From: Candidatus Hydrothermales bacterium
GTDB taxonomy: Bacteria; Hydrothermota; Hydrothermia; Hydrothermales; JAJRUZ01
Reading direction: 5' to 3'
DNA length: 64,000 nt
NCBI GenBank assembly: GCA_039630575.1
Contig: JBCNUW010000004.1
Location: forward strand, 32,001 to 96,000
Notes under the pieces: generated by a model
Databases searched by the model: none
Told to the model about the DNA's origin: nothing
What the model saw: the letters and a program-made list of their open reading frames with translations, nothing else
Translations under genes and position numbers: made by a program
Shown: one piece after another, positions 1 to 64,000 of the stretch
How the letters are laid out: every line of letters begins with the position of its first letter
Position numbering within the stretch: position 1 is the first letter of the stretch

Positions 1-71
1 TCAAGGGGTGCGACTCGAAATCGCATTGTCCCTTAAGGGGGGACACGCGGGTTCAAATCCCGCCCCCTCCG
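1..71 (+). tRNA. tRNA-Ser(CGA), 5' end outside window
   Basis: Anticodon arm TGCGA-CTCGAAA-TCGCA, long variable arm TGTCCC..GGGACA, T-arm GCGGG-TTCAAAT-CCCGC, G discriminator. Confidence 0.93.
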
Positions 72-83
72 CTTATATCAAAT

Positions 84-1340
84 CTAAGAGGTAAAAAGTT
101 TTACCATAATATTTAACCCAAACTCCATAACACTCCATGGTGTACCTGCATGAAAAGGTCTTAAATTCCTAAATCTCCAAGGTAAATACATACCAAGTAG
201 CTTCTTTCCCAACCTCCAAATCCCTGATGATCCCACTCTATAATTTTCCATTTCAGATTCCTTGACTCTTACAGGTTGTTCTGATAATTGGGTAAGTTCA
301 AGCGGAACCTTAGCAAATGTTGCCTTATCAAATTGTTCCATTATACACATACTAGTTGGAATAAAAAAGGATTTAAAATTTTTTTTCTCTATCTCAGAAT
401 ATAAGTGCTCAGCTACTGTATCACCCTGTAAAAGAGCCAAAAAAGCTTGTTTTACTGGAAAATCTCCAACATCACCCACAGCATATATATTAGGATAATC
501 AACAGTTTGTCTTGTATCAAATTTTGTTTTTATAAAACCTCTTTCATCTGTTTTTAAATTAGAAAGTTTCACAGAAGAAAAATATGGAGGAAAAGAAATA
601 AGAAGGTCAAAAGGTAAAGATTTACCATTTTTATATTTAACTTCTTTTGGTTCAACTTTCTCCACTACATACTCCGTATAACCTGTAATCTTTCTCTTTT
701 CAAACTCCTGTGAAACCAAGTTATGTAATCTTGGTCCAAAAGCCTGAATAAAGCTCCTTTCATAAGTTGTGTAAACTATGTTTACCATATCTCTTACATT
801 CTTCTTTCTTAAGTATGTGTCTAGCATAAAAACTATTTCATAAAGTGGTCCGGAACATTTGTTGTTGGGTGGAACAAGGAATAAAACCTCTTGTCTTTTA
901 CCTTCCTTTGCACCATCAATTAGCTTGTTTATCGATTCCCTCAACTTGAGCATTTCTTCTGGAGTCCATATTGTATTTGCATACTCTGAAAGACCACTTA
1001 TCTCCTCTGGTGTCATTTTCGCTCCTACTGCTATAACTAAATAATCATAATCAAGAGTTTTTTCATCCACATAAACTTTTTGTTTTGACGGATCAACATC
1101 TAAAAGAGTTGCTTTTAAAAAATTTACTCCTAATTTTTTTGCAGCATCAAGATAACTGAACATAAGCTCTTTAGGATCTTTTCCAAAAGGTATGTAAATT
1201 GTGTTAGGCTTAAAAAGAAAATAATCTTTATCGGATACAAGAGTAATATCAACTTTTTTTGTTAGTTTATATAGGAGGTAAGAAGCAACCTCAAGACCTC
1301 CAAATCCACCGCCAACTATCACTACTTTTGTATTTTTCAT
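84..1340 (-). CDS. Sulfide:quinone oxidoreductase family FAD-dependent oxidoreductase
   Basis: GGGFGG Rossmann motif, CSGPLYE, YAVGD, C-terminal Cys (SMCIME); AGGAGG RBS. Confidence 0.75.
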   Translation of the reverse strand: MKNTKVVIVGGGFGGLEVASYLLYKLTKKVDITLVSDKDYFLFKPNTIYIPFGKDPKELMFSYLDAAKKLGVNFLKATLLDVDPSKQKVYVDEKTLDYDYLVIAVGAKMTPEEISGLSEYANTIWTPEEMLKLRESINKLIDGAKEGKRQEVLFLVPPNNKCSGPLYEIVFMLDTYLRKKNVRDMVNIVYTTYERSFIQAFGPRLHNLVSQEFEKRKITGYTEYVVEKVEPKEVKYKNGKSLPFDLLISFPPYFSSVKLSNLKTDERGFIKTKFDTRQTVDYPNIYAVGDVGDFPVKQAFLALLQGDTVAEHLYSEIEKKNFKSFFIPTSMCIMEQFDKATFAKVPLELTQLSEQPVRVKESEMENYRVGSSGIWRLGKKLLGMYLPWRFRNLRPFHAGTPWSVMEFGLNIMVKLFTS

Positions 1341-1352
1341 TTTGATCCTCCT

Positions 1353-1706
1353 TTATATTAAATTGTTGAAACTAAATTTGAAATCTAAAAATGTAGGGGT
1401 GCAAACCGGAGTAAAATCAGCTGGATGACTAAAAAGGACAAACCATTTACCCTTAAAGCTATAAGGCAGATCAAAAGCTCCAAAGGCTTTTATAACTTTT
1501 ATTTTGGGGAAACTATCCCCAAAAAGAGAGATCCTTTTAAGTTCCATTTTTACCTCCTTTTTTAATTTTTGAAAAATTTCTGTTATATAGAAGGGATAGG
1601 TTAAGTTACTTTTAGAAATTTCTAAAAGATCTACAAATTGATTTTTATTATAGGAAAGAAATACAAGAGTTTTAATTGCGTAATTTGTCTTTCTTTTTAT
1701 AAGCAT
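1353..1706 (-). pseudogene. In-frame remnant: Rrf2 regulator N-terminus fused to a peroxiredoxin (Prx6-type) N-terminus
   Basis: MLIKRKTNYAIKTLVFLS is Rrf2-like; internal AAGGAGG plus ATG at 1547 starts KGKWFVLFSHPADFTPVCT, which then breaks off. Confidence 0.75.
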
Positions 1707-1714
1707 ATTAGTTA

Positions 1715-1739
1715 AAATAGGACTTTTTTAATCCTATTT
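1715..1739. promoter_or_regulatory. Palindromic operator, probably Rrf2-type
   Basis: AAATAGGA-N9-TCCTATTT, 8 nt upstream of the Rrf2 remnant start. Confidence 0.6.
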
Positions 1740-1840
1740 ATAATAAGTTTTTTTTAAAAATTTTTCAAAAAGTAACATTAAAAAAATTTGAAAAAAAAAC
1801 CTTTCTACTATAATATATAAAATTAAAAAGGAGGAATAAA

Positions 1841-2680
1841 ATGAAAAAATTAATACTAATAATAAGTATAGCACTAATAGCTACAAAATGTAAAGGACCA
1901 AAGGGGGAAAAGGGGCCACCAGGACCTATAAATATTTATGTACTTGGTTTTGTAGAACATCACAAGTACAATGATACTTCTGAGGCAGAGGTTGAAGTAT
2001 CATTTTCTCCCTCAATTCCAGATGTAAAAATTAATGATATTGATATTCCTATTTACTATTTCTATGGTAGCTCCTTTTCTTTTTATAAAGATAACATAAC
2101 AACGCTCTCTTCAGGTACTAACTTAAATCTTAAAGTAACATATAAAAAATCTGATGGAAATCAAGGAGAAGCAATTGCAACTGCGAAGATACCTGGTATT
2201 TTTGGTATCACAAGCCCCTATCCAGAGGCTTCTATACCAGTGGGAGGTTCTTTAAATGTAGTTTGGTCTCAATCTTTAAATGCAAATTTTTACTTCGCGA
2301 ATCTTTACTTGTACTACGAGTATATTGATTTGGTAGGGAATCATAGTAGATTTTCTTGTGATGTAGAAACAACATTAACACAGACTTCGATCACTTTCCC
2401 ACCAAGTGTACTTTTTCCTGACCTTAATGAAATTGATTCTATCTACTATAGTATTGGATATTTTTATGTTTTAGGAATAAATGGTCCAAAGTTAGAATAT
2501 GGAGAGATGGGTAATGTGGAAGGTGATGGTTCTGGATTTTTCTGGGGAGTAATGCTTGGAGATGAAATTTATGTTTACATAAGCGGAACAGAATTAATCA
2601 CAATCCAAAAACCCTCTCCATCTGAAAAACTAAGATCATATTTAAAAAATAAATGTTTAAGTTTTAAAATTAAAGATTAA
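1841..2680 (+). CDS. Putative lipoprotein with short Gly-X-Y repeat
   Basis: Signal-like N-terminus ending in Cys, then GPKGEKGPPGP; AGGAGG RBS. Confidence 0.65.
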   Translation: MKKLILIISIALIATKCKGPKGEKGPPGPINIYVLGFVEHHKYNDTSEAEVEVSFSPSIPDVKINDIDIPIYYFYGSSFSFYKDNITTLSSGTNLNLKVTYKKSDGNQGEAIATAKIPGIFGITSPYPEASIPVGGSLNVVWSQSLNANFYFANLYLYYEYIDLVGNHSRFSCDVETTLTQTSITFPPSVLFPDLNEIDSIYYSIGYFYVLGINGPKLEYGEMGNVEGDGSGFFWGVMLGDEIYVYISGTELITIQKPSPSEKLRSYLKNKCLSFKIKD

Positions 2681-3554
2681 GAGAAAAAGGTATATTTTTA
2701 GAAATGATCGATAGATATCTCTGTAAAGTGAAAGTTGATGATAGAGAAAAAAAAGCCTTTCTTCCTGACTCTATAAAATTAAAAGATATAATTGAAAGGG
2801 GCAGAGAAATAATTTTAGTCAATAAAATGTGAATAACTCGTGGGTATTTTTAGATAATATTATTATTAATTTTTTAGAAGAGGAAATTGAAAGAAGGAGT
2901 TTACCTTTTTTTAAAAGTTGGAAAATTGAGAGCAAGAAAGTAAAAATTAACGGTTTTAGAATAGATCTTCTTTTGAAAAGAAAATCTAAAAAAATGCTTT
3001 GCAAAATAAAATCGTGCATAAACGCTATAAATGGAATAACATTCTTTCCTGATAAATCAAATTTAAGAGAAATAGAGGATTTAAAAGTACTTTTAAAAGA
3101 AAAGAAAAGGGGAAATTTATCAGCTATTATATTTGTTGCTCTAAGAGAAGATGTTAAAGATTTTGCTCCGAACTCCATAGTTGATATAAATTATTCAAAA
3201 ATTCTATATAAGGGTATACTTGAAGGAATACACATCTTTCTTATTGTAACAAGTTTTAATCCTGATGAGCTTAGTTTAAAAGTTATCCTATATAAAAAGC
3301 TAAACCTCCTTGAAATTCTTAAAAATGAATATCATTTGTGGAGGTATCCTGAAGTATTTATTAGTAAGTTAGAAAGGATAAATAGAGAGATTTATATAGA
3401 AATGATTGGAACTACTTGCTATCATTGTTCCTTTGAAGAAAACCTTTTTGATTTCTTAGAATTTGCAAAAGAAAGAGAATTAGATTTCAAAATAAGAGAA
3501 ATAAAAAGTGAACCAGGAGGACTATCAGCAAAACTAAGGCTAAAATATGGTTGA
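2653..3554 (+). pseudogene. sfsA: Disrupted SfsA-family nuclease with an extra C-terminal CxxC domain
   Basis: N-terminal part (MFKF*N*RLREKGIFLE..AFLPDS..GREIILV) is in a different frame from 2829..3554 (RIDLLL, KIKS, FFPD, IIFV, FAPN). Confidence 0.6.
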
Positions 3555-3586
3555 AATTTAACAAAATTCATTTTTATTATATAATT

Positions 3587-3769
3587 ATGGAAAAGGCAAA
3601 ATGTCCACTCTGTGAAGCTCAAATAAGCGTTCCAGTAAAAAAAATTGGTTATGAATTCTCCTGTCCAGAGTGTAATGAAAGAATTGTGGTAAAACAGATT
3701 AACCCACTTATACTTGACCTTGCACTCGAGGATTATGAAGAAGAAAATACAAAATTTGAAAAAATGTAA
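3587..3769 (+). CDS. LysW-like small zinc-ribbon protein
   Basis: CPLC..CPEC, P-x-x-L and acidic tail; ATG 3587 preferred over TTG 3551. Confidence 0.65.
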   Translation: MEKAKCPLCEAQISVPVKKIGYEFSCPECNERIVVKQINPLILDLALEDYEEENTKFEKM

Positions 3770-3771
3770 AG

Positions 3772-4986
3772 TTGACTAAATTCTCTCTCTTTACAGTTGG
3801 TTGTAGAACAAACATAGCAGAGAGTGAAAGATTAAGAGCCATCCTTGTATCTAAAAATTTTAACTATACTGAAAATATAAAAGAAGCTGACCTCGTATTT
3901 ATAAACACTTGCACTGTTACCCACAAAGCAGATAGAGATTCAAGAAAAATTTTTAACAGAGTAAGGAGAATAAATAAGAATGCAAAAATTTTTTTAACAG
4001 GCTGTGCAATTGATAATTTTAAAGAGGAAGAAAATGTAAGGGTCATTAAGTTTGAGGAGCTTTTAACAAATTTAAACCAAGAACTCAAAGAGTTCAAAAT
4101 TTTGTCTCCAGAGGAATCAGGGCACTCAAGATACTTTTTAAAGATCCAAGAAGGGTGTGACTACACGTGCTCCTTCTGTATTGTTCCTTTAAAAAGAGGT
4201 AAATCAAGATCAATAGACCCATTTGATCTATTAAAAGAAGTTGAAATGGCTATATCAAAAGGTTACAGGGAAATAGTTCTTACTGGAACACAAATAGGAG
4301 ACTATGGAAAGGAATTAGACAAAAACTTTGATCTAAAATTTTTAATTAAAGAAATTCTTAAAATTAACCAAGATTTCAGAATAAGATTATCCTCTCTACA
4401 TCCATTCCATGTTAATAAAATTTATGAAATTCTGACAGAAAAAAAGATAACACCTCATCTTCATATACCTCTTCAAAGTGCATCAGAAAAGGTTCTTAAA
4501 GATATGAAAAGACCTTACACGCTAAAATTTTTTGATAAAATTTTGGAGAAAATTTTAAAAATAAATAGAAAATTCAGTATAGGAACAGACATTATAGTAG
4601 GTTTTCCAACAGAAAAAGAAAAAGAATTTAAGGAAACATTAGAATACGTTGAAAATGCACCCTTTTCCTATATTCATATTTTTTCATACTCAAAAAGAGA
4701 TAAAACAGAGGCTGCAAAACTAAAAGGTCTTGACCCTATGATAATAAATGAAAGAATGAAGATAATAAAAGAAATAGACTCAAAAAAAAGAATAAATTTT
4801 TTAAATTCTCTTCTTTATAATATAATAGAACCAGTTTATGAACAGAGTGAAAATGAGTTTTTGAAGGGTCTTTCTGAATATGGCTTTTTAGTAAAATTCA
4901 AAGGTAACAATCTAAAAAAGGGAGAAATAACAAAAGTATACGTACATAAAATTGAAAATACTTACCTTTTAGGTTATAAAATTTAA
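3772..4986 (+). CDS. mtaB: tRNA methylthiotransferase (MtaB/MiaB family radical SAM)
   Basis: GCRTN, INTCTVT, QEGCDYTCSFC, DIIVGFP. Confidence 0.85.
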   Translation: MTKFSLFTVGCRTNIAESERLRAILVSKNFNYTENIKEADLVFINTCTVTHKADRDSRKIFNRVRRINKNAKIFLTGCAIDNFKEEENVRVIKFEELLTNLNQELKEFKILSPEESGHSRYFLKIQEGCDYTCSFCIVPLKRGKSRSIDPFDLLKEVEMAISKGYREIVLTGTQIGDYGKELDKNFDLKFLIKEILKINQDFRIRLSSLHPFHVNKIYEILTEKKITPHLHIPLQSASEKVLKDMKRPYTLKFFDKILEKILKINRKFSIGTDIIVGFPTEKEKEFKETLEYVENAPFSYIHIFSYSKRDKTEAAKLKGLDPMIINERMKIIKEIDSKKRINFLNSLLYNIIEPVYEQSENEFLKGLSEYGFLVKFKGNNLKKGEITKVYVHKIENTYLLGYKI

Positions 4987-4989
4987 ATT

Positions 4990-5310
4990 ATGAAAATCTT
5001 AGAAGAAATAAAGAGGGAAATTCAAGAATCCTATAAATCATTTTTAAAGAATCATGTTACTTTACCTGAAGATGAAAATGAAGAGTCAGAAAAAGAGGAA
5101 TTTCTCATCTTTGAAGAGGGGAAATCCTCCTTTAGCTTTGAAATAGAAACTGGCAAAGAAAAAAAAGAAGAAATAGAGGATATCTTAAATCTACTGAAAA
5201 TTGGACAATATGACAAAGCTATAGAAAAAATAAGAGAGTTAAAATCAAAAGAGACTCCGAAAATATTAACAGATGATTTAAGAATATCGAGAGACGAAAT
5301 AAATCTTTAA
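4990..5310 (+). CDS. Hypothetical acidic protein
   Basis: 106-aa ORF filling the gap with typical composition. Confidence 0.55.
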   Translation: MKILEEIKREIQESYKSFLKNHVTLPEDENEESEKEEFLIFEEGKSSFSFEIETGKEKKEEIEDILNLLKIGQYDKAIEKIRELKSKETPKILTDDLRISRDEINL

Positions 5311-5312
5311 GA

Positions 5313-6164
5313 CTAAACTAATTTTTCCTCATAAAAAATTTTCTTTATAGCCTCTTCAAAATCTGTTAAAGGTATCTTTAGAATTTTTTTTATTTTCTCA
5401 GAATTTAAAACATCAACGCCCTTTCTCTTTTTAACAAACTCAACTTTAAATTCTATTCCTTTTAACTTTTCAAAAATATTTTTTATCTCCTCTACAGATT
5501 TTAAAACTCCACTACCACAATTGTAAATACCCTCTAAAGAGAGCTCCATTACACCAATTACATATTCTGCAGCATCATATGAAAATATATACTCATACCT
5601 TGCATTATAATCATCGTAGAGATAGACAGTGTCCCTTTTTTCCCTTAAAGCTTTTAGAAAATCTGCTATAGGATTTCTTTCCATAAATGGTCCAAAAATC
5701 CTTGGAAATCTGAGTGATGTAAACTTTATATTCTTTTTCTTACTTAAAACATACAAAAGACCCTCCCCTGCAAACTTCTGCGAACCGTATAAATTATTGT
5801 GAAACTTTGCCTCTTCCTCTTCTGGAAATAAATTGTTATCATAAACACTTGCCGATGAGATGTAAATAAAATGACCACCACTTATTCGGTTAAGAATTTT
5901 AATAGGGTAAATCAAATTAACCTCTAAGGCCTCTAAATAATTTTTTTCTACTTGAAATTCTCCAGAAACAGCGGAGAGATAAACGAAATAATCAGCCTCT
6001 AAAGAAATATCAAAAAAATTATCAAAATAAAAAAATTCATCTTTAAACCAACTCTTTTTTCTCCTTGAAAACGCCTTAATTTTATAATTCTTTTCTTTTA
6101 ATTTTTCATAAAGTGATCTTCCCAAAAGATCTGAAAGACCAAATAATATAACTTTTTTTTCTAT
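5313..6164 (-). CDS. NAD-dependent epimerase/dehydratase (extended SDR)
   Basis: SSASVY, YGSQK, RFPRIFGP; the frame stays open upstream of the called TTG through KKVIIFGLSDLLG; start uncertain. Confidence 0.75.
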   Translation of the reverse strand: MEKKVILFGLSDLLGRSLYEKLKEKNYKIKAFSRRKKSWFKDEFFYFDNFFDISLEADYFVYLSAVSGEFQVEKNYLEALEVNLIYPIKILNRISGGHFIYISSASVYDNNLFPEEEEAKFHNNLYGSQKFAGEGLLYVLSKKKNIKFTSLRFPRIFGPFMERNPIADFLKALREKRDTVYLYDDYNARYEYIFSYDAAEYVIGVMELSLEGIYNCGSGVLKSVEEIKNIFEKLKGIEFKVEFVKKRKGVDVLNSEKIKKILKIPLTDFEEAIKKIFYEEKLV

Positions 6165-6165
6165 T

Positions 6166-7095
6166 TTAGTAATTTAAAAGAATTGCACCGAGAAGTGGTA
6201 AAAATATTTCAATATGTAAAGTAAAAGAAACTCCCTTACCACCATCCTTTGTTGGCCTTTCAACAACATTTTGAAGGGGTCTATAATGTTGAATCTGATC
6301 AATATTGCATGCAAAAAAATTATAAACTCTATATCCAAGATTCCTTACCACTGAAAGACTTTTCAAAAAAACCTCTGGCATTAAGACAGCTGAAGCAACA
6401 TTAATCACCACTCCACCTCCCTCAAGTTTAGAAAGATAACTGATAAATCTTTTAAAATCCTTTAAAGTAGTAAACCCAACCTCATCGCCCTCAAGAAAAG
6501 GAAACATATGAATTATATCAGTACCAACAGCAACATGAAAACTCATTGGAATTTTCCTTTCATTTAAAAGACACATTAAACTTTTATCACTGTAGGGAGG
6601 ACTTTTCTCTAAAAGAACTTCAGGCACAACTTCTCCCATTCCCTTTTTTTCCTTATAACCTCTTTTGAGTGCTTCATTAAAAAATTCCATAGTCTCCTTT
6701 GTCATTCCAAACTTTCCATCTCTTATAGTCTCTTCAACAAATTCAGAAGTCTCACCAAACATAGCTATCTCAAAGTCATGAATAGCAACGGCACCCTGAC
6801 CAGCAAGCCAGGTAATATAACCTTCCTCTGCTAACTTTGATAAAAGAGGTGAAAGACCACATTTTATAACAGCATCACCAACCATCCATATGATCGGTTT
6901 TCTTTGATCCCTTGCATTTTTTAAATTTGAAACAAATTCCCTCAAATCGTTAGCCTTAAAAACCGCCGGAAGATAATCAAGAAACAGAGAAAATCTATCT
7001 GGAATACTATCCTTTATAAAATGGGAAACATTTAGTTTATTCCTCCTGTCCTTTATCGATATAAGTTTTAAATTAAAAATTTCTTCTTCCTTCAT
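6166..7095 (-). CDS. Deoxyhypusine-synthase-like protein (GSU2086-like family)
   Basis: GDAVIKCGL, IHDFEIA, FHVAVGTDIIH, SAVLMPEVFLK, HYRP. Confidence 0.7.
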   Translation of the reverse strand: MKEEEIFNLKLISIKDRRNKLNVSHFIKDSIPDRFSLFLDYLPAVFKANDLREFVSNLKNARDQRKPIIWMVGDAVIKCGLSPLLSKLAEEGYITWLAGQGAVAIHDFEIAMFGETSEFVEETIRDGKFGMTKETMEFFNEALKRGYKEKKGMGEVVPEVLLEKSPPYSDKSLMCLLNERKIPMSFHVAVGTDIIHMFPFLEGDEVGFTTLKDFKRFISYLSKLEGGGVVINVASAVLMPEVFLKSLSVVRNLGYRVYNFFACNIDQIQHYRPLQNVVERPTKDGGKGVSFTLHIEIFLPLLGAILLNY

Positions 7096-8375
7096 ATTAT
7101 TACCTCTCCATCAAAATTGTCTTTATAGTTTATATTTAGTAAATTCAAAACTGTGGGAACAAAATCAACAATTTTAACATCATCTTTAACAATTTTTCTA
7201 CCCCTTATGTATATAAAAGCATCATCAAAAGTATGGACTCCCTCTATAGGTGAATCAACATAGGGCTCATCTAAATCAAACTCTGCTTTAAGATCATAAC
7301 CCATTTCAGGTATAATAATAAAATCAGGAGCTTTACCTATAAATTCTCTTCCAAATATTTCTAATCTTTTTTTATAACCCTTTATTCCTTCATAACTTAT
7401 AAGTTCATTCAAAAAATTTTCCACTTCTTCTTTTATTTCATTTTCCCAGTATAAGGCTCTTGAGAATCTTTCCTTTTTAAATAAATAAATTCTACCTGGT
7501 GCAAGCGTAAAAACTTTCGAAGTTTCAATAATGTTATTGTAATTGTAAAGTAAATCTCCTTTAAATTTTAATAAACCCTTTGATTTTAAAAAATAAAGAA
7601 TATTTATACTTTTTTTCAACTCTTTAAGACCGTGATCCGAAAGGATAATAAGCTCATCCTCCTCTTTTAAATTGTTTTCAAGAAAGGACATAATCCTTTT
7701 GTCAAGAAAAGAAAAGTAATCTTTCAATTTATAATAATCTTTAATGAAAAAATGAAAAAGCCTGTCAGTTTCCATAATATTTAGGATAATAACATCAAAA
7801 ATCTCATTTTTAATTATTTCCTCACAAACTTTGAATCTTTTATCTGTTACAGTAAATAACTCATTATAAAAAACTTTTTTCTTCTTATCATCCCTTGCCA
7901 TCCATGGGTCAAGATCAATAACATATTTTTCCTTTAAAAGAAAACTTTTCAAATTTTTTGGATAAACTGCCTTATCAATTTTTGGAGCAAGAAACCCTGA
8001 AATACAAACTGTATTTTTAACTTCAGGTGGAGGATAGGTAATAGGTAAATTTATATGTAAGACTCTTTTATTAAAATCCGATAAAATTTCAATAATGGTC
8101 TTTGTTTTAATATCTTTATAATTTGGTATAAAAAGAGTAAGATCATCTTTTATATCAATGAACCCAAAAATTCCATGAGAACCAGGAAGTTTACCAGTTA
8201 AAAGAGTTGCCCAGGCAACTGAAGAAATGGTAGGATAAACTGAACACATCTTCTTTATATCACCGTCTCTGAAAATTTTTTTTAAATAGGGTGTTATATT
8301 TTTTTCGCAAAAATCAATCAATAAAGTAAAGGAAACACCATCAAGACCTAAAACATAAAGTTTTTTTTTATTCAT
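7092..8375 (-). CDS. Alkaline phosphatase superfamily (type I phosphodiesterase/nucleotide pyrophosphatase)
   Basis: GLDG, SSVAW..TG..PG.HGIFGF, DRLFH, SDHG, GVH. Confidence 0.85.
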   Translation of the reverse strand: MNKKKLYVLGLDGVSFTLLIDFCEKNITPYLKKIFRDGDIKKMCSVYPTISSVAWATLLTGKLPGSHGIFGFIDIKDDLTLFIPNYKDIKTKTIIEILSDFNKRVLHINLPITYPPPEVKNTVCISGFLAPKIDKAVYPKNLKSFLLKEKYVIDLDPWMARDDKKKKVFYNELFTVTDKRFKVCEEIIKNEIFDVIILNIMETDRLFHFFIKDYYKLKDYFSFLDKRIMSFLENNLKEEDELIILSDHGLKELKKSINILYFLKSKGLLKFKGDLLYNYNNIIETSKVFTLAPGRIYLFKKERFSRALYWENEIKEEVENFLNELISYEGIKGYKKRLEIFGREFIGKAPDFIIIPEMGYDLKAEFDLDEPYVDSPIEGVHTFDDAFIYIRGRKIVKDDVKIVDFVPTVLNLLNINYKDNFDGEVII

Positions 8376-9480
8376 TACTAAAGTTTTCCTTTAAAACTTC
8401 AAAAACTTCTGGTCTTAAAATTTCTTTAACTAAATAAGCCCCACTCTTAAGAGCATCCCTAATTTTGGTCATACTTATATACTCTCTAAAACTATCATCA
8501 TGAGGACATGTATTCTCTGAAACAATTCCATCACATTTTTTGCATAAAAAAACAGCCTTTACCTTTATAATTTCTATACCTATATCAGGGTATTCCTCAA
8601 AAATTCTATGAGCAGCATATGGGTCATAAAAGTTCCCAACCCCTGCGTGATCCCTACCAACTATAAAATGAGTTGCGCCATAATTTTTTCTCACTATAGC
8701 ATGAAAAACAGCGTCTCTTGGTCCTGCATACCTCATTGGCGTAGTAAGACCTGATAGAACTACTCTCTCTTTTGGAAAATAATTATCTATAAGCACACGA
8801 TAACTTTTTAAAATTACATCATTTGAATAATCTCCCTCTTTTTTTCTTCCCAAAATTGGATGTATAAATAGACAGTCTGTTATCTCCAAGGCAATTCTTT
8901 GAAGGTATTCATGAGCTATATGGGGAGCATTTCGTGTCTGAAATGCACAAACAGTTTTAAAATTTTTTTCCTTAAAAATCTTCCTTGTTTCTTGCGGTGT
9001 AAGTTCATACATAGAGAAAGGATGTTTCGGTCTTTTAAAAAGCCATACTTTACCTCCTATAGCATATTCTCCTTTTGATTTAAAATAAAAAACACCTGGA
9101 TGCTCATTTGAATCAGTTCCAAAAACTCTTTTAGAAACATAATTTGAATCAAATCTATAAACCTCCTCAATTTCTACCATTCCGAAGATTTCATCCTTAA
9201 AAGAAACTAAAATCTCACCACTATGGGGTATTTCTTTGAATGTTTTTTCATCTATTTGTAGTATAATCGGTATAGTGAAAGGGTAATTATTTAATAATCT
9301 TCCTCTTTCACAAACACTTTCAAGTTCATCCTTTATCATAAAACCTTCAAGTGGAGTGAAGCTTCCTATTGCAATCTTTTCAAGATCGAAAAGAGTATCC
9401 TCATCAACTTCAACTTTTTTTAGATCCTTTACGATCGGGATTTCTTTGTCCTTAGGGATTAATCTTTGAACAAGTTCCAT
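8368..9480 (-). CDS. sat: Sulfate adenylyltransferase
   Basis: PLEGFM, FQTRNAPHIAHE, MRYAGPR, HFIVGRDHAGVG. Confidence 0.95.
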   Translation of the reverse strand: MELVQRLIPKDKEIPIVKDLKKVEVDEDTLFDLEKIAIGSFTPLEGFMIKDELESVCERGRLLNNYPFTIPIILQIDEKTFKEIPHSGEILVSFKDEIFGMVEIEEVYRFDSNYVSKRVFGTDSNEHPGVFYFKSKGEYAIGGKVWLFKRPKHPFSMYELTPQETRKIFKEKNFKTVCAFQTRNAPHIAHEYLQRIALEITDCLFIHPILGRKKEGDYSNDVILKSYRVLIDNYFPKERVVLSGLTTPMRYAGPRDAVFHAIVRKNYGATHFIVGRDHAGVGNFYDPYAAHRIFEEYPDIGIEIIKVKAVFLCKKCDGIVSENTCPHDDSFREYISMTKIRDALKSGAYLVKEILRPEVFEVLKENFSNE

Positions 9481-9540
9481 TTTTATTTAAAATTTGAAAA
9501 AAAAAATTTTAAAATCTTATTATATAAAATCTTAATATTT

Positions 9541-9553
9541 GGGTTCAATACCC
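9541..9553 (+). promoter_or_regulatory. T-arm-like leader hairpin, copy 1
   Basis: GGG-TTCAATA-CCC; core ends 22 nt before ATG 9575; TAAAAT 11 nt upstream. Confidence 0.65.
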
Positions 9554-9574
9554 TAAATAGATTGCAGGTATAAA

Positions 9575-9844
9575 ATGAGATTAAAATTAGCCCTTTTATT
9601 AGGGTTTACATTTTTGGCCCTAATTCTAAACTGTGCTCCAAAAATGGCTTCAAAGGAAACACTACAGAGAATTGAGGAGCTTAAGGCTCAAATAGAGAAA
9701 ATTAATTCGGAAATTGCTGCCTGTGAAGAAGAAAAGAAAAATCTTACAGCAAAAAAAAGTGAAAAGATTAAACTAATCGAAAAACTGAAAGTAGAGAGAG
9801 ATTCTTTAAGAACCCTTCTTGAGCTTATAAAACAGGGATATTAA
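9575..9844 (+). CDS. Small coiled-coil lipoprotein
   Basis: Lipobox-like ILNC followed by heptad repeats. Confidence 0.75.
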   Translation: MRLKLALLLGFTFLALILNCAPKMASKETLQRIEELKAQIEKINSEIAACEEEKKNLTAKKSEKIKLIEKLKVERDSLRTLLELIKQGY

Positions 9845-9856
9845 GGGGAGGGGAAA

Positions 9857-10438
9857 ATGAAAAAATTATTTATAATTCTTTCATTTACTTTTTCTCTTTT
9901 AGCTCAAGAAAAATTGACTGAAGAAAAAGCCAAAGCACAAATTGTTGAACTTCAAAATCAAATTGAAAAGTTAAAGGAAAGTTTAAATTCATGCCAGAAA
10001 GAACTCGAAGAGATGAAAAAAGAGCTTTTGCCTCTCGATAATGAAATTACTTCAATACAGAATGAAATAAATTCTCTAAAGAATGAGTTAGCTAAGTATC
10101 CATCTGAATATGAAGTTAAAAGGGGTGACTTCCTTGCAAAAATAGCAGCATACCCTTTTATATATGGAACTCATAGGGCATGGCCAAGAATCTGGAGAGC
10201 AAACAGAGATTTGATCAAAAATCCTGATCTAATTTACCCTGGTTGGAAATTAAAAATACCACACGGACTTGACAAAACATACACTGTTATAAAAGGCGAT
10301 TACTTATGGAAGATAGCAGCATTCTGGTGGATCTATAGGGATGGAAGAAAGTGGAAAGCAATTTATGAGGCAAACAAGGATAAAATAAAGGATCCAAACA
10401 TTATATACCCTGGACAGGAATTCATAATTCCAAGATAA
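9857..10438 (+). CDS. Secreted coiled-coil protein with two LysM domains
   Basis: Signal peptide, coiled coil, YEVKRGD..IYPG and YTVIKGD..IYPG. Confidence 0.9.
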   Translation: MKKLFIILSFTFSLLAQEKLTEEKAKAQIVELQNQIEKLKESLNSCQKELEEMKKELLPLDNEITSIQNEINSLKNELAKYPSEYEVKRGDFLAKIAAYPFIYGTHRAWPRIWRANRDLIKNPDLIYPGWKLKIPHGLDKTYTVIKGDYLWKIAAFWWIYRDGRKWKAIYEANKDKIKDPNIIYPGQEFIIPR

Positions 10439-10477
10439 AGAAAAAAATAAATACATATAACATCTTTACATTTATGT

Positions 10478-11434
10478 GTGGAGATTAGAGTTTTTACTTT
10501 AAAACCTAAAAGAGTAAGAGAGATTTTAGGAATTTTAAATCAAAATTTAAAAGTATTACAGACAAATTTCTCTGGAAAAATTACTGTGAGGGGAGAAGAA
10601 ATAAAATTTGAAGGAACAAAAAAAGAATTTGAAAAATTGAAAGATCTTTTTAAAAAACTTGAATCAAAAGCAGAGGAGGGAAAATTTTTTGAACCGGAGG
10701 AAATTGTTGAAGTTCTACATAATAAAAATTTTTTAAACGAAAGGGAAAGGGGGAAAAATGTAATTATAACACCAAAAAAAATAGTTGAACCCAAAACAGA
10801 AAATCAAATCCTCTATGTTGAAGCCTTAAGAAAATACCCGATAACTTTTTCAATAGGTCCTGCAGGAACGGGTAAAACATACCTTGCCGTAGCTGTTGCT
10901 CTTGAAAGTCTCATGGAAGAAATGGTTGAAAGGATTATTCTAACAAGACCAGCTGTTGAAGCAGGAGAATCTCTTGGATTTTTACCTGGAAGCTTTCAGG
11001 AGAAAGTCGATCCTTACCTTAGACCCCTTTATGATGCATTGTTTGATATGATGCCTTATGAAAGGATAAAAAAATTGATGAATACAGGTGTGATAGAAAT
11101 TGCTCCACTTGCCTACATGAGGGGAAGGACACTATCAAATGCCTTTGTAATTCTTGATGAAGCACAAAATACAAACTATTTGCAGATGAAAATGTTTTTG
11201 ACAAGAATGGGAATAAAAACAAAATTAGCCATAACAGGTGACGTAACTCAGATTGATTTAAAAGAGAAGGAAGAATCAGGTCTTTTAATCGCTGAAAAAA
11301 TTTTAAAAGATTTAGACGGAATTAAATTCATATACTTGGGACCAGAGGATATAATAAGACACCCTATTGTAAAATCAATAATAATTGCTTACGAAAAATA
11401 TGAAGGAAAGAAAAGAGAAGGAAAAAATAGTTAG
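10478..11434 (+). CDS. phoH: PhoH family ATPase
   Basis: GPAGTGKT, RPAVEAGE, YMRGRT, DEAQN. Confidence 0.95.
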   Translation: MEIRVFTLKPKRVREILGILNQNLKVLQTNFSGKITVRGEEIKFEGTKKEFEKLKDLFKKLESKAEEGKFFEPEEIVEVLHNKNFLNERERGKNVIITPKKIVEPKTENQILYVEALRKYPITFSIGPAGTGKTYLAVAVALESLMEEMVERIILTRPAVEAGESLGFLPGSFQEKVDPYLRPLYDALFDMMPYERIKKLMNTGVIEIAPLAYMRGRTLSNAFVILDEAQNTNYLQMKMFLTRMGIKTKLAITGDVTQIDLKEKEESGLLIAEKILKDLDGIKFIYLGPEDIIRHPIVKSIIIAYEKYEGKKREGKNS

Positions 11435-13433
11435 AATTTTGTCTTTACTCATTTTCTCAATTTTAATAACAATACTTCTACCATTTTCTGAAAGAGAAAC
11501 TTACACCATGAGAAAAGGGGAAATCCCCCAAAGGGATATAGTAGCTGATTTTACCTTTGAAATACCAAAAAGTGAAAAAGAATTAGCAAGAGAAAAAGAG
11601 GAAATACTTAAGACTTTAACACTTGTTCTATCACCTCTCGTTAGCCCATCTGTTGATATAGACCTTTTAGAACAGCAACTTCTAAGCTTTGATAAAAAAA
11701 CTAAAGAAAAATTTTTAGAAGGAATAAAAAATTTTTTTACAGAAGTTAAAGACTTAGTGATAGTCGAAGAGCTTGACACAATAAAGAAACTAAATAGGGA
11801 ATTTGTAATCTTACTAACACCTGAAGGTGACAAGTTTTACCCAGTAGATAAAATTCTTTCACTTCAAGAAATTAGAGATATATTAAAAAAGAGAGCTCGT
11901 GAAATTTTTCCATCTAATTTACAACTTTCCTTTTTATTTGAAGAACTAATATCACCCTTTATATATCCGAGCTATAGGATTGATTTTGAAGAAACACAGA
12001 GGAGAGAAAGAAAATTGATTGAATCAATACAAAAAATTAAGGAAATAGTGTATAAGGGTGAGGTAATTGCAAAAGCTGGAGAGCCAATCTCTGATACCCA
12101 AATTGAAAAACTCGAAGTAATGGAAGCTCTGAGGAGAAAAACTATCCTGTCTAAATTTACCTTAATAATTCTGAGGTATATATTATTTTTTCTAATCATT
12201 ACTTTCGCTTACTATTCACTGAGATTTATTTTCCATGAAATATACAACAACACGAAATTACTTTTTATTACTCTTTTGAATATAATTCTTTTTTTATTAA
12301 TTTCAAGTATAGTAATAAAAATTACCAGAAATCCCTTTTTTATTCCCTTTGCTTTTATTCCTTTTTTTTTCTACTTTATAACTGGCAGAAATTTTGCAAT
12401 CTTGGTTACAATGATCCTATCTATTTTCTGTGCCATATACTCAGGGATGAGTCTCTTTTTGTTAATATATTTTTTATCAGTTGGCATATCAGGTATTCTA
12501 ATTTCAAAATTCTTAAGAAAAAGAGTTGATCTAATCTACGGATTTTTCATGTTGTGGGTTATATCCTTAGCACTTACATTCTTTTTTAAAATTTATGTAG
12601 ATTACCCATTATCAAAAAATGAAATTCTTTTAAGTTCAATTTTTTCTTCAGGACTCTCAATACTTGGTAGTATAACCTTTCTGCCATTACATGAGAAAAT
12701 TTTCGGAATCACAACGGACTTTGTTTTGCTTGAACTTTCATCTCCTGATTACTTCCTTCTAAAAGAGTTAGAAAAGAAGGCTCCTGGTACCTTTGAACAT
12801 TCCTTGAGAATTTCAGAATTAGCTGGAGTTGCAGCAGAAAGTATAGGTGCAAACCCCTTAATTGCAAAAGTTGGTGCCCTTTATCACGATATAGGAAAAA
12901 TTGAAATGCCAGAATATTTCATTGAAAACCAAAAAAACATAAAAGAAAATCCCCACACAAAACTTTCACCGTCTCTAAGTGCGACGATAATTCGTACTCA
13001 TGTTAAAAAGGGAATTGAATTAGCAAAAAAATACAGATTACCAGAAAGTATAATAAGAATAATAGAAAGACACCATGGGACTTTAGTAATGGGTTACTTT
13101 TATGAAAAGGCAAAAAAATTAAATCCCAACGTAGTTGAAGAGGAATTCAGATATAAAAGTCCAAAACCCGAAAAAAAGGAGGAAGCCCTAATTATGCTTC
13201 TTGACGGAATTGAGGCAGCTGTTAGAAATCTTGAAAAATACAATTTTAAAAGTATTTCTGATGCTATTGACTCTGTTATAAACCATAGATTCTCAGATGG
13301 ACAGTTCGACAGATGTGAAATAACAAGAAAAGATATTGAAAAAATAAAAGAGGTAATTTTACCAAAACTTGTTCACCGTTACCACACGAGATTAGATTAT
13401 CCACCACTAATTGCAAAAGAAAAAATTGTTTAA
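11385..13433 (+). CDS. 7TM-HD phosphohydrolase (PgpH-like)
   Basis: Extracellular domain, multiple TM helices, APGTFEHS, YHDIGK, HHGT; phoH-ybeY context. Confidence 0.9.
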   Translation: MLTKNMKERKEKEKIVRILSLLIFSILITILLPFSERETYTMRKGEIPQRDIVADFTFEIPKSEKELAREKEEILKTLTLVLSPLVSPSVDIDLLEQQLLSFDKKTKEKFLEGIKNFFTEVKDLVIVEELDTIKKLNREFVILLTPEGDKFYPVDKILSLQEIRDILKKRAREIFPSNLQLSFLFEELISPFIYPSYRIDFEETQRRERKLIESIQKIKEIVYKGEVIAKAGEPISDTQIEKLEVMEALRRKTILSKFTLIILRYILFFLIITFAYYSLRFIFHEIYNNTKLLFITLLNIILFLLISSIVIKITRNPFFIPFAFIPFFFYFITGRNFAILVTMILSIFCAIYSGMSLFLLIYFLSVGISGILISKFLRKRVDLIYGFFMLWVISLALTFFFKIYVDYPLSKNEILLSSIFSSGLSILGSITFLPLHEKIFGITTDFVLLELSSPDYFLLKELEKKAPGTFEHSLRISELAGVAAESIGANPLIAKVGALYHDIGKIEMPEYFIENQKNIKENPHTKLSPSLSATIIRTHVKKGIELAKKYRLPESIIRIIERHHGTLVMGYFYEKAKKLNPNVVEEEFRYKSPKPEKKEEALIMLLDGIEAAVRNLEKYNFKSISDAIDSVINHRFSDGQFDRCEITRKDIEKIKEVILPKLVHRYHTRLDYPPLIAKEKIV

Positions 13434-13818
13434 CCTTAATTTTTTTAAAACAGTAAAGAAAAAAATACCGATTAGTAAAAATGAAATTAAAAGATTAAAA
13501 AGAATTTTTAAAAAAGAAATAAAAAGCAAAAATTTAAAGATAAAGGAAATAAATGTAGTTATGGTAGGGAAAGATAGAATAAAAAGTTTAAATAAAAATT
13601 TTTTAAATAAAAACAAAAAAACTGACTGCCTTTCCTTTAACTTAGAAGAAGTAGGAGAAATTTACATATGTTCATGTTACATAAAAAACAAAACAGATTT
13701 TTTGAAACTTTTAACTCACAGCTTCTGCCATATATTAGGATATGACCATAAAAGTAAAAATGAAAAAAAGTTTATGGAAGAAAAGGAAAAAAGCATAATT
13801 AAGAAAATTAAATTATGA
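13411..13818 (+). CDS. ybeY: rRNA maturation endoribonuclease YbeY
   Basis: TDCLSF, GEIYIC, HSFCHILGYDH. Confidence 0.85.
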   Translation: MQKKKLFNLNFFKTVKKKIPISKNEIKRLKRIFKKEIKSKNLKIKEINVVMVGKDRIKSLNKNFLNKNKKTDCLSFNLEEVGEIYICSCYIKNKTDFLKLLTHSFCHILGYDHKSKNEKKFMEEKEKSIIKKIKL

Positions 13819-14582
13819 TTTTCCTAAACTTTATTTTACTGATTATTACCTTTTCCATCTCCTTTCTTGCCTCTGGAACGGAAACTGCCCTTTTTTCCTT
13901 ATCAGAGGAGAAAGCATCAAGATTTCCCTTTAAAAAGGAAAGAAAAAAAATAATTAAAAAAATTTTAGTCTTCCCAGGAATAATAATACTTACACTTGTC
14001 ACTATAAATACATTTGTAAATACTTTAGCCTCTTCAGTTTTTTCAAGCATAACTTTCCAAATTTTCAGTATGGACAAAAAATTAATTGAAATAATAGATA
14101 CAGTTATCTTGGGTTCATTCATATTTATTTTTTGTGAAACTCTACCTAAAAATCTTGCCTTAAAATCTCCTTACAGATTTTTAATACTATCATTTCCATT
14201 TTACATAATAACAATTTACCCTTTAACTTTATTAGCAGAGAAATTCAAAAGAAAAGAAAAAAAGATAATAAAGAGAGATTTTCATTTTTTACACGAACTT
14301 GAACTTATTCTTTTTACAGGTGATATAAAGGAAATCTTAACAGAATCTGAAAAAAATCTCTTTATAAAACTTATAGAATTTTCACAACTAAAACCAACAG
14401 ACTTCAAAAAACATAAAAAAGAAGAGACAAATTTCATAGAAGTTAAAAGTGAGGAACCACTTTTTTTCATCTTAAAAAAATTACTCAAAGAAAAAAAAGA
14501 ATACGCACTCTTTTACTATGAAGGTAAAAGATATTTTATTTCTAAAAAAGATATAATTCAATATGTCTTTAAAGAAATATAA
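13815..14582 (+). CDS. CNNM/DUF21 membrane protein, short form
   Basis: SGTETALFSL, FCETLPK; CBS pair reduced. Confidence 0.75.
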   Translation: MIFLNFILLIITFSISFLASGTETALFSLSEEKASRFPFKKERKKIIKKILVFPGIIILTLVTINTFVNTLASSVFSSITFQIFSMDKKLIEIIDTVILGSFIFIFCETLPKNLALKSPYRFLILSFPFYIITIYPLTLLAEKFKRKEKKIIKRDFHFLHELELILFTGDIKEILTESEKNLFIKLIEFSQLKPTDFKKHKKEETNFIEVKSEEPLFFILKKLLKEKKEYALFYYEGKRYFISKKDIIQYVFKEI

Positions 14583-15327
14583 ATATATAAGTAAGAATTT
14601 TTTCATTCTATCGACTTTTTCAATAATAGTAAGCATAGTTCCAATCAATTTATCTAACACTCCAAAAGGAAGTGATCTTTTGTTTCATTTTATTTTCTTT
14701 TTCATATTCTCTATTTTCTGTGAAAACAAAAACGATAGAATACTGATTTTTTTAATTCCCATATTAACTGAGTCAATACAGTTTTTTCTACCTTACAGAA
14801 ACTTTAATTTTTATGATCTTTTATCTGATTACTTTGGTATAATCTCTGGTATTTTCTTTTATAATACGATTTTAAAAAACCCAGAAAGAAGATTTATATT
14901 TGTAGGTTCCTTTTTTTATTTAGGATATGTTATTCCAAAAATGAAAGGAACCTTCTCAAGTTTTCTGATCCTTAACATTTTAATTTTTTACAAACTTCCA
15001 TGGTTCACACTATCAATTTTATTTATATTTACCTATATACTCCATTACCTTTTAAAAGACTTTCTTTATAAAAAAGATCCTGATTTTTTTACCCTTGATG
15101 AAGTAATAGGGACATTTCCTATTTTTTATCTTCAGACTGAAATTTTTTTATATGTTTTTTATTTTATTCTTTATAGATTTTTTGATATAAAAAAACCTCT
15201 ATTCATAAAAAATATTGAAAAAATTCATAATTTTAACGGAGTTTTTCTTGACGACTTTTTAAGTGGAATTTACTCCCTCTTTATTACTCTATTGATTCAT
15301 TTTGTGATTCAAAAAATTTTTCTATAA
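14563..15327 (+). CDS. VanZ-like / phosphatidylglycerophosphatase A fusion
   Basis: N-terminal ESIQFFLPYR..DLLSD; C-terminal DPDFFTLDEVIG, RFFDIKKP, GVFLDD. Confidence 0.7.
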   Translation: MSLKKYKYISKNFFILSTFSIIVSIVPINLSNTPKGSDLLFHFIFFFIFSIFCENKNDRILIFLIPILTESIQFFLPYRNFNFYDLLSDYFGIISGIFFYNTILKNPERRFIFVGSFFYLGYVIPKMKGTFSSFLILNILIFYKLPWFTLSILFIFTYILHYLLKDFLYKKDPDFFTLDEVIGTFPIFYLQTEIFLYVFYFILYRFFDIKKPLFIKNIEKIHNFNGVFLDDFLSGIYSLFITLLIHFVIQKIFL

Positions 15328-15336
15328 AATAAAATT

Positions 15337-15642
15337 ATGGAAAATAAAAGATACATTGCTTTGCTTTCATATTTGGGTATTTTATTTATAATACCCCTTA
15401 TTTTAGAACCTAATGATGAATTTGTAAAATTTCATGTCAAACAGGGAATAGTTCTCTTTGTTTTTTTCATGATTGTATTTATTTTAGGTGGTATAATACC
15501 TTTTATAGGATGGTTTGTCCTTTGGCCGATAGGAATTTTCATCTGGATCCTTCTTCTTATAGTCGGAATAATCAATGCTCTTGGAGGCAAAAAAGAGAAA
15601 CTTCCCTACATAGGTAAATATGCGGACAAGTTAAATTTTTAA
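15337..15642 (+). CDS. DUF4870-like membrane protein
   Basis: LSYLG, FVKFHVKQG, GIINA..LPYIG. Confidence 0.8.
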   Translation: MENKRYIALLSYLGILFIIPLILEPNDEFVKFHVKQGIVLFVFFMIVFILGGIIPFIGWFVLWPIGIFIWILLLIVGIINALGGKKEKLPYIGKYADKLNF

Positions 15643-15655
15643 TAAAATTTCAAAA

Positions 15656-16669
15656 TTGAAAAATTTATATTTTTTAATATCTTTTGTAATATTTATCTTA
15701 CAACTTATCCTTTACTCTCCTTTAATAAATTTTAAAGGCAAAGAGGAAAAGTTGTTAATAAAAAGGGGAACTAATCTGAAAGAGTTTTTTAAAATATTAA
15801 AGGAAAAAAAAATTTTAAATAGTAGCCTTTTTTTATTACTTTTAAAAATTTATAATCCAAAGTTTAAAATTTTTGCTGGAGAATGGAGAATTCTTAACTC
15901 AAGGAACGATTTTATTAATTTGAAAAATATAAGTAAGGCTAAAATTAATACACAATTTTTAATTACAATCCCTGAAGGTTATGAATTAAAAAAAATTTTA
16001 AAATTAGTTTCAGAAAAAACCGGAATTGACCTTAATGAATTGAAGGAACTTGCAGAAAATACAGAAAATTTCAAGGAAATATTTAAAGATAACTTACCCA
16101 AAAATCTTGAGGGATACCTTTTTCCTGATACATACATTCTATCATACTATCTTTCACCCAAAGAAATACTTTTAGTCTTTATAAAAAGACTTTTTGAAGT
16201 TTTAAAGGAATTAAATTACGATTCAGTAAAGGATAAAATTGGTTTAAATTTAAATCAAGTTTTAACGTTAGCTTCAATTATTGAGAAGGAAGCAATATAC
16301 GATTTTGAAAAAAAAATCATTTCTTCAGTATACCATAACAGATTAAAAAAAAATATACCATTGCAGGCTGACCCAACGATCCAATACTTACTTCCTGAGC
16401 CACTTTTTCCTTTACCTATTAAGTTTTTGAAAATAATCTCACCCTACAATACTTATATAAATAAGGGCTTACCACCAGCGCCTATATGTTCACCTGGAAA
16501 AGCATCAATAGAAGCAGCTCTATATCCATCAGAAACGGATTATCTTTATTTTGTAGCAAAAGGCGATGGTACACACATCTTTGCAAAAACTTATAAAGAA
16601 CATATTAAAAATAAAAAGCTTGCAAAAGAAGAATGGGTAAAAAAAGGATTAATTAAAAAAAACTATTAA
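15656..16669 (+). CDS. mltG: Endolytic transglycosylase MltG
   Basis: TIPEG, LEGYLFPDTY, LASIIEKE, LQADPT, YLYFVA. Confidence 0.93.
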   Translation: MKNLYFLISFVIFILQLILYSPLINFKGKEEKLLIKRGTNLKEFFKILKEKKILNSSLFLLLLKIYNPKFKIFAGEWRILNSRNDFINLKNISKAKINTQFLITIPEGYELKKILKLVSEKTGIDLNELKELAENTENFKEIFKDNLPKNLEGYLFPDTYILSYYLSPKEILLVFIKRLFEVLKELNYDSVKDKIGLNLNQVLTLASIIEKEAIYDFEKKIISSVYHNRLKKNIPLQADPTIQYLLPEPLFPLPIKFLKIISPYNTYINKGLPPAPICSPGKASIEAALYPSETDYLYFVAKGDGTHIFAKTYKEHIKNKKLAKEEWVKKGLIKKNY

Positions 16670-16671
16670 AA

Positions 16672-17577
16672 TTACTTAAATAAAATTTTAAAAAGCCCCA
16701 TTTGAGCCCACATTCTGTTTTCGGCTTGCTCATAAACTATTGAATAATCTGCATCCAAAACCTCATCGGTAACCTCTTCACCTCTGTGAGCTGGCAAACA
16801 ATGCATAAATTTCACATCATTGTGAGCTTTTTCTATAAGACTTACGTTTACTTGGTATGGCAAGAAAATCTTTTTTCTGATCTCTGCTTCATGTTCCTGT
16901 CCCATAGAAGCCCACACGTCTGTATATATAAATTTAACACCTCTAACAATTTCATAGGGATCATAACTAAAAATTATCTTTGATTTTGTCTTTTTTGCTA
17001 TTTCATTTGCCTTCTCCATAATCTCCTTTTTAGGCTCATAACCTTTAGGAGTAGAAATTCTTATTTCTCCTCCTGTTAAGGCAAAACCCAAAATAAGAGA
17101 ATGACAAACATTGTTCCCATCTCCTACATATAGAAGTGGACCATTCAGATCTCCTGAAAATTCCTTTATAGTCATAAGATCAGCTAAAACTTGGCAAGGA
17201 TGTTCCAAATCAGAAAGAGCATTTATTACCGGGATATTACTCTCTCTTGCAAGAATATTGAGAGTTTCATGAGAATAAACTCTTGAGATAACTGAGTTCA
17301 CCCATCTTTCGAGATTTTTTGCAATGTCCTTTACAGATTCTCTTTTACCCATTCCAACATCCTGTTGCGAGAGGTATATAGAATGGCCACCCAATTTTTT
17401 TATTCCTGCCTCAAAACTTACCCTTGTTCTAAGAGAGGGTTTTTCAAAGATAAGAGCAAAAATTTTATCTTTGAGAAAGTCTTCGCTTTTTCCTTTCTTG
17501 AATTCTTCTGAGTAAGTTAGAATTTGTTTTAATTCAGATGAAGTAATATCTGTTATAGAGAGGAAATCTCTTTTCAT
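16672..17577 (-). CDS. argF: Ornithine carbamoyltransferase
   Basis: SLRT, HPCQ, SMG, HCLP, QAENR. Confidence 0.93.
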   Translation of the reverse strand: MKRDFLSITDITSSELKQILTYSEEFKKGKSEDFLKDKIFALIFEKPSLRTRVSFEAGIKKLGGHSIYLSQQDVGMGKRESVKDIAKNLERWVNSVISRVYSHETLNILARESNIPVINALSDLEHPCQVLADLMTIKEFSGDLNGPLLYVGDGNNVCHSLILGFALTGGEIRISTPKGYEPKKEIMEKANEIAKKTKSKIIFSYDPYEIVRGVKFIYTDVWASMGQEHEAEIRKKIFLPYQVNVSLIEKAHNDVKFMHCLPAHRGEEVTDEVLDADYSIVYEQAENRMWAQMGLFKILFK

Positions 17578-18570
17578 TTATTTTTTCCCCTCAAGTTCAC
17601 TTGCTTTTTTAAGAGCCTCAAGGGCTTCTTTATTTTTTCCCAACCTTGAGTAACAATCAGCAATCAGCTTATATATTTCTGATTTTTCTTTCAAAGACAA
17701 AGATTTTTTATAGTATTCCAACGCCTTTTCATAGCTATTTGTTAAATGATAGGCTCTACCAATATACTCATAAACATCTGCCTCTTCAGGATTCTTTTTG
17801 GCATATTTTTCGAAATAGGCTATTGACTCCTTATATTTTTTTGAAAGAAAGTTTGAAAAGGCAATATTAAAAAGATAATTTATATTTGACGAATCTGATA
17901 AGTAAGCTTCCTTAAAAAATTTTTCTGCCTCTTCATAATTTCTTTTATTTGAATATATTTCACCCAACAATCCATAAAACTTTGACTTTAACTCTTTATT
18001 TATTTCTTTACCTATGTTATTCTTTGCTATTTCTTCAGCTTTATCTGGGTTTTCTTCCATGTAAAACCTAGCAAGGTAATAGGACATAAGAATATCATCC
18101 TTTGCTCTTTTTTGTCCCTCTTCGAGAGTTTCTTTTGCCCTTTTTGCATCACCTTTACTTTGATAAAAGGCAGCAAGATTGATATAAATTTTTGGACTAT
18201 CTGGTTCAATTTCTTTTAATTTTTCAAAACATTTTATTGCAAAGTCATAATTTTTTTCTTGGTTTGCAACAATTCCAGCGTTAAAAAGGGTTGTTTTATC
18301 AATGTCTTCAAGTTTTTTCTTTAATCCCATATCAAAAGATTTAAAAAGATAATTAGCTCCCTCAACATACTTGTTTGTTAAAGTATAGGCTCTTGAAATC
18401 CATAAATATGGTTCAGGGTTTTTTGGCTCTGACTTTGCCCACTTTTCAGCCTCTTCAATCATCTTCTCAAAATTCTGTTGTTGCATATAAATTTTAACTG
18501 CTGTTGAATGAGGATTTGCTGCACAATAAAAAAATATAATTGAAATTAAAAATCCCAATGATTTTTTCAT
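17578..18570 (-). CDS. TPR-repeat putative lipoprotein
   Basis: Hydrophobic N-terminus plus Cys; many TPR helices. Confidence 0.8.
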   Translation of the reverse strand: MKKSLGFLISIIFFYCAANPHSTAVKIYMQQQNFEKMIEEAEKWAKSEPKNPEPYLWISRAYTLTNKYVEGANYLFKSFDMGLKKKLEDIDKTTLFNAGIVANQEKNYDFAIKCFEKLKEIEPDSPKIYINLAAFYQSKGDAKRAKETLEEGQKRAKDDILMSYYLARFYMEENPDKAEEIAKNNIGKEINKELKSKFYGLLGEIYSNKRNYEEAEKFFKEAYLSDSSNINYLFNIAFSNFLSKKYKESIAYFEKYAKKNPEEADVYEYIGRAYHLTNSYEKALEYYKKSLSLKEKSEIYKLIADCYSRLGKNKEALEALKKASELEGKK

Positions 18571-18588
18571 TTAACTTCTCCTTTTATT

Positions 18589-18605
18589 TTTGGAGTAGAA
18601 CCAAA
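18589..18605 (-). promoter_or_regulatory. T-arm-like leader hairpin, copy 2
   Basis: TTTGG-TTCTACT-CCAAA; core ends 21 nt before ATG 18570; TATAAT 12 nt upstream. Confidence 0.65.
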
Positions 18606-18615
18606 TTCTGCTTAA

Positions 18616-19731
18616 TTATAAATAAAAATTTCTGATTTTTTCACATATGTATAAAATATCTTCATCTTTAAGATAAGGATGACAAGGTAAAGACAAAACT
18701 TCTTTACAAAGTTTTTCAGTTAACGGCAAATATCCTTCTTTATAGCCGTAAAAACTTGCTGCTGGCTGTAAATGGCATGGTATAGGATAATGTATACCTG
18801 TTTCTATACCGTTTTCTTTTAGATACTCCCTTAAATTATCTCTATTTTTAGCACAAATTACAAAAAGGTGATAAACAGATTTTTTATTCTTATCCTCTTT
18901 GATTAATCTCACATGCTCTAAATCCTTGAGATTTTCGAAATAAATTCTCGCTATTTCTCTTCTTCTTGAATTCCATCTATCCAGGTGTTTAAGTTTTAAA
19001 AGTAAAACAGCTGCCTGAATCTCATCCATTCTAAAATTGAAACCCATTATTTTGCTTACATAACTTTTATCTTGTCCATGAACTCTCAAGAGTTTTAATT
19101 TTTCATATATATCGTAATCATTTGTAGATACTCCTCCAGCTTCACCTAGTGCACCGAGGTTTTTAGTATAGTAGAAACTGAAAGCTGATAGATCTCCGAG
19201 ATTACCAACCCTTTTATCCTCATACAAAGCACCATGGGATTGAGCGGAATCTTCAATTAAAACAATTTGAGGGTTATTTTTTTTAATCTCCCAAAATTCT
19301 TTCATATCACAGGGCATACCAAAAAGGTGAACCAAAATTATTCCTTTTGTTCTTTTTGTTAGCTTTGATTTTACATCTTCAGGGTCAATTGTAAAATCAC
19401 TTTCTTTAATTTCAGCAAAAATAGGTTTAGCCCCAACCATCCAAACAGCTTCAAGGACTGCAAAAAATGTAAAAGAAGGTAATATTACCTCATCATTTTC
19501 TTTTATACCTACACTCCTTAAAGCAAGATGAAGTGCATCTGTTCCAGATGAACAACTTAAAAAATATTTACTTCCGCAGTACAGTGCAAATTCTTTTTCA
19601 AATTTCTCTTGGTGAGGACCCAGATAGAGGTTCATGTCTTTGAAGATTTTTCTTAAGAGGGGAAATAGATCCCTTTTTATTTCAAGATAAGAAAGATAGA
19701 GGTTGTGTAGTTTTATTTCTTTTTTTTTCAT
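18616..19731 (-). CDS. DegT/DnrJ/EryC1/StrS PLP aminotransferase (possible GnnB)
   Basis: SGTDAL, EDSAQSHGA, FSFYYTKNLG, GIHYP. Confidence 0.9.
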   Translation of the reverse strand: MKKKEIKLHNLYLSYLEIKRDLFPLLRKIFKDMNLYLGPHQEKFEKEFALYCGSKYFLSCSSGTDALHLALRSVGIKENDEVILPSFTFFAVLEAVWMVGAKPIFAEIKESDFTIDPEDVKSKLTKRTKGIILVHLFGMPCDMKEFWEIKKNNPQIVLIEDSAQSHGALYEDKRVGNLGDLSAFSFYYTKNLGALGEAGGVSTNDYDIYEKLKLLRVHGQDKSYVSKIMGFNFRMDEIQAAVLLLKLKHLDRWNSRRREIARIYFENLKDLEHVRLIKEDKNKKSVYHLFVICAKNRDNLREYLKENGIETGIHYPIPCHLQPAASFYGYKEGYLPLTEKLCKEVLSLPCHPYLKDEDILYICEKIRNFYL

Positions 19732-19774
19732 TTAGAAATTGTGGGTAGATTTAGATTGTTATCTTTTTAAAAAG

Positions 19775-19849
19775 TCGGGGCGCGCGGATTTGAACCGCGG
19801 ACCTCTTGGTCCCAAGCCAAGCGCGCTTTCCGGACTGCGCTACGCCCCG
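19775..19849 (-). tRNA. tRNA-Pro(TGG)
   Basis: CGGGGCG acceptor, CTTGG-CTTGGGA-CCAAG anticodon arm, GGTTCAAATCC. Confidence 0.95.
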
Positions 19850-19892
19850 CTTCACTTAATTAATTATATTATTAAAATTTTAAAAATACAAC

Positions 19893-19979
19893 TTAATCCC
19901 TAAGCTTTCTATGAAGATAAAAAAGATAAAAAAATATAACTGTCCAAACCACAATGTAAGATATATATAAAAATTTCAT
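19893..19979 (-). CDS. ccmD: Heme exporter protein CcmD-like (28 aa, not in ORF track)
   Basis: MKFLYISYIVVWTVIFFYLFYLHRKLRD*; ATG abuts the ccmC stop; TM helix with Y..W plus basic tail. Confidence 0.75.
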   Translation of the reverse strand: MKFLYISYIVVWTVIFFYLFYLHRKLRD

Positions 19980-20639
19980 TTAAGCTCTCTCCAACTTTTC
20001 GAATAACCTATAACCTATTTTATACCTCAATAAAAATAAAAATAAAAATAAAAATAAATATGGTATAAAACTCAAAAATAAAGCAATCCTCATAGAAGGT
20101 GTGATCAATACATCTCCGGGAGTAAAAGGTGAGGGATGAACTGATCTCCACAACTTAACTGAAAAATAAACAAAAGGAACATCTACATAAATTATTACAC
20201 CTAAAACAGAGGAAAATCTAGCTCTTTTATCTGGTGTTTCAATAAATCTCCTCAAAAGTAGATATGAGGAATAAAGAAAAAACAAAATAAGAGTTGTTGT
20301 TAATCTTGGATCCCAAACCCAGTAATGTCCCCAAACAGCTTTTGCCCATAACATTCCTGTTATAAGTGTGAGAAAATTATATAAAACTCCAATCTCAGCA
20401 GCACTCTCTGAATAAATATCCAACTTCAAATCCTTTTTAAAAAGATATAGGATACTAAAAAGAAAAACTAAAGTAAAAGAGATCATAGAAACCCAAGCTA
20501 ATGGCACATGAATATACATTATTCTAACAAGATCACCCATATTTCTTTCTGGTGGAGTAACAAAAAGAGAAAAATAAAAGATTATATAACCTGTAATTAA
20601 ACCAAAAATTAAAAGAAAAAACTCAACCTTTATTTTCAA
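19980..20639 (-). CDS. ccmC: Cytochrome c biogenesis heme exporter CcmC
   Basis: YIHVP, WAKAVWGHYWVWDPRLT, WRSVH. Confidence 0.92.
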   Translation of the reverse strand: MKIKVEFFLLIFGLITGYIIFYFSLFVTPPERNMGDLVRIMYIHVPLAWVSMISFTLVFLFSILYLFKKDLKLDIYSESAAEIGVLYNFLTLITGMLWAKAVWGHYWVWDPRLTTTLILFFLYSSYLLLRRFIETPDKRARFSSVLGVIIYVDVPFVYFSVKLWRSVHPSPFTPGDVLITPSMRIALFLSFIPYLFLFLFLFLLRYKIGYRLFEKLERA

Positions 20640-21955
20640 AGTTTCCCAAAAAATTTCTTTAATATTTCTTCAAGAGTTGGTTCACCAATTTCCTGTAATT
20701 CATATCTCACTTTTACCCAAGGTTTACCTATGTCAAACAAATTTGCAAGATTAATAGGTGTACCTATTATCACTGCGTCACAAGGTGTTCTCCTTATTGT
20801 TTCCCTTAACTCCTCTATTTGAATTTCACTGTAGCCCATAGCTGGAAGGACTTTTCCTGTATTAGGATACTTTTCAAAGGTGGATTTTATTGATCCGACC
20901 GCATATGAAATTGGTGACACGATCTCTTTAGCTCCATACTTTTTAGCAGCCACATATGCTGCACCTATATCCATCTCTCCATGAGTAAGAGTTGGACCAT
21001 CTTCAATACATAAAACTCTTTTTTCCCTAATTACATCTGGATTATCCACATAAATCGGAGATGCAGCTTCAACAATCTTTGCACGCGGATTTAAGCGTTC
21101 TATATTTAATCTTAGCTTATATACATTTTCAAAAGGCGCAAAATCTATTTTGTTTATAACCACAACATCTGCCATCCTTATGTTTGTTTCACCTGGATGA
21201 TAGGTTTCTTCATGCCCTAACCTTAAAGGATCAGCCACAACAATATGCAAATCAGGTTTAAAAAAAGGAAAGTCATTATTTCCACCCTCCCATAAAATTA
21301 CATCATTCTCCTTCTCTGCTAATTTCAAAATCTCTTGGTAGTCAACACCTGCATACACAACAAAACCCATAGAGATATGTGGCTCATATTCTTCTCTTTC
21401 TTCAATAGTTGTTTTATATTTAACTAAATCTTCTTTTGAAACAAATTTTTGGACTTTCATTTTATCAAGATCTCCATAGGGCATAGGGTGTCTTACAACT
21501 CCTACTTTTTTTCCTATATCTTTTAAAATTTTCGCTATTTTTCTTGATGTTTGGCTTTTCCCGCTCCCTGTTCTGACAGCACAAACAGAAATAACCTTTT
21601 TTTCTGATTTTAGCATAGTGCTTTCAGGACCTAATATCCAAAAATCTGCACCACAAGCTAAAGCTCTCGAAGCACGATTCATAACATAAACATGGGAAAC
21701 ATCAGAATATGAGAAAACAACAATGTCAACTTTTTTCTCTTTTATTATTTTTTCCATTTCCTCTTCAAGGTAAATAGGTATACCCTCTGGATAAAGTTTT
21801 CCTGCAAGAGAAGGAGGATATTTTCTTCCCTCAATTCCTGGTATCTGTGTGGCTGTAAATCCTATAACTTTATAATTTTCATTATCCCTAAAAAAAACAT
21901 TAAAGTTATGAAAATCTCTTCCAGCAGCACCAAGTATCAAAACTCTTTTTACCAT
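20636..21955 (-). CDS. Arginine synthetase ArcE-like (cDPG synthetase family P-loop NTPase)
   Basis: GAAGRDFHNFN, TATQIP, VRTGSGKSQT, RHPMPYG, TIEEREEYE, EDGPTLTHG. Confidence 0.8.
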   Translation of the reverse strand: MVKRVLILGAAGRDFHNFNVFFRDNENYKVIGFTATQIPGIEGRKYPPSLAGKLYPEGIPIYLEEEMEKIIKEKKVDIVVFSYSDVSHVYVMNRASRALACGADFWILGPESTMLKSEKKVISVCAVRTGSGKSQTSRKIAKILKDIGKKVGVVRHPMPYGDLDKMKVQKFVSKEDLVKYKTTIEEREEYEPHISMGFVVYAGVDYQEILKLAEKENDVILWEGGNNDFPFFKPDLHIVVADPLRLGHEETYHPGETNIRMADVVVINKIDFAPFENVYKLRLNIERLNPRAKIVEAASPIYVDNPDVIREKRVLCIEDGPTLTHGEMDIGAAYVAAKKYGAKEIVSPISYAVGSIKSTFEKYPNTGKVLPAMGYSEIQIEELRETIRRTPCDAVIIGTPINLANLFDIGKPWVKVRYELQEIGEPTLEEILKKFFGKL

Positions 21956-21992
21956 CTTATATTACCTCCCTATATATACTTTATAATTAAAA

Positions 21993-23531
21993 ATGCTTTT
22001 CAAGAAGTTAATTTTAAATCTTGAAGAAAAGAAATTTCAAAAGGAGCATTTTTTATATTTAATAAGTTCTTTATTAATAAGAGACTTACTTGAAAGTGCT
22101 CTTGAAGGTGATTTTAAAATCTTCCGAACTCCCTCCCTTTACGAGTCTCTCCTTTTTACAATACATCACTTATTTTTTTATTCATCCCTTATTTTAATTC
22201 TTGTTCTTTTTATTTCATATCTTTTAAAAGAAAAAAAGGAAAAGGTCTTAATTGTTTTTATATATTTTTCACCTCTTGTTATTATCGCTCCAATCTTTGA
22301 CTTTCTTTTAGGTGGTGGAAAAATACTTTCTTATCCCACCTCAATAAAGGACTTACTATTAGGCTTATTAAAAGGAGAATTCGAAAAACAAGGTATTTCA
22401 GAAGGACAACTTTTTGAGGTAATTACCATATGTTTTTTTATAGCACTTTATGTTTATCTAAAAAGCAAAAATATTTTAAAACTAATTCTTTCTTTTTTGG
22501 GTTCTTTTATAATAATTTTAACTTTTGGAGGTTTTCCAGGGTATTTCATTGAAATTTTTAAAGAAGGTGGCTACATATTCTCACATAACTCTAAACAAGG
22601 ACTTTTATATGCCTTAATAACAATTATAACAATCCCTCTTTTTTTCAAAATAGAAATAACCTATAATGAACTTTTTACTTTTTCAGTGTGGGGGTATCTT
22701 TCATCTTTGTTCAAAATTTTACTATTAAAAACAAAATACGATATACCTTCTCCCTTATTTCCCTTTGATTATATTTCAGTTATAGTCTTACCAATCTTAG
22801 TCTTGGTTAAAAATAAAAAAAATATTTATTACTTTACAATTTCTCTTTTAATAGTGTTTTTGATTGGTGAAATACCTTTTATTTTCTTTATTCTCTTTCT
22901 TATTATCGATAACACTACCTTTAATCACACTGTTAAAAGGATAATTTCAGCAAATGTTATTTTCCTGTCAGGGTCATCAGTTTTTTTTGGTAACTATTCA
23001 CATTTAGTCCATCCTTTCTTTTTTCCATTTTTGTTATCTTTTTTGGTAATAATTAGAAAAAGATTAATAAGAGAATTAATTTTAAATTCGCTCTTTTTAA
23101 TTTTAACACTTTTAACTTACGAAAGGAGCTTCTGGGTAAGATCTATAAACCTTAACGAAAATTTCATAACAAAAAGTGAATATAGGCACTATTACCTTTA
23201 TTTAAAATATTTAGATAGTTATTCCTTCTTAAGAACAGTCAACATTTTAATTGAAACAAAAAATTATGAGAACATACCCTTTTTAATCGAAAAATTCAAA
23301 AAAGAAAAATCTCTGGGAGACTATTACTTTTACAGGTCGCTTATAGGAGCAATATTTAATGAAGATATTATTAAGCTAAAAAATTTATCTAAACTTGCAC
23401 TTATCTTTGGAAACCCCCTTTGTCTTCCTTTAATTTCCAAAATTTTTGACTTATCCGATGAAAATGAGAAAGCTTTAATTTTTTTAAAAAGAAGTTTGAA
23501 ACATAATATCTATGGAAAATATAATTTTTAA
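21993..23531 (+). CDS. Polytopic membrane protein of unknown function
   Basis: 512-aa ORF with many TM segments. Confidence 0.7.
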   Translation: MLFKKLILNLEEKKFQKEHFLYLISSLLIRDLLESALEGDFKIFRTPSLYESLLFTIHHLFFYSSLILILVLFISYLLKEKKEKVLIVFIYFSPLVIIAPIFDFLLGGGKILSYPTSIKDLLLGLLKGEFEKQGISEGQLFEVITICFFIALYVYLKSKNILKLILSFLGSFIIILTFGGFPGYFIEIFKEGGYIFSHNSKQGLLYALITIITIPLFFKIEITYNELFTFSVWGYLSSLFKILLLKTKYDIPSPLFPFDYISVIVLPILVLVKNKKNIYYFTISLLIVFLIGEIPFIFFILFLIIDNTTFNHTVKRIISANVIFLSGSSVFFGNYSHLVHPFFFPFLLSFLVIIRKRLIRELILNSLFLILTLLTYERSFWVRSINLNENFITKSEYRHYYLYLKYLDSYSFLRTVNILIETKNYENIPFLIEKFKKEKSLGDYYFYRSLIGAIFNEDIIKLKNLSKLALIFGNPLCLPLISKIFDLSDENEKALIFLKRSLKHNIYGKYNF

Positions 23532-23535
23532 AAAG

Positions 23536-23548
23536 AGGTTGAAATCCT
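23536..23548 (+). promoter_or_regulatory. T-arm-like leader hairpin, copy 3
   Basis: AGG-TTGAAAT-CCT; core ends 24 nt before ATG 23572; TTGAAA-18-TATAAT ends 11 nt upstream. Confidence 0.55.
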
Positions 23549-23571
23549 ATCTTTAAAAATTTTTATTAAAA

Positions 23572-25917
23572 ATGATAGAGTTAATTTTAATTTCATATAT
23601 AGCCATCGGTAATTATAAGTTTGACCCTCTTTCAACCAATCCAGAAATCCCCGAAGATTTAAAGATTAATAAATCAACTGTTTATATTCTCCTTCTGAAA
23701 TCCCCAATATATGACTTTTATAAACTTCAAATTGAAAAAAAAGGAGCAAGAATTTTACATTATGTTCCATTAAACTCCTTTGCGGTTAGAGTAAAAGATA
23801 CGTTGATACTGAATGAAATTAAAAAACTTGATTTTGTTAAGGGAGTTTATATCTACCAACCTGCCTTTAAAATTTCTTCAAATATTGGAAAAAAAATAAA
23901 CATAAAAGGAAAAAGATATGAAAATCCTTACAAGAATATCTATTATGTACACTTTTTTGAAGATGTAGGCAAAGAAGAAGCAAGAAAAATATTAGAAAAA
24001 TATGGAGCAAAGATCATCTCAGAAATAAAAAGTCTTACACATCCTGTTTTTGTTTTAGAATATAAAGATAGCATAAAAAAACTTGCTTTTGATGAAAACA
24101 TATTCTGGATAGAAGAAAAAAGACCATTTTTCAAGATGAATGACAGAACATACTGGGTTATACAGAACAATGTTCTGAATACTTCACCCATATGGAATAA
24201 GGGAATAAAAGGAGAAAATCAGATAATAAATATAATGGATACAGGTGTTGATACAGCTTCGTGTTTTTTCAGAAATAATAAAATAATTTGGAAAGAAAGC
24301 TATTCAGGTTTTTATACAGATGCCTGTAAAGATGGACATGGTACACATGTGGCTGGAACTATAGCTGGTTATGATGTCTCTAATACACTAAATCAGTTTA
24401 AGGGAATGGCTTATAATGCTAAACTAACAGTTCAGTTTACAGGTGATAACTTTTTTACATGCTGGGTAGGTGCTCTTTATATTCCAGATGATCTTTACAA
24501 TGCTTTTTTAAATGCCTATAATGTGGGCGCAAGAATTTTTTCAAATTCTTGGGGAGGTTTAGACACTACAGTTTATACGACTTTAGATCAACAAGTAGAT
24601 AAGTTTATGTACGATAATAATCACGCTGTTTGCGTGTTTGCAGCTGGAAATTCAGGTGGAAGTGTAGATCAATGGACAGGAGCTGTTCTTGACTCAGTTC
24701 ATTATAGAACTATTGGTACACCAGGTGCAGCAAAAAATGTAGTTACAGTGGGAGCAACACCACCTCCTCCAAAACACGATATATCTGCCTTTTACTCAAG
24801 CAAGGGGCCTACCTTTGATGGAAGAATCAAGCCTGACGTAATGGCTCCAGGCGGAGACTGTGGAACCAGTGCTTTAAATCAAGATCCAAATCTTTATATA
24901 AGGTCAGCCGATAATGATACCCTATCGTATCCTACATGTGATACAGCAAGCTATCCCTTTATGGGAACAAGCATGGCTACACCAGCCGTAGCAGGAGGTA
25001 TAGCTCTTATTAGGCAGTATTTCACTGAGGGATGGTATCCTTCAGGGATTAAGGATCCAAACAATGCCTTTATCCCCTCAGGTGCCCTTCTAAAGGCTAT
25101 GATAATTTCCTCTGCAGAACAAATGAATGGAACAGATCCCTATGGTATAGATTCAAGAGAGGTTCATCCAATACCTGATTCTTCACAGGGTTGGGGAAGG
25201 ATCAAACTTGAAAACTCACTTTATTTCCAAGGTGATATTGATCGTCTATATTTAGATGATAACCTTTCTGGACTTTCAACTGGCTCTTCAAAATCCTATA
25301 TAGTAACTTCAAATGGAGGAAAATTAAAAGTAGTGTTAGTTTGGACTGATTATCCTGCTAATGCTGGTTCAGGGGTCGCACTTGTTAACGATCTAAATCT
25401 AATCGTTCAGGGTCCATCCGGAACATATTATGGAAACAGATTCTATAACGGTGAGTCACAAGTAGGTGGACAGAAAGATAATAGAAATCCAGTTGAGGTA
25501 TTTTATTTATCTAACGCACCTCAAGGAAACTATGTCGTACAGGTTGAGGGAGGAAATGTACCTCATGGACCACAGAAATACGCTATTGTTATTACTGGAA
25601 GATTTTCGAGTGTCTTTATAGAAGAAAAAGTATCAGATAAAACTATAAGTATTAAGGAAACCTATTTAAGAAAACCAATTTATTTACATTCGTCCAATTC
25701 TTATCTGATAAGATTTGGATTAAAAGAAAACACTAAAGTAAAATTATCAATATTTGATATATCAGGAAAAAAAGTAACTGTAATTAAAGAGGGGATTATG
25801 GAAAAGGGAGAATATATCCTCTACTGGAATAAAGAGGAAGTAAAAAGTGGTACATACTTTTTATATTTAGAAACAGGAAAAATAAAATTGAGGGAAAAAT
25901 TTTTAAAACTAAATTGA
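23572..25917 (+). CDS. S8 subtilisin-like protease with T9SS-like C-terminal domain
   Basis: DTG, HGTHVAG, GTSMATP triad; C-terminal IFDISGKKV..SGTYF. Confidence 0.92.
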   Translation: MIELILISYIAIGNYKFDPLSTNPEIPEDLKINKSTVYILLLKSPIYDFYKLQIEKKGARILHYVPLNSFAVRVKDTLILNEIKKLDFVKGVYIYQPAFKISSNIGKKINIKGKRYENPYKNIYYVHFFEDVGKEEARKILEKYGAKIISEIKSLTHPVFVLEYKDSIKKLAFDENIFWIEEKRPFFKMNDRTYWVIQNNVLNTSPIWNKGIKGENQIINIMDTGVDTASCFFRNNKIIWKESYSGFYTDACKDGHGTHVAGTIAGYDVSNTLNQFKGMAYNAKLTVQFTGDNFFTCWVGALYIPDDLYNAFLNAYNVGARIFSNSWGGLDTTVYTTLDQQVDKFMYDNNHAVCVFAAGNSGGSVDQWTGAVLDSVHYRTIGTPGAAKNVVTVGATPPPPKHDISAFYSSKGPTFDGRIKPDVMAPGGDCGTSALNQDPNLYIRSADNDTLSYPTCDTASYPFMGTSMATPAVAGGIALIRQYFTEGWYPSGIKDPNNAFIPSGALLKAMIISSAEQMNGTDPYGIDSREVHPIPDSSQGWGRIKLENSLYFQGDIDRLYLDDNLSGLSTGSSKSYIVTSNGGKLKVVLVWTDYPANAGSGVALVNDLNLIVQGPSGTYYGNRFYNGESQVGGQKDNRNPVEVFYLSNAPQGNYVVQVEGGNVPHGPQKYAIVITGRFSSVFIEEKVSDKTISIKETYLRKPIYLHSSNSYLIRFGLKENTKVKLSIFDISGKKVTVIKEGIMEKGEYILYWNKEEVKSGTYFLYLETGKIKLREKFLKLN

Positions 25918-25930
25918 ATAGGGGGAAAAA

Positions 25931-26683
25931 ATGGCAGGGCATTCTAGATGGGCACAAATTAAACATAAAAAAGCAAAAGCTGATATTCAAAAAGGTAAAA
26001 TTTTTAACAAGCTCATAAGAGAAATACAGATTGCAGCAAAAATAGGAGGTGGGGATCCAGAACATAATTCAAGACTAAGACTTGCAATCGAAAAAGCTAG
26101 AGATCATAATATGCCTTGGGATAATATAGAAAAGGCTATAAAAAGAGGAACAGGTGAAATTGAAGGGCTTAAATATGAAGAAGTTTTTTATGAAGGCTAT
26201 GGTCCGGCAGGAGTTGCTATTTTCATCAAAGCAACAACTGATAACAAAAATAGAACTACTTCTGAAATAAGACACCTCTTTACAAAATACGGTGGAAATC
26301 TCGGAACAACAGGAAGTGTAAGATGGCAATTTGAGGAAAAGGGGGTCATCCACATAAAAAAAGATATTATAGATGAGGAAAAACTAATAGAAATTGCCCT
26401 TGAAGCCGGTGCTGAGGATATAAAATCGGAGGGGGAATACTTCGATATCTACACCTTACCTTCAAAATTCTTAAACGTTAAAACTGAACTACAAAAAAGA
26501 GGGATAGAAGCAGAAGGTTCTGTCAATATGATCCCAAAGAATCAAGTTAAAGTTCAAGGTAAAGAGGCAGAAAAATTAATTGCACTACTAAACTCCCTTG
26601 AAGAGCATGAAGATGTTCAAGAAGTTGTGGCTAATTTTGAAATGAGTGAGGAAGAATTCTCAAAGCTTGTTGGAACAGTATAA
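25931..26683 (+). CDS. yebC: YebC/PmpR family protein
   Basis: MAGHSRW, YEGYGP, TDNKNRT. Confidence 0.95.
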   Translation: MAGHSRWAQIKHKKAKADIQKGKIFNKLIREIQIAAKIGGGDPEHNSRLRLAIEKARDHNMPWDNIEKAIKRGTGEIEGLKYEEVFYEGYGPAGVAIFIKATTDNKNRTTSEIRHLFTKYGGNLGTTGSVRWQFEEKGVIHIKKDIIDEEKLIEIALEAGAEDIKSEGEYFDIYTLPSKFLNVKTELQKRGIEAEGSVNMIPKNQVKVQGKEAEKLIALLNSLEEHEDVQEVVANFEMSEEEFSKLVGTV

Positions 26684-27146
26684 AAAAAATAAAAAAATTT
26701 TCTTTGTTGGAATTGATCCAGGAATAAAATACAGTGGAATAGCTACTATTGATATAAACAAAAAAATTCTAAATCACTCAAAGATAGATTCAAAAAATTT
26801 ATTAAAATTTGCTAATGAGGTCGAAAAGATTTTAAAAAAGTATAAGCCCTTAATGACAGCAGTTGAAAATGTTTTTACGAAAAAAAGCCCAAGAGAAGCC
26901 TTTAAACTTTGTGAAAACCGTGGTGTTGTCATTTTTTTACTTGAAAAAAATAAACTTAATTATATTAACGTCTACACACAAGAATGGAAAAAAGCCCTAA
27001 CTGGTTATGGAAAAGCAAAGAGTTATCAAGTTAAATTTATGCTAAAAAAATTTCTTAAAGGTAGTTTAAAAGATAAAATATCGGAGCATGAGTTAGATGC
27101 TCTCTCTCTTGCTTACTTCGCACTTACAAGATGTTCTATAGAATAA
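26646..27146 (+). CDS. ruvC: Holliday junction resolvase RuvC
   Basis: GIDPG, AVE, TGYGKA, DAL. Confidence 0.88.
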   Translation: MRKNSQSLLEQYKKNKKIFFVGIDPGIKYSGIATIDINKKILNHSKIDSKNLLKFANEVEKILKKYKPLMTAVENVFTKKSPREAFKLCENRGVVIFLLEKNKLNYINVYTQEWKKALTGYGKAKSYQVKFMLKKFLKGSLKDKISEHELDALSLAYFALTRCSIE

Positions 27147-27688
27147 AAGGGAAACTAACACTAAAAAGAAATTTCTTTTGTGCAATAGAGAATAACGGTG
27201 TTGAATTTGCAATCACGGTTCCATTAAAAGCTATGGAAAAATTACCTGAGGAAGGTAGTGAAGCAACTTTGTTTATTACATCTATTATTTCGGAGGAAAA
27301 AGTTGACCTTTATGGGTTTACAGATGAAAAAGAAAAGGATATTTTTGAAAAACTCATTTCAATACCAGGTATAGGACCGAAGGTTGCTCTTCAAATCCTT
27401 TCCTATTACACCGCTCATGAGTTTCTTGAAGTTTTAAAAAGAAAAGGGGAAAAAGAAATTTCAAAAATTAAAGGAGTTGGGAAAAAAAGAGCAAATCTAA
27501 TATTACTTGAATTTAAAGATTATTTTTATGAAAAAGAAGTTGAAGGAATTGACATAGAAAAAGTTATATCTGCACTTTGTAAGCTTGGGCTCCAAAGAAA
27601 TAAAGCAAAGGAATTAGCTATAAGAAAAATAAAAGAAAAAAAATTTGAAAAAATTGAAGACTTAATTCAAGAGATTTTGAAAGAATAA
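27131..27688 (+). CDS. ruvA: Holliday junction binding protein RuvA
   Basis: LYGF, GIGPK, GVGKK HhH motifs. Confidence 0.9.
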   Translation: MFYRIKGKLTLKRNFFCAIENNGVEFAITVPLKAMEKLPEEGSEATLFITSIISEEKVDLYGFTDEKEKDIFEKLISIPGIGPKVALQILSYYTAHEFLEVLKRKGEKEISKIKGVGKKRANLILLEFKDYFYEKEVEGIDIEKVISALCKLGLQRNKAKELAIRKIKEKKFEKIEDLIQEILKE

Positions 27689-27705
27689 AAATTGTATAAA
27701 AATAA

Positions 27706-27734
27706 AAGGGGGGACTTTGTACAAATCCCCCCTT
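27706..27734. terminator. Probable bidirectional terminator hairpin
   Basis: AAGGGGGGA..TCCCCCCTT between convergent ruvA and porin genes. Confidence 0.75.
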
Positions 27735-27752
27735 ATGTTTAATTACTCAAAA

Positions 27753-28760
27753 TTACTTAAAATTATAGTGAAAAGTTAAACTCATATACATGTCAGATTT
27801 AGGTTTTATGTTATCTTCCTTGTCGTAGAAAACATACTTAACATTTGGAATAACACTTACATCTTTGTGAGGTTTCATAGCAAAGGCAACAAGCACAAAG
27901 TTTGATGGAGCTTCAGGGCTAAAAGGTGTATAACTTATTTTTTTACCCTCAGGATTTTTCTCAAAGGTTTTATCATATCTTAAAAGAAAATTAAAAGACT
28001 CACTGATGTTAAGCACAAAATAAGAGGAAGCTATCATGAAATTTGTAGTTTTATCGTGATCTTTAAGCTGTGTTTGATTAACGTACTGCAATCCTAATCT
28101 AAACTTTTTGTTTTTGAGTCCAGCAAATCCCTGAATTGTATATTTCTGGTTGTGTCCTAGAGCATCAAACCAATCTCCATAGACTTCGAAAAGAAAATTT
28201 GTTAGATGAAAAGATAAGGACAAGTAAAGAGCCTTCTGCTTGTTGTTTTCAGATCTGATACCCTCGCCGTTACCAAATGTAAAATGATATTTTATTTTTT
28301 TATTCTCTCCAAAACCTCCTTTCAGGCTAAAACCTATATCTCTCGAGGTTCCGATTCTCTGCAAATCAACTGGAGTTTTTTCTACACTTCGGAAACCGTA
28401 ATGATCCTCTATAACTTCCCAAGTAGGCGTAGGGGTAAGACCAAACTGAAATTCAAAAGCTTCTAATTTCCATTTTAAATAGGCATCCTTTATGTAATCT
28501 GTAAGATTTTCCCTTTTCTTATAATCACCTGGACTATTCATTTCAAATCTCAGTCTTGAAGAGAAATTCTCATTTATTTCGTGATCATAGGTGAAATAAA
28601 TTCTTCTAAACCAGAAACCGTTCATACCTTTAATTGAATCGTTGTGATGCTGTGCCACATAGAAGAAATCAAAGTAGCTGTAACCTGATATTTTTCCTTG
28701 AGACATCAAATTTAAAGGGATAAAAGATACCACAAAAAGGGTATAAAATAATCTTTTCAT
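27753..28760 (-). CDS. Outer-membrane porin, probably phosphate-selective
   Basis: Signal peptide, FWFRRIY, IKDAYL, beta-strand pattern, C-terminal YNFK; downstream of pstS. Confidence 0.7.
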   Translation of the reverse strand: MKRLFYTLFVVSFIPLNLMSQGKISGYSYFDFFYVAQHHNDSIKGMNGFWFRRIYFTYDHEINENFSSRLRFEMNSPGDYKKRENLTDYIKDAYLKWKLEAFEFQFGLTPTPTWEVIEDHYGFRSVEKTPVDLQRIGTSRDIGFSLKGGFGENKKIKYHFTFGNGEGIRSENNKQKALYLSLSFHLTNFLFEVYGDWFDALGHNQKYTIQGFAGLKNKKFRLGLQYVNQTQLKDHDKTTNFMIASSYFVLNISESFNFLLRYDKTFEKNPEGKKISYTPFSPEAPSNFVLVAFAMKPHKDVSVIPNVKYVFYDKEDNIKPKSDMYMSLTFHYNFK

Positions 28761-28780
28761 CTTTCACCTCCTTTTTATGC

Positions 28781-29758
28781 TTAGTTTTTTTCGAGCATTT
28801 CTTCAACATTAACTCCAACTTTAGATCCTTTTCCACCAAAAATGGAACCTTTTTTTACTTTCTTAATTCTATCTAGTGCTAATTTATATGCTTTATCTGA
28901 AAGAGGAATATAACCAACCTCTTTTACGATCTTTTTTGCGTTCTTAAGATAAAATTCGAGAAACTTTTTGACTTCCTCTTTTTTTAAAGAATTCACGTTT
29001 ACATATATAAAAAGAGGTCTTGAGAGGGGAAAGTATTTACCCGTCATGATATTTTCAATTGTGGGGGCAATTGGACCTCTTCCATCTTCAGGATCTATCT
29101 TAACTGCTTTAAGCTTATCTTTATTTTCTTCATAGTATGCAAAGCCAAAATATCCAAGAGCTAAAGGGTCACTGCTAACTCCTTGGACTAAAACATTGTC
29201 ATCTTCAGATGCTACAAAATCACCCCTTGAAGAACCTTCTTTACCAACAATTGCTTCTGTAAAATAATCGTAAGTTCCTGAATCTACACCAGGTCCATAA
29301 AGGTTTATATCTTTATCTGGAAAATCATTTCTAACCTGCGACCACTTTTTGACTTTATCTTGAGCTTCTGGTTCCCACAATTTTTTAAGCTCGCTTACCT
29401 TAAGTTCATTACACCATGTGTTAGAAGGATGAACAACAACGGTCAAACCATCATAGGCTATAGGAATTTCAATAAACTCTATTTGATTTTTTTGGGCATT
29501 TTCAATTTCAACCTCTTTTATAGGTCTTGAGGCGTTGTTAATATCAATTTCATTCCTTAAAAATTTTTTGAAACCTCCACCTGTTCCAGAAATTCCAACA
29601 ACTACTTTAATATCTTTGTGTACTTTTTGAAACTCCTCAGCAACAGCCTCTGTTATAGGAAAAACAGTACTGGAGCCATCTATGTAGATCATCTTTTCAG
29701 AAAGCAGAATTCCTTTTATAAGAGCCAATAAAGTGGCTCCTTTTAAAAATTTACTCAT
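28781..29758 (-). CDS. pstS: Phosphate ABC transporter substrate-binding protein
   Basis: DGSSTV, SGTGGG, ASR, DSGT, LSRPLF. Confidence 0.95.
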
Positions 29759-29782
29759 TTATACCTCCTTGATTAACTTTTT

Positions 29783-29797
29783 AAGGAATTGAACCTT
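29783..29797 (-). promoter_or_regulatory. T-arm-like leader hairpin, copy 4
   Basis: AAGG-TTCAATT-CCTT; core ends 26 nt before the pstS ATG. Confidence 0.65.
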
Positions 29798-29823
29798 TTA
29801 TTTTTTAATTTTTAATCTCTATG

Positions 29824-29862
29824 AATTAAAAATTCTTTAAGGTAGAGTTAAAAAATTGTTAA
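29824..29862 (-). promoter_or_regulatory. Pho-box-like array
   Basis: TTAACA, TTAACT, TTAAAG, TTAATT at exact 11-bp period upstream of pstS. Confidence 0.65.
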
Positions 29863-29871
29863 ATATAAATT

Positions 29872-32800
29872 TTATTCAACTAAACTCTCAACGCTTTTTT
29901 CTCCGAAAAGCTCGTTTATTTCATTAAAAAAATCTTCATTAAATGGAACCTTATACAAAAGAGATTTATATAGCCTTTTTTTATCTCCTAAATTTAAAGA
30001 GAAATATAAATCGAATTTCCCCCTATATTTATTTATTGTTTCTTTTAATTTCTTTATTTTATCTTCATTTAAATCTGAGTGATTTAATTTCACCACGATT
30101 CCCTTTAACTTTCTTAAAATTGCTTCCTTAATTGGTAAAATTTCTTTAACTATTACTCTTGAAGAACCTTGTAAAACCTCACCCTCTAAGTAAAAGGGCT
30201 CTAATTTCTTTATAAACTTTTCAACTTTACTTTTTAAATCTTCAAATAAAATGACTTCAAAGGAACCTTCAAAATCTTCAAAATGTAAAATATAATAATT
30301 TTTTCTGTCACTGCTAACCTTTGTTTCAATTTTATTTAAAGCCCCACACATTCTTACATTTTTAAACTCAACATCCTCCTCTAAAAGATCCATCGATGTA
30401 TGAGTTGAAAGAACTTGTACAAAATCTAAATAGGGATCTAAGGGATGGTTTTTAAAATATAAATTAAGAACCTCCCTCTCCCACTCCATAACTTTAATAG
30501 GGTCTCTTTCTTTTAAGTTATCACTTTTCGCGAATTTAAAAAGAGAGGGTGCTTCCTTTGTTTGGAATCTATTTTCAAAGAGATTCATTAATTTTTCTCT
30601 GTCAGGCTCAAACACATCAAAGGCTCCAGCCTTTATTAAAGCTTCGATCACTTTTCTTGTAACCTTTTTTGAACTTGCCCTTTTAACAAAATCATCAAAA
30701 GATAAAAAAGCTCTTTGATTTCTTAATTGAATAATATGCTCACAAGCTTGAATACCAACATTTTTGATTCCTAAAAGTCCATACCTTATTTTATTTTCAT
30801 CTTCAACTTTAAAAAGCTTATCGGATTTCAAAATACAAACAGGTAAGATCTCTACACCATCTTTTTTTGCTAATTGAACAAAATATGAGAGTTTTTCAAT
30901 CTTGTTTATCTCACCATTTAAAAGTGCTGTGTAGAACTCTGTTTTAAAATTTGCCTTCAAGTAAGCAGTAATATACGAGAGAAGAGCATAACCAGTGGAG
31001 TGAGATTTATTAAAAGCATACCTTGCGAAAGAATAGATTTTATAAGCCATATCTCTTGCCATTTCTTCCTGAATACCTCTTTCAACCATACCATCAACAA
31101 ACTCTTTCATAATACTCTCACTCATAAGCTCTTCCTTTTTCTTTCCCATTGCCTTTCTCAATATATCTGCCTTTGCAAAGGAAAAACCAGCTAACTCATG
31201 GGCTATGAGCATAACCTGTTCCTGATAAACAACAAGTCCAAAGGTCTCCTTTAAAATTTTCTCGAGTTTATCATGAGGATAACTAATAGGAACAAGACCT
31301 TTTTTCCTCTTTACATACTCCTCTGTTGTTCCTGCCCCAAGAGGCCCAGGTCTGTATAAAGAAAGTATGGCAATAAGATCCTTAAAATCGTCAGGTTTTA
31401 ATCTCTTTAGTAGCTCCCTCATTCCCCTTGATTCAAGCTGAAAAACTCCCTGTGTTTTACCTTTTGATAGAATCTCAAAAGTTTTTTTATCATCAAGGGG
31501 TAAGTTGTAAGGATCTATGATAATATTTTTTTCGCTTAACATTTTTAACGTTTCCTCGATAACAGTTAAGGTTTTAAGTCCTAAGATATCTATTTTTAAA
31601 AGTCCAACAGATTCAAGAGAATTCATCTCATACTGGGAGCATACTGTTCCTTTAGAATCAGAGTAAAGTGGAACATAATCTGTAATTTCTGAAGGAGCAA
31701 CAACCACACCAGCAGCATGAACTGAAGCATGTCTTGCGAGTCCCTCAGCTTTTTTTGCATATTCAAAAATTTTTCTATAATCTTCATTTTCATCTATCAA
31801 TTTTTTAAAAACTGGATTCTCCGAATATGTTTCTGATAAAGTACTTTCAGTACACTCCCTAGCGAGTCTATCAACATATGAGTAATCGTAACCTAAGACT
31901 CTTCCCATATCCCTTATGGATTGTCTTGCTTTCATTCTTCCAAAGGTAATTATCTGAGAAACATTCTGTTCACCATATTTTCTTTTTATATAGGATATAA
32001 CCTCATCTCTCTTTTCGTCTCCAAAATCAATATCCACATCTGGTGGAGAAATTCTTTCTGGATTTAAAAATCTCTCAAAAAGCAAATCATATTTAATAGG
32101 ATCTATATTTGTAACTCCTAGTGAATATAAAACAAGCGACGAAACAGCTGACCCTCTTCCCGGTCCCACTGGAATTCCCTTACTCTTCGCAAAATCTACA
32201 ATATCTTTTATAATCAAAAAATACCCTCCAAAATTAAGCTTTTTAATTATTTCAAGCTCCCTTTCCAATCTATCAATATACTTTTTCTTTACCTCACCTT
32301 TAAACTTTTCATTTAAACCCTTATAACTAAGATACTTTAGATATTCAAAAGTATCATCAAAATCATGTGGAATTTGAATTTTTGGAAGATAAAAACCTTT
32401 ATCCAATTTAAGTTCTAAATCTATGGTCTCAGCAATTCTAACTGTATTTAATAATGCTTTTTCATCGTAACTAAATATTTCTCTCATCTCCTTTTCAGTT
32501 TTAAAGTAAACCTCCTTAGTTTTAAATTTAAACCTATCCTCTTCCTTCAAAGTCTTTCCAGTTTGAAGAGCTAAAATTGCTTCATGAAAGTTATGCTCAT
32601 CTTTTTCAACATAATGAACATCATTTGTTGCCACATATAAAAGATCATATTTTTTTGCTAAACTGTAAAGAAATTCATTTACTATTATATTTTCTTCAAG
32701 ATTTAGATCCATAAGTTCAATCACACAATTTTCTCTTCCAAATATATCTAAGTAAGTTTTTAAAAGTTTCTCCGCTTCATCTTTTCTATCCTGTAAAATC

Positions 32801-33237
32801 AGATGTGGAATCTCACCTTTAATACAACCTGTCATAAATATAAGACCCTCCGAATAAGTTTTAAGGAGTTCTCTATCTATCCTTGGTTTATAATAAAACC
32901 CTTCTAAATAACCCAAAGAAGAAAGTTTCATTAAATTTTTATAACCCCTATAATCTCTTACAAGTAAGGTTACATGGTTATAAGGATCGTATCCAATCGA
33001 AGCTACCTTTTCTTTCCTTGATCGTGCTATATAGAGTTCAGCTCCAATTATTGGTTTTATATTTCTTTCTTTTGCTTTTTTATAAAACTCTATTACTCCG
33101 AACAGGGCTCCATGATCAGTAATGGCACAGGCAAACATATTATTCTCTAAACACTTATCTAAAAGCCGATCTATAGGAGAAATACCATCTAAAAGGGAAT
33201 ATTCGGTATGAACATGGAGATGAACAAAATTACTCAT
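29872..33237 (-). CDS. dnaE: DNA polymerase III alpha subunit
   Basis: HLHVHTEYSLLDG, GPGRGS, PDVDIDF, FNKSHS. Confidence 0.97.
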   Translation of the reverse strand: MSNFVHLHVHTEYSLLDGISPIDRLLDKCLENNMFACAITDHGALFGVIEFYKKAKERNIKPIIGAELYIARSRKEKVASIGYDPYNHVTLLVRDYRGYKNLMKLSSLGYLEGFYYKPRIDRELLKTYSEGLIFMTGCIKGEIPHLILQDRKDEAEKLLKTYLDIFGRENCVIELMDLNLEENIIVNEFLYSLAKKYDLLYVATNDVHYVEKDEHNFHEAILALQTGKTLKEEDRFKFKTKEVYFKTEKEMREIFSYDEKALLNTVRIAETIDLELKLDKGFYLPKIQIPHDFDDTFEYLKYLSYKGLNEKFKGEVKKKYIDRLERELEIIKKLNFGGYFLIIKDIVDFAKSKGIPVGPGRGSAVSSLVLYSLGVTNIDPIKYDLLFERFLNPERISPPDVDIDFGDEKRDEVISYIKRKYGEQNVSQIITFGRMKARQSIRDMGRVLGYDYSYVDRLARECTESTLSETYSENPVFKKLIDENEDYRKIFEYAKKAEGLARHASVHAAGVVVAPSEITDYVPLYSDSKGTVCSQYEMNSLESVGLLKIDILGLKTLTVIEETLKMLSEKNIIIDPYNLPLDDKKTFEILSKGKTQGVFQLESRGMRELLKRLKPDDFKDLIAILSLYRPGPLGAGTTEEYVKRKKGLVPISYPHDKLEKILKETFGLVVYQEQVMLIAHELAGFSFAKADILRKAMGKKKEELMSESIMKEFVDGMVERGIQEEMARDMAYKIYSFARYAFNKSHSTGYALLSYITAYLKANFKTEFYTALLNGEINKIEKLSYFVQLAKKDGVEILPVCILKSDKLFKVEDENKIRYGLLGIKNVGIQACEHIIQLRNQRAFLSFDDFVKRASSKKVTRKVIEALIKAGAFDVFEPDREKLMNLFENRFQTKEAPSLFKFAKSDNLKERDPIKVMEWEREVLNLYFKNHPLDPYLDFVQVLSTHTSMDLLEEDVEFKNVRMCGALNKIETKVSSDRKNYYILHFEDFEGSFEVILFEDLKSKVEKFIKKLEPFYLEGEVLQGSSRVIVKEILPIKEAILRKLKGIVVKLNHSDLNEDKIKKLKETINKYRGKFDLYFSLNLGDKKRLYKSLLYKVPFNEDFFNEINELFGEKSVESLVE

Positions 33238-33853
33238 TTCTTTTTATTATCACTCTCCTTCCTTCTATTTTTAATCGTCCTTCGGCATAGAGTTTAATAG
33301 CCTCAGAGTAAATTTTATGCTCTTCCTTGAGTATTCTTTCAGCAAGTGACTCAGGGGTATCATCGTCAAAAACTGGAACACACCTTTGAAGAATTATAGG
33401 TCCTCCATCAACAGTTTCATCTACAAAGTGAACAGTACAGCCCGATACCTTAACGCCATACTCTACTGCTTGCCTTTGTGCTTCAAGACCTTTAAAGGAA
33501 GGTAATAGAGAGGGATGGATATTCATTATTCTGTTTCTAAACTCTCTTAAAAGGGCTCCTTTTAAAATTCTCATAAATCCAGCAAGTACAACAAGTTCAA
33601 CACTTTCTTCCTTTAAAACTCTTGCATATTCTTCCTCCCTTTCTGGTTCTAAAGTATGTTTTCTTTTACCAGGGTCAAGATACAAAGCTTTGACTCCATA
33701 CTTTTCTGCTATTTTAAGTACTGGTGCATTAATATTATCAGATATCACAATTTTCATTTCGCAGGGAAGTAAACCCTCTTTTATATTCTTTAAAATTGCC
33801 TCTACATTTGAGCCCCTTCCGGAGGCAAGAGCTCCTATTTTTAAGGTCTTCAT
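33230..33853 (-). CDS. purN: Phosphoribosylglycinamide formyltransferase
   Basis: SGRGSN, LAGFMRIL, NIHPSLLP, GCTVH. Confidence 0.96.
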   Translation of the reverse strand: MKTLKIGALASGRGSNVEAILKNIKEGLLPCEMKIVISDNINAPVLKIAEKYGVKALYLDPGKRKHTLEPEREEEYARVLKEESVELVVLAGFMRILKGALLREFRNRIMNIHPSLLPSFKGLEAQRQAVEYGVKVSGCTVHFVDETVDGGPIILQRCVPVFDDDTPESLAERILKEEHKIYSEAIKLYAEGRLKIEGRRVIIKRNE

Positions 33854-34800
33854 TTTAATTCAAAGAGAACTCCTAAATCAGGCTCTGTATAAATGAAAGC
33901 TAAATTTTTTAGGACTCGAACAATAGCCAAATAAGGTAAATCACTTATTTCCTTAGACTTTTTATACTTTGGAAGCCTTAAATCAAAATCACTTTCCTTT
34001 AAAAAGTCCGCATCAAGATGCTGAATACAAAAACTTTTAAATAAATTAGGTACTTCTTCTTTGTTATTATTAATATAATCAAGTGCTAAATCCCATACTT
34101 CCCTAAATCTCTCCATTGCCTTTCTGTTGTAAGCTAAGGTAACCTTAGAGCATAAAACACTTCCGATTACAAAATTTTCTCCAAAAAAATCTTTAAATAC
34201 GTCCTCTATTAAAATATTTGCTTTGTTTTTAACAAAATATTCTTTAATAGGGTAATATATGAGCACAGCACCCTCACTCACTTGAGGCATAACTGTTGTG
34301 TATTCAAGAAAATTATTTAAGTTAAAGGCATAATTCTCAACAAGTTTTCTACCGACCACTCTTCCTTCCATCCTTTGAGAAGGTGCGTAAAATGGAAAAT
34401 TTTTTATATCGTCTATCTTTTTTAACTTTCCGAAACCAAAAATTGAAGCATAAGAGAAATCCTCATCAACAGTAACATCGGCAATTATTCTATAATTATC
34501 AATTTCTTCCCTTTCTCTTATGAATAAATCAACAGAGGGAAAACCAACAACTATATCAACTTTTCCCCTTTTTAAATTATCAAGAAGCTCATAAGAGTAA
34601 GATTTAATTACTTCTGGTTCTAACTTAAGTTTTTCAAAAATTTTCTTCTCAAGCGCAACAAAAAGTGGAAAACTTGCAACCGATGGGAAATAGGCAATCT
34701 TTACCTTAACTGTTTTGCCTCTTTGTATCAAAGGGTATTGAATTATATAAACAAGAACAAGAAACAATATAAAATTTAAAAGGTAAAATATTTTTTTCAT
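33850..34800 (-). CDS. ABC transporter substrate-binding protein (NMT1/SsuA-like)
   Basis: N-terminal TM anchor, PLFVALEK, GKVD. Confidence 0.65.
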   Translation of the reverse strand: MKKIFYLLNFILFLVLVYIIQYPLIQRGKTVKVKIAYFPSVASFPLFVALEKKIFEKLKLEPEVIKSYSYELLDNLKRGKVDIVVGFPSVDLFIREREEIDNYRIIADVTVDEDFSYASIFGFGKLKKIDDIKNFPFYAPSQRMEGRVVGRKLVENYAFNLNNFLEYTTVMPQVSEGAVLIYYPIKEYFVKNKANILIEDVFKDFFGENFVIGSVLCSKVTLAYNRKAMERFREVWDLALDYINNNKEEVPNLFKSFCIQHLDADFLKESDFDLRLPKYKKSKEISDLPYLAIVRVLKNLAFIYTEPDLGVLFELK

Positions 34801-34815
34801 TTTCTTTTAATTTTT

Positions 34816-34832
34816 AAAGGCTTTGAACCCTT
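34816..34832 (-). promoter_or_regulatory. T-arm-like leader hairpin, copy 5
   Basis: AAGGG-TTCAAAG-CCTTT; core ends 18 nt before ATG 34800; TTGATA-18-TAAAAT ends 8 nt upstream. Confidence 0.65.
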
Positions 34833-34895
34833 TTATGATTTTAAATCAATTTGAAGTTTATTATCAAATCCTTTATAATTTAAACTTTATAAATA

Positions 34896-35585
34896 ATGAA
34901 GAGAGAATTTTGTGTAATTGGAATTGGAAGATTTGGAAGACTACTCATAGAGTATCTTACCAAACTGGGAGCTAAAGTTGTTGCTGTCGATAAGAATGAA
35001 GAAAAGGTTCTTTCTGTTCAAGAATTTGTTTTTGAATCATACGTAATGGATACAACTAATGAAAAAGCACTTAAAACGCTTGATATTAAAGATTTTGATG
35101 CTATACTCGTCACAATTACAAGTAATATTGAGTCTAGCATACTAACCTGTGTAATTCTAAAAGAGATGGGAGCAAGGAGGATAATAGCAAGGGTAAGAGA
35201 CGAGTTACATTTTAAAATCCTCGATAAACTTGGTATTTCAAATATAATTTTTCCTGAAAAGGCGATGGCTGAAAAAATTGCAAAAAACCTAGTCTCTCCA
35301 GGTCTTCTTGAAATAATTGAAGTATCCGATAAATATGTGCTTGAAGAAAGAGCTTCTTTACCTATATTTTCAAACAAAAAATTATCAGAATTAGAATTCC
35401 GATCAAAATTCGGTGTAAACATAATCGCGATAAAAAGGAAAATTCCGGAAGTCAATGAAAGGGGGAAAACTATTATAAAAGATGAAATAATAATCGGCCC
35501 TGGTGGAGACGAAGAGATAAAAGACGGAGATATACTTTTTGTTTTAGGTGAAAAGGAAAAAGTTGAAAACCTTTTTTCAAAATGA
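34896..35585 (+). CDS. TrkA/KtrA potassium uptake regulatory subunit
   Basis: GIGRFG RCK_N, FPEK, RCK_C domain. Confidence 0.9.
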   Translation: MKREFCVIGIGRFGRLLIEYLTKLGAKVVAVDKNEEKVLSVQEFVFESYVMDTTNEKALKTLDIKDFDAILVTITSNIESSILTCVILKEMGARRIIARVRDELHFKILDKLGISNIIFPEKAMAEKIAKNLVSPGLLEIIEVSDKYVLEERASLPIFSNKKLSELEFRSKFGVNIIAIKRKIPEVNERGKTIIKDEIIIGPGGDEEIKDGDILFVLGEKEKVENLFSK

Positions 35586-35830
35586 AAGAAGATTTACTCG
35601 ATCAAGCTAAACTTTTGATTCTTTCACAAAATTATAGAAAAGCTAAGGAAATTCTTGAAAAACTTTATAAGAATAATCCATCTGACACCGAGATAATGTA
35701 TCACCTTGCTCTTGTTAAGGAAATTCTCTATGAAAGGGAAGAAGCAATAATTCTTTACAAAAAAATATTAGAAGTAATTCCTGATCATAAAGAAGCAAAA
35801 GAAAGACTTCAAAAGATCATGGAAGAATAG
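35582..35830 (+). CDS. Small TPR protein
   Basis: Two TPR-like helix pairs. Confidence 0.7.
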   Translation: MKEDLLDQAKLLILSQNYRKAKEILEKLYKNNPSDTEIMYHLALVKEILYEREEAIILYKKILEVIPDHKEAKERLQKIMEE

Positions 35831-38398
35831 ATGAATTTACTTAATTTACTGAGTCAAGCAAAGAGTATAAACGATTTAATCGGAAATTTAAAAATTTATT
35901 TAGAGGAAACCCTTTCATCTGAGGTAAATCTTATAGATACAGAAAAAATTAAGGATATACTTAATGTAGCAGATCTAAAGAAAATATTGATAGATAAAGA
36001 AAAAGTTATTAAAAATGAAAAAGTCTATATTCCACTTAAAGATGAGGAAAAAATTTATACAATCATTTCTTTCCAAAAAAAAGAGAGTGAAAAAATTGAG
36101 GAAATTGAAAATATATTAACTCTCACAAGTGTTTTTCTTAAAAATTATAGGCTCTTTGAAGATGCAAAAAATGAAATTTTTAAGTTAAATTTTCTCTTTA
36201 ACTTCCATAGATCCCTTGAATCACAAATAAAGGAAAATATAGAAAACTCCCTTAAAGAACTTTCATATCTTTTAAACTTAAAGGGACTTTACTTTAAATC
36301 AAAAAATCTTTTAATCAAAATAGGATCTTTAGACAAATTAGATGATGAAAAATTATATAAAACTTTACCTAGTTTTGAAACTAAGGGAGAATATTTAGAG
36401 TTTGATGAATTAAAACTCTTTTGTTTTTTAAAGGAAAAAACAATTTTACTTGCTGAAAAGGAATATCTATTTGAGGATGAGAGGGAGTTTTTAATTTCTA
36501 TTTTAGAACTAACAGAAGAATGGTATGAAGAAAAACTCCCCGTATCTTATGAGCTGTTAGATAAGGTAATACACTTAGAACTCAACGATTCTTTAAAATT
36601 CCTTAAAAACTTTCTTAATGAAAAGTTTAATCTGAAAGAATGTGAAATTTATATAAAAGAAGATGAAAAGTATAAGTCTATAGCAGAAAGAATTAACTTT
36701 GAGGAAAGGGAAGATTTAAATTTTTATAAATTAAAAGGTAGACAAGGTGAATATTTAATCTCCTTTACTGGAGAAAAAAAAGAAATTCCCTTAAACTTAC
36801 TTTCAATTATTTTAGACCTTTTAACAATTAAAAGGAAAAATGAGGAATTAGATAAGCTTAAAAGAGTGTTAATAAGAATTATGGAAGTTATTACCCATAT
36901 TGAAAACATAGATGAAATTCTTTATCACGTTTGCTTTATTATAAAAGAAGAATTAGATATAGTTTATGCTGGATTTCTTTTAAGGGAAGAAGAAGATTAT
37001 CTTAGAATGAAGGTTGGTATTGGTTATGAGGATTATGAGAAACTTTTAAAAAGAAAGTTAAAAATTGGACTTGAAGGTTTATCAGGATTTGCAGCACATA
37101 CAAAAGAGATTGTATACTCACCTGATGTTTCAAAGGATGCAAGGTATATTCCAGCCTCTCCTATTGTGAAATCAGAGGTTGCATTACCAATGATTGTTGA
37201 TAATAAAGTGATAGGTGTGATGATTATATCATCACCAAAAATAGATGGCTTTTCAAAAGAAGACATAGAGACATTTGAAAAAATATCAAAATTTGCTTCT
37301 TACTTTCTTAAATATAGGAAAATCATTGATGAACTTAAAAAAAATTTATCTTCATTAAAGGAAGAGGAAGAGTTTATAGATGTGATTCTTAAAAACATCC
37401 CTATAGGAATAATCTATGCTGAAAGAGATCTCTATATAAAAAGAGTTAATTATGCAGCTATTTATACTTTAAAACTAAAAGAAGAGGAAATAAAGGGAAC
37501 AATTTTATGTAAGATTTTTGAAGAACATGAACCTGGAGATCCTAATTGCATATTTAAAAAAAGTTTAGAGGAAAGGATACCTTTAGTAAAGAGAAATGTT
37601 GAAGTAAAAAAAGGTGAAGAAGTTTTACCTCTTTCTCTTTCCTCAACTTTTATATATGAAAAAGAAAAAATAAAGGGACTCATACTCATGATTGAGGATA
37701 TAAAGGAGGTAGTTGCTTTAGAAGAACAGCTTAGAAGGTCAGAAAGACTTTCAGCAATTGGTAGAATAGCAGCACATATGGCTCATGAAATTAAAAATCC
37801 TCTTGCAAGTATCTCTGTTGGAATAGAATACATTTACTCAAGTTTAGAAGAAGATGATCCTAAGAAAAAGCACCTTGGGGTAATATTGAAAGAAATATCA
37901 AGGCTTGATAGGTTAATAAAAAACCTTCTTTCTTTTGCAAGAAGACCCCCCTTAAAGAGAAAAAGAGTAAATTTAAGAGACATGATAGAGGAACTTGCGA
38001 TATTTTTCGGTCAGGAATTAAAAGAAAAGAAAATAGAGCTAGATTTAAGCTTACCAGAATATGATACTATTGCTTTTGTTGATGAAGATCAGATGAAAGA
38101 GGTAATGGAAAACTTAATTAGAAACGCAATTGAGGCAATGCCAGACGGGGGGAAATTAGCTATATCTTTAGGAGAAAAGAAAGGAGGAACAATTTTTATT
38201 ACTGTTGAGGATACAGGAGTTGGAGTAGAGCCTTCTGAATTAGCTCACATTTTTGAGCCCTTTTATACTACTAAAAAGGGTGGTTCAGGACTAGGACTTT
38301 CAATTGTACATAGAATATTGGAGGACCATGGAGCCAAGATAAACGTAGAAAGCGAAAAGGGGAAAGGTACGAAATTTTTAATTGATTTACCAAAATAA
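35831..38398 (+). CDS. Cytoplasmic GAF-PAS sensor histidine kinase
   Basis: DVSKDARY/SEVALP GAF; HEIKNPL; NAIEA, DTG, GSGLGL. Confidence 0.92.
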   Translation: MNLLNLLSQAKSINDLIGNLKIYLEETLSSEVNLIDTEKIKDILNVADLKKILIDKEKVIKNEKVYIPLKDEEKIYTIISFQKKESEKIEEIENILTLTSVFLKNYRLFEDAKNEIFKLNFLFNFHRSLESQIKENIENSLKELSYLLNLKGLYFKSKNLLIKIGSLDKLDDEKLYKTLPSFETKGEYLEFDELKLFCFLKEKTILLAEKEYLFEDEREFLISILELTEEWYEEKLPVSYELLDKVIHLELNDSLKFLKNFLNEKFNLKECEIYIKEDEKYKSIAERINFEEREDLNFYKLKGRQGEYLISFTGEKKEIPLNLLSIILDLLTIKRKNEELDKLKRVLIRIMEVITHIENIDEILYHVCFIIKEELDIVYAGFLLREEEDYLRMKVGIGYEDYEKLLKRKLKIGLEGLSGFAAHTKEIVYSPDVSKDARYIPASPIVKSEVALPMIVDNKVIGVMIISSPKIDGFSKEDIETFEKISKFASYFLKYRKIIDELKKNLSSLKEEEEFIDVILKNIPIGIIYAERDLYIKRVNYAAIYTLKLKEEEIKGTILCKIFEEHEPGDPNCIFKKSLEERIPLVKRNVEVKKGEEVLPLSLSSTFIYEKEKIKGLILMIEDIKEVVALEEQLRRSERLSAIGRIAAHMAHEIKNPLASISVGIEYIYSSLEEDDPKKKHLGVILKEISRLDRLIKNLLSFARRPPLKRKRVNLRDMIEELAIFFGQELKEKKIELDLSLPEYDTIAFVDEDQMKEVMENLIRNAIEAMPDGGKLAISLGEKKGGTIFITVEDTGVGVEPSELAHIFEPFYTTKKGGSGLGLSIVHRILEDHGAKINVESEKGKGTKFLIDLPK

Positions 38399-38424
38399 AG
38401 AGCTTAAAATATAAGTATTAAATT

Positions 38425-39912
38425 ATGAAAGAAGAAAAATGGAGAATACTTGTAGTAGATGATGAAGAGACTTTAGCAAATTTCATTGTAAAGAATATTA
38501 CTCAGGATAACTTGGATTATGAGGTGAGGGTAGCAAACAGCGGAAATGATGCCTTGAAAATAATTGAGGGTTTTTTACCTCATTTAATTCTTCAGGATAT
38601 AAAACTGCCTGACATTACGGGAATTGAAATTTTAAAAGCTGCTAAGGCTTTAGATCCTGATGTTCAAGTTATAATGATGACAGCTTACGCTTCTCTTGAG
38701 ACTTCTATTGAAGCTTTAAAGGCTGGTGCCTACGATTATCTTATAAAACCCTTTAAAGTTGAGACACTTAAAAATACTATAAAAAACGCTCTTGGTAAAA
38801 GAAAATTGCAAGAGGAAAATAAAAAACTTTTAAGTGAACTTGCAAGATTAAATAAAGAGTTAACGATAGCAAATGAGAGGTTAAAAATTGCAAAAGCTGA
38901 TGTAGATAGAAAACTTGAGGAAAAAATTAAAAAACTTTCAAAAATTCTTTCTTGGAGTGACAAACTTCAATCGGAAATTAATTTTGAGAAACTTTTATCC
39001 CTAATTTTAAAAGGGGTAATGGAGGTAGCAGAAAAACAGGATTGTGCGATTCTTATTAAAGAAAACGGCAGTTTTGAAGTGAATGAAGTATACGGTTTTG
39101 ATAATGTTATTAAAAAAGAAGATAAGTTAAGCCTGGAAAATGAAAAGGAAAGTTATATTATTAAATATAAGGAGGGTGAAATTAGAGAAATTATAGTTAT
39201 CCCGATGGAGACAAAGGAGGAGTTAATAGGTGTTTTGATTGTTGGAAATAGAACTACGGAGAACTTAGAAGAAATAAAAGAGGAACTTTTAATATTTGCG
39301 AAACAAGCAGCTTCTTCACTTCAAAATGCTCTTTTATTTAAAAAACTTGAGAGGAGCTATATAGAGTCACTTATGGCACTTGTAAGAGCAACAGAGGCAA
39401 AGGATCCATCTTTAAGGGGACACTCACAAAGAGTCTCGGATCTTGCTGTTAGACTCTCAAAGAAATTTAATCTCTCAGAAGAGGAAATTAAAAACATAAG
39501 GTATGCTGCTTTACTTCACGATGTGGGTAAGATTGGTATAAAGGAATATTTACTTGATAAGCCTGGAACACTCTCACGAGAGGAAATGGAGTTAATGAAA
39601 GAGCATATAAATATAGGTATTGAAATTTTAAAACCTGTTGCCTTTTTAAAACAAGTTTTACCATTAATAAAATATCATCATGAAAACTGGGATGGTTCTG
39701 GATACCCCGAGCAGCTAAAAGGAGAGGAAATTCCGTTAGGTTCTCAAATTATATCCATATGTGATGCCTACGATGCAATTACTCATGAAAGAAGTTACGC
39801 TGATAAATTGAGTAAAAAGGAGGCAATGGAACTTTTAAAAAATTTAAAGGGAAATAAATTTAATCCAATAGTTGTAGATAAATTTATAGAGTTATTGGAG
39901 GAAACTTTATGA
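38425..39912 (+). CDS. Response regulator with GAF-like and HD-GYP domains
   Basis: VVDDE REC domain; HDVGK; HHENWDGSGYP. Confidence 0.92.
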   Translation: MKEEKWRILVVDDEETLANFIVKNITQDNLDYEVRVANSGNDALKIIEGFLPHLILQDIKLPDITGIEILKAAKALDPDVQVIMMTAYASLETSIEALKAGAYDYLIKPFKVETLKNTIKNALGKRKLQEENKKLLSELARLNKELTIANERLKIAKADVDRKLEEKIKKLSKILSWSDKLQSEINFEKLLSLILKGVMEVAEKQDCAILIKENGSFEVNEVYGFDNVIKKEDKLSLENEKESYIIKYKEGEIREIIVIPMETKEELIGVLIVGNRTTENLEEIKEELLIFAKQAASSLQNALLFKKLERSYIESLMALVRATEAKDPSLRGHSQRVSDLAVRLSKKFNLSEEEIKNIRYAALLHDVGKIGIKEYLLDKPGTLSREEMELMKEHINIGIEILKPVAFLKQVLPLIKYHHENWDGSGYPEQLKGEEIPLGSQIISICDAYDAITHERSYADKLSKKEAMELLKNLKGNKFNPIVVDKFIELLEETL

Positions 39913-40277
39913 AAAGAATAAAAATTTTAGTTGTTGAGGATGAAGGACCTTTGTCCTTTTTTGTAACCCAGAGTTTAAAAGAGGAACATGACGTTATTCT
40001 AGCAAGAACAGGAGAGGAGGCTCTAGAAAAATTCGCTCCAGGAGAGTTTGATCTAATAATAACTGACATAAAATTGCCAGGAATGTCAGGGCTTGAATTA
40101 CTTTCAAAAATCCAATTACAGGATCCTAATATAAAATCTATTGTAGTAACAGCCTATGATTCATTCGAAACAAGGGAAAAGGTTAAAAACTTAAATGCAG
40201 ATTTTTTCCTTCCAAAACCATTTACAGTCCAAACTTTAAGAGAAGCTATAAAAAAATTATTCAAAGAAGAAAATTGA
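39909..40277 (+). CDS. Single-domain response regulator
   Basis: VEDE, TDIKLPGMSG, KPF. Confidence 0.9.
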   Translation: MKRIKILVVEDEGPLSFFVTQSLKEEHDVILARTGEEALEKFAPGEFDLIITDIKLPGMSGLELLSKIQLQDPNIKSIVVTAYDSFETREKVKNLNADFFLPKPFTVQTLREAIKKLFKEEN

Positions 40278-40310
40278 AAAAAAATAATTTAGAAATTATA
40301 ATTAAAAATA

Positions 40311-40383
<73 letters not shown>

Positions 40384-40396
40384 TTCCAATTTCTCT

Positions 40397-41239
40397 TTGA
40401 TCTTTTCCTTTAAAGAAGGTTTTATTAACCTTGATAAACCAAAAATTATGGGAATTTTGAATGTGACTCCAGATTCCTTTTTTGATGGTGGAAAATTTTT
40501 AGATGTTGATAAAGCTGTGGAATGGGGAAAGTATTTATCAAAGAATGGTGCTGACATCTTGGATATTGGGGGTGAATCTACAAGGCCATTTTCAGAAGAA
40601 GTGCCAATTGAAATTGAACTAAAAAGAGTAATACCTGTTATTGAAAAATTAAGAAAAGAAATAGACGTACCAATTTCAATTGATACAAGAAAATCAAAAG
40701 TAGCTTTAGAAGCCTTAAAAAAGGGTGCTAACATAGTAAATGATATATCAGGACTAAGAGATGATAAAGAAATGGTAGAGGTTGTTAAGAAATTTGATGC
40801 AGGTATTGTAATAATGCATATTAGGGGAACACCTAAGGATATGCAAATTGATCCCCATTATAAAGACACAGTTAAAGAAATAAAGGAAGAGCTAAAAGAA
40901 AAAATAAACTATGCCTTAGAGAAAGGTATTAAAAGAGAAAAAATAGTTATTGATCCTGGAATAGGTTTTGGTAAAAGAGTAGTTGATAATCTTTTAATTT
41001 TAAAAAAAATTGAAGAGTTTAAAGAACTTAACTTTCCTATATTAGTTGGTCATTCAAGAAAATCCTTTATAGGTAAAGTTTTAAACTTAGATAAACCTGA
41101 AGATAGGGGAATTCCAACACTTGCTATTTCAGCCTATTTATTTTTAAAAAATATAAATATTTTAAGAGTTCATGATGTGAAAGAAACAAAGGAAGTTTTC
41201 ATAATTTTAGATGCCCTTTTAAATCCTGATGGGCATTAA
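40397..41239 (+). CDS. folP: Dihydropteroate synthase
   Basis: NVTPDSF, GGESTRP, DPGIGFGK, SRKS, RVHDV. Confidence 0.95.
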   Translation: MIFSFKEGFINLDKPKIMGILNVTPDSFFDGGKFLDVDKAVEWGKYLSKNGADILDIGGESTRPFSEEVPIEIELKRVIPVIEKLRKEIDVPISIDTRKSKVALEALKKGANIVNDISGLRDDKEMVEVVKKFDAGIVIMHIRGTPKDMQIDPHYKDTVKEIKEELKEKINYALEKGIKREKIVIDPGIGFGKRVVDNLLILKKIEEFKELNFPILVGHSRKSFIGKVLNLDKPEDRGIPTLAISAYLFLKNINILRVHDVKETKEVFIILDALLNPDGH

Positions 41240-42307
41240 AAGATAAAGATAGTTAGAAGTACTTTCACCCCTTAAAATACAGGCACTTTCACTCCCTGTA
41301 ATCCCTATAAAAACAACGTCTTCATCAATATGTCTTAAGATTTCAAGTAAATAGTTGCAGTTAAATCCTATTTCTATCCTTTCACCTTCATAGAACCCCT
41401 TTAATTTCTCATAGCCTTCTCCTATTTCACCAGAAACAGCTTTTACTGTAAGTGAGTCAGGCGAAAGTGAAAATTGAATAGGATTGTTTGGTGGTGATGT
41501 AAAGATGTGAAGTCTTCTTAAAGTTTCCATCAAATCCTGTTTTGAAATTTTTAAATTGTTTGGTACATCAACAGGGATAACTGCTCTATAATCTGGAAAC
41601 TTATCGTCAACGAGGTTAACTATTTCGTATCCATTGCTGAAATTAAATTGAATTTTTGTATCTGAGAAAAGTATCTTTATTTGCTCTTTTTTGTAATTTT
41701 TTAAGAAGTCAAAACTTTTTGGGTCAACTAAAAAATTTCCCTCTAATCCATTATTCTCTATTTCTATATCATAAACTCCAAGTCTATGAGAATCAGAAGA
41801 CACAATAGAAAGCCTTTTTCCTTTTACATCAAGTAAAATGTTATTTAAAAACTGTCTTGAATCATTCTTTGCTACACAGAATGAAACTTTTTCCACACCC
41901 TCTAAAATAATATCTGATGAGATAGTTATTTCATTTTTTCCTGTAACCTCCTCAACTAAAGGAAATTCCTCTGCTGGTTGAATAAAAAAACTGTACTGTC
42001 CTTGTGAAGTGTAAATTATAAGCTCTCTTTCTTCTTTTTTTTCTATTAAAATTTTTTCATTCTTAAGCCTTGAAGTTATTTCCTTTAACTCCTTTCCCCT
42101 TACACATAATGCTCCTTCTTCCTCAACCTCTACTGATCCCTTAACTTTTAAAGAAAAGTTCAGGTTTGTTGAAAAAAGACTAAGTTCATCTCCTTTTGCT
42201 TCTAATTTAATATTTTCTAGAATTGGTAAAGCTGCTCTAGACGGAACTGCATGGTATACACTTTCAATCATTTTCAAAAATTCATCCTTTGTTATTCTAA
42301 ATTTCAT
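41219..42307 (-). CDS. dnaN: DNA polymerase III beta clamp
   Basis: SDSHRL, FPDY, GFN, LMPIR. Confidence 0.95.
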   Translation of the reverse strand: MKFRITKDEFLKMIESVYHAVPSRAALPILENIKLEAKGDELSLFSTNLNFSLKVKGSVEVEEEGALCVRGKELKEITSRLKNEKILIEKKEERELIIYTSQGQYSFFIQPAEEFPLVEEVTGKNEITISSDIILEGVEKVSFCVAKNDSRQFLNNILLDVKGKRLSIVSSDSHRLGVYDIEIENNGLEGNFLVDPKSFDFLKNYKKEQIKILFSDTKIQFNFSNGYEIVNLVDDKFPDYRAVIPVDVPNNLKISKQDLMETLRRLHIFTSPPNNPIQFSLSPDSLTVKAVSGEIGEGYEKLKGFYEGERIEIGFNCNYLLEILRHIDEDVVFIGITGSESACILRGESTSNYLYLLMPIRI

Positions 42308-42325
42308 AAATTAAAAGTTCATTAT

Positions 42326-42338
42326 AGGATTTGAACCT
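42326..42338 (-). promoter_or_regulatory. T-arm-like leader hairpin, copy 6
   Basis: AGG-TTCAAAT-CCT; core ends 19 nt before the dnaN ATG. Confidence 0.65.
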
Positions 42339-42339
42339 C

Positions 42340-42470
42340 ATTTTAATAAAAAATATATAAAATAATTATAATGTTAAAGATGTGGAAATTTAAAACAGCA
42401 AGTAATTTAAGTCAAAAGCTTCTTGTGGAAAGTTTGTGGAAAGAGCATATCCTTGTTTATCCACATAAAA
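42340..42470. other. oriC: AT-rich tract plus DnaA boxes
   Basis: TTATCCACA 42457-42465; TGTGGAAA-type boxes at 42381, 42424, 42435; pure A/T tract next to them. Confidence 0.8.
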
Positions 42471-42471
42471 T

Positions 42472-43794
42472 TCACATTCTTTTTAACATTTTCTCTATAT
42501 CAAAAATTTCATTTTTTAATTTCTCATCTTTGTTTAATAAACTCTCAACTTTTTCTATTGCATGGAGGACAGTGGTATGGTCCTTCCCAAAAAATCTTGC
42601 AATTTCCACTATGGGCATGTTGAACACATTTTTCATAATAAACATACTTATCTGTCTTGCCTGAACAAGTTCTTTCTTTTGTTTTTTACTCATTATTTCA
42701 GTCTTTGGTAAGTTATAATATTCAGAGACAGTCATTAGAACATCTTGAGGATCATTGGCTAAAGCTTTTGAGAATATATCACTCAAAAACTTATGTGCCA
42801 AGGTTAAGTTGATCTTTATGTTTTTTGATGATTGAATTGCATAAAGTTTAACTATACAGCTTTCGAGTAGCCTAACATTTTTTTTAACATTCTTTGCAAT
42901 CAACTCAAGAACATCATCTGAAACTTCTAAACCCCTCTCTTGTGCCTTTAATTTTAAAATAGCTAGCCTTGTTTCATATTCGGGTGGTTTTATGTCAGTT
43001 ACAAGACCCCATGAGAACCTGTCTACCAATCTTTCAGCAATGTTGTCGAGTTCCCATGGTGCACGGTCTGCTGTAAATACTACTTGTTTTTTTTCATTAT
43101 AAAAGGAATTAAAGATGTGAAATAGAGCTTCCTGAGAAAAATCAGCTCCAGCCAAAAAATGGATATCGTCAATTAATAGAATTTCAAAGGTTCTAATCTT
43201 ATTTCTAAATTCATTCATTTTTCTTCTTTGAATAGCATCTACAATTTTAGAAATAAGGTCTTCAGATGTAATTAATAAAATTTTTGCATTTCTCTTTCTT
43301 TTTAAAACATCGTTTCCAATGGCATGGAGTAAATGAGTTTTACCAAGTCCTACCCCCCCATATATAAAAAAGGGATTATACTCACTACCTGGAGCATGGG
43401 CAACAGCTCTTGCTGCTGTATAAGCCATTTCATTATTTTTACCAGTTACAAAATTTTCAAAAGTATACTTTGAATTTAAACCATACCCTGAAACTTCATT
43501 ACTTAATTCCTTTACCTCCATTACAGTATCTTTTTCCTCATCTTTTTTTTCATCTTTCTTTACTTCATATACAAGTTTAACCATAGGATAGCCAAGCTCC
43601 ATAAGTACTCTTTTTAGCTTCACATCAAATACCTTCTGCATTATACTTAACACATAACTATTGTCACAGATTATTCTCATCACATGATCAGGCTCAAGAT
43701 CTCCTGCCTTTACCTTTTCAAAAAATTTATACTCATTATCAGATAATTCTGTTTTTAACTTTTCCTTCATAAGATCCCATAATTTCATCCTCAT
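42472..43794 (-). CDS. dnaA: Chromosomal replication initiator DnaA
   Basis: YNPFFIYGGVGLGKTHL, IDD, DHTTV; start moved to ATG 43794 behind AAGGAGG. Confidence 0.97.
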   Translation of the reverse strand: MRMKLWDLMKEKLKTELSDNEYKFFEKVKAGDLEPDHVMRIICDNSYVLSIMQKVFDVKLKRVLMELGYPMVKLVYEVKKDEKKDEEKDTVMEVKELSNEVSGYGLNSKYTFENFVTGKNNEMAYTAARAVAHAPGSEYNPFFIYGGVGLGKTHLLHAIGNDVLKRKRNAKILLITSEDLISKIVDAIQRRKMNEFRNKIRTFEILLIDDIHFLAGADFSQEALFHIFNSFYNEKKQVVFTADRAPWELDNIAERLVDRFSWGLVTDIKPPEYETRLAILKLKAQERGLEVSDDVLELIAKNVKKNVRLLESCIVKLYAIQSSKNIKINLTLAHKFLSDIFSKALANDPQDVLMTVSEYYNLPKTEIMSKKQKKELVQARQISMFIMKNVFNMPIVEIARFFGKDHTTVLHAIEKVESLLNKDEKLKNEIFDIEKMLKRM

Positions 43795-43819
43795 TTTAAT
43801 TCCCTCCTTGGTATTTAAT

Positions 43820-43905
43820 TTTTCCACAAAGATTTCCACAAATTTTTTTATAAAAATTTGTCTCTATATGAGAAAAATACTTAAATTTGTGAAAAAATTT
43901 CCACA
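43820..43905. promoter_or_regulatory. DnaA boxes upstream of dnaA
   Basis: TTTTCCACA 43820, ATTTCCACA 43832 and 43897. Confidence 0.7.
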
Positions 43906-44069
43906 GGCAGTTAAAATAATACTTTTCAAAATTTTCCTCTAAATCAAGTTTGTTTGAAATTTTTGAAATTAATTCTTCTATCTTTTTGTTTTGTTCCATA
44001 GTAGTTAATTAATAAAGTCTAAGTACATTCTTTGTCAAATAAAATTACCGGTTTCTTATAATTTTAAAA

Positions 44070-45224
44070 ATGAAAGAAAAAAACTTTCTATATGGTAAAG
44101 ATGATGAACTTTTGTTCCTTTTTAATAAGGTTACTGAGATTGAGGATCAAAGAATAAAGGAGTTTGAGAGATTTGTTAAAAGTTTGCCGTTATATTCACC
44201 TGAAGAACTATTTAAGCTTCTGGAAAAAGAGGGTTATAGAGGGCAAATAGAAGCAAGAAAAATGGTCTGTGTAGCAATTTATAGGCATCTTAAGAGAATA
44301 AAGATGATTTACGAAAATAGAATTACCCCAGAGCTCCTGCCAGAGAAAGTAAATTATATATTTATAGGTCCTACAGGTTCTGGTAAAACCTATATAGTAG
44401 AGCTCCTTTTCGGTAAAATCTTGAGAATTCCTTATGTGATAATTGATATAACAAAATACAGTGAAACAGGATATGTAGGCGAGAATGTGATAAATATTCC
44501 TTACAAATTGATTGAGGCAGCAAGAGGTAATAAATATTTAGCTCAAATTGGTGCGGTAATAATTGATGAGTTCGATAAAATTGCAGGATCTCCTAGTAAT
44601 TTAAGATTTGCTGGAGCAGGGACACAAAAGGATGTCTCTGGTTATGGAGTCCAAAGGGAGCTTCTAAAACTTCTTGAGCATAAAATATTTGAATATGGTG
44701 AGGATCATAATGTAGAAGGAAGGATAAATACAAGAGAAATACTTTTTATTGCCCTTGGATCCTTTACTGGCTTTATAAGAGAAATAGAAAGAGATAATAT
44801 AGGATTTTTAAAGGAAATTGACGAAAATGAAAACATAATAGCATACAAATTAAAGGGACAAGAGGAGGATCTTAACAATTTTTTAAAATACGGTTTTTTG
44901 CCAGAACTTATTGCAAGATTCCAGAGAATAATACCTTTTGAAGCCCTTGATAAGAATACTCTTAAAGATATACTTGATCTTAAATTAGAAAAATTAATAA
45001 ATGAATTCAAATTAGAAGGATTTGATCTTGTTCTTACTGAAAAGGTAAAAGATCTAATGGTTCAAAAAGCCCTTAAAAAGGGAACAGGAGCAAGAGGAAT
45101 AGAAAGTGAGCTTTTAAAAGAGCTTGAAAAAGTTGCCTTTAAGATATTCGGTAAAAATAAAAAGGGTAAAGTTATAATTAATAGTAATAAAGATAAGATA
45201 GAGTCTAAAATAATTTTTAAATAG
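44070..45224 (+). CDS. ClpX-like AAA+ ATPase without N-terminal zinc finger
   Basis: GPTGSGKT, ETGYVG, IDEFDK, DVSG.GVQ, IGF, PELIAR, GARG. Confidence 0.85.
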   Translation: MKEKNFLYGKDDELLFLFNKVTEIEDQRIKEFERFVKSLPLYSPEELFKLLEKEGYRGQIEARKMVCVAIYRHLKRIKMIYENRITPELLPEKVNYIFIGPTGSGKTYIVELLFGKILRIPYVIIDITKYSETGYVGENVINIPYKLIEAARGNKYLAQIGAVIIDEFDKIAGSPSNLRFAGAGTQKDVSGYGVQRELLKLLEHKIFEYGEDHNVEGRINTREILFIALGSFTGFIREIERDNIGFLKEIDENENIIAYKLKGQEEDLNNFLKYGFLPELIARFQRIIPFEALDKNTLKDILDLKLEKLINEFKLEGFDLVLTEKVKDLMVQKALKKGTGARGIESELLKELEKVAFKIFGKNKKGKVIINSNKDKIESKIIFK

Positions 45225-46149
45225 GACTTTTATACAGAAAAGAAAACTTTTTTTGGGAAATCTTTGCCTCTATGTCTCCCCTTTTTAATCTTGAGACTTC
45301 ACCATCAAGTTGTATTAAGGAGTCTTCCTTTAATGATAGTTTTAGATCTTTTGTTTTAAAGTACAAACATTCTGGTAGAGAAAGGTGTGTTCCTTTGATT
45401 ACATGATGTAGTTTTTTTAAAACTTCAGTCTTTTTCATATTTTTGATTATGCAAACAGAAATCTCTTCTTTAAAAGGAGATGCATCAGGAAATAGGTGAA
45501 AGCCTCCACCAAGATATTTACCTAATCCAAGTCCTAAAAGAATGTACTTTCCCATCAGATAATTATTATCGTCTTTTATTTCCATTTCATATGATATGTT
45601 ACCTTTCAGTTCGATTAAAAGGGAAAGTAGGTATCTTAGTAAACCTCTTAAGTTTTTAATTCTAAGTGCTCTCTCTGCGATTTTGGCATCAAATCCAATA
45701 CCAGCTGCATTGGTAAAAAGTAGTTTTCCCTCTTTTGTTATTATTTCTCCAGTAAAGCTCTCCATAACGATCCCTTCTTTAAAAACTTCGTAAAAGAAAT
45801 TTAGATCTTTCTTTTTTCCAAAAATAGTCTTAAGAAAATCGTTACCAGACCCAGAAGGAAAAAGACAGAAGGGTATTTTGAAATCAAAAGGTAAGTTATT
45901 AACAATGTGAAAAAGAGTTCCGTCACCTCCCAGAACAATAATTTTATGAACCCCTTTTTCCTTTAATCTTAAAAGATTTTCTTTTATATTAATCTTTTTT
46001 TCCAGTTTCTCAACATAATATTTTAATTTATCTATCCTAAGTCTTTCTTTTAGCCACTTTAATACCTCAAAAGATCTTCCAGAACCTGAATAGGGATTGA
46101 AAATTACACCTACTTTAATCCCTTTTCTCTTCTTTTTGTGATTTTTCAA
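45217..46149 (-). CDS. Diacylglycerol kinase family lipid kinase
   Basis: NPYSG, GGDGT, GSGNDF, GIGFDA, QLDGE. Confidence 0.9.
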
Positions 46150-47128
46150 AAATTTCTTTCTTTAGCTCTTTTTCTATTTCACTAAAGAGAGTTTGATTTT
46201 CTTCAAATAATTTTCTCACGTTATCTTTTCCTTGTCCCAACTGTTTTCCTTTGTAGGCATACCATGCTCCTGATCTTTGAATTATACCTTTTTCAACTGC
46301 AAGATCAATTAGTTCACTCTCCTTTGAAATTCCTTTACCGTAAAGTATATCAAAAGTTGCCTCTTTAAAAGGTGGAGCAAGTTTATTTTTTACTACTTTC
46401 ACTTTAACTCTGTTTCCTATTACTTCATCATCTACCTTTATTGTTTCAACTTTTTTTATTTCAAGTCTTAAAGAAGCATGAAACTTTAAAGCCAACCCTC
46501 CTGGTGTAGTTTCTGGATTACCATACAACACTCCGATTCTGTGTCTTATCTGATTTATAAAAATTGCGCAAGTTTTTGATTTATTTAATACACCCGCCAG
46601 TTTTCTCATAGCTTGGGACATGAGTCTTGCCTGTAAACCCACATGGGATTCTCCCATTTCTCCCATTATTTCAGCTTTAGGTACAAGGGCTGCCACTGAA
46701 TCAACGACTATTAAGTCAACTGCTCCTGATCGTACCAAAGTTTCAGCTATCTCCAAAGCCTGCTCACCTGTATCTGGTTGAGAAATCCACAGTTCCGATA
46801 GATTCACTCCAAGTTTTTCAGCGTATACTGGATCAAGTGCATGTTCTGCATCTATAAAAGCTGCAATTCCGTCTTCTTTTTGAACTTCTGCTATCGCATG
46901 AAGTGCAAGGGTAGTTTTTCCTGATGCTTCAGGACCATATATTTCTACTATTCTTCCTCTAGGATATCCACCTATTCCTATAGCAAGATCAAGAGAAATT
47001 GAACCTGTAGGTATTACAGGGACTTTTATAAGTTCCCTTTCACCAAGTCTCATTATAGCACCTTTACCGTGAATTTTCTCTATCTGTTTTATTGCTAAAT
47101 CCATTGCTTTTTTCCTTTCATCTTTCAT
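46115..47128 (-). CDS. recA: Recombinase A
   Basis: [22 protein letters not shown]; start set at MKDERKK. Confidence 0.98.
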
Positions 47129-47130
47129 TT

Positions 47131-48372
47131 TTAACCCTCGAACTTTTTGAATAAAAGAGAGCAATTATGTCCTCCAAAACCAAAAGAATTTGAAAGTGCG
47201 TATCTTATCTTTACTTCTCTTGCTCCATCTTTTACATAGTCAAGGTCACACTCAGGATCAGGATATTCAAGGTTTATTGTAGGGTGAACTTTTTGATGAT
47301 ATATAGCAAGAACGGTAACTCCAGCTTCTAAGGCTCCTGCTCCTCCAAGTAAGTGTCCCACCATACTTTTTGTTGAATTTACAGGTATCTTATAGGCTCT
47401 CTCCCCCAGAAGTCTCTTTATTGCTAAAGTTTCAGCTACATCCCCTCTGGGTGTTGCTGTTCCATGGGAATTTATATAGTCTATTTCTTTCGGATCCAAA
47501 GAAGCACTATCACAGGCCATTTTCATTGACCTGTAAGCTCCATCTCCATCAACACAAGGAGCAGTTATGTGGTATGCATCAGCAGTTGCTCCATATCCGA
47601 CGAGTTCAGCATAAATCCTTGCTCCTCTTTTCATAGCACTTTCTTTTTCTTCGAGTATAAGTACAGCACATCCTTCACCCATAACAAATCCGTCTCTTAA
47701 CTTATCAAAAGGTCTTGAAGCCTTTTCCGGCTCATCGTTTCTTGTTGATAATGCTTTCATGTTACCAAAACCCGCAAGTGCAATCGGAGTTAAAGGTGCT
47801 TCTGAACCTCCAACTACTATAGCCTTAGCATGTCCGTTTTTAATAAGTAGCATAGCTTCACCAATAGCATGGGCACTAGAAGCACAGGCAGAAACAACTG
47901 AAAAATTAGGACCTTTAAATCCATATTTAATCGAAATAACACCAGATGCTATATCTGGTATCATCATAGGTACAAGAAAGGGAGACACCCATTTAACACC
48001 CTTCTCATACATTTTTCTAATCTCTTCCTCTAATGTAATTATTCCACCTATTCCAGATGAGATTATGACTCCCACATCTTCCCCTTTGTAAGGAATACCG
48101 TTAGCCCATCCTGCATCCTGTAAGGCTTCCTCAGTCACATAAAGAGAGTATACCGTAAAAAGATCCTGTTTTTTTATCTCCTTACTAGATAATCTTTCTT
48201 CTGGATTAAAATTTTTTATTTCAGCTGCAATTTTTGATGGTAAATTTGAAGTATCAAATCTTTCTATCCTCGAGACCCCACTTTTACCCTTCAATAAATT
48301 CTCAAAATTTTCATCTTTATTTTTACCCAGTGATGTAAGTATTCCAATTCCAGTTACAACTACTTCCTTCAT
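47131..48372 (-). CDS. fabF: 3-oxoacyl-ACP synthase II
   Basis: SACAS, HGT, GHLLG, NSFGFGG. Confidence 0.96.
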
Positions 48373-48605
48373 GTTTTTAGTTTATTTTGAATATACTCAA
48401 CTGCATCTTTTACTGTTCTGATTTTTTCAGCATCTTCATCAGGAACTTCAATTCCAAATTTTTCCTCTATCTTCATAACAAGCTCAACTACATCTAAAGA
48501 GTCAGCACCTAAATCCTCTTGAAATCTAGCTTCCATTGTAACTTGTTCTGGAGTTACATTCAATTCTTCTACAATTATGTCTCTCAGAGTTGCAAAAACA
48601 TCCAT
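48369..48605 (-). CDS. acpP: Acyl carrier protein
   Basis: DLGADSLD. Confidence 0.97.
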
Positions 48606-48627
48606 TAAAATTCCTCCTTTTTATTAC

Positions 48628-48640
48628 TGGAATTGAACCA
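48628..48640 (-). promoter_or_regulatory. T-arm-like leader hairpin, copy 7
   Basis: TGG-TTCAATT-CCA; core ends 23 nt before the acpP ATG; TTGCTT-18-TAAAAT ends 12 nt upstream. Confidence 0.65.
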
Positions 48641-48698
48641 TTTGAAAATAAATTTTAATTTTATTAAAATATAAAAAGCAAGTTAAAGAAAAAATCAA

Positions 48699-48782
48699 GC
48701 CGGGGTGACGGAACCGGTAGACGTAGGGGACTTAAAATCCCCTGGGGGAGACCCCGTGCGGGTTCGAGTCCCGCCCCCGGCA
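48699..48782 (+). tRNA. tRNA-Leu(TAA)
   Basis: GCCGGGG acceptor, GGGGA-CTTAAAA-TCCCC, long variable arm, GGTTCGAGTCC. Confidence 0.95.
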
Positions 48783-48792
48783 GGCTATACAG

Positions 48793-49059
48793 ATGGCTTC
48801 TCGTAAAATTTTCACAATAAGAAATGTCATTGCCGTTATCCTTGCAGGAGCTCTAGGTGATATTTTAGGTGTTATTCTCAAAAACTTTATACCAAAATCT
48901 CCTGCAAGGGATGTAATACTTTACAGTTCAAAGGTTGGTTTAGAAGAACTAAAAATTAATCTCATTATAATAGATTTTAAATTTGGATTTATTCTCTCAA
49001 TTAACATATTATCTTTTGTTCTTATTTTTCTTATGATATATCTTTTACAAAAAATTTGA
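48793..49059 (+). CDS. DUF4321-like small membrane protein
   Basis: TM-loop-TM pattern with INL..FKFG..INI. Confidence 0.65.
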   Translation: MASRKIFTIRNVIAVILAGALGDILGVILKNFIPKSPARDVILYSSKVGLEELKINLIIIDFKFGFILSINILSFVLIFLMIYLLQKI

Positions 49060-50189
49060 GAGATACATCCTTTATATTACTTGGAGCAGGAAAGGGAGAA
49101 AGGATCGGAAAACCAAAAATTTTCCTAAGAATTGAAGGAAAACCGCTTTATCTATATTTAATAGAAAAGCTTGAAAATATTAAGTTTATTGGAGAGACAA
49201 TTTTGGCTTGTCCACCAAAATTTAAGTCAGAAATTAAAAATGAAATTAAAAACAGAAAATTTAAGTTTAATGTAAAAATAATTGAGGGTGGAAAGACAAG
49301 ATGTGAAAGTATGGAAAAAGCAGTTAAAAAGGCTAAGTTCGAATACGTTTTTATTCATGATCTTGCAAGACCATTTTTCTCTACCTCTTTAATATTAAAT
49401 ATGAAAAAAAAACTTAAAAAAGCTGAAATTGTTGTTCCATATTTTTCACCATATGATACTTGTGTTTATGAGGGTGAAAAAATACAAAGAGAGAAAGTAA
49501 AGTTAATTCACACACCACAGGCAACAAAAAAGAGTTTAATATTAAAAGCTCTTAAAAAAACCAAAAGAAGGAATTATTCTGATGAAAGTACTTTACTTAA
49601 AGATGTTTTAAATATTAATCCCCTTTATATAGAAGACTCTTTTTTAAATTTTAAGATCACATATAACAAGGATCTTTTTGATATAAATTATTTTTTAAAT
49701 CACTTTTCTTTTAGGATAGGTTTTGGTTTTGATATTCACAGAATTGTAAAAGGTAAAAAGAGCCTCTTTGTAGGTGGAATAGCTATAAAAAGGGGTATTT
49801 ACGCGGTTGGGCATTCAGATGGTGACGCCGTTATACACTCTCTATGCGACGCCTTACTGGGAATTACTGGAAGGGGAGATATAGGTGATTTTTTTCCAGA
49901 TACTGAAAATAGATGGAAAGGCAAAAGATCTGTTATTTTTTTAAAAAAAATTTTTAAAATTTTTAAAGGTGATGGTTTTGAAATTTCAAATATCGATATA
50001 ACTATCTTACTTGATACACCCAAACTTGGTGAGAAGAAGAGAAAAATAAAGGAAAAAATAGCTAAAGTTTTGAGAATTAAACCAGAGGTTATAAGTATAA
50101 AAGCGAAAACAACTGAGGGATTATTTAAAGATTTTATCTTTGCTTATACTATTTTAACAGCAAAATCCTCATGCAAAATCCAAACTTAA
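49056..50189 (+). CDS. ispDF: Bifunctional IspD/IspF
   Basis: GAGKGER, HDLARP, TPQ, KIT; GFDIH, GHSDGD, DALLG, KAKTTEG. Confidence 0.9.
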   Translation: MRDTSFILLGAGKGERIGKPKIFLRIEGKPLYLYLIEKLENIKFIGETILACPPKFKSEIKNEIKNRKFKFNVKIIEGGKTRCESMEKAVKKAKFEYVFIHDLARPFFSTSLILNMKKKLKKAEIVVPYFSPYDTCVYEGEKIQREKVKLIHTPQATKKSLILKALKKTKRRNYSDESTLLKDVLNINPLYIEDSFLNFKITYNKDLFDINYFLNHFSFRIGFGFDIHRIVKGKKSLFVGGIAIKRGIYAVGHSDGDAVIHSLCDALLGITGRGDIGDFFPDTENRWKGKRSVIFLKKIFKIFKGDGFEISNIDITILLDTPKLGEKKRKIKEKIAKVLRIKPEVISIKAKTTEGLFKDFIFAYTILTAKSSCKIQT

Positions 50190-51548
50190 AATACCTTGTG
50201 ATGAAGTATAATACATTTTTTCTTCTACTTTAAAGTAAACTGTTATACCTAAAAGACCAATTTTCTCTAAAATACTTTTAAATTCTCCAAATTCATCTTC
50301 CTTTAAAAAAATATCTGGTTCAGGTATAAAGTTTATAATATTCTTTGATAGAGTCTTTAAGTTTTTTAAAAGGGGTTCTATATTTTGTTCTTTTATGCTA
50401 AATCCGCAAGCAAAAGGATGCCCTCCAAATTCCTCAAACAGATATGATGTTTCCCTCAATAATTTAAGAACTGAAAGTGGTGGTTTAGATCTTGCTTCTC
50501 CCACCCACATATTCCCTTTTTTTGTAATACATATTGAGGGGAAACCACTTTCTTTTAAAAATCTTGAAGCTATCCAACCTGCGTATCTTGGATTTATATT
50601 CTTTGATTTTATAAGGGTTATGTTCGTTTCACTCTGCCAAAAGTTTTTTGAATTAAATAGGGACTCTTCAAAATTTTTTTGCTCTTCAATGTATTTAGAT
50701 ATTATTTCCTTCATTATTTCCCTTTTTATTCTCTCGTCTTCTTCTCTTAAAAGTTCTGTAATAAGATGTGTTCCATCTTTTGCAGAAACAAAAGGAATTA
50801 TTTTTGAAATTCCTCTAAATTCCAGAGGTTTTGTGTTGACTTCACTGAAAATTTTATAAATTTCAGTTTCCGGAAAAACTATTTGAGATTTTTTTAAAAC
50901 AAAACCATTTACTGAATAAGGTGGTACTTTATCTGAAAGAACTGATAGACCTGAGAGATAGGTAAAATCAAAGAACTTTTTTTCTTTCCAGAGTTTTTCA
51001 CCAAATTTTAAGAAAAGTATTACAAATACAAGCACAGCGTTGGACAAAAATGGAAATCCATTTCCTAAAAAGGGATGTATCAAATTTTCTTCCTCAAAAT
51101 TCCCTTCAGAGTGATGATCTATTATAAAACTGTCGTATCCTAGTTCCCTTAAAAGCTTTATTTCATTTCTGTTTGAAAGACCACAGTCCACTGTTATTAA
51201 GAAATCAAAATTTTCATTTATAAATCTCTCAATCACACTGTTAGAAACACCGTAAGACTCATTCTCTCTTGATGGAAGGTAAGTTTTAAACTCTATTCCA
51301 AGCTCTCTTAGAAGAACCTCAATACCATATAAGGAAGCTATTCCATCTAGGTCTTCATGACCTATCACATATATCTTTTCTCCAAACTCTTTTTTTTCTT
51401 CTAAAATTTCATAAAATTTAGTTATATTCTCATAATGTAAAGGATTAGGTTCAGTTTCAGGGAGTAAAAGTTCTGGCTTTTCTATTAATCTTTTTATTAT
51501 ATCTTTTCCTTCCATTTTTTTAGCATATTTAAAACTGTGTTTTCCCAA
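50169..51548 (-). CDS. DHH family phosphoesterase, RecJ-like and shortened
   Basis: DLDG, TVDCG, DHH, FGGH. Confidence 0.8.
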   Translation of the reverse strand: MGKHSFKYAKKMEGKDIIKRLIEKPELLLPETEPNPLHYENITKFYEILEEKKEFGEKIYVIGHEDLDGIASLYGIEVLLRELGIEFKTYLPSRENESYGVSNSVIERFINENFDFLITVDCGLSNRNEIKLLRELGYDSFIIDHHSEGNFEEENLIHPFLGNGFPFLSNAVLVFVILFLKFGEKLWKEKKFFDFTYLSGLSVLSDKVPPYSVNGFVLKKSQIVFPETEIYKIFSEVNTKPLEFRGISKIIPFVSAKDGTHLITELLREEDERIKREIMKEIISKYIEEQKNFEESLFNSKNFWQSETNITLIKSKNINPRYAGWIASRFLKESGFPSICITKKGNMWVGEARSKPPLSVLKLLRETSYLFEEFGGHPFACGFSIKEQNIEPLLKNLKTLSKNIINFIPEPDIFLKEDEFGEFKSILEKIGLLGITVYFKVEEKMYYTSSQGILSLDFA

Positions 51549-52462
51549 GTAAAATTCTTAACTCTCTCATAAGCCTTATTTACTTTTATTTCGATATTCT
51601 CCTTTTTTTCTTCCAAAAATTTTATTATACCCTCTTTTATATCCTCTTTATCAAATCCTTTTAAGTAAAAAAGGTTTTCTCCAGCATATTCTTTAAAAAC
51701 ACTTAAAGGTGAAGCAATAACAGGTTTTTTTAAAGAGATTGCCTCAAGAATAGGTAAACCAAAACCTTCACAAAAGCTCGGAAATACCAAGGCTATACAT
51801 TTTTCATATAAATAAAATATCTCGCTTTGATCAAAAATTTTTCTAAACCATAAAGTAGTTTTATTATCTATTTCTTGTTCAACCTCTTCATAACCAAACC
51901 CTTCTTTACCTGCTAATAGGAGATAATAATTTTTTAAATTCAATTCTTTGAAGGCTCTTATTAGGTTTACTAAATTTTTTCTTTTTTGAACAACTCCTAC
52001 AAAGAGAAAGAAATTTTCCTTAATATTTTCAACTTTCTTCTGATTTTTCACTATTTTTACCCCTGGATAAATCACTTCTATTTTCTCCTCAAAACCGTAA
52101 AATTTTATAATATTTTCTCTTGTAAATTTAGATGGAACAAATACAATATCTGATCTATCAAGAGCCTTTTTAACCTTTTTTCTTGAAATTTCAATTGCTT
52201 TTGGTGGAAAAAGCTCAGGATTTGTTTCAAAACATATATCGTGAATTATCGTAGTTAAGAGTTTAAATTTTTTAAAATATGGGATCCTACCATCAGGTCC
52301 TAAGTAAATATCACCTTTTTCAAAAAGTAGCCTTAAAAAGGGTTTTTTAATTTCAATTACTTTTTCGCCTCTCTTTTTTAATTCATTAACTAAGTTTATT
52401 GTAAAGATTTGTATGCCTGAAAGTGTATATTTTAATGGTGTTGTATCCACGAATATTTTCAT
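51497..52462 (-). CDS. Glycosyltransferase family 4
   Basis: RKN, EGFGLPILEA. Confidence 0.9.
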   Translation of the reverse strand: MKIFVDTTPLKYTLSGIQIFTINLVNELKKRGEKVIEIKKPFLRLLFEKGDIYLGPDGRIPYFKKFKLLTTIIHDICFETNPELFPPKAIEISRKKVKKALDRSDIVFVPSKFTRENIIKFYGFEEKIEVIYPGVKIVKNQKKVENIKENFFLFVGVVQKRKNLVNLIRAFKELNLKNYYLLLAGKEGFGYEEVEQEIDNKTTLWFRKIFDQSEIFYLYEKCIALVFPSFCEGFGLPILEAISLKKPVIASPLSVFKEYAGENLFYLKGFDKEDIKEGIIKFLEEKKENIEIKVNKAYERVKNFTWENTVLNMLKKWKEKI

Positions 52463-52466
52463 GTGC

Positions 52467-53519
52467 TTAATATGGAAATTTATTTAATTTTTTTCTAATT
52501 CTTTCTTCCAATTCAAGTGATAAATTTTTAAATAACTTATTTAGATTTAAAATTTTTAATAAATAATAAAATTTCCTATACTTTTTGAAATTCCTATTAA
52601 AGGTTAAATAAAAAAAGTCAAAGTAACTTTTTTTCTTTATGTCTTCTTCTTTTTTTATCTTAAAAAGAAAATTATTAACTCTTTCAAGATAGTTATGTTT
52701 ATTTATGACTACATTTTTAGCTTTTTCCTTCATTTCTTCTCTTTTTTCATCTCTTTCAAGGAAATATTCAATTTTTTTATAAATTTCATCTTTATTTTTA
52801 TAAATAACAACCTCATTTTCATTATATATCTCGTTTATATGCTTTATAAAAGGAGAAAATAAAAGGGAGCCACAGGCAGGAACTTCAAAGGTTCTCATGT
52901 TAATATCTTTTCTTACAGGTAGGTTAAAGCCAATTTTCCCTTTACTTTGAATTTTTGCCATCTCTTCAAGGTATATTTTTTCCTTGACAAGGATCTTAAT
53001 TCCCTTTAAATTATTCTCCATTTCTTTAAAAAATTTTTCTCTTTCTTTGTTTAGATGCCCTATAAAAACTATGTCGTATTCTTTTATTTTAAACCACTCT
53101 TTATGAATTTCTGGGTCACAGGCAAGGGGAAGCCAATTAGGATTTATACCATATTTTTTAAACCAAGGAATAAGTGATTTTTGGGCAACGAAGACATAAT
53201 CAAATAATTTGGCAAAATTCTTATGCCACCTATAGTTTAAATGGCTATCAATAAGCCAAACTGCCTTTTTAACTTTTACATCTAAAAGATCTTCAATGAA
53301 AAAACCCTTACCAGGGTCTGTTTCTACATATAAAAAAAGATCAGGTTCAAATATTTCTTTAAAAATTTTTTTAAGATTTAATATATGTGAACTTAGAAAA
53401 TAATCTGTCCCTTCATCATAAGAAACAAAAACTGTATCTGGTTCTTTTCTTTTAAGATATTTATAAAAATAAGAAACAGTTGCAAAAGGTTTATACCCGG
53501 AAAATAGAATTATCTTCAT
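52467..53519 (-). CDS. Glycosyltransferase (CgeB-like)
   Basis: WLIDSH, LPLACDP, DINMRTFE. Confidence 0.8.
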   Translation of the reverse strand: MKIILFSGYKPFATVSYFYKYLKRKEPDTVFVSYDEGTDYFLSSHILNLKKIFKEIFEPDLFLYVETDPGKGFFIEDLLDVKVKKAVWLIDSHLNYRWHKNFAKLFDYVFVAQKSLIPWFKKYGINPNWLPLACDPEIHKEWFKIKEYDIVFIGHLNKEREKFFKEMENNLKGIKILVKEKIYLEEMAKIQSKGKIGFNLPVRKDINMRTFEVPACGSLLFSPFIKHINEIYNENEVVIYKNKDEIYKKIEYFLERDEKREEMKEKAKNVVINKHNYLERVNNFLFKIKKEEDIKKKSYFDFFYLTFNRNFKKYRKFYYLLKILNLNKLFKNLSLELEERIRKKLNKFPY

Positions 53520-54639
53520 CTATAGCAATTGAAAGACCTATAAAGAAAAAAAGGGGTAAAAGAATTTCGTCGGCAAAAATATTTATTTCAAAAAGCCCAT
53601 ACGTCAAAAAGGCAAAAAGATTTAAAAAGTTTAAAAAAGAAAAAATATTTCTCTTTGAGTTTCTGTAAAGAATAAGTAGAAGATAAAGGTATAGGGAATA
53701 AAGGAAAATAAAGCCAAAAATGCCGAAATAAAAAAGAACTTGTAGATAACTTACATGAAAATGATTCATATGCTTTAAAAGATTGAGTTTTTCCTTATTA
53801 AAATTTTCTTTTTCAAGTTGTGAGACTATCTTTTCTGTATGGACTCTTCCATATCCGAAAAACACTCTCTTAAAGAAAAAATCTGGAAAAGCCCTAATAA
53901 GTTCTAATCTTTTTTTTAAACTTTCCTCTCTTAATGCCGCTTCTCTTAAATTTAATGGATTTTTTAAAAGAAATGAAATTGAAAAAATTAAAAATACTAT
54001 GGCTAAAGGTAAAATTAGTTTTCTTTTGAATTTATAGATCAGAATTATTAAGGTTAAAAAGGTTACAATCAGTGCTCCTCTTGAATCAGTTAAAATTAAA
54101 CCCAGAAGAAGTATTAAAAAGCTTAAAAAAAATATTAATTTTTGGGCTTTCTTTTTTTTAATAAAAAAAAGTCCCATTGAGAAAACTGTTGGTATCATAA
54201 GAAATCCAGAATAGGTAAGAGGGTGAAGAAAAAAACCATGGGCTCTTCCTTCATTTGCAGTCCCCTTTAAAATGTTGAAAATTGAATATAAAACTGAGAT
54301 TAAGGAAAAGATTAAAAAAATTTTTAAAATTTTTTCTAACTTAATTTTTTCATTAAAAATAAAAGCTGTAAGAAGTATTCCAAAATAAAAAAAGTATTCC
54401 CTAATCCTTTTGATTGCATCAAAGGGATCATACGATAAAAATGCTGATACTGTATAGGATAATAAAAAAAGAAAGAAGATTAAATAAAAAGTTTTAAATC
54501 TTCTTGAAAAGACTACAAATTCCTTAAATTTTATGATCGGAACTATTATAAAAGACACAAATAAAATGGATGACAAAGTAATTGAAATTGGGAATGAAAT
54601 TGGAGCTAAAATATAGATAATTTGTGAGAATATTTTCAT
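53491..54639 (-). CDS. O-antigen ligase family protein
   Basis: Multiple TMs, SRGA, FGYG, HFHVSYLQ..GIFG. Confidence 0.8.
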   Translation of the reverse strand: MKIFSQIIYILAPISFPISITLSSILFVSFIIVPIIKFKEFVVFSRRFKTFYLIFFLFLLSYTVSAFLSYDPFDAIKRIREYFFYFGILLTAFIFNEKIKLEKILKIFLIFSLISVLYSIFNILKGTANEGRAHGFFLHPLTYSGFLMIPTVFSMGLFFIKKKKAQKLIFFLSFLILLLGLILTDSRGALIVTFLTLIILIYKFKRKLILPLAIVFLIFSISFLLKNPLNLREAALREESLKKRLELIRAFPDFFFKRVFFGYGRVHTEKIVSQLEKENFNKEKLNLLKHMNHFHVSYLQVLFYFGIFGFIFLYSLYLYLLLILYRNSKRNIFSFLNFLNLFAFLTYGLFEINIFADEILLPLFFFIGLSIAIDEDNSIFRV

Positions 54640-54669
54640 TTAGAAATTATAAAAGCTTAAAATAATTAA

Positions 54670-55254
54670 ATGCATATAAAAATTATTTATATTATTTTAT
54701 CCTATTTTTTAGGAGCAATACCATTTGGATATTTATTTGTTAAAACTTTAAGGGGTATTGACATAAGAAAGTTTGGAAGCGGAAACATAGGTGCTACAAA
54801 TGTTTTTAGGTATGACAAAAAATTAGGTGCTTTAACCTTAATTTTTGATACTGCTAAGTCTTTTCTTCCAACATTCTTTGCTATAAAATTTTTTTCTTTT
54901 AATTTCGCAATTTTCGTTGCTTTCTCCTCTATTTTGGGGCATATTACTTCTCCTTTTCTTAATTTCAGAGGAGGAAAAGGCATTGCTACAGCCTTTGGAG
55001 CCTATCTTGCTCTTGCTCCCTTTGCTGTTTTTATAGCTTTCCTTTTCTTCGTTACCTTTCTTTTACTTTTTAGAATTGTTTCTCTTAGTTCACTTGTTGC
55101 CTCATTAGCATGCCTTATAGTTATAGTATTTATTGAGGACTACCCTATTTACTTTGATTTTTTGTCTTTAATAGTAGTTTTCATTATTTATCTTGCACAT
55201 CTTTCAAATATAAAAAGACTTTTGAAAGGAACTGAAAGAAAGATCAACTTATAG
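54670..55254 (+). CDS. plsY: Glycerol-3-phosphate acyltransferase PlsY
   Basis: GSGNIGATN, GGKGIAT, H.SNIKRL. Confidence 0.95.
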   Translation: MHIKIIYIILSYFLGAIPFGYLFVKTLRGIDIRKFGSGNIGATNVFRYDKKLGALTLIFDTAKSFLPTFFAIKFFSFNFAIFVAFSSILGHITSPFLNFRGGKGIATAFGAYLALAPFAVFIAFLFFVTFLLLFRIVSLSSLVASLACLIVIVFIEDYPIYFDFLSLIVVFIIYLAHLSNIKRLLKGTERKINL

Positions 55255-56112
55255 GTGGATTTCAGCAATTTTATTATTGGAATTAGTGATTATAATGATG
55301 GGTTTGAGGCAGTGAGGGATTTTAAACCTTTTTCTATTTTTTTGACAAGTTCCTTTAGAAACAAAGATTTGAGGGAGATAAAGGAGTTCATAAGAGATTT
55401 AAAAAAATTTTCAGGTTATGATTTGAAGTTTTCTACAGACCAGGAGGGTGGTTATGCCTCTTGGATTTTAGATGGGTATCCATCTCCGATGAGATGGGCG
55501 CAGAAAAGTTTTAAGGAGTTTGAAAGATCCTGTAAAGAAATGGCAAGAAAGCTCAAAAATATCGGTATTGATATAAATTTTGCTCCCTGTGTTGATATTT
55601 GCTATGACAATGAAAACGAAGTAATTTGCAAAAAAGAAAGAAGTTTTAGCAATAGTTTAAAAACTGTTGTGGACTATTCGTATAGATTTTATAAGATTAT
55701 GAAAGAAAATGGAATAGAGTGTTGTGCCAAACATTTTGTTAATCAGGCAAGAGCAAAGGATGATCCCCATAAGGATTTACCTATATCTGATTTTAGTCTT
55801 AAAGATATTATAAAAGATTTTTTACCCTATAAAGTATTAATAAAAGAAGGTCTTTTTTATATAATGGTTGGTTATATAAAATATAAAAAAATTTCAGAGG
55901 AACCTGTTATTTTTTCTAGTTATTTCATAAAAGAATTATTAAGGAAAAGGCTTTCTTTTAGGGGAAAGGTGATAACTGATGACTTATTGATGGGTGGAAT
56001 AAAAAAGTTTTATCCACTAAGCGAAAGTATTAAACTTTCCATAAAAGCTGGTTGTGATCTTATTTTAATTTCTGATTTTAAATTTTTGAAAAAATTTTTA
56101 AAAAAATCATAA
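55255..56112 (+). CDS. GH3 beta-N-acetylhexosaminidase (NagZ-like)
   Basis: DQEGG, NFAP, RSF, KHF..DPH, TDDL.M. Confidence 0.85.
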   Translation: MDFSNFIIGISDYNDGFEAVRDFKPFSIFLTSSFRNKDLREIKEFIRDLKKFSGYDLKFSTDQEGGYASWILDGYPSPMRWAQKSFKEFERSCKEMARKLKNIGIDINFAPCVDICYDNENEVICKKERSFSNSLKTVVDYSYRFYKIMKENGIECCAKHFVNQARAKDDPHKDLPISDFSLKDIIKDFLPYKVLIKEGLFYIMVGYIKYKKISEEPVIFSSYFIKELLRKRLSFRGKVITDDLLMGGIKKFYPLSESIKLSIKAGCDLILISDFKFLKKFLKKS

Positions 56113-56129
56113 AATTTTAAATCTACAAG

Positions 56130-56819
56130 ATGAAAGGATTATTCTTAGTTACTCCAGCAATTTTGTTTTCTCTTGGGATTTCACCATGTGATTTTCCTTT
56201 AGCGAGAAATCTCTCCAGGGGAGAGTATAAATTTGATGTAAGGTTTTATGGTAGTGGTGGTATTTTATTTTCTTTTGATGCCGCAATACTTGATAAATTT
56301 TTGATTGGTCTAAGATACGGAGGAACGGGGATTGTTGGTTCCGAAGGTGTTAAATTTAATCCTGCTCCTGGTGTTAATGTTTCATATTTAATGTTAGATG
56401 AATCAAGATATGTACCATCGATGATGGTAGGAATAGAGACTCAGGGTTTTGATCATTACATTGAAAGTAGTGAGAGATATTTTATAAAGTCAAGAGGTTT
56501 ATATTTATGTGTAAGTAAAGAGTTCCCTTTTTTATCTGGTTTAATTTTAAATGGAGGAATAAACAGGACCTTTGAAACAAAGGATGAAAAAAACGGTCTT
56601 GATTTATTCTCTTCTTTAATTTTTAATTTTTCAAAGGAATTTGGTATTTTTTTTGAGTATGCTCTCGGATATAATGACCCTTTACATAAAGAAGGTATTT
56701 TTAATTCTGGTATCTCTTTTAATTTTATAGATCAGTTTTTCTTTTCTTTTTCTTTTAGGGATTTGTTATCAGACTCTTATACTAGAACTTTTCAAGTAGG
56801 ATATAGGGGTTATCTATGA
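56130..56819 (+). CDS. Putative outer-membrane beta-barrel protein
   Basis: Signal peptide, alternating beta-strand pattern, aromatic C-terminus. Confidence 0.6.
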   Translation: MKGLFLVTPAILFSLGISPCDFPLARNLSRGEYKFDVRFYGSGGILFSFDAAILDKFLIGLRYGGTGIVGSEGVKFNPAPGVNVSYLMLDESRYVPSMMVGIETQGFDHYIESSERYFIKSRGLYLCVSKEFPFLSGLILNGGINRTFETKDEKNGLDLFSSLIFNFSKEFGIFFEYALGYNDPLHKEGIFNSGISFNFIDQFFFSFSFRDLLSDSYTRTFQVGYRGYL

Positions 56820-57751
56820 AAAAGCTTAGAGTTGGAACTATAGGAGTTGGGTATCTTGGTTCAATTCATGTGAAACTCTTAAAGGAGATTGAAGAAGCTG
56901 AGGTTGTTTGTGTTTATGACTTAAGGGAGGACAGAGCAAAGGAGGTAGCGAAGGAGTTTGATCTATATCAAGCTAATTCTCCAAATGAACTTTTAGAGAT
57001 GGTTGATGCTGTAACATGTGCGGTTCCTACACTCTCGCATTATGAAGTTGGACTTATGGTTTTAAAAAACAATAAGCATCTTTTTATGGAAAAACCAATA
57101 ACAACAAAAATTAGTGAAGCAAAAAGACTTGTGAAAGAAGCAGAAAAAAGGGGACTTGTTTTACAGGTTGGTTTTGTAGAAAGGCTAAATCCTGGTATTT
57201 TGAGTATAAAGGATATTATTTCAAATCCGATGTTTATTGAGGCAGAAAGACTTACCACTTTTGTTGGTAGAGGTACAGATGTAGATGTTATTCTTGATCT
57301 TATGGTTCACGACATAGATCTTATTCTGTTGTTTAAAAATTCAGAAATAAAAAAATTAGAGGCTGTGGGTGTTCCTGTTATAACTGATAAAATAGATATT
57401 GCAAATGTTAGGGTTGAATTTAAGGACGGAGGTGTTTGTAATTTAACTGCTTCAAGAATATCAAGAGAGCCTTTTAGAAAGATTCGTTTTTTTCAAAGGG
57501 ATACTTATATTTCTGTTGATTTGAAGGAGAAATCAGCGCAGGTTTATATAAAGAAGGATTCGCAAATTTTGCCCTATCCAGTTAAAAGTTTTAATATTAA
57601 TCCATTAAAGGAAGAGCTTAAAAATTTCATTAGAGCCTGTTTGTATGGCGAAAAAGTTCTTGTAGATGGGAGAGAAGCTATAAAGAGTTTAGCTATTGCC
57701 CTAAGGATAAAAAGGATCATAGAGAATAATCTAAAAAGGATAAAATTTTGA
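56816..57751 (+). CDS. Gfo/Idh/MocA oxidoreductase, GnnA-like
   Basis: GVGYLG, EKP, ERLNP, DVILDLMVHD, NLTASRIS; lpxB context. Confidence 0.85.
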   Translation: MKKLRVGTIGVGYLGSIHVKLLKEIEEAEVVCVYDLREDRAKEVAKEFDLYQANSPNELLEMVDAVTCAVPTLSHYEVGLMVLKNNKHLFMEKPITTKISEAKRLVKEAEKRGLVLQVGFVERLNPGILSIKDIISNPMFIEAERLTTFVGRGTDVDVILDLMVHDIDLILLFKNSEIKKLEAVGVPVITDKIDIANVRVEFKDGGVCNLTASRISREPFRKIRFFQRDTYISVDLKEKSAQVYIKKDSQILPYPVKSFNINPLKEELKNFIRACLYGEKVLVDGREAIKSLAIALRIKRIIENNLKRIKF

Positions 57752-58314
57752 GTAGTTTCGGTGAGTTTTTATACAGAAACAGAGATAAAACATCTGTTCC
57801 CTTCTTTATAATTATGTTATTTTTCTCAGATCCCAATTTTAAAAATTTTTTATTATTTCCGCTACTACTTTTAGGCGAGTTTTTAAGGATTTACAGTTTG
57901 ATGTATGTGGGTGAGTTAACGCGTGCAAAAGAAATTAAAGCAAATTTTCTTGTTACAGGTGGTCCTTATTCTTTTGTTAGAAATCCTATTTATTTAGGTA
58001 ATTTTTTTATAGGTCTTTTTTTTGTTTTTTTTTATAATCCTCCGATTATTTTTTATTTTTTATTTTTTATTTTATTTTTTGCCCAATATTATTTTATAAT
58101 ACTAGAGGAGGAGAAGTTCTTAGAAAGGCAATTTGGAGAAGAATATAGGGAATATAAGAGAAAAACTTTTAGATTTATACCTAAATTTTCGCCGTTTGAG
58201 AAAAGAACAAAAAGAGTATACGGTTTTAAAGAGGTAATAAAATTTGAGAAGTCAACTTTGGTACTTATCTTTTTTCTAATAATTTTGGGCTTTTTACTAA
58301 ATTTTTTAAAATGA
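57748..58314 (+). CDS. ICMT-family membrane methyltransferase
   Basis: LVTGGPY..RNPIYLGN, EEEKFL..FGEEY..Y..RFIP. Confidence 0.85.
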   Translation: MSSFGEFLYRNRDKTSVPFFIIMLFFSDPNFKNFLLFPLLLLGEFLRIYSLMYVGELTRAKEIKANFLVTGGPYSFVRNPIYLGNFFIGLFFVFFYNPPIIFYFLFFILFFAQYYFIILEEEKFLERQFGEEYREYKRKTFRFIPKFSPFEKRTKRVYGFKEVIKFEKSTLVLIFFLIILGFLLNFLK

Positions 58315-59387
58315 AAATTCTTTTCGTAGCAGGTGAGCTTTCCGGTGATAGGAATGCTTCTTTTCTTATAAATAAGTTGAGGGAAAAAAGCAAGGATTTA
58401 GAAATTTATGCTTATGCTGGAAAGGAGAGTGAAAAACAGGGAGCAATTTTGATTGAAGATATAACTCACAGGGCAGTTGTTGGTTTTACCGAGGCTTTTG
58501 GTACTGTTTTTTATTTTAAAAATTTACTCAAAGAAATTTATAATTTTGTAAGGAAAAAAAACATAAAAAAGGTCGTTCTTGTTGATTTTCCTGGTTTTAA
58601 CTTAAATCTTGCAAGAATTTTAAAGAGGATAGACAGAGAAATTTTTTATTTTATACCACCTCAAGTTTGGGCATGGGGGTCTTGGAGGATTAAGGAACTT
58701 AGGAAATACACCGATAAGGTTCTCTCCACATTTCCCTTTGAGGCAGAGTTTTTAAGAAAAAAGAAAGTTAATGCTTTTTTTGTTGGTAATCCAATAGTTG
58801 AGCGGATCAGATGGAATGAAAATAAGGAAAAGATTATTATTTTCCTACCTGGTTCAAGAAAAAAGGAAATAAAAAGGCATGTTAAGGATATGATTAGAAT
58901 AAGAGATTATATAGAAAGGGATTTTAAAGATTATAGATTTTTAATTTCACTTTTATATAGTGATAGTGAGATCCTTTCTAAGGTTGAAGGTAAGTTTGAG
59001 ATCATTGAGGGAGAGGCAGCACCATATATAGAGAAAGCAAGGTATGCAATTACAGTGAGTGGAACAGCGGCACTTGAATGTGCTCTTGCAGGGACTCCTA
59101 TGGTTGTTATATATAAAGTTTCAGAATTTACATATGTTTTAGGAAGGATGTTAACTAAAATTCCTTATGTCTCACTTGTAAATATAATTTTAAAAAAAAG
59201 AGTTATTCCTGAGTATGTCCAACATATAAATTTAAAGGAAATTAGAGAATTTTTAGTTACACTTAACTCAAAAAAAGAAAAATTAGAAGAAATCATTAGC
59301 TCCCTAAAATATTTGCGGCAAATACTTAAAAGTGAGAAAATTTTTAATCCTGTTTATTTAATACTAAATAAATTGAATAAAAATTAG
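58311..59387 (+). CDS. lpxB: Lipid-A-disaccharide synthase
   Basis: AGELSGD, DFPGFN, PPQVWAW, FPFE, LPGSR, SGTA. Confidence 0.95.
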   Translation: MKILFVAGELSGDRNASFLINKLREKSKDLEIYAYAGKESEKQGAILIEDITHRAVVGFTEAFGTVFYFKNLLKEIYNFVRKKNIKKVVLVDFPGFNLNLARILKRIDREIFYFIPPQVWAWGSWRIKELRKYTDKVLSTFPFEAEFLRKKKVNAFFVGNPIVERIRWNENKEKIIIFLPGSRKKEIKRHVKDMIRIRDYIERDFKDYRFLISLLYSDSEILSKVEGKFEIIEGEAAPYIEKARYAITVSGTAALECALAGTPMVVIYKVSEFTYVLGRMLTKIPYVSLVNIILKKRVIPEYVQHINLKEIREFLVTLNSKKEKLEEIISSLKYLRQILKSEKIFNPVYLILNKLNKN

Positions 59388-59445
59388 ATTTTTAAATAAT
59401 TTTAATTATAATTTTTATGAAAATGGCCTCTACCAATAAAAATAC

Positions 59446-59474
59446 TTGACAAAGTTTCTTTTTGATGTTATAAT
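59446..59474 (+). promoter_or_regulatory. Consensus sigma70 promoter of hup
   Basis: TTGACA-17-TATAAT with TG extended -10. Confidence 0.85.
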
Positions 59475-59483
59475 AATTTATAA

Positions 59484-59821
59484 ACCCGGGGGACGGAAAA
59501 TCTAAAAAGGAGGTAAAAAATGAATAAAGCAGAACTTATCGATTATGTTGCAAATAATGCAAAAATATCAAAAAAGGCTGCTGCAGCAGCCGTTGATGCA
59601 TTTGTAGATGCTGTTAAACAAACCTTAAAAAAAGGATCAGAGTTAAGACTTGTTGGATTTGGAACCTTTGGAGTAAAGAAAAGAAAAGCAAGAAAGGGCA
59701 GGAATCCAAAAACAGGAGCTGAAATAAATATACCTGCCCAGAAAGTTCCATTTTTTAGACCTTCTTCTGATCTCAAAAATATTTTGAAAAAATAAAATTA
59801 TCAAAAAGAGTTCCCCCGGGT
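59484..59821 (+). repeat. 10-bp inverted repeat bracketing hup
   Basis: ACCCGGGGGA 59484-59493 and TCCCCCGGGT 59812-59821. Confidence 0.7.
59520..59795 (+). CDS. hup: DNA-binding protein HU
   Basis: MNKAEL, GFGTF, GRNPKTG. Confidence 0.97.
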   Translation: MNKAELIDYVANNAKISKKAAAAAVDAFVDAVKQTLKKGSELRLVGFGTFGVKKRKARKGRNPKTGAEINIPAQKVPFFRPSSDLKNILKK

Positions 59822-60135
59822 CTAAATTTTTCTATTACTTCTTAATTTTTCTATTTCCATACCTGATTTCTTTACTTCTACCTGATATATTAAAAGGATT
59901 AAAAATCATATCAATTTTAATTTCCTTAATCATGCTTTTCTATTCTATTTCACTTTTAAAAGATTTTCCCCTCTATAAAAGATATAAAGAGTTGATAGAG
60001 GATGATTTTAGTATTTATATTTTGAGAATTTCTACCTTTTCACTCTCAGCCGTTTTAGTTAATCTAAGTTTTACTAATTTATTTTTTATTTTGTTTTTCT
60101 TTATAGCATCCTTTATCTTTTTAAAAGATGAATAA
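59797..60135 (+). CDS. Small membrane protein, start uncertain
   Basis: Frame is open from 59788 and encodes further hydrophobic helices upstream of the called ATG 59932. Confidence 0.5.
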   Translation: MIKKSSPGSKFFYYFLIFLFPYLISLLLPDILKGLKIISILISLIMLFYSISLLKDFPLYKRYKELIEDDFSIYILRISTFSLSAVLVNLSFTNLFFILFFFIASFIFLKDE

Positions 60136-61387
60136 TTTACCATTTTTTGTGATCGTTGGTAAGGTTAATGTAGGTAAAAGCACACTCTTTAATTCAATAG
60201 TCGGGAAGAATATTGCGGTTACACACAGTATTCCTGGTGTCACAAGAGATGTTTTAAGAAAGAAAGTTTTCTTTGATGATTTTGCCTTTGAAATTTGTGA
60301 TACTGGTGGTCTTTTTAATTCTCTTGATCCTTTAAGTGAGGAGGTAGAAAAAAAAATTTTAGAAGTATTAGATGAGGCAGATGCTTTTTTATTTGTTGTA
60401 GATGCAAAGGAAGGTTTGACCGAGAAAGACAAATTGATTATGGATATGTTAAGAAAAAAGGGAAAACCTATTTACTTAATTATTAATAAAATTGATGTAA
60501 AGGAAAAAAAAGAGGAAGAATTTGATGAATTAGCTATTAATAATGAGAGAATTTTTAAAATATCAGCTTCTCACAAAATTGGAATCTCTGCGTTAATAGA
60601 AAGATTATCGAGAGATTTTCCCTTTAAGGGAGAAAAAATTTCAAGAATTCCTGTGGTAATAATAGGAAGACCTAATGTTGGAAAGTCTTCTATTTTAAAT
60701 TCTCTAATAGGTAAAGATCATGCTTTAGTATCACCTATTCCTGGAACTACAAGAGACCCTGTTGAGTTTGAAATTAACGAATTTATTTTCATAGACACTG
60801 CAGGAATAAAAAGTAAATTTAATAGTGATCTTGAGTACTTTTCCTATGTTAAAACTTCTCACTCTGTAGATTATGCTTTAATTGTTTTGTTTGTTATGGA
60901 TGTAAGAGAGCCCTTTACGAGAATTGAGAGAAAAATTTTGTCGCTAATTGAGGAAAAGGGTAAGGGTATTATTATTATATTAAACAAAATAGATTTATTA
61001 TCAAAAAAGGAAATAAGTGATATTTATAGTGAAAAAAGAGCGCTTTATCCTTACTTTTCCTATATTCCTCATATTTTTACATCAGCTACCTTGAAATATG
61101 GAATAGATTCTATCCCTTCAAAAATTAAAGATGTCTGGAAAGAGATGAACAGAGAAATAAAAAGAAGTGAACTTAAAAAGTTTTTATTAAAGGCGATAAA
61201 GGAAAACTCACCACCCTGTTATATTAAGGATATAAGAGAAATAAGTAGAATTCCTCGTATTTACGCAGTTTTTTCGACTGATCTTTTAAGTAATGATTAC
61301 ATTAGGTATCTAAAGAATAAATTTAGGAAAGAGTTTAGATTTATGGGTGTTCCTTTTAAGGTATTTAATAAAGTTTATAAGTATTAA
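60128..61387 (+). CDS. der: Ribosome biogenesis GTPase Der
   Basis: Two G domains (NVGKS, GVTRD/GTTRD, DTG/DTAG, NKID). Confidence 0.93.
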   Translation: MNNLPFFVIVGKVNVGKSTLFNSIVGKNIAVTHSIPGVTRDVLRKKVFFDDFAFEICDTGGLFNSLDPLSEEVEKKILEVLDEADAFLFVVDAKEGLTEKDKLIMDMLRKKGKPIYLIINKIDVKEKKEEEFDELAINNERIFKISASHKIGISALIERLSRDFPFKGEKISRIPVVIIGRPNVGKSSILNSLIGKDHALVSPIPGTTRDPVEFEINEFIFIDTAGIKSKFNSDLEYFSYVKTSHSVDYALIVLFVMDVREPFTRIERKILSLIEEKGKGIIIILNKIDLLSKKEISDIYSEKRALYPYFSYIPHIFTSATLKYGIDSIPSKIKDVWKEMNREIKRSELKKFLLKAIKENSPPCYIKDIREISRIPRIYAVFSTDLLSNDYIRYLKNKFRKEFRFMGVPFKVFNKVYKY

Positions 61388-61388
61388 T

Positions 61389-62114
61389 TTAGAATAAAAC
61401 CTGACAGTTTTCACAGAAATAGGTTTTTCTTTTTGTTTTTCCCGTCAATTTTAATTTAACCTTTTCTTTACAAATCTTACAATATTTTTTTCCGTAGATT
61501 AGAAGATAATTTTTTAGTGATTTTTTTGATTTTCTTATATTATAAAAAAGTCTAGAAAAGGAGATGGTTTCTTTAATCAAATTTTCTATATATTCCTCTT
61601 CTATTTTTTTACCTACACTTAATGGATGAACTTTAGCTCTGAAGAGTGCTTCATTTTTAATTATGTTTCCAACACCAGCAAAAATTCTTTGATCTAAGAG
61701 GAGGTCGCAAATGAACTCCTTTGAATTAATTATCTTTTTTTTCGTCTTAAGAATGTCAAATTGTTTTTTCATTATATCAGTACTCGGATCGAAAATGAAA
61801 TCTTCCTTGTTTAAAATTCTAATTGATGTGTTGTAAAAATTTATAAAAGTATCATTAAATTTTATTGATAGTCTCTCTTTCTTTTCCTTTTCTATTTTAT
61901 TAATCCTTATCGAGCCGTACATCAAGAAATGGATTATAAGGTAAAAAAAATCAAATTCAAATATTAAATATTTGCCATGGCTTTTTATATCTATAATTTT
62001 TTTTCCTAAAATTATTTCCTTATTTTCACGAGTATTTCCTTTGACCTCTAATGGAGTTTTTCCCTTTAGAAATTTTAATCTTTTTGCTATGAGGAAGACA
62101 CAAGGTCCCTCCAT
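61389..62114 (-). CDS. Fpg/Nei family DNA glycosylase-like protein
   Basis: HGK, H.LMYG, LLDQ..AGVGN, C-terminal C4 zinc finger. Confidence 0.88.
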   Translation of the reverse strand: MEGPCVFLIAKRLKFLKGKTPLEVKGNTRENKEIILGKKIIDIKSHGKYLIFEFDFFYLIIHFLMYGSIRINKIEKEKKERLSIKFNDTFINFYNTSIRILNKEDFIFDPSTDIMKKQFDILKTKKKIINSKEFICDLLLDQRIFAGVGNIIKNEALFRAKVHPLSVGKKIEEEYIENLIKETISFSRLFYNIRKSKKSLKNYLLIYGKKYCKICKEKVKLKLTGKTKRKTYFCENCQVLF

Positions 62115-62143
62115 AAAGTTATACTGCTACTTTTAAAAAAAGC

Positions 62144-63016
62144 TTAATTTCTATTTATATAAAAAATTGAAAAAGCTGATGAAAAAGAGGTATATGCAAC
62201 AAGTCCTAAGTTAAGAATTAACTTTGATATTATATTTATTGAATTGTGCTTTTTAAAAAATTTAAAAATAGATTTTCTTAGATAATGTTCAGATTTTAGA
62301 CCCAAGTATTTCCTTGAGCCTCCATGAAAATGAATAATTTTTATATCTGGAGCATATAAAACTTTATAACCTCTTTTTCTAATTCTCAAGCATAGATCAA
62401 TATCCTCAGCAAATAAAAAAAATTCTTCATCAAAGCCTCCTACATCTTCAAAAGTTTCCCTTTTTATAGCTACAAAGGCACCTAAAACAGCTTCTACTTC
62501 ACGTGGTTTTGTTTCTTTTTCAAGATCAAGGTAGAGAAATTCTCTCGTTATTGGATTATTTTTTAAAATGAAAGATCCGATTGATTTCCTTCCGAATAAA
62601 AGATATTTAAATCTTGGGTATCTTCTGCAGCTTGGTTGATAAGTTCCATCAGGATATTCTAATTTTGATCCAAGAATTCCAAGGTTTTGTTCTCTTTCAA
62701 AATACCCTTTTATCTTCTCAAATGTCCCTTGTGGGATAATTACATCAGCGTTAGAAAAAACAAGTATTTTACCCTTAGAAATTTTTGCCCCATAATTACA
62801 TCCACCCCCATAACCGAGATTTTTCGTATTTTTAACATATTTAAATTCAGGAAAAATTTTCTTTGCCTTTTCTATAGAATTGTCAGTGGAGTTGTTATCA
62901 ATCACTATAACTTCAAACTCTTTTTCTTTGTTAAAAGTATTTAATTTTATCGATCTTAAGGTGTAGGTAAGGTAATCTCCACTATTAAAATTAACTATAA
63001 TTATAGAGAAATTCAC
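62144..63016 (-). CDS. Glycosyltransferase family 2
   Basis: DNNSTD, NAD, GGFDE.FF..EDID. Confidence 0.9.
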   Translation of the reverse strand: MNFSIIIVNFNSGDYLTYTLRSIKLNTFNKEKEFEVIVIDNNSTDNSIEKAKKIFPEFKYVKNTKNLGYGGGCNYGAKISKGKILVFSNADVIIPQGTFEKIKGYFEREQNLGILGSKLEYPDGTYQPSCRRYPRFKYLLFGRKSIGSFILKNNPITREFLYLDLEKETKPREVEAVLGAFVAIKRETFEDVGGFDEEFFLFAEDIDLCLRIRKRGYKVLYAPDIKIIHFHGGSRKYLGLKSEHYLRKSIFKFFKKHNSINIISKLILNLGLVAYTSFSSAFSIFYINRN

Positions 63017-63387
63017 TTTTCCTCTTTATGCTTTGTATCTTTAATTAGTTTTTCGTCCATTAAGCATTTACCATTAAATGTTACACCATCCTCTACAATT
63101 AGACCCTTACAGTAGACTTCTCCTTCAAATCTTGCATTTTTTTCAAAGTGAGCCTTTCCATCAACTATCAATTTACCAATAAAAGTTCCACCAACTTTTG
63201 CATTTTTAGCCCTTACATCCTGAGCTTTGACTTTTCCGCTTGCTCCTATGATTAATATATCCTTTGTTTCAATGTTTCCCTCAAATTCTCCATCAATTCT
63301 TACTCCACCTTTTGCCTTTATTTCTCCTTTTAATTGAGTTGATTCACCTATATGAGTATCCAGCTGTGGATGAGGTTCCTTGTTCAT
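63013..63387 (-). CDS. Bactofilin (polymer-forming cytoskeletal protein)
   Basis: IG..GEI..RIDG.FEG beta-helix repeats, FNGKC. Confidence 0.9.
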   Translation of the reverse strand: MNKEPHPQLDTHIGESTQLKGEIKAKGGVRIDGEFEGNIETKDILIIGASGKVKAQDVRAKNAKVGGTFIGKLIVDGKAHFEKNARFEGEVYCKGLIVEDGVTFNGKCLMDEKLIKDTKHKEEK

Positions 63388-63400
63388 TTTTTAAAATTTT

Positions 63401-64000
63401 TTAAGGAATTGAACCTAAATTTATCTCTGTAAATTTTGAAAGTTCCTCTAAAATGATATTTTTTATTTCCTCCATTTTTTCAGGTGTTTTTCCCTCAAAT
63501 CTAAGAACAAGGACGGGTTGAGTATTAGAGGCTCTCACAAGACCAAAGCCATCCGTAAAATTTATTCTTACACCATCTATGTCAAGAATTTTAAATTTCT
63601 TCGAAAATTTTTTCTTCAGTTTCTCAACAACTTTAAACTTATGTTCGTCTGGGCATTCAACTCTTATTTCAGGTGTTGAATAATAAAAAGGTATTTCATC
63701 AACAAGTTCATGAACCTTTTTCTTAAATGTGTCAACTACTTCTAGGAATCTTAGGGAAGCATAAATAGCATCATCAAATCCATAGAATCTATCACTGAAG
63801 AAAAGATGCCCTGACATTTCTCCTGCAATTGGTGCACCCTCTTCTTTAAGTTTAGCCTTTATTAGAGAATGCCCTGTTTTCCACATTATGGGTTCACCTC
63901 CAATTGACCTTATGTATTCGTAAACTCCCTGCGAGCATTTTACGTCAAAAATAATCTTACTTCCTTTTTTTTCTTCTAAAACTTTTTTCGATAAAATTGC
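63401..64000 (-). CDS. Phosphomannomutase/phosphoglucomutase, 5' part outside window
   Basis: KTGHS, GEMSGH, DGVR, RASNTQP. Confidence 0.92.
   Translation of the reverse strand, partial: AILSKKVLEEKKGSKIIFDVKCSQGVYEYIRSIGGEPIMWKTGHSLIKAKLKEEGAPIAGEMSGHLFFSDRFYGFDDAIYASLRFLEVVDTFKKKVHELVDEIPFYYSTPEIRVECPDEHKFKVVEKLKKKFSKKFKILDIDGVRINFTDGFGLVRASNTQPVLVLRFEGKTPEKMEEIKNIILEELSKFTEINLGSIP
63404..63416 (-). promoter_or_regulatory. T-arm-like leader hairpin, copy 8
   Basis: AGG-TTCAATT-CCT; core ends 17 nt before the bactofilin ATG; overlaps the last codons of the upstream gene. Confidence 0.55.

What the first reader, a model, noticed from the sequence alone, without database searches (positions are those of the whole stretch)
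9541..63416. Family of tRNA T-arm mimic hairpins in mRNA leaders (8 copies): candidate undescribed gene-expression system
Seen: an 11-nt core GG-(7-nt loop)-CC at 9542(+), 18592(-), 23537(+), 29785(-), 34819(-), 42327(-), 48629(-) and 63405(-). Every copy is on the sense strand, ending 22, 21, 24, 26, 18, 19, 23 and 17 nt before a start codon. The loops are TTCAATA, TTCTACT, TTGAAAT, TTCAATT (x3), TTCAAAG and TTCAAAT; positions T1, T2 and A5 are invariant. The pair outside GG/CC varies but is always compatible (G-C, T-A, A-T, A-T, G.U, A-T, T-A, A-T), which favours an RNA hairpin. Scanning by eye I found no complete copy elsewhere except in tRNAs. Established: G53-U54-U55-C56-R57-A58..C61 with a U54.A58 reverse-Hoogsteen pair is the tRNA T-loop, read by TruB, m5U54 and m1A58 methyltransferases and elbow-binding factors. 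Inference: a genome-wide leader element for 5' stabilisation, mRNA modification, processing or ribosome recruitment. Downstream genes are unrelated (lipoprotein/LysM, TPR/argF, S8 protease, pstS, SBP/purN/dnaE, dnaN, acpP/fabF/recA, bactofilin), so it does not look like one regulon. I know of no described element that matches.
Basis: partly seen in the sequence, partly recalled or inferred. Interest (0 to 1): 0.92.

Follow-up and report, generated by a model that had tools for sequence, protein, structure and literature searches.

The report
tRNA T-arm look-alike start signal
One family of uncultured hot-spring bacteria places a small RNA hairpin that copies the T-arm of tRNA about 20 bases before the start codons of its most heavily used genes, mostly where sister bacteria have an ordinary ribosome-binding site, so it looks like an undescribed signal for starting protein synthesis.

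Summary
All 8 copies, their spacings, loops and closing pairs are as reported.

Genome-wide, 124 of 147 strong non-tRNA matches lie 14-41 nt before a start codon on the sense strand. The flanks covary into a roughly 5-bp stem. G53, U54, U55, A58 and C61 do not vary.

The element occurs in all 6 genomes of one WOR-3 family and in none of 266 other WOR-3 genomes.

In a complete sister-family genome, 62 of 70 orthologues of element genes carry a strong Shine-Dalgarno (SD), against 191 of 613 other genes. Here, 41 of those 62 have lost it, against 77 of 191.

Targets include EF-Tu, S1, IF3, EF-P, eight further ribosomal or ribosome-associated proteins and DnaK.

43 of 124 copies sit tightly between co-directional genes, mostly without a promoter box.

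Best reading: an SD-independent translation-initiation signal whose reader is unknown. This is inferred; no RNA data exist.

I found no Rfam match and no paper describing it.

This scan noted the same element before: e1-1172608 in this genome, e1-5318325 and e1-6981224 in others.

The parts
9539..9555 (+). T-arm-mimic hairpin (core GGTTCAATACC at 9542-9552, outer pair G-C). It lies 22 nt before the ATG at 9575 of an 89-aa ORF with no Pfam family, which is followed by a LysM protein (9857-10438). The gene upstream is a divergent ATP-sulfurylase gene.
18589..18605 (-). T-arm-mimic hairpin (core GGTTCTACTCC at 18592-18602). It lies 21 nt before the ATG at 18570 of a TPR protein (17578-18570), with argF-type carbamoyltransferase next. 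The upstream co-directional DegT aminotransferase gene ends at 18616. An SD (AAGGAG) is also present.
23534..23550 (+). T-arm-mimic hairpin (core GGTTGAAATCC at 23537-23547; the only window copy with G at position 56). It lies 24 nt before the ATG at 23572 of a subtilase S8 protease with a weak Por_Secre_tail match. The upstream ORF ends at 23531. No SD.
29782..29798 (-). T-arm-mimic hairpin (core GGTTCAATTCC at 29785-29795). It lies 26 nt before the ATG at 29758 of a PstS-like phosphate-binding protein. An SD (AAGGAGG) lies between the element and the start. The element is conserved in 4 other family genomes.
34816..34832 (-). T-arm-mimic hairpin (core GGTTCAAAGCC at 34819-34829, outer pair G.U). 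It lies 18 nt before the ATG at 34800 of a 316-aa protein with no family, followed by purN and dnaE. No SD. It is present at the orthologous site in 4 family genomes and absent in G047.
42324..42340 (-). T-arm-mimic hairpin (core GGTTCAAATCC at 42327-42337). It lies 19 nt before the ATG at 42307 of dnaN, downstream of dnaA. No SD. It is conserved in all 5 other family genomes. The sister-family orthologue has AAGGAG instead.
48626..48642 (-). T-arm-mimic hairpin (core GGTTCAATTCC at 48629-48639). It lies 23 nt before the ATG at 48605 of acpP, followed by fabF. An SD (AAGGAGG) is also present. It is conserved in all 5 other family genomes.
63402..63418 (-). T-arm-mimic hairpin (core GGTTCAATTCC at 63405-63415). 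It lies 17 nt before the ATG at 63387 of a bactofilin gene and inside the last codons of the upstream phosphoglucomutase-family gene, whose stop is at 63401-63403. No SD.

Best explanation
The element is a cis-acting RNA signal in the translation-initiation region. It is a hairpin with a 7-nt loop, U-U-C-N-A-N-N, closed by G53-C61 and G52-C62 plus up to three variable pairs. That is the sequence and size of a tRNA T-arm.

In genes without an SD, its core ends 20.8 +/- 2.9 nt before the start codon and is followed by an A/U-rich, unstructured spacer.

I infer that it recruits or positions the small ribosomal subunit without SD/anti-SD pairing. A partner that recognises the T-loop fold would do this. 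That partner could be a ribosomal component at the mRNA exit or platform, or a tRNA-elbow or T-arm-binding protein. The element would thereby act as the strong start signal of the most highly expressed genes in this family.

Shown here: the element, its position and strand rule, its covariation, its family restriction, its occurrence inside operons, and its association with SD loss.

Inferred: that it acts on translation, and how.
For: 1. Position. 124 of 147 non-tRNA matches scoring at least 16 bits have a start codon 14-41 nt downstream that opens an ORF of at least 40 codons. Spacing is tight where no SD exists (20.8 +/- 2.9, n=85). It is looser and longer where an SD lies between (26.5 +/- 4.7, n=39).

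2. Independence of transcription starts. 43 of 124 copies abut or overlap the end of a co-directional upstream gene, and only 6 of those 43 have a -10-like box at 8-17 nt. Among copies facing a divergent gene, 21 of 38 have one. No second conserved motif lies at a fixed distance upstream; every position from -55 to -5 carries at most 0.16 bit.

3. RNA hairpin. Flank pairs 1-3 are complementary in 83, 69 and 63 of 115 copies. Shuffles give 54.8 +/- 3.8, 52.8 +/- 4.7 and 44.9 +/- 4.3. Pairs 4-6 show no excess. On 29 window and orthologous copies, the covariation score is 0.192 against 0.117 +/- 0.024 in shuffles, and 0 of 500 shuffles reach it.

4. SD substitution. Of 70 element genes with comparable orthologous starts in sister-family genome G041, 62 orthologues have a strong SD, against 191 of 613 for other genes (Fisher p = 5e-21). 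Where the orthologue has a strong SD, this genome has no SD in 41 of 62 element genes against 77 of 191 others (odds ratio 2.9, p = 4e-4). The EF-Tu gene has the element and no SD here, and AAGGAGG in G041.

5. Targets are mostly highly expressed. 12 of 64 annotated orthologues are S1, S8, S12, S15, S20, S21, L32, L35, IF3, EF-Tu, EF-P and HPF. DnaK, a Csp, an HU-like protein, RpoA, AcpP and DnaN are also present.

6. The element is kept at orthologous sites in all six family genomes.
Against: - There are no expression, 5'-end or ribosome data; no RNA run was listed for this organism.
- 39 of 124 copies keep an SD-like site, so the element is not a strict replacement.
- SD loss is also common in genes without the element (77 of 191), and strong SDs are rarer genome-wide here than in G041 (23% against 37% of 683 pairs). 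Part of the association could therefore reflect a general drift plus the high-expression class of the targets.
- Where a promoter is visible, the hairpin would start only a few nt from the 5' end, because TATAAT peaks 8-16 nt before the core. That also fits a 5'-end stabiliser.
- Nearest-neighbour folding does not single out the hairpin (z from -1.6 to +0.5 for the 8 window copies).
- I found no family-specific reader. TruB, TrmI, TrmFO, S1 and S21 are single-copy in both families. The 16S 3' tail is canonical in both.
Confidence: 0.55

Rival explanations
1. An mRNA stabiliser or processing mark. The hairpin sits at, or after cleavage becomes, the 5' end of the message. There it blocks 5'-end-dependent decay, perhaps by making the end look like a tRNA. 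The fixed spacing arises because the hairpin must abut the ribosome footprint.
For: - TATAAT is concentrated 8-16 nt upstream of the core (21 of 42 exact matches within 60 nt; roughly 2 expected across those nine bins from the about 0.2 per bin seen in control genes). That would put the 5' end within a few nt of the stem.
- Targets are highly expressed genes.
- The minimum spacing of about 17 nt equals the upstream edge of a ribosome footprint (the footprint size is from general knowledge).
Against: - A stabiliser needs a stable stem, not a fixed loop. Here the loop is invariant at five positions, while the stems are weak and often only 3 bp.
- It does not explain why element genes lose their SD more often than others.
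- It does not explain why spacing is tighter when no SD is present.
- 37 of 43 tight intercistronic copies lack a promoter-like box, so a 5' end there would need an unknown nuclease.
Confidence: 0.15
2. A docking site for T-loop enzymes. TruB, TrmFO and/or TrmI bind and modify the leader (pseudouridine, m5U, m1A). The biological effect is modification-dependent control or enzyme titration, not ribosome recruitment by the hairpin itself.
For: - The invariant positions G53, U54, U55, A58 and C61, with C56 at about 90%, are contained in the GUUCNANNC consensus of TRUB1/Pus4 mRNA targets, which also need a 7-nt loop hairpin (PMC5340967, passages read).
- E. coli TruB modifies GUUCNANNC stem-loops with 3-12 bp stems in vitro (PMC13492117, sections 8-9 read).
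- TruB, a GCD14/TrmI-type enzyme and TrmFO are all encoded here.
- A pyrimidine at position 57 occurs in 22 of 124 elements and in 0 of 46 tRNAs. This shows that no D-loop partner is involved, as expected for enzymes that act on an isolated T-arm.
Against: - The same enzymes are single-copy in the sister family, which has no element. The enzymes alone therefore do not explain the family restriction.
- Modification by itself does not explain the start-codon spacing or the SD loss.
- This reading can coexist with the best explanation, because modification could stabilise the fold that is then read.
Confidence: 0.15
3. A DNA-level signal: a promoter element or a transcription-factor site for a set of strongly expressed genes.
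For: - Strict orientation relative to the gene and occurrence before highly expressed genes.
- If transcription started just after the motif, the messages would have short SD-less leaders.
Against: - The flanks covary as base pairs while the loop is asymmetric.
- No partner motif lies at a fixed distance upstream.
- Ordinary -35/-10 boxes lie upstream of the motif at variable distance in many promoter-proximal copies.
- The position is fixed relative to the start codon, including inside operons and inside upstream coding sequence.
- The sequence equals the T-loop consensus of the organism's own tRNAs. TTCAAAT is the commonest loop in both: 20 of 46 tRNAs and 37 of 124 elements.
Confidence: 0.04

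Closest known systems
tRNA T-arm (positions 49-65) and the T-loop RNA motif
   Same: - A 7-nt loop with U54, U55, C56 and A58, closed by G53-C61 and G52-C62, with up to 5 bp of stem.
- The commonest loop, TTCAAAT, is also the commonest T-loop of this genome's own tRNAs.
   Different: - It stands alone in mRNA with no acceptor, D or anticodon arm.
- Outer stem pairs are A/U-rich and often missing.
- Position 57 is a pyrimidine in 22 of 124 copies and never in the 46 tRNAs.
- It has a fixed distance to a start codon.
TRUB1/Pus4 target hairpins in eukaryotic mRNAs (GUUCNANNC in a 7-nt loop; PMC5340967, passages read; PMC13492117, abstract and sections 8-9 read)
   Same: A T-arm-like stem-loop inside mRNA with the same consensus. 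Bacterial TruB can modify such minimal stem-loops in vitro.
   Different: As far as I read, those sites are described as enzyme targets with no start-codon rule. They are not reported as a start-codon-linked signal, are not known in bacteria as a genome-wide family, and are not linked to loss of SD sites.
Shine-Dalgarno ribosome-binding site
   Same: It lies upstream of start codons at a constrained distance, on the sense strand, before independently translated genes. It occupies genes whose orthologues use strong SDs.
   Different: - It is not complementary to the 16S 3' tail, which is canonical here.
- It lies 17-25 nt from the start, not the 5-10 nt usual for an SD (the SD figure is recalled).
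- It is structured rather than single-stranded.
- It coexists with an SD in 39 of 124 cases.
Start-associated sequences (SAS/ESAS) of Cluster K mycobacteriophages (PMC3203893, passages read)
   Same: A short conserved oriented sequence before the start codons of many unrelated genes, proposed to act in translation initiation, with an unknown reader.
   Different: SAS is GGGATAGGAGCCC, contains an SD core, lies 3-7 bp from the start, and is phage-borne. The present element has no SD core, mimics a tRNA T-loop, lies about 20 nt away, and belongs to a cellular lineage.
SD-independent initiation in Bacteroidota
   Same: The anti-SD is retained in 16S although many genes lack an SD. The spacer is A-rich, with A at -3.
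   Different: To my knowledge no conserved structured element is described there. Here a specific hairpin marks about 7% of genes.

Membership tests
tRNA T-arm / T-loop motif | 7-nt loop with U54 and A58 (reverse-Hoogsteen partners), U55 and C56 | tested here: met
   Of 167 GG-N7-CC sites in the peak zone, 134 have TTNNANN. The other 33 are mostly register shifts of the same element, and only 2 look like U55-to-C variants. C56 occurs in 103 of 115 copies. The base-pair geometry itself cannot be seen in sequence.
tRNA T-arm / T-loop motif | Loop closed by G53-C61, on a 5-bp stem | tested here: met
   With the loop fixed as TTCNANN, the closing dinucleotides are GG..CC in 120 sites and AG..CT in 6; the rest are at background. 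Three further pairs are complementary above shuffles, and pairs 4-6 are not. The outer pairs are present in only 55-72% of copies.
tRNA T-arm / T-loop motif | Purine at position 57, stacking with a D-loop partner | tested here: not met
   Position 57 is T or C in 22 of 124 elements and in 0 of 46 tRNAs. No D-arm-like partner was found, and there is no excess of local complementary sequence.
TruB/Pus4/TRUB1 substrate hairpin | GUUCNANNC consensus in a 7-nt loop with a stem of at least 2-3 bp | tested here: met
   The substrate rule is from PMC5340967 (passages read) and PMC13492117 (sections 8-9 read).
TruB/Pus4/TRUB1 substrate hairpin | U55 is actually converted to pseudouridine | not testable with these tools
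   No RNA data. TruB is encoded.
Shine-Dalgarno site | Complementarity to the 3' tail of 16S rRNA | tested here: not met
   The 16S genes of three family genomes end in GGATCACCTCCTTTC. The core GGTTCAAATCC is not its complement, and the loop carries the conservation.
Shine-Dalgarno site | Spacing of about 5-10 nt to the start codon (figure recalled) | tested here: not met
   Spacing is 20.8 +/- 2.9 nt from the core end in SD-less genes.
Any Rfam family | Match at the family's gathering score | tested here: not met
   The whole window searched against 4227 families returned only the 3 tRNA genes.
Cluster K phage SAS | 13-bp GGGATAGGAGCCC lying 3-7 bp before the start | tested here: not met
   The sequence and the spacing both differ (PMC3203893 passages read).
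Sigma-70-type promoter element | Two hexamers at fixed spacing, positioned relative to the transcription start | tested here: not met
   No conserved partner lies upstream. Ordinary -10 boxes lie at variable distance upstream of the motif. 37 of 43 tight intercistronic copies have none.

The most novel reading that the evidence does not exclude
The hairpin is a self-contained ribosome-recruitment signal read through its T-loop fold. On this reading it is a further kind of bacterial start signal, beside SD pairing, leaderless starts and A-rich S1-dependent leaders. It arose within one thermophilic family and displaced the SD on its most highly expressed genes, including tuf, rpsA and infC.
Probability: 0.4. 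Interest if true: 0.92.

Novelty: categorically new. Interest (0 to 1): 0.88.

Why it matters
If the hairpin directs initiation, bacterial ribosomes can be recruited by a tRNA-like tertiary motif instead of base pairing with 16S rRNA. The switch would have happened recently enough to compare with an SD-using sister family.

That would give a natural system for three questions: how start-site selection evolves, how tRNA mimicry is used in cellular (not viral) mRNAs, and whether tRNA-modifying enzymes act on bacterial mRNAs at defined sites.

It matters in practice too. Gene callers that rely on SD motifs will misplace starts in these genomes. The element could also serve as an orthogonal, heat-tolerant expression signal.

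Tried and rejected
- **RNA evidence.** One look-up for sequencing runs that hold window 40000-49999; none was listed as an RNA holder. Expression, 5' ends and modification therefore could not be examined.
The anti-SD tail is canonical in both families. I found no complement to the element. Fixed differences are mostly A/T to G/C changes and a 2-nt longer variable helix. Nothing is interpretable.
- **A family-specific reader protein.**
  - TruB, S1-domain proteins, GCD14/TrmI, TrmFO, a TrmA-type methyltransferase and S21 have the same copy number in both families.
  - A stand-alone tRNA_bind (Trbp111/CsaA-like) protein occurs in only 2 of 6 element-bearing genomes and in several families without the element, so I rejected it.
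  - A screen for domain gains against G041 showed only start-calling artefacts.
  - 347 ORFs here have no G041 relative, and 533 in the reverse direction. That was too many to sift without the other family genomes.
- **Alternative pairing or a pseudoknot with nearby sequence.** No excess was found: 36 observed against 36.2 in permutations downstream, and 41 against 32.4 (maximum 44) upstream.
- **The slightly raised counts in the sister family.** All listed matches there are followed by G+C-rich, acceptor-stem-like sequence and look like tRNA 3' halves, with one ambiguous case.
- **Literature.** Searches for the 11-mers, for WOR-3 with Shine-Dalgarno, for non-canonical RBS terms, and for T-loop with SD and tRNA mimic found no description of the element. 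The GeneMarkS-2 preprint (passages read) mentions only unclassified weak signals. Supplements of that preprint were not seen.

Full report
**1. The observation**

The pattern GGTTNNANNCC occurs 14 times in the window. Dinucleotide-preserving shuffles give 5.33 +/- 2.04, and 0 of 100 reach 14.

Three matches are T-arms of called tRNAs. A fourth, at position 50, belongs to a tRNA-Ser cut by the window edge. Two, at 878 and 28905, lie in coding sequence with non-TTC loops.

Their strands, loops, outer pairs and distances to the next start codon (22, 21, 24, 26, 18, 19, 23, 17 nt) are all as reported. A relaxed scan found no further good copy in the window.

- a small ORF followed by a LysM protein;
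- a TPR protein followed by argF;
- an S8 protease;
- a PstS-like binding protein;
- an unassigned protein followed by purN and dnaE;
- dnaN;
- acpP followed by fabF;
- a bactofilin.

**2. The element genome-wide**

The window lies in a 1.886-Mb, 95-contig assembly with 30.3% G+C and 46 tRNAs. The record titles of its nearest relatives name candidate division WOR-3.

I used a crude ORF caller of my own. The exact pattern ends 15-36 nt before 111 of 1659 called starts on the sense strand, with a peak at 17-25 nt. The same regions hold 17 antisense matches, and the control pattern GGAANNTNNCC gives 3 in that zone.

With a weight matrix, 147 non-tRNA sites score at least 16 bits. Of these, 124 have a start codon 14-41 nt downstream that opens at least 40 codons. 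The rest are 12 antisense-in-gene, 5 sense-in-gene and 6 intergenic sites. By eye, three of the intergenic sites end like tmRNA or tRNA 3' ends; ARAGORN calls a tmRNA over one of them.

Many sites that my caller had first placed "inside" genes or in "other intergenic" space turned out to precede short genes or better starts, such as L34, L32, L35, a cold-shock protein and acpP.

**3. It is an RNA hairpin of T-arm size and sequence**

The three positions flanking GG/CC are complementary in 83, 69 and 63 of 115 copies. Partner shuffles give 54.8 +/- 3.8, 52.8 +/- 4.7 and 44.9 +/- 4.3. The next three positions show no excess. That gives a stem of up to 5 bp on a 7-nt loop.

I aligned the 8 window copies with 21 copies from syntenic loci of five related genomes. 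The first flank pair is formed in 26 of 29 sequences with four pair types. The covariation score is 0.192 against 0.117 +/- 0.024, and 0 of 500 shuffles reach it. The outer pairs form in only about half of the sequences.

The invariants are not an artefact of the search pattern:
- Anchoring on the loop alone gives GG..CC closings in 120 sites, AG..CT in 6, and background otherwise.
- Anchoring on GG-N7-CC alone gives TTNNANN in 134 of 167 peak-zone sites. The remainder are mostly register shifts.

All 46 tRNAs of the genome have the canonical G-TTC-R-A-N-N-C T-loop, and their commonest loop, TTCAAAT (20 of 46), is also the commonest element loop (37 of 124). Position 57 is a pyrimidine in 22 of 124 elements and in no tRNA. 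This argues that no D-loop-like partner is involved.

Nearest-neighbour folding at 37 C does not favour the hairpin (z from -1.6 to +0.5). If it forms in a thermophile, it needs the T-loop tertiary fold, modification or a bound partner.

There is no excess of alternative pairing with nearby sequence and no second conserved motif upstream. Rfam at gathering thresholds finds only the tRNAs.

**4. It is tied to the start codon, not to the transcription start**

Exact TATAAT boxes are concentrated 8-16 nt upstream of the core (21 of 42 within 60 nt; roughly 2 would be expected across those nine bins, from the about 0.2 per bin seen in control genes). In promoter-proximal copies the motif is therefore transcribed and lies near the 5' end.

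However, 43 of 124 copies abut or overlap the end of a co-directional upstream gene. Only 6 of those 43 have a -10-like box in that zone, against 21 of 38 copies that face a divergent gene. The bactofilin copy in the window lies inside the last codons of the upstream gene.

Spacing to the start is 20.8 +/- 2.9 nt in the 85 copies without an SD-like site. It is 26.5 +/- 4.7 nt in the 39 copies with one, where the distance from element to SD varies widely. The spacer is about 90% A/T, with A at -3 in 69%.

**5. Taxonomic range**

A start-anchored pattern was counted in 272 WOR-3 genomes. The six genomes of the window's own family (two genera) have 56-118 matches. All 266 others have 0-15.

The slightly higher counts in the sister family are tRNA 3' halves followed by A/T-rich DNA.

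The element is kept at orthologous positions before pstS, dnaN, acpP and the unassigned gene across the family. The stems and variable loop positions differ between genomes. There is one loss, in G047 before the unassigned gene.

I did not test other phyla.

**6. Relation to Shine-Dalgarno sites**

I fetched the whole of one sister-family genome (G041; 2.06 Mb, 19 contigs). I called ORFs in both genomes with a rule that ignores SD (first ATG). I then took reciprocal best hits whose N-termini align: 1183 pairs, of which 700 have comparable starts, and 683 remain after dropping genes that directly follow a tRNA.

- Of 70 element genes, 62 orthologues in G041 have a strong SD (GGAGG, AGGAG or AAGGA). 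The figure for the other genes is 191 of 613 (p = 5e-21).
- Of the 46 element genes that have no SD here, 41 orthologues have a strong one, against 77 of 407.
- Given a strong SD in the orthologue, the SD is absent here in 41 of 62 element genes and in 77 of 191 others (odds ratio 2.9, p = 4e-4).

SD loss is thus general in this family: strong SDs occur in 23% of the 683 genes here and 37% in G041. It is more frequent where the element is present, although these are the genes expected to hold on to a strong start signal.

The anti-SD is intact in the 16S genes of both families.

**7. Which genes**

NCBIfam names were obtained for 64 G041 orthologues of element genes; 6 of the 70 were skipped because they straddle fetched pieces.
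- Translation-related (12 of 64): EF-Tu, S1, S8, S12, S15, S20, S21, L32, L35, IF3, EF-P and HPF.
- Other housekeeping: DnaK, a CspA-type protein, an HU/IHF-type protein, RpoA, DnaN, AcpP, Hsp20, bacterioferritin and glutamate dehydrogenase.
- Many central-metabolism enzymes.
- PilC and CheY-type regulators.

This is not one regulon. It is a set rich in highly expressed genes.

**8. Mechanism**

The best-supported reading is a cis-acting signal for SD-independent translation initiation. It is a T-loop hairpin held about 18 nt of unstructured A/U-rich RNA upstream of the start codon. From general knowledge of the 30S mRNA path, that is just outside the mRNA exit of the small subunit. A partner specific for the T-loop fold would read it.

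Steps shown: structure, position rule, independence from promoters, lineage restriction, association with SD loss, and the target class.

Steps inferred: that the effect is on initiation, and who reads it.

I looked for a reader and found none:
- TruB, a GCD14/TrmI-type enzyme, TrmFO, S1 and S21 are single-copy in both families.
- A stand-alone tRNA-binding-domain protein does not track the element.
- 16S shows nothing interpretable.

Published in vitro work shows that E. coli TruB modifies GUUCNANNC stem-loops with stems as short as 3 bp (PMC13492117, sections 8-9 read). TRUB1/Pus4 modify such hairpins in eukaryotic mRNAs (PMC5340967, passages read). Pseudouridylation of these leaders is therefore plausible. 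It could be part of the mechanism or a rival to it.

A 5'-end stabiliser remains possible for promoter-proximal copies. It explains neither the invariant loop, nor the SD loss, nor the intercistronic copies. A DNA-level site is unlikely.

**9. Novelty**

I found no description of the element in four full-text searches. The closest known things are:
- the tRNA T-arm itself;
- TRUB1/Pus4 target hairpins;
- the SD site it appears to stand in for;
- the start-associated sequences of Cluster K mycobacteriophages (PMC3203893, passages read), which contain an SD core and lie 3-7 bp from the start.

This scan had already noted the same element in this genome (e1-1172608) and in other genomes of what appears to be the same group (e1-5318325, e1-6981224). 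That test is my own and agrees with it.

**10. Limits**

- Gene starts come from simple rules of my own.
- The sister-family comparison rests on one complete genome.
- SD classes are string matches.
- High expression is inferred from gene names.
- No RNA, ribosome or modification data exist for these uncultured organisms.

Noticed in passing
whole genome against G041 (683 orthologue pairs): Strong SD motifs are much rarer in this family than in its sister family (23% against 37% of comparable starts). 77 genes without the element have also lost a strong SD. The 16S anti-SD is intact in both families. This points to a general shift away from SD-led initiation.
   Followed up: partly
L286 (G000:C13, rpsU), L283, L284 against L282, L285: Ribosomal protein S21 of the three element-bearing genomes ends in ...LQEK(L/I)KK, 4-5 residues longer than in the two sister-family genomes. 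From general knowledge, S21 lies near the anti-SD and the mRNA exit. I have no evidence that this matters.
   Followed up: no
L012 (G045:C39) against L007 (G045:C8): The 67%-complete genome G045 carries two 16S genes. One is typical of its own family. The other is 95% identical to the window's family. This suggests a mixed bin.
   Followed up: no
L133 (G047), orthologue of window gene 33850-34800: In G047 the element and its spacer are missing before the orthologue of the unassigned 316-aa gene, and the ATG follows the conserved upstream sequence directly. It is a natural deletion case for testing whether the element is dispensable.
   Followed up: no
L134:1601-1621, L135:16328-16348, L136:7386-7406: Three related genomes have an extra element plus SD in the region syntenic to window 29000-49000. 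The window's genome has no matching copy there, so elements are gained or lost between species.
   Followed up: no
16S alignment columns 886-916 (L008, L009, L011 against L004-L007, L010): One variable 16S hairpin is 2 nt longer and richer in G+C in the element-bearing family. Overall 16S G+C is 62-64% there against 59-61% in the sister family, hinting at a higher growth temperature.
   Followed up: partly
G049:C1:53431-53718 and G046:C30:34221-34508: A stand-alone tRNA_bind-domain protein of 113-117 aa is present in two of the six family genomes and in several other WOR-3 families, but not in the window's genome.
   Followed up: yes
window about 20020-20062 (-): A short run of a repeated 5-6-nt T-rich unit (about five copies of a TTTTTA-like unit) lies near the end of the ORF at 19980-20639.
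   Followed up: no
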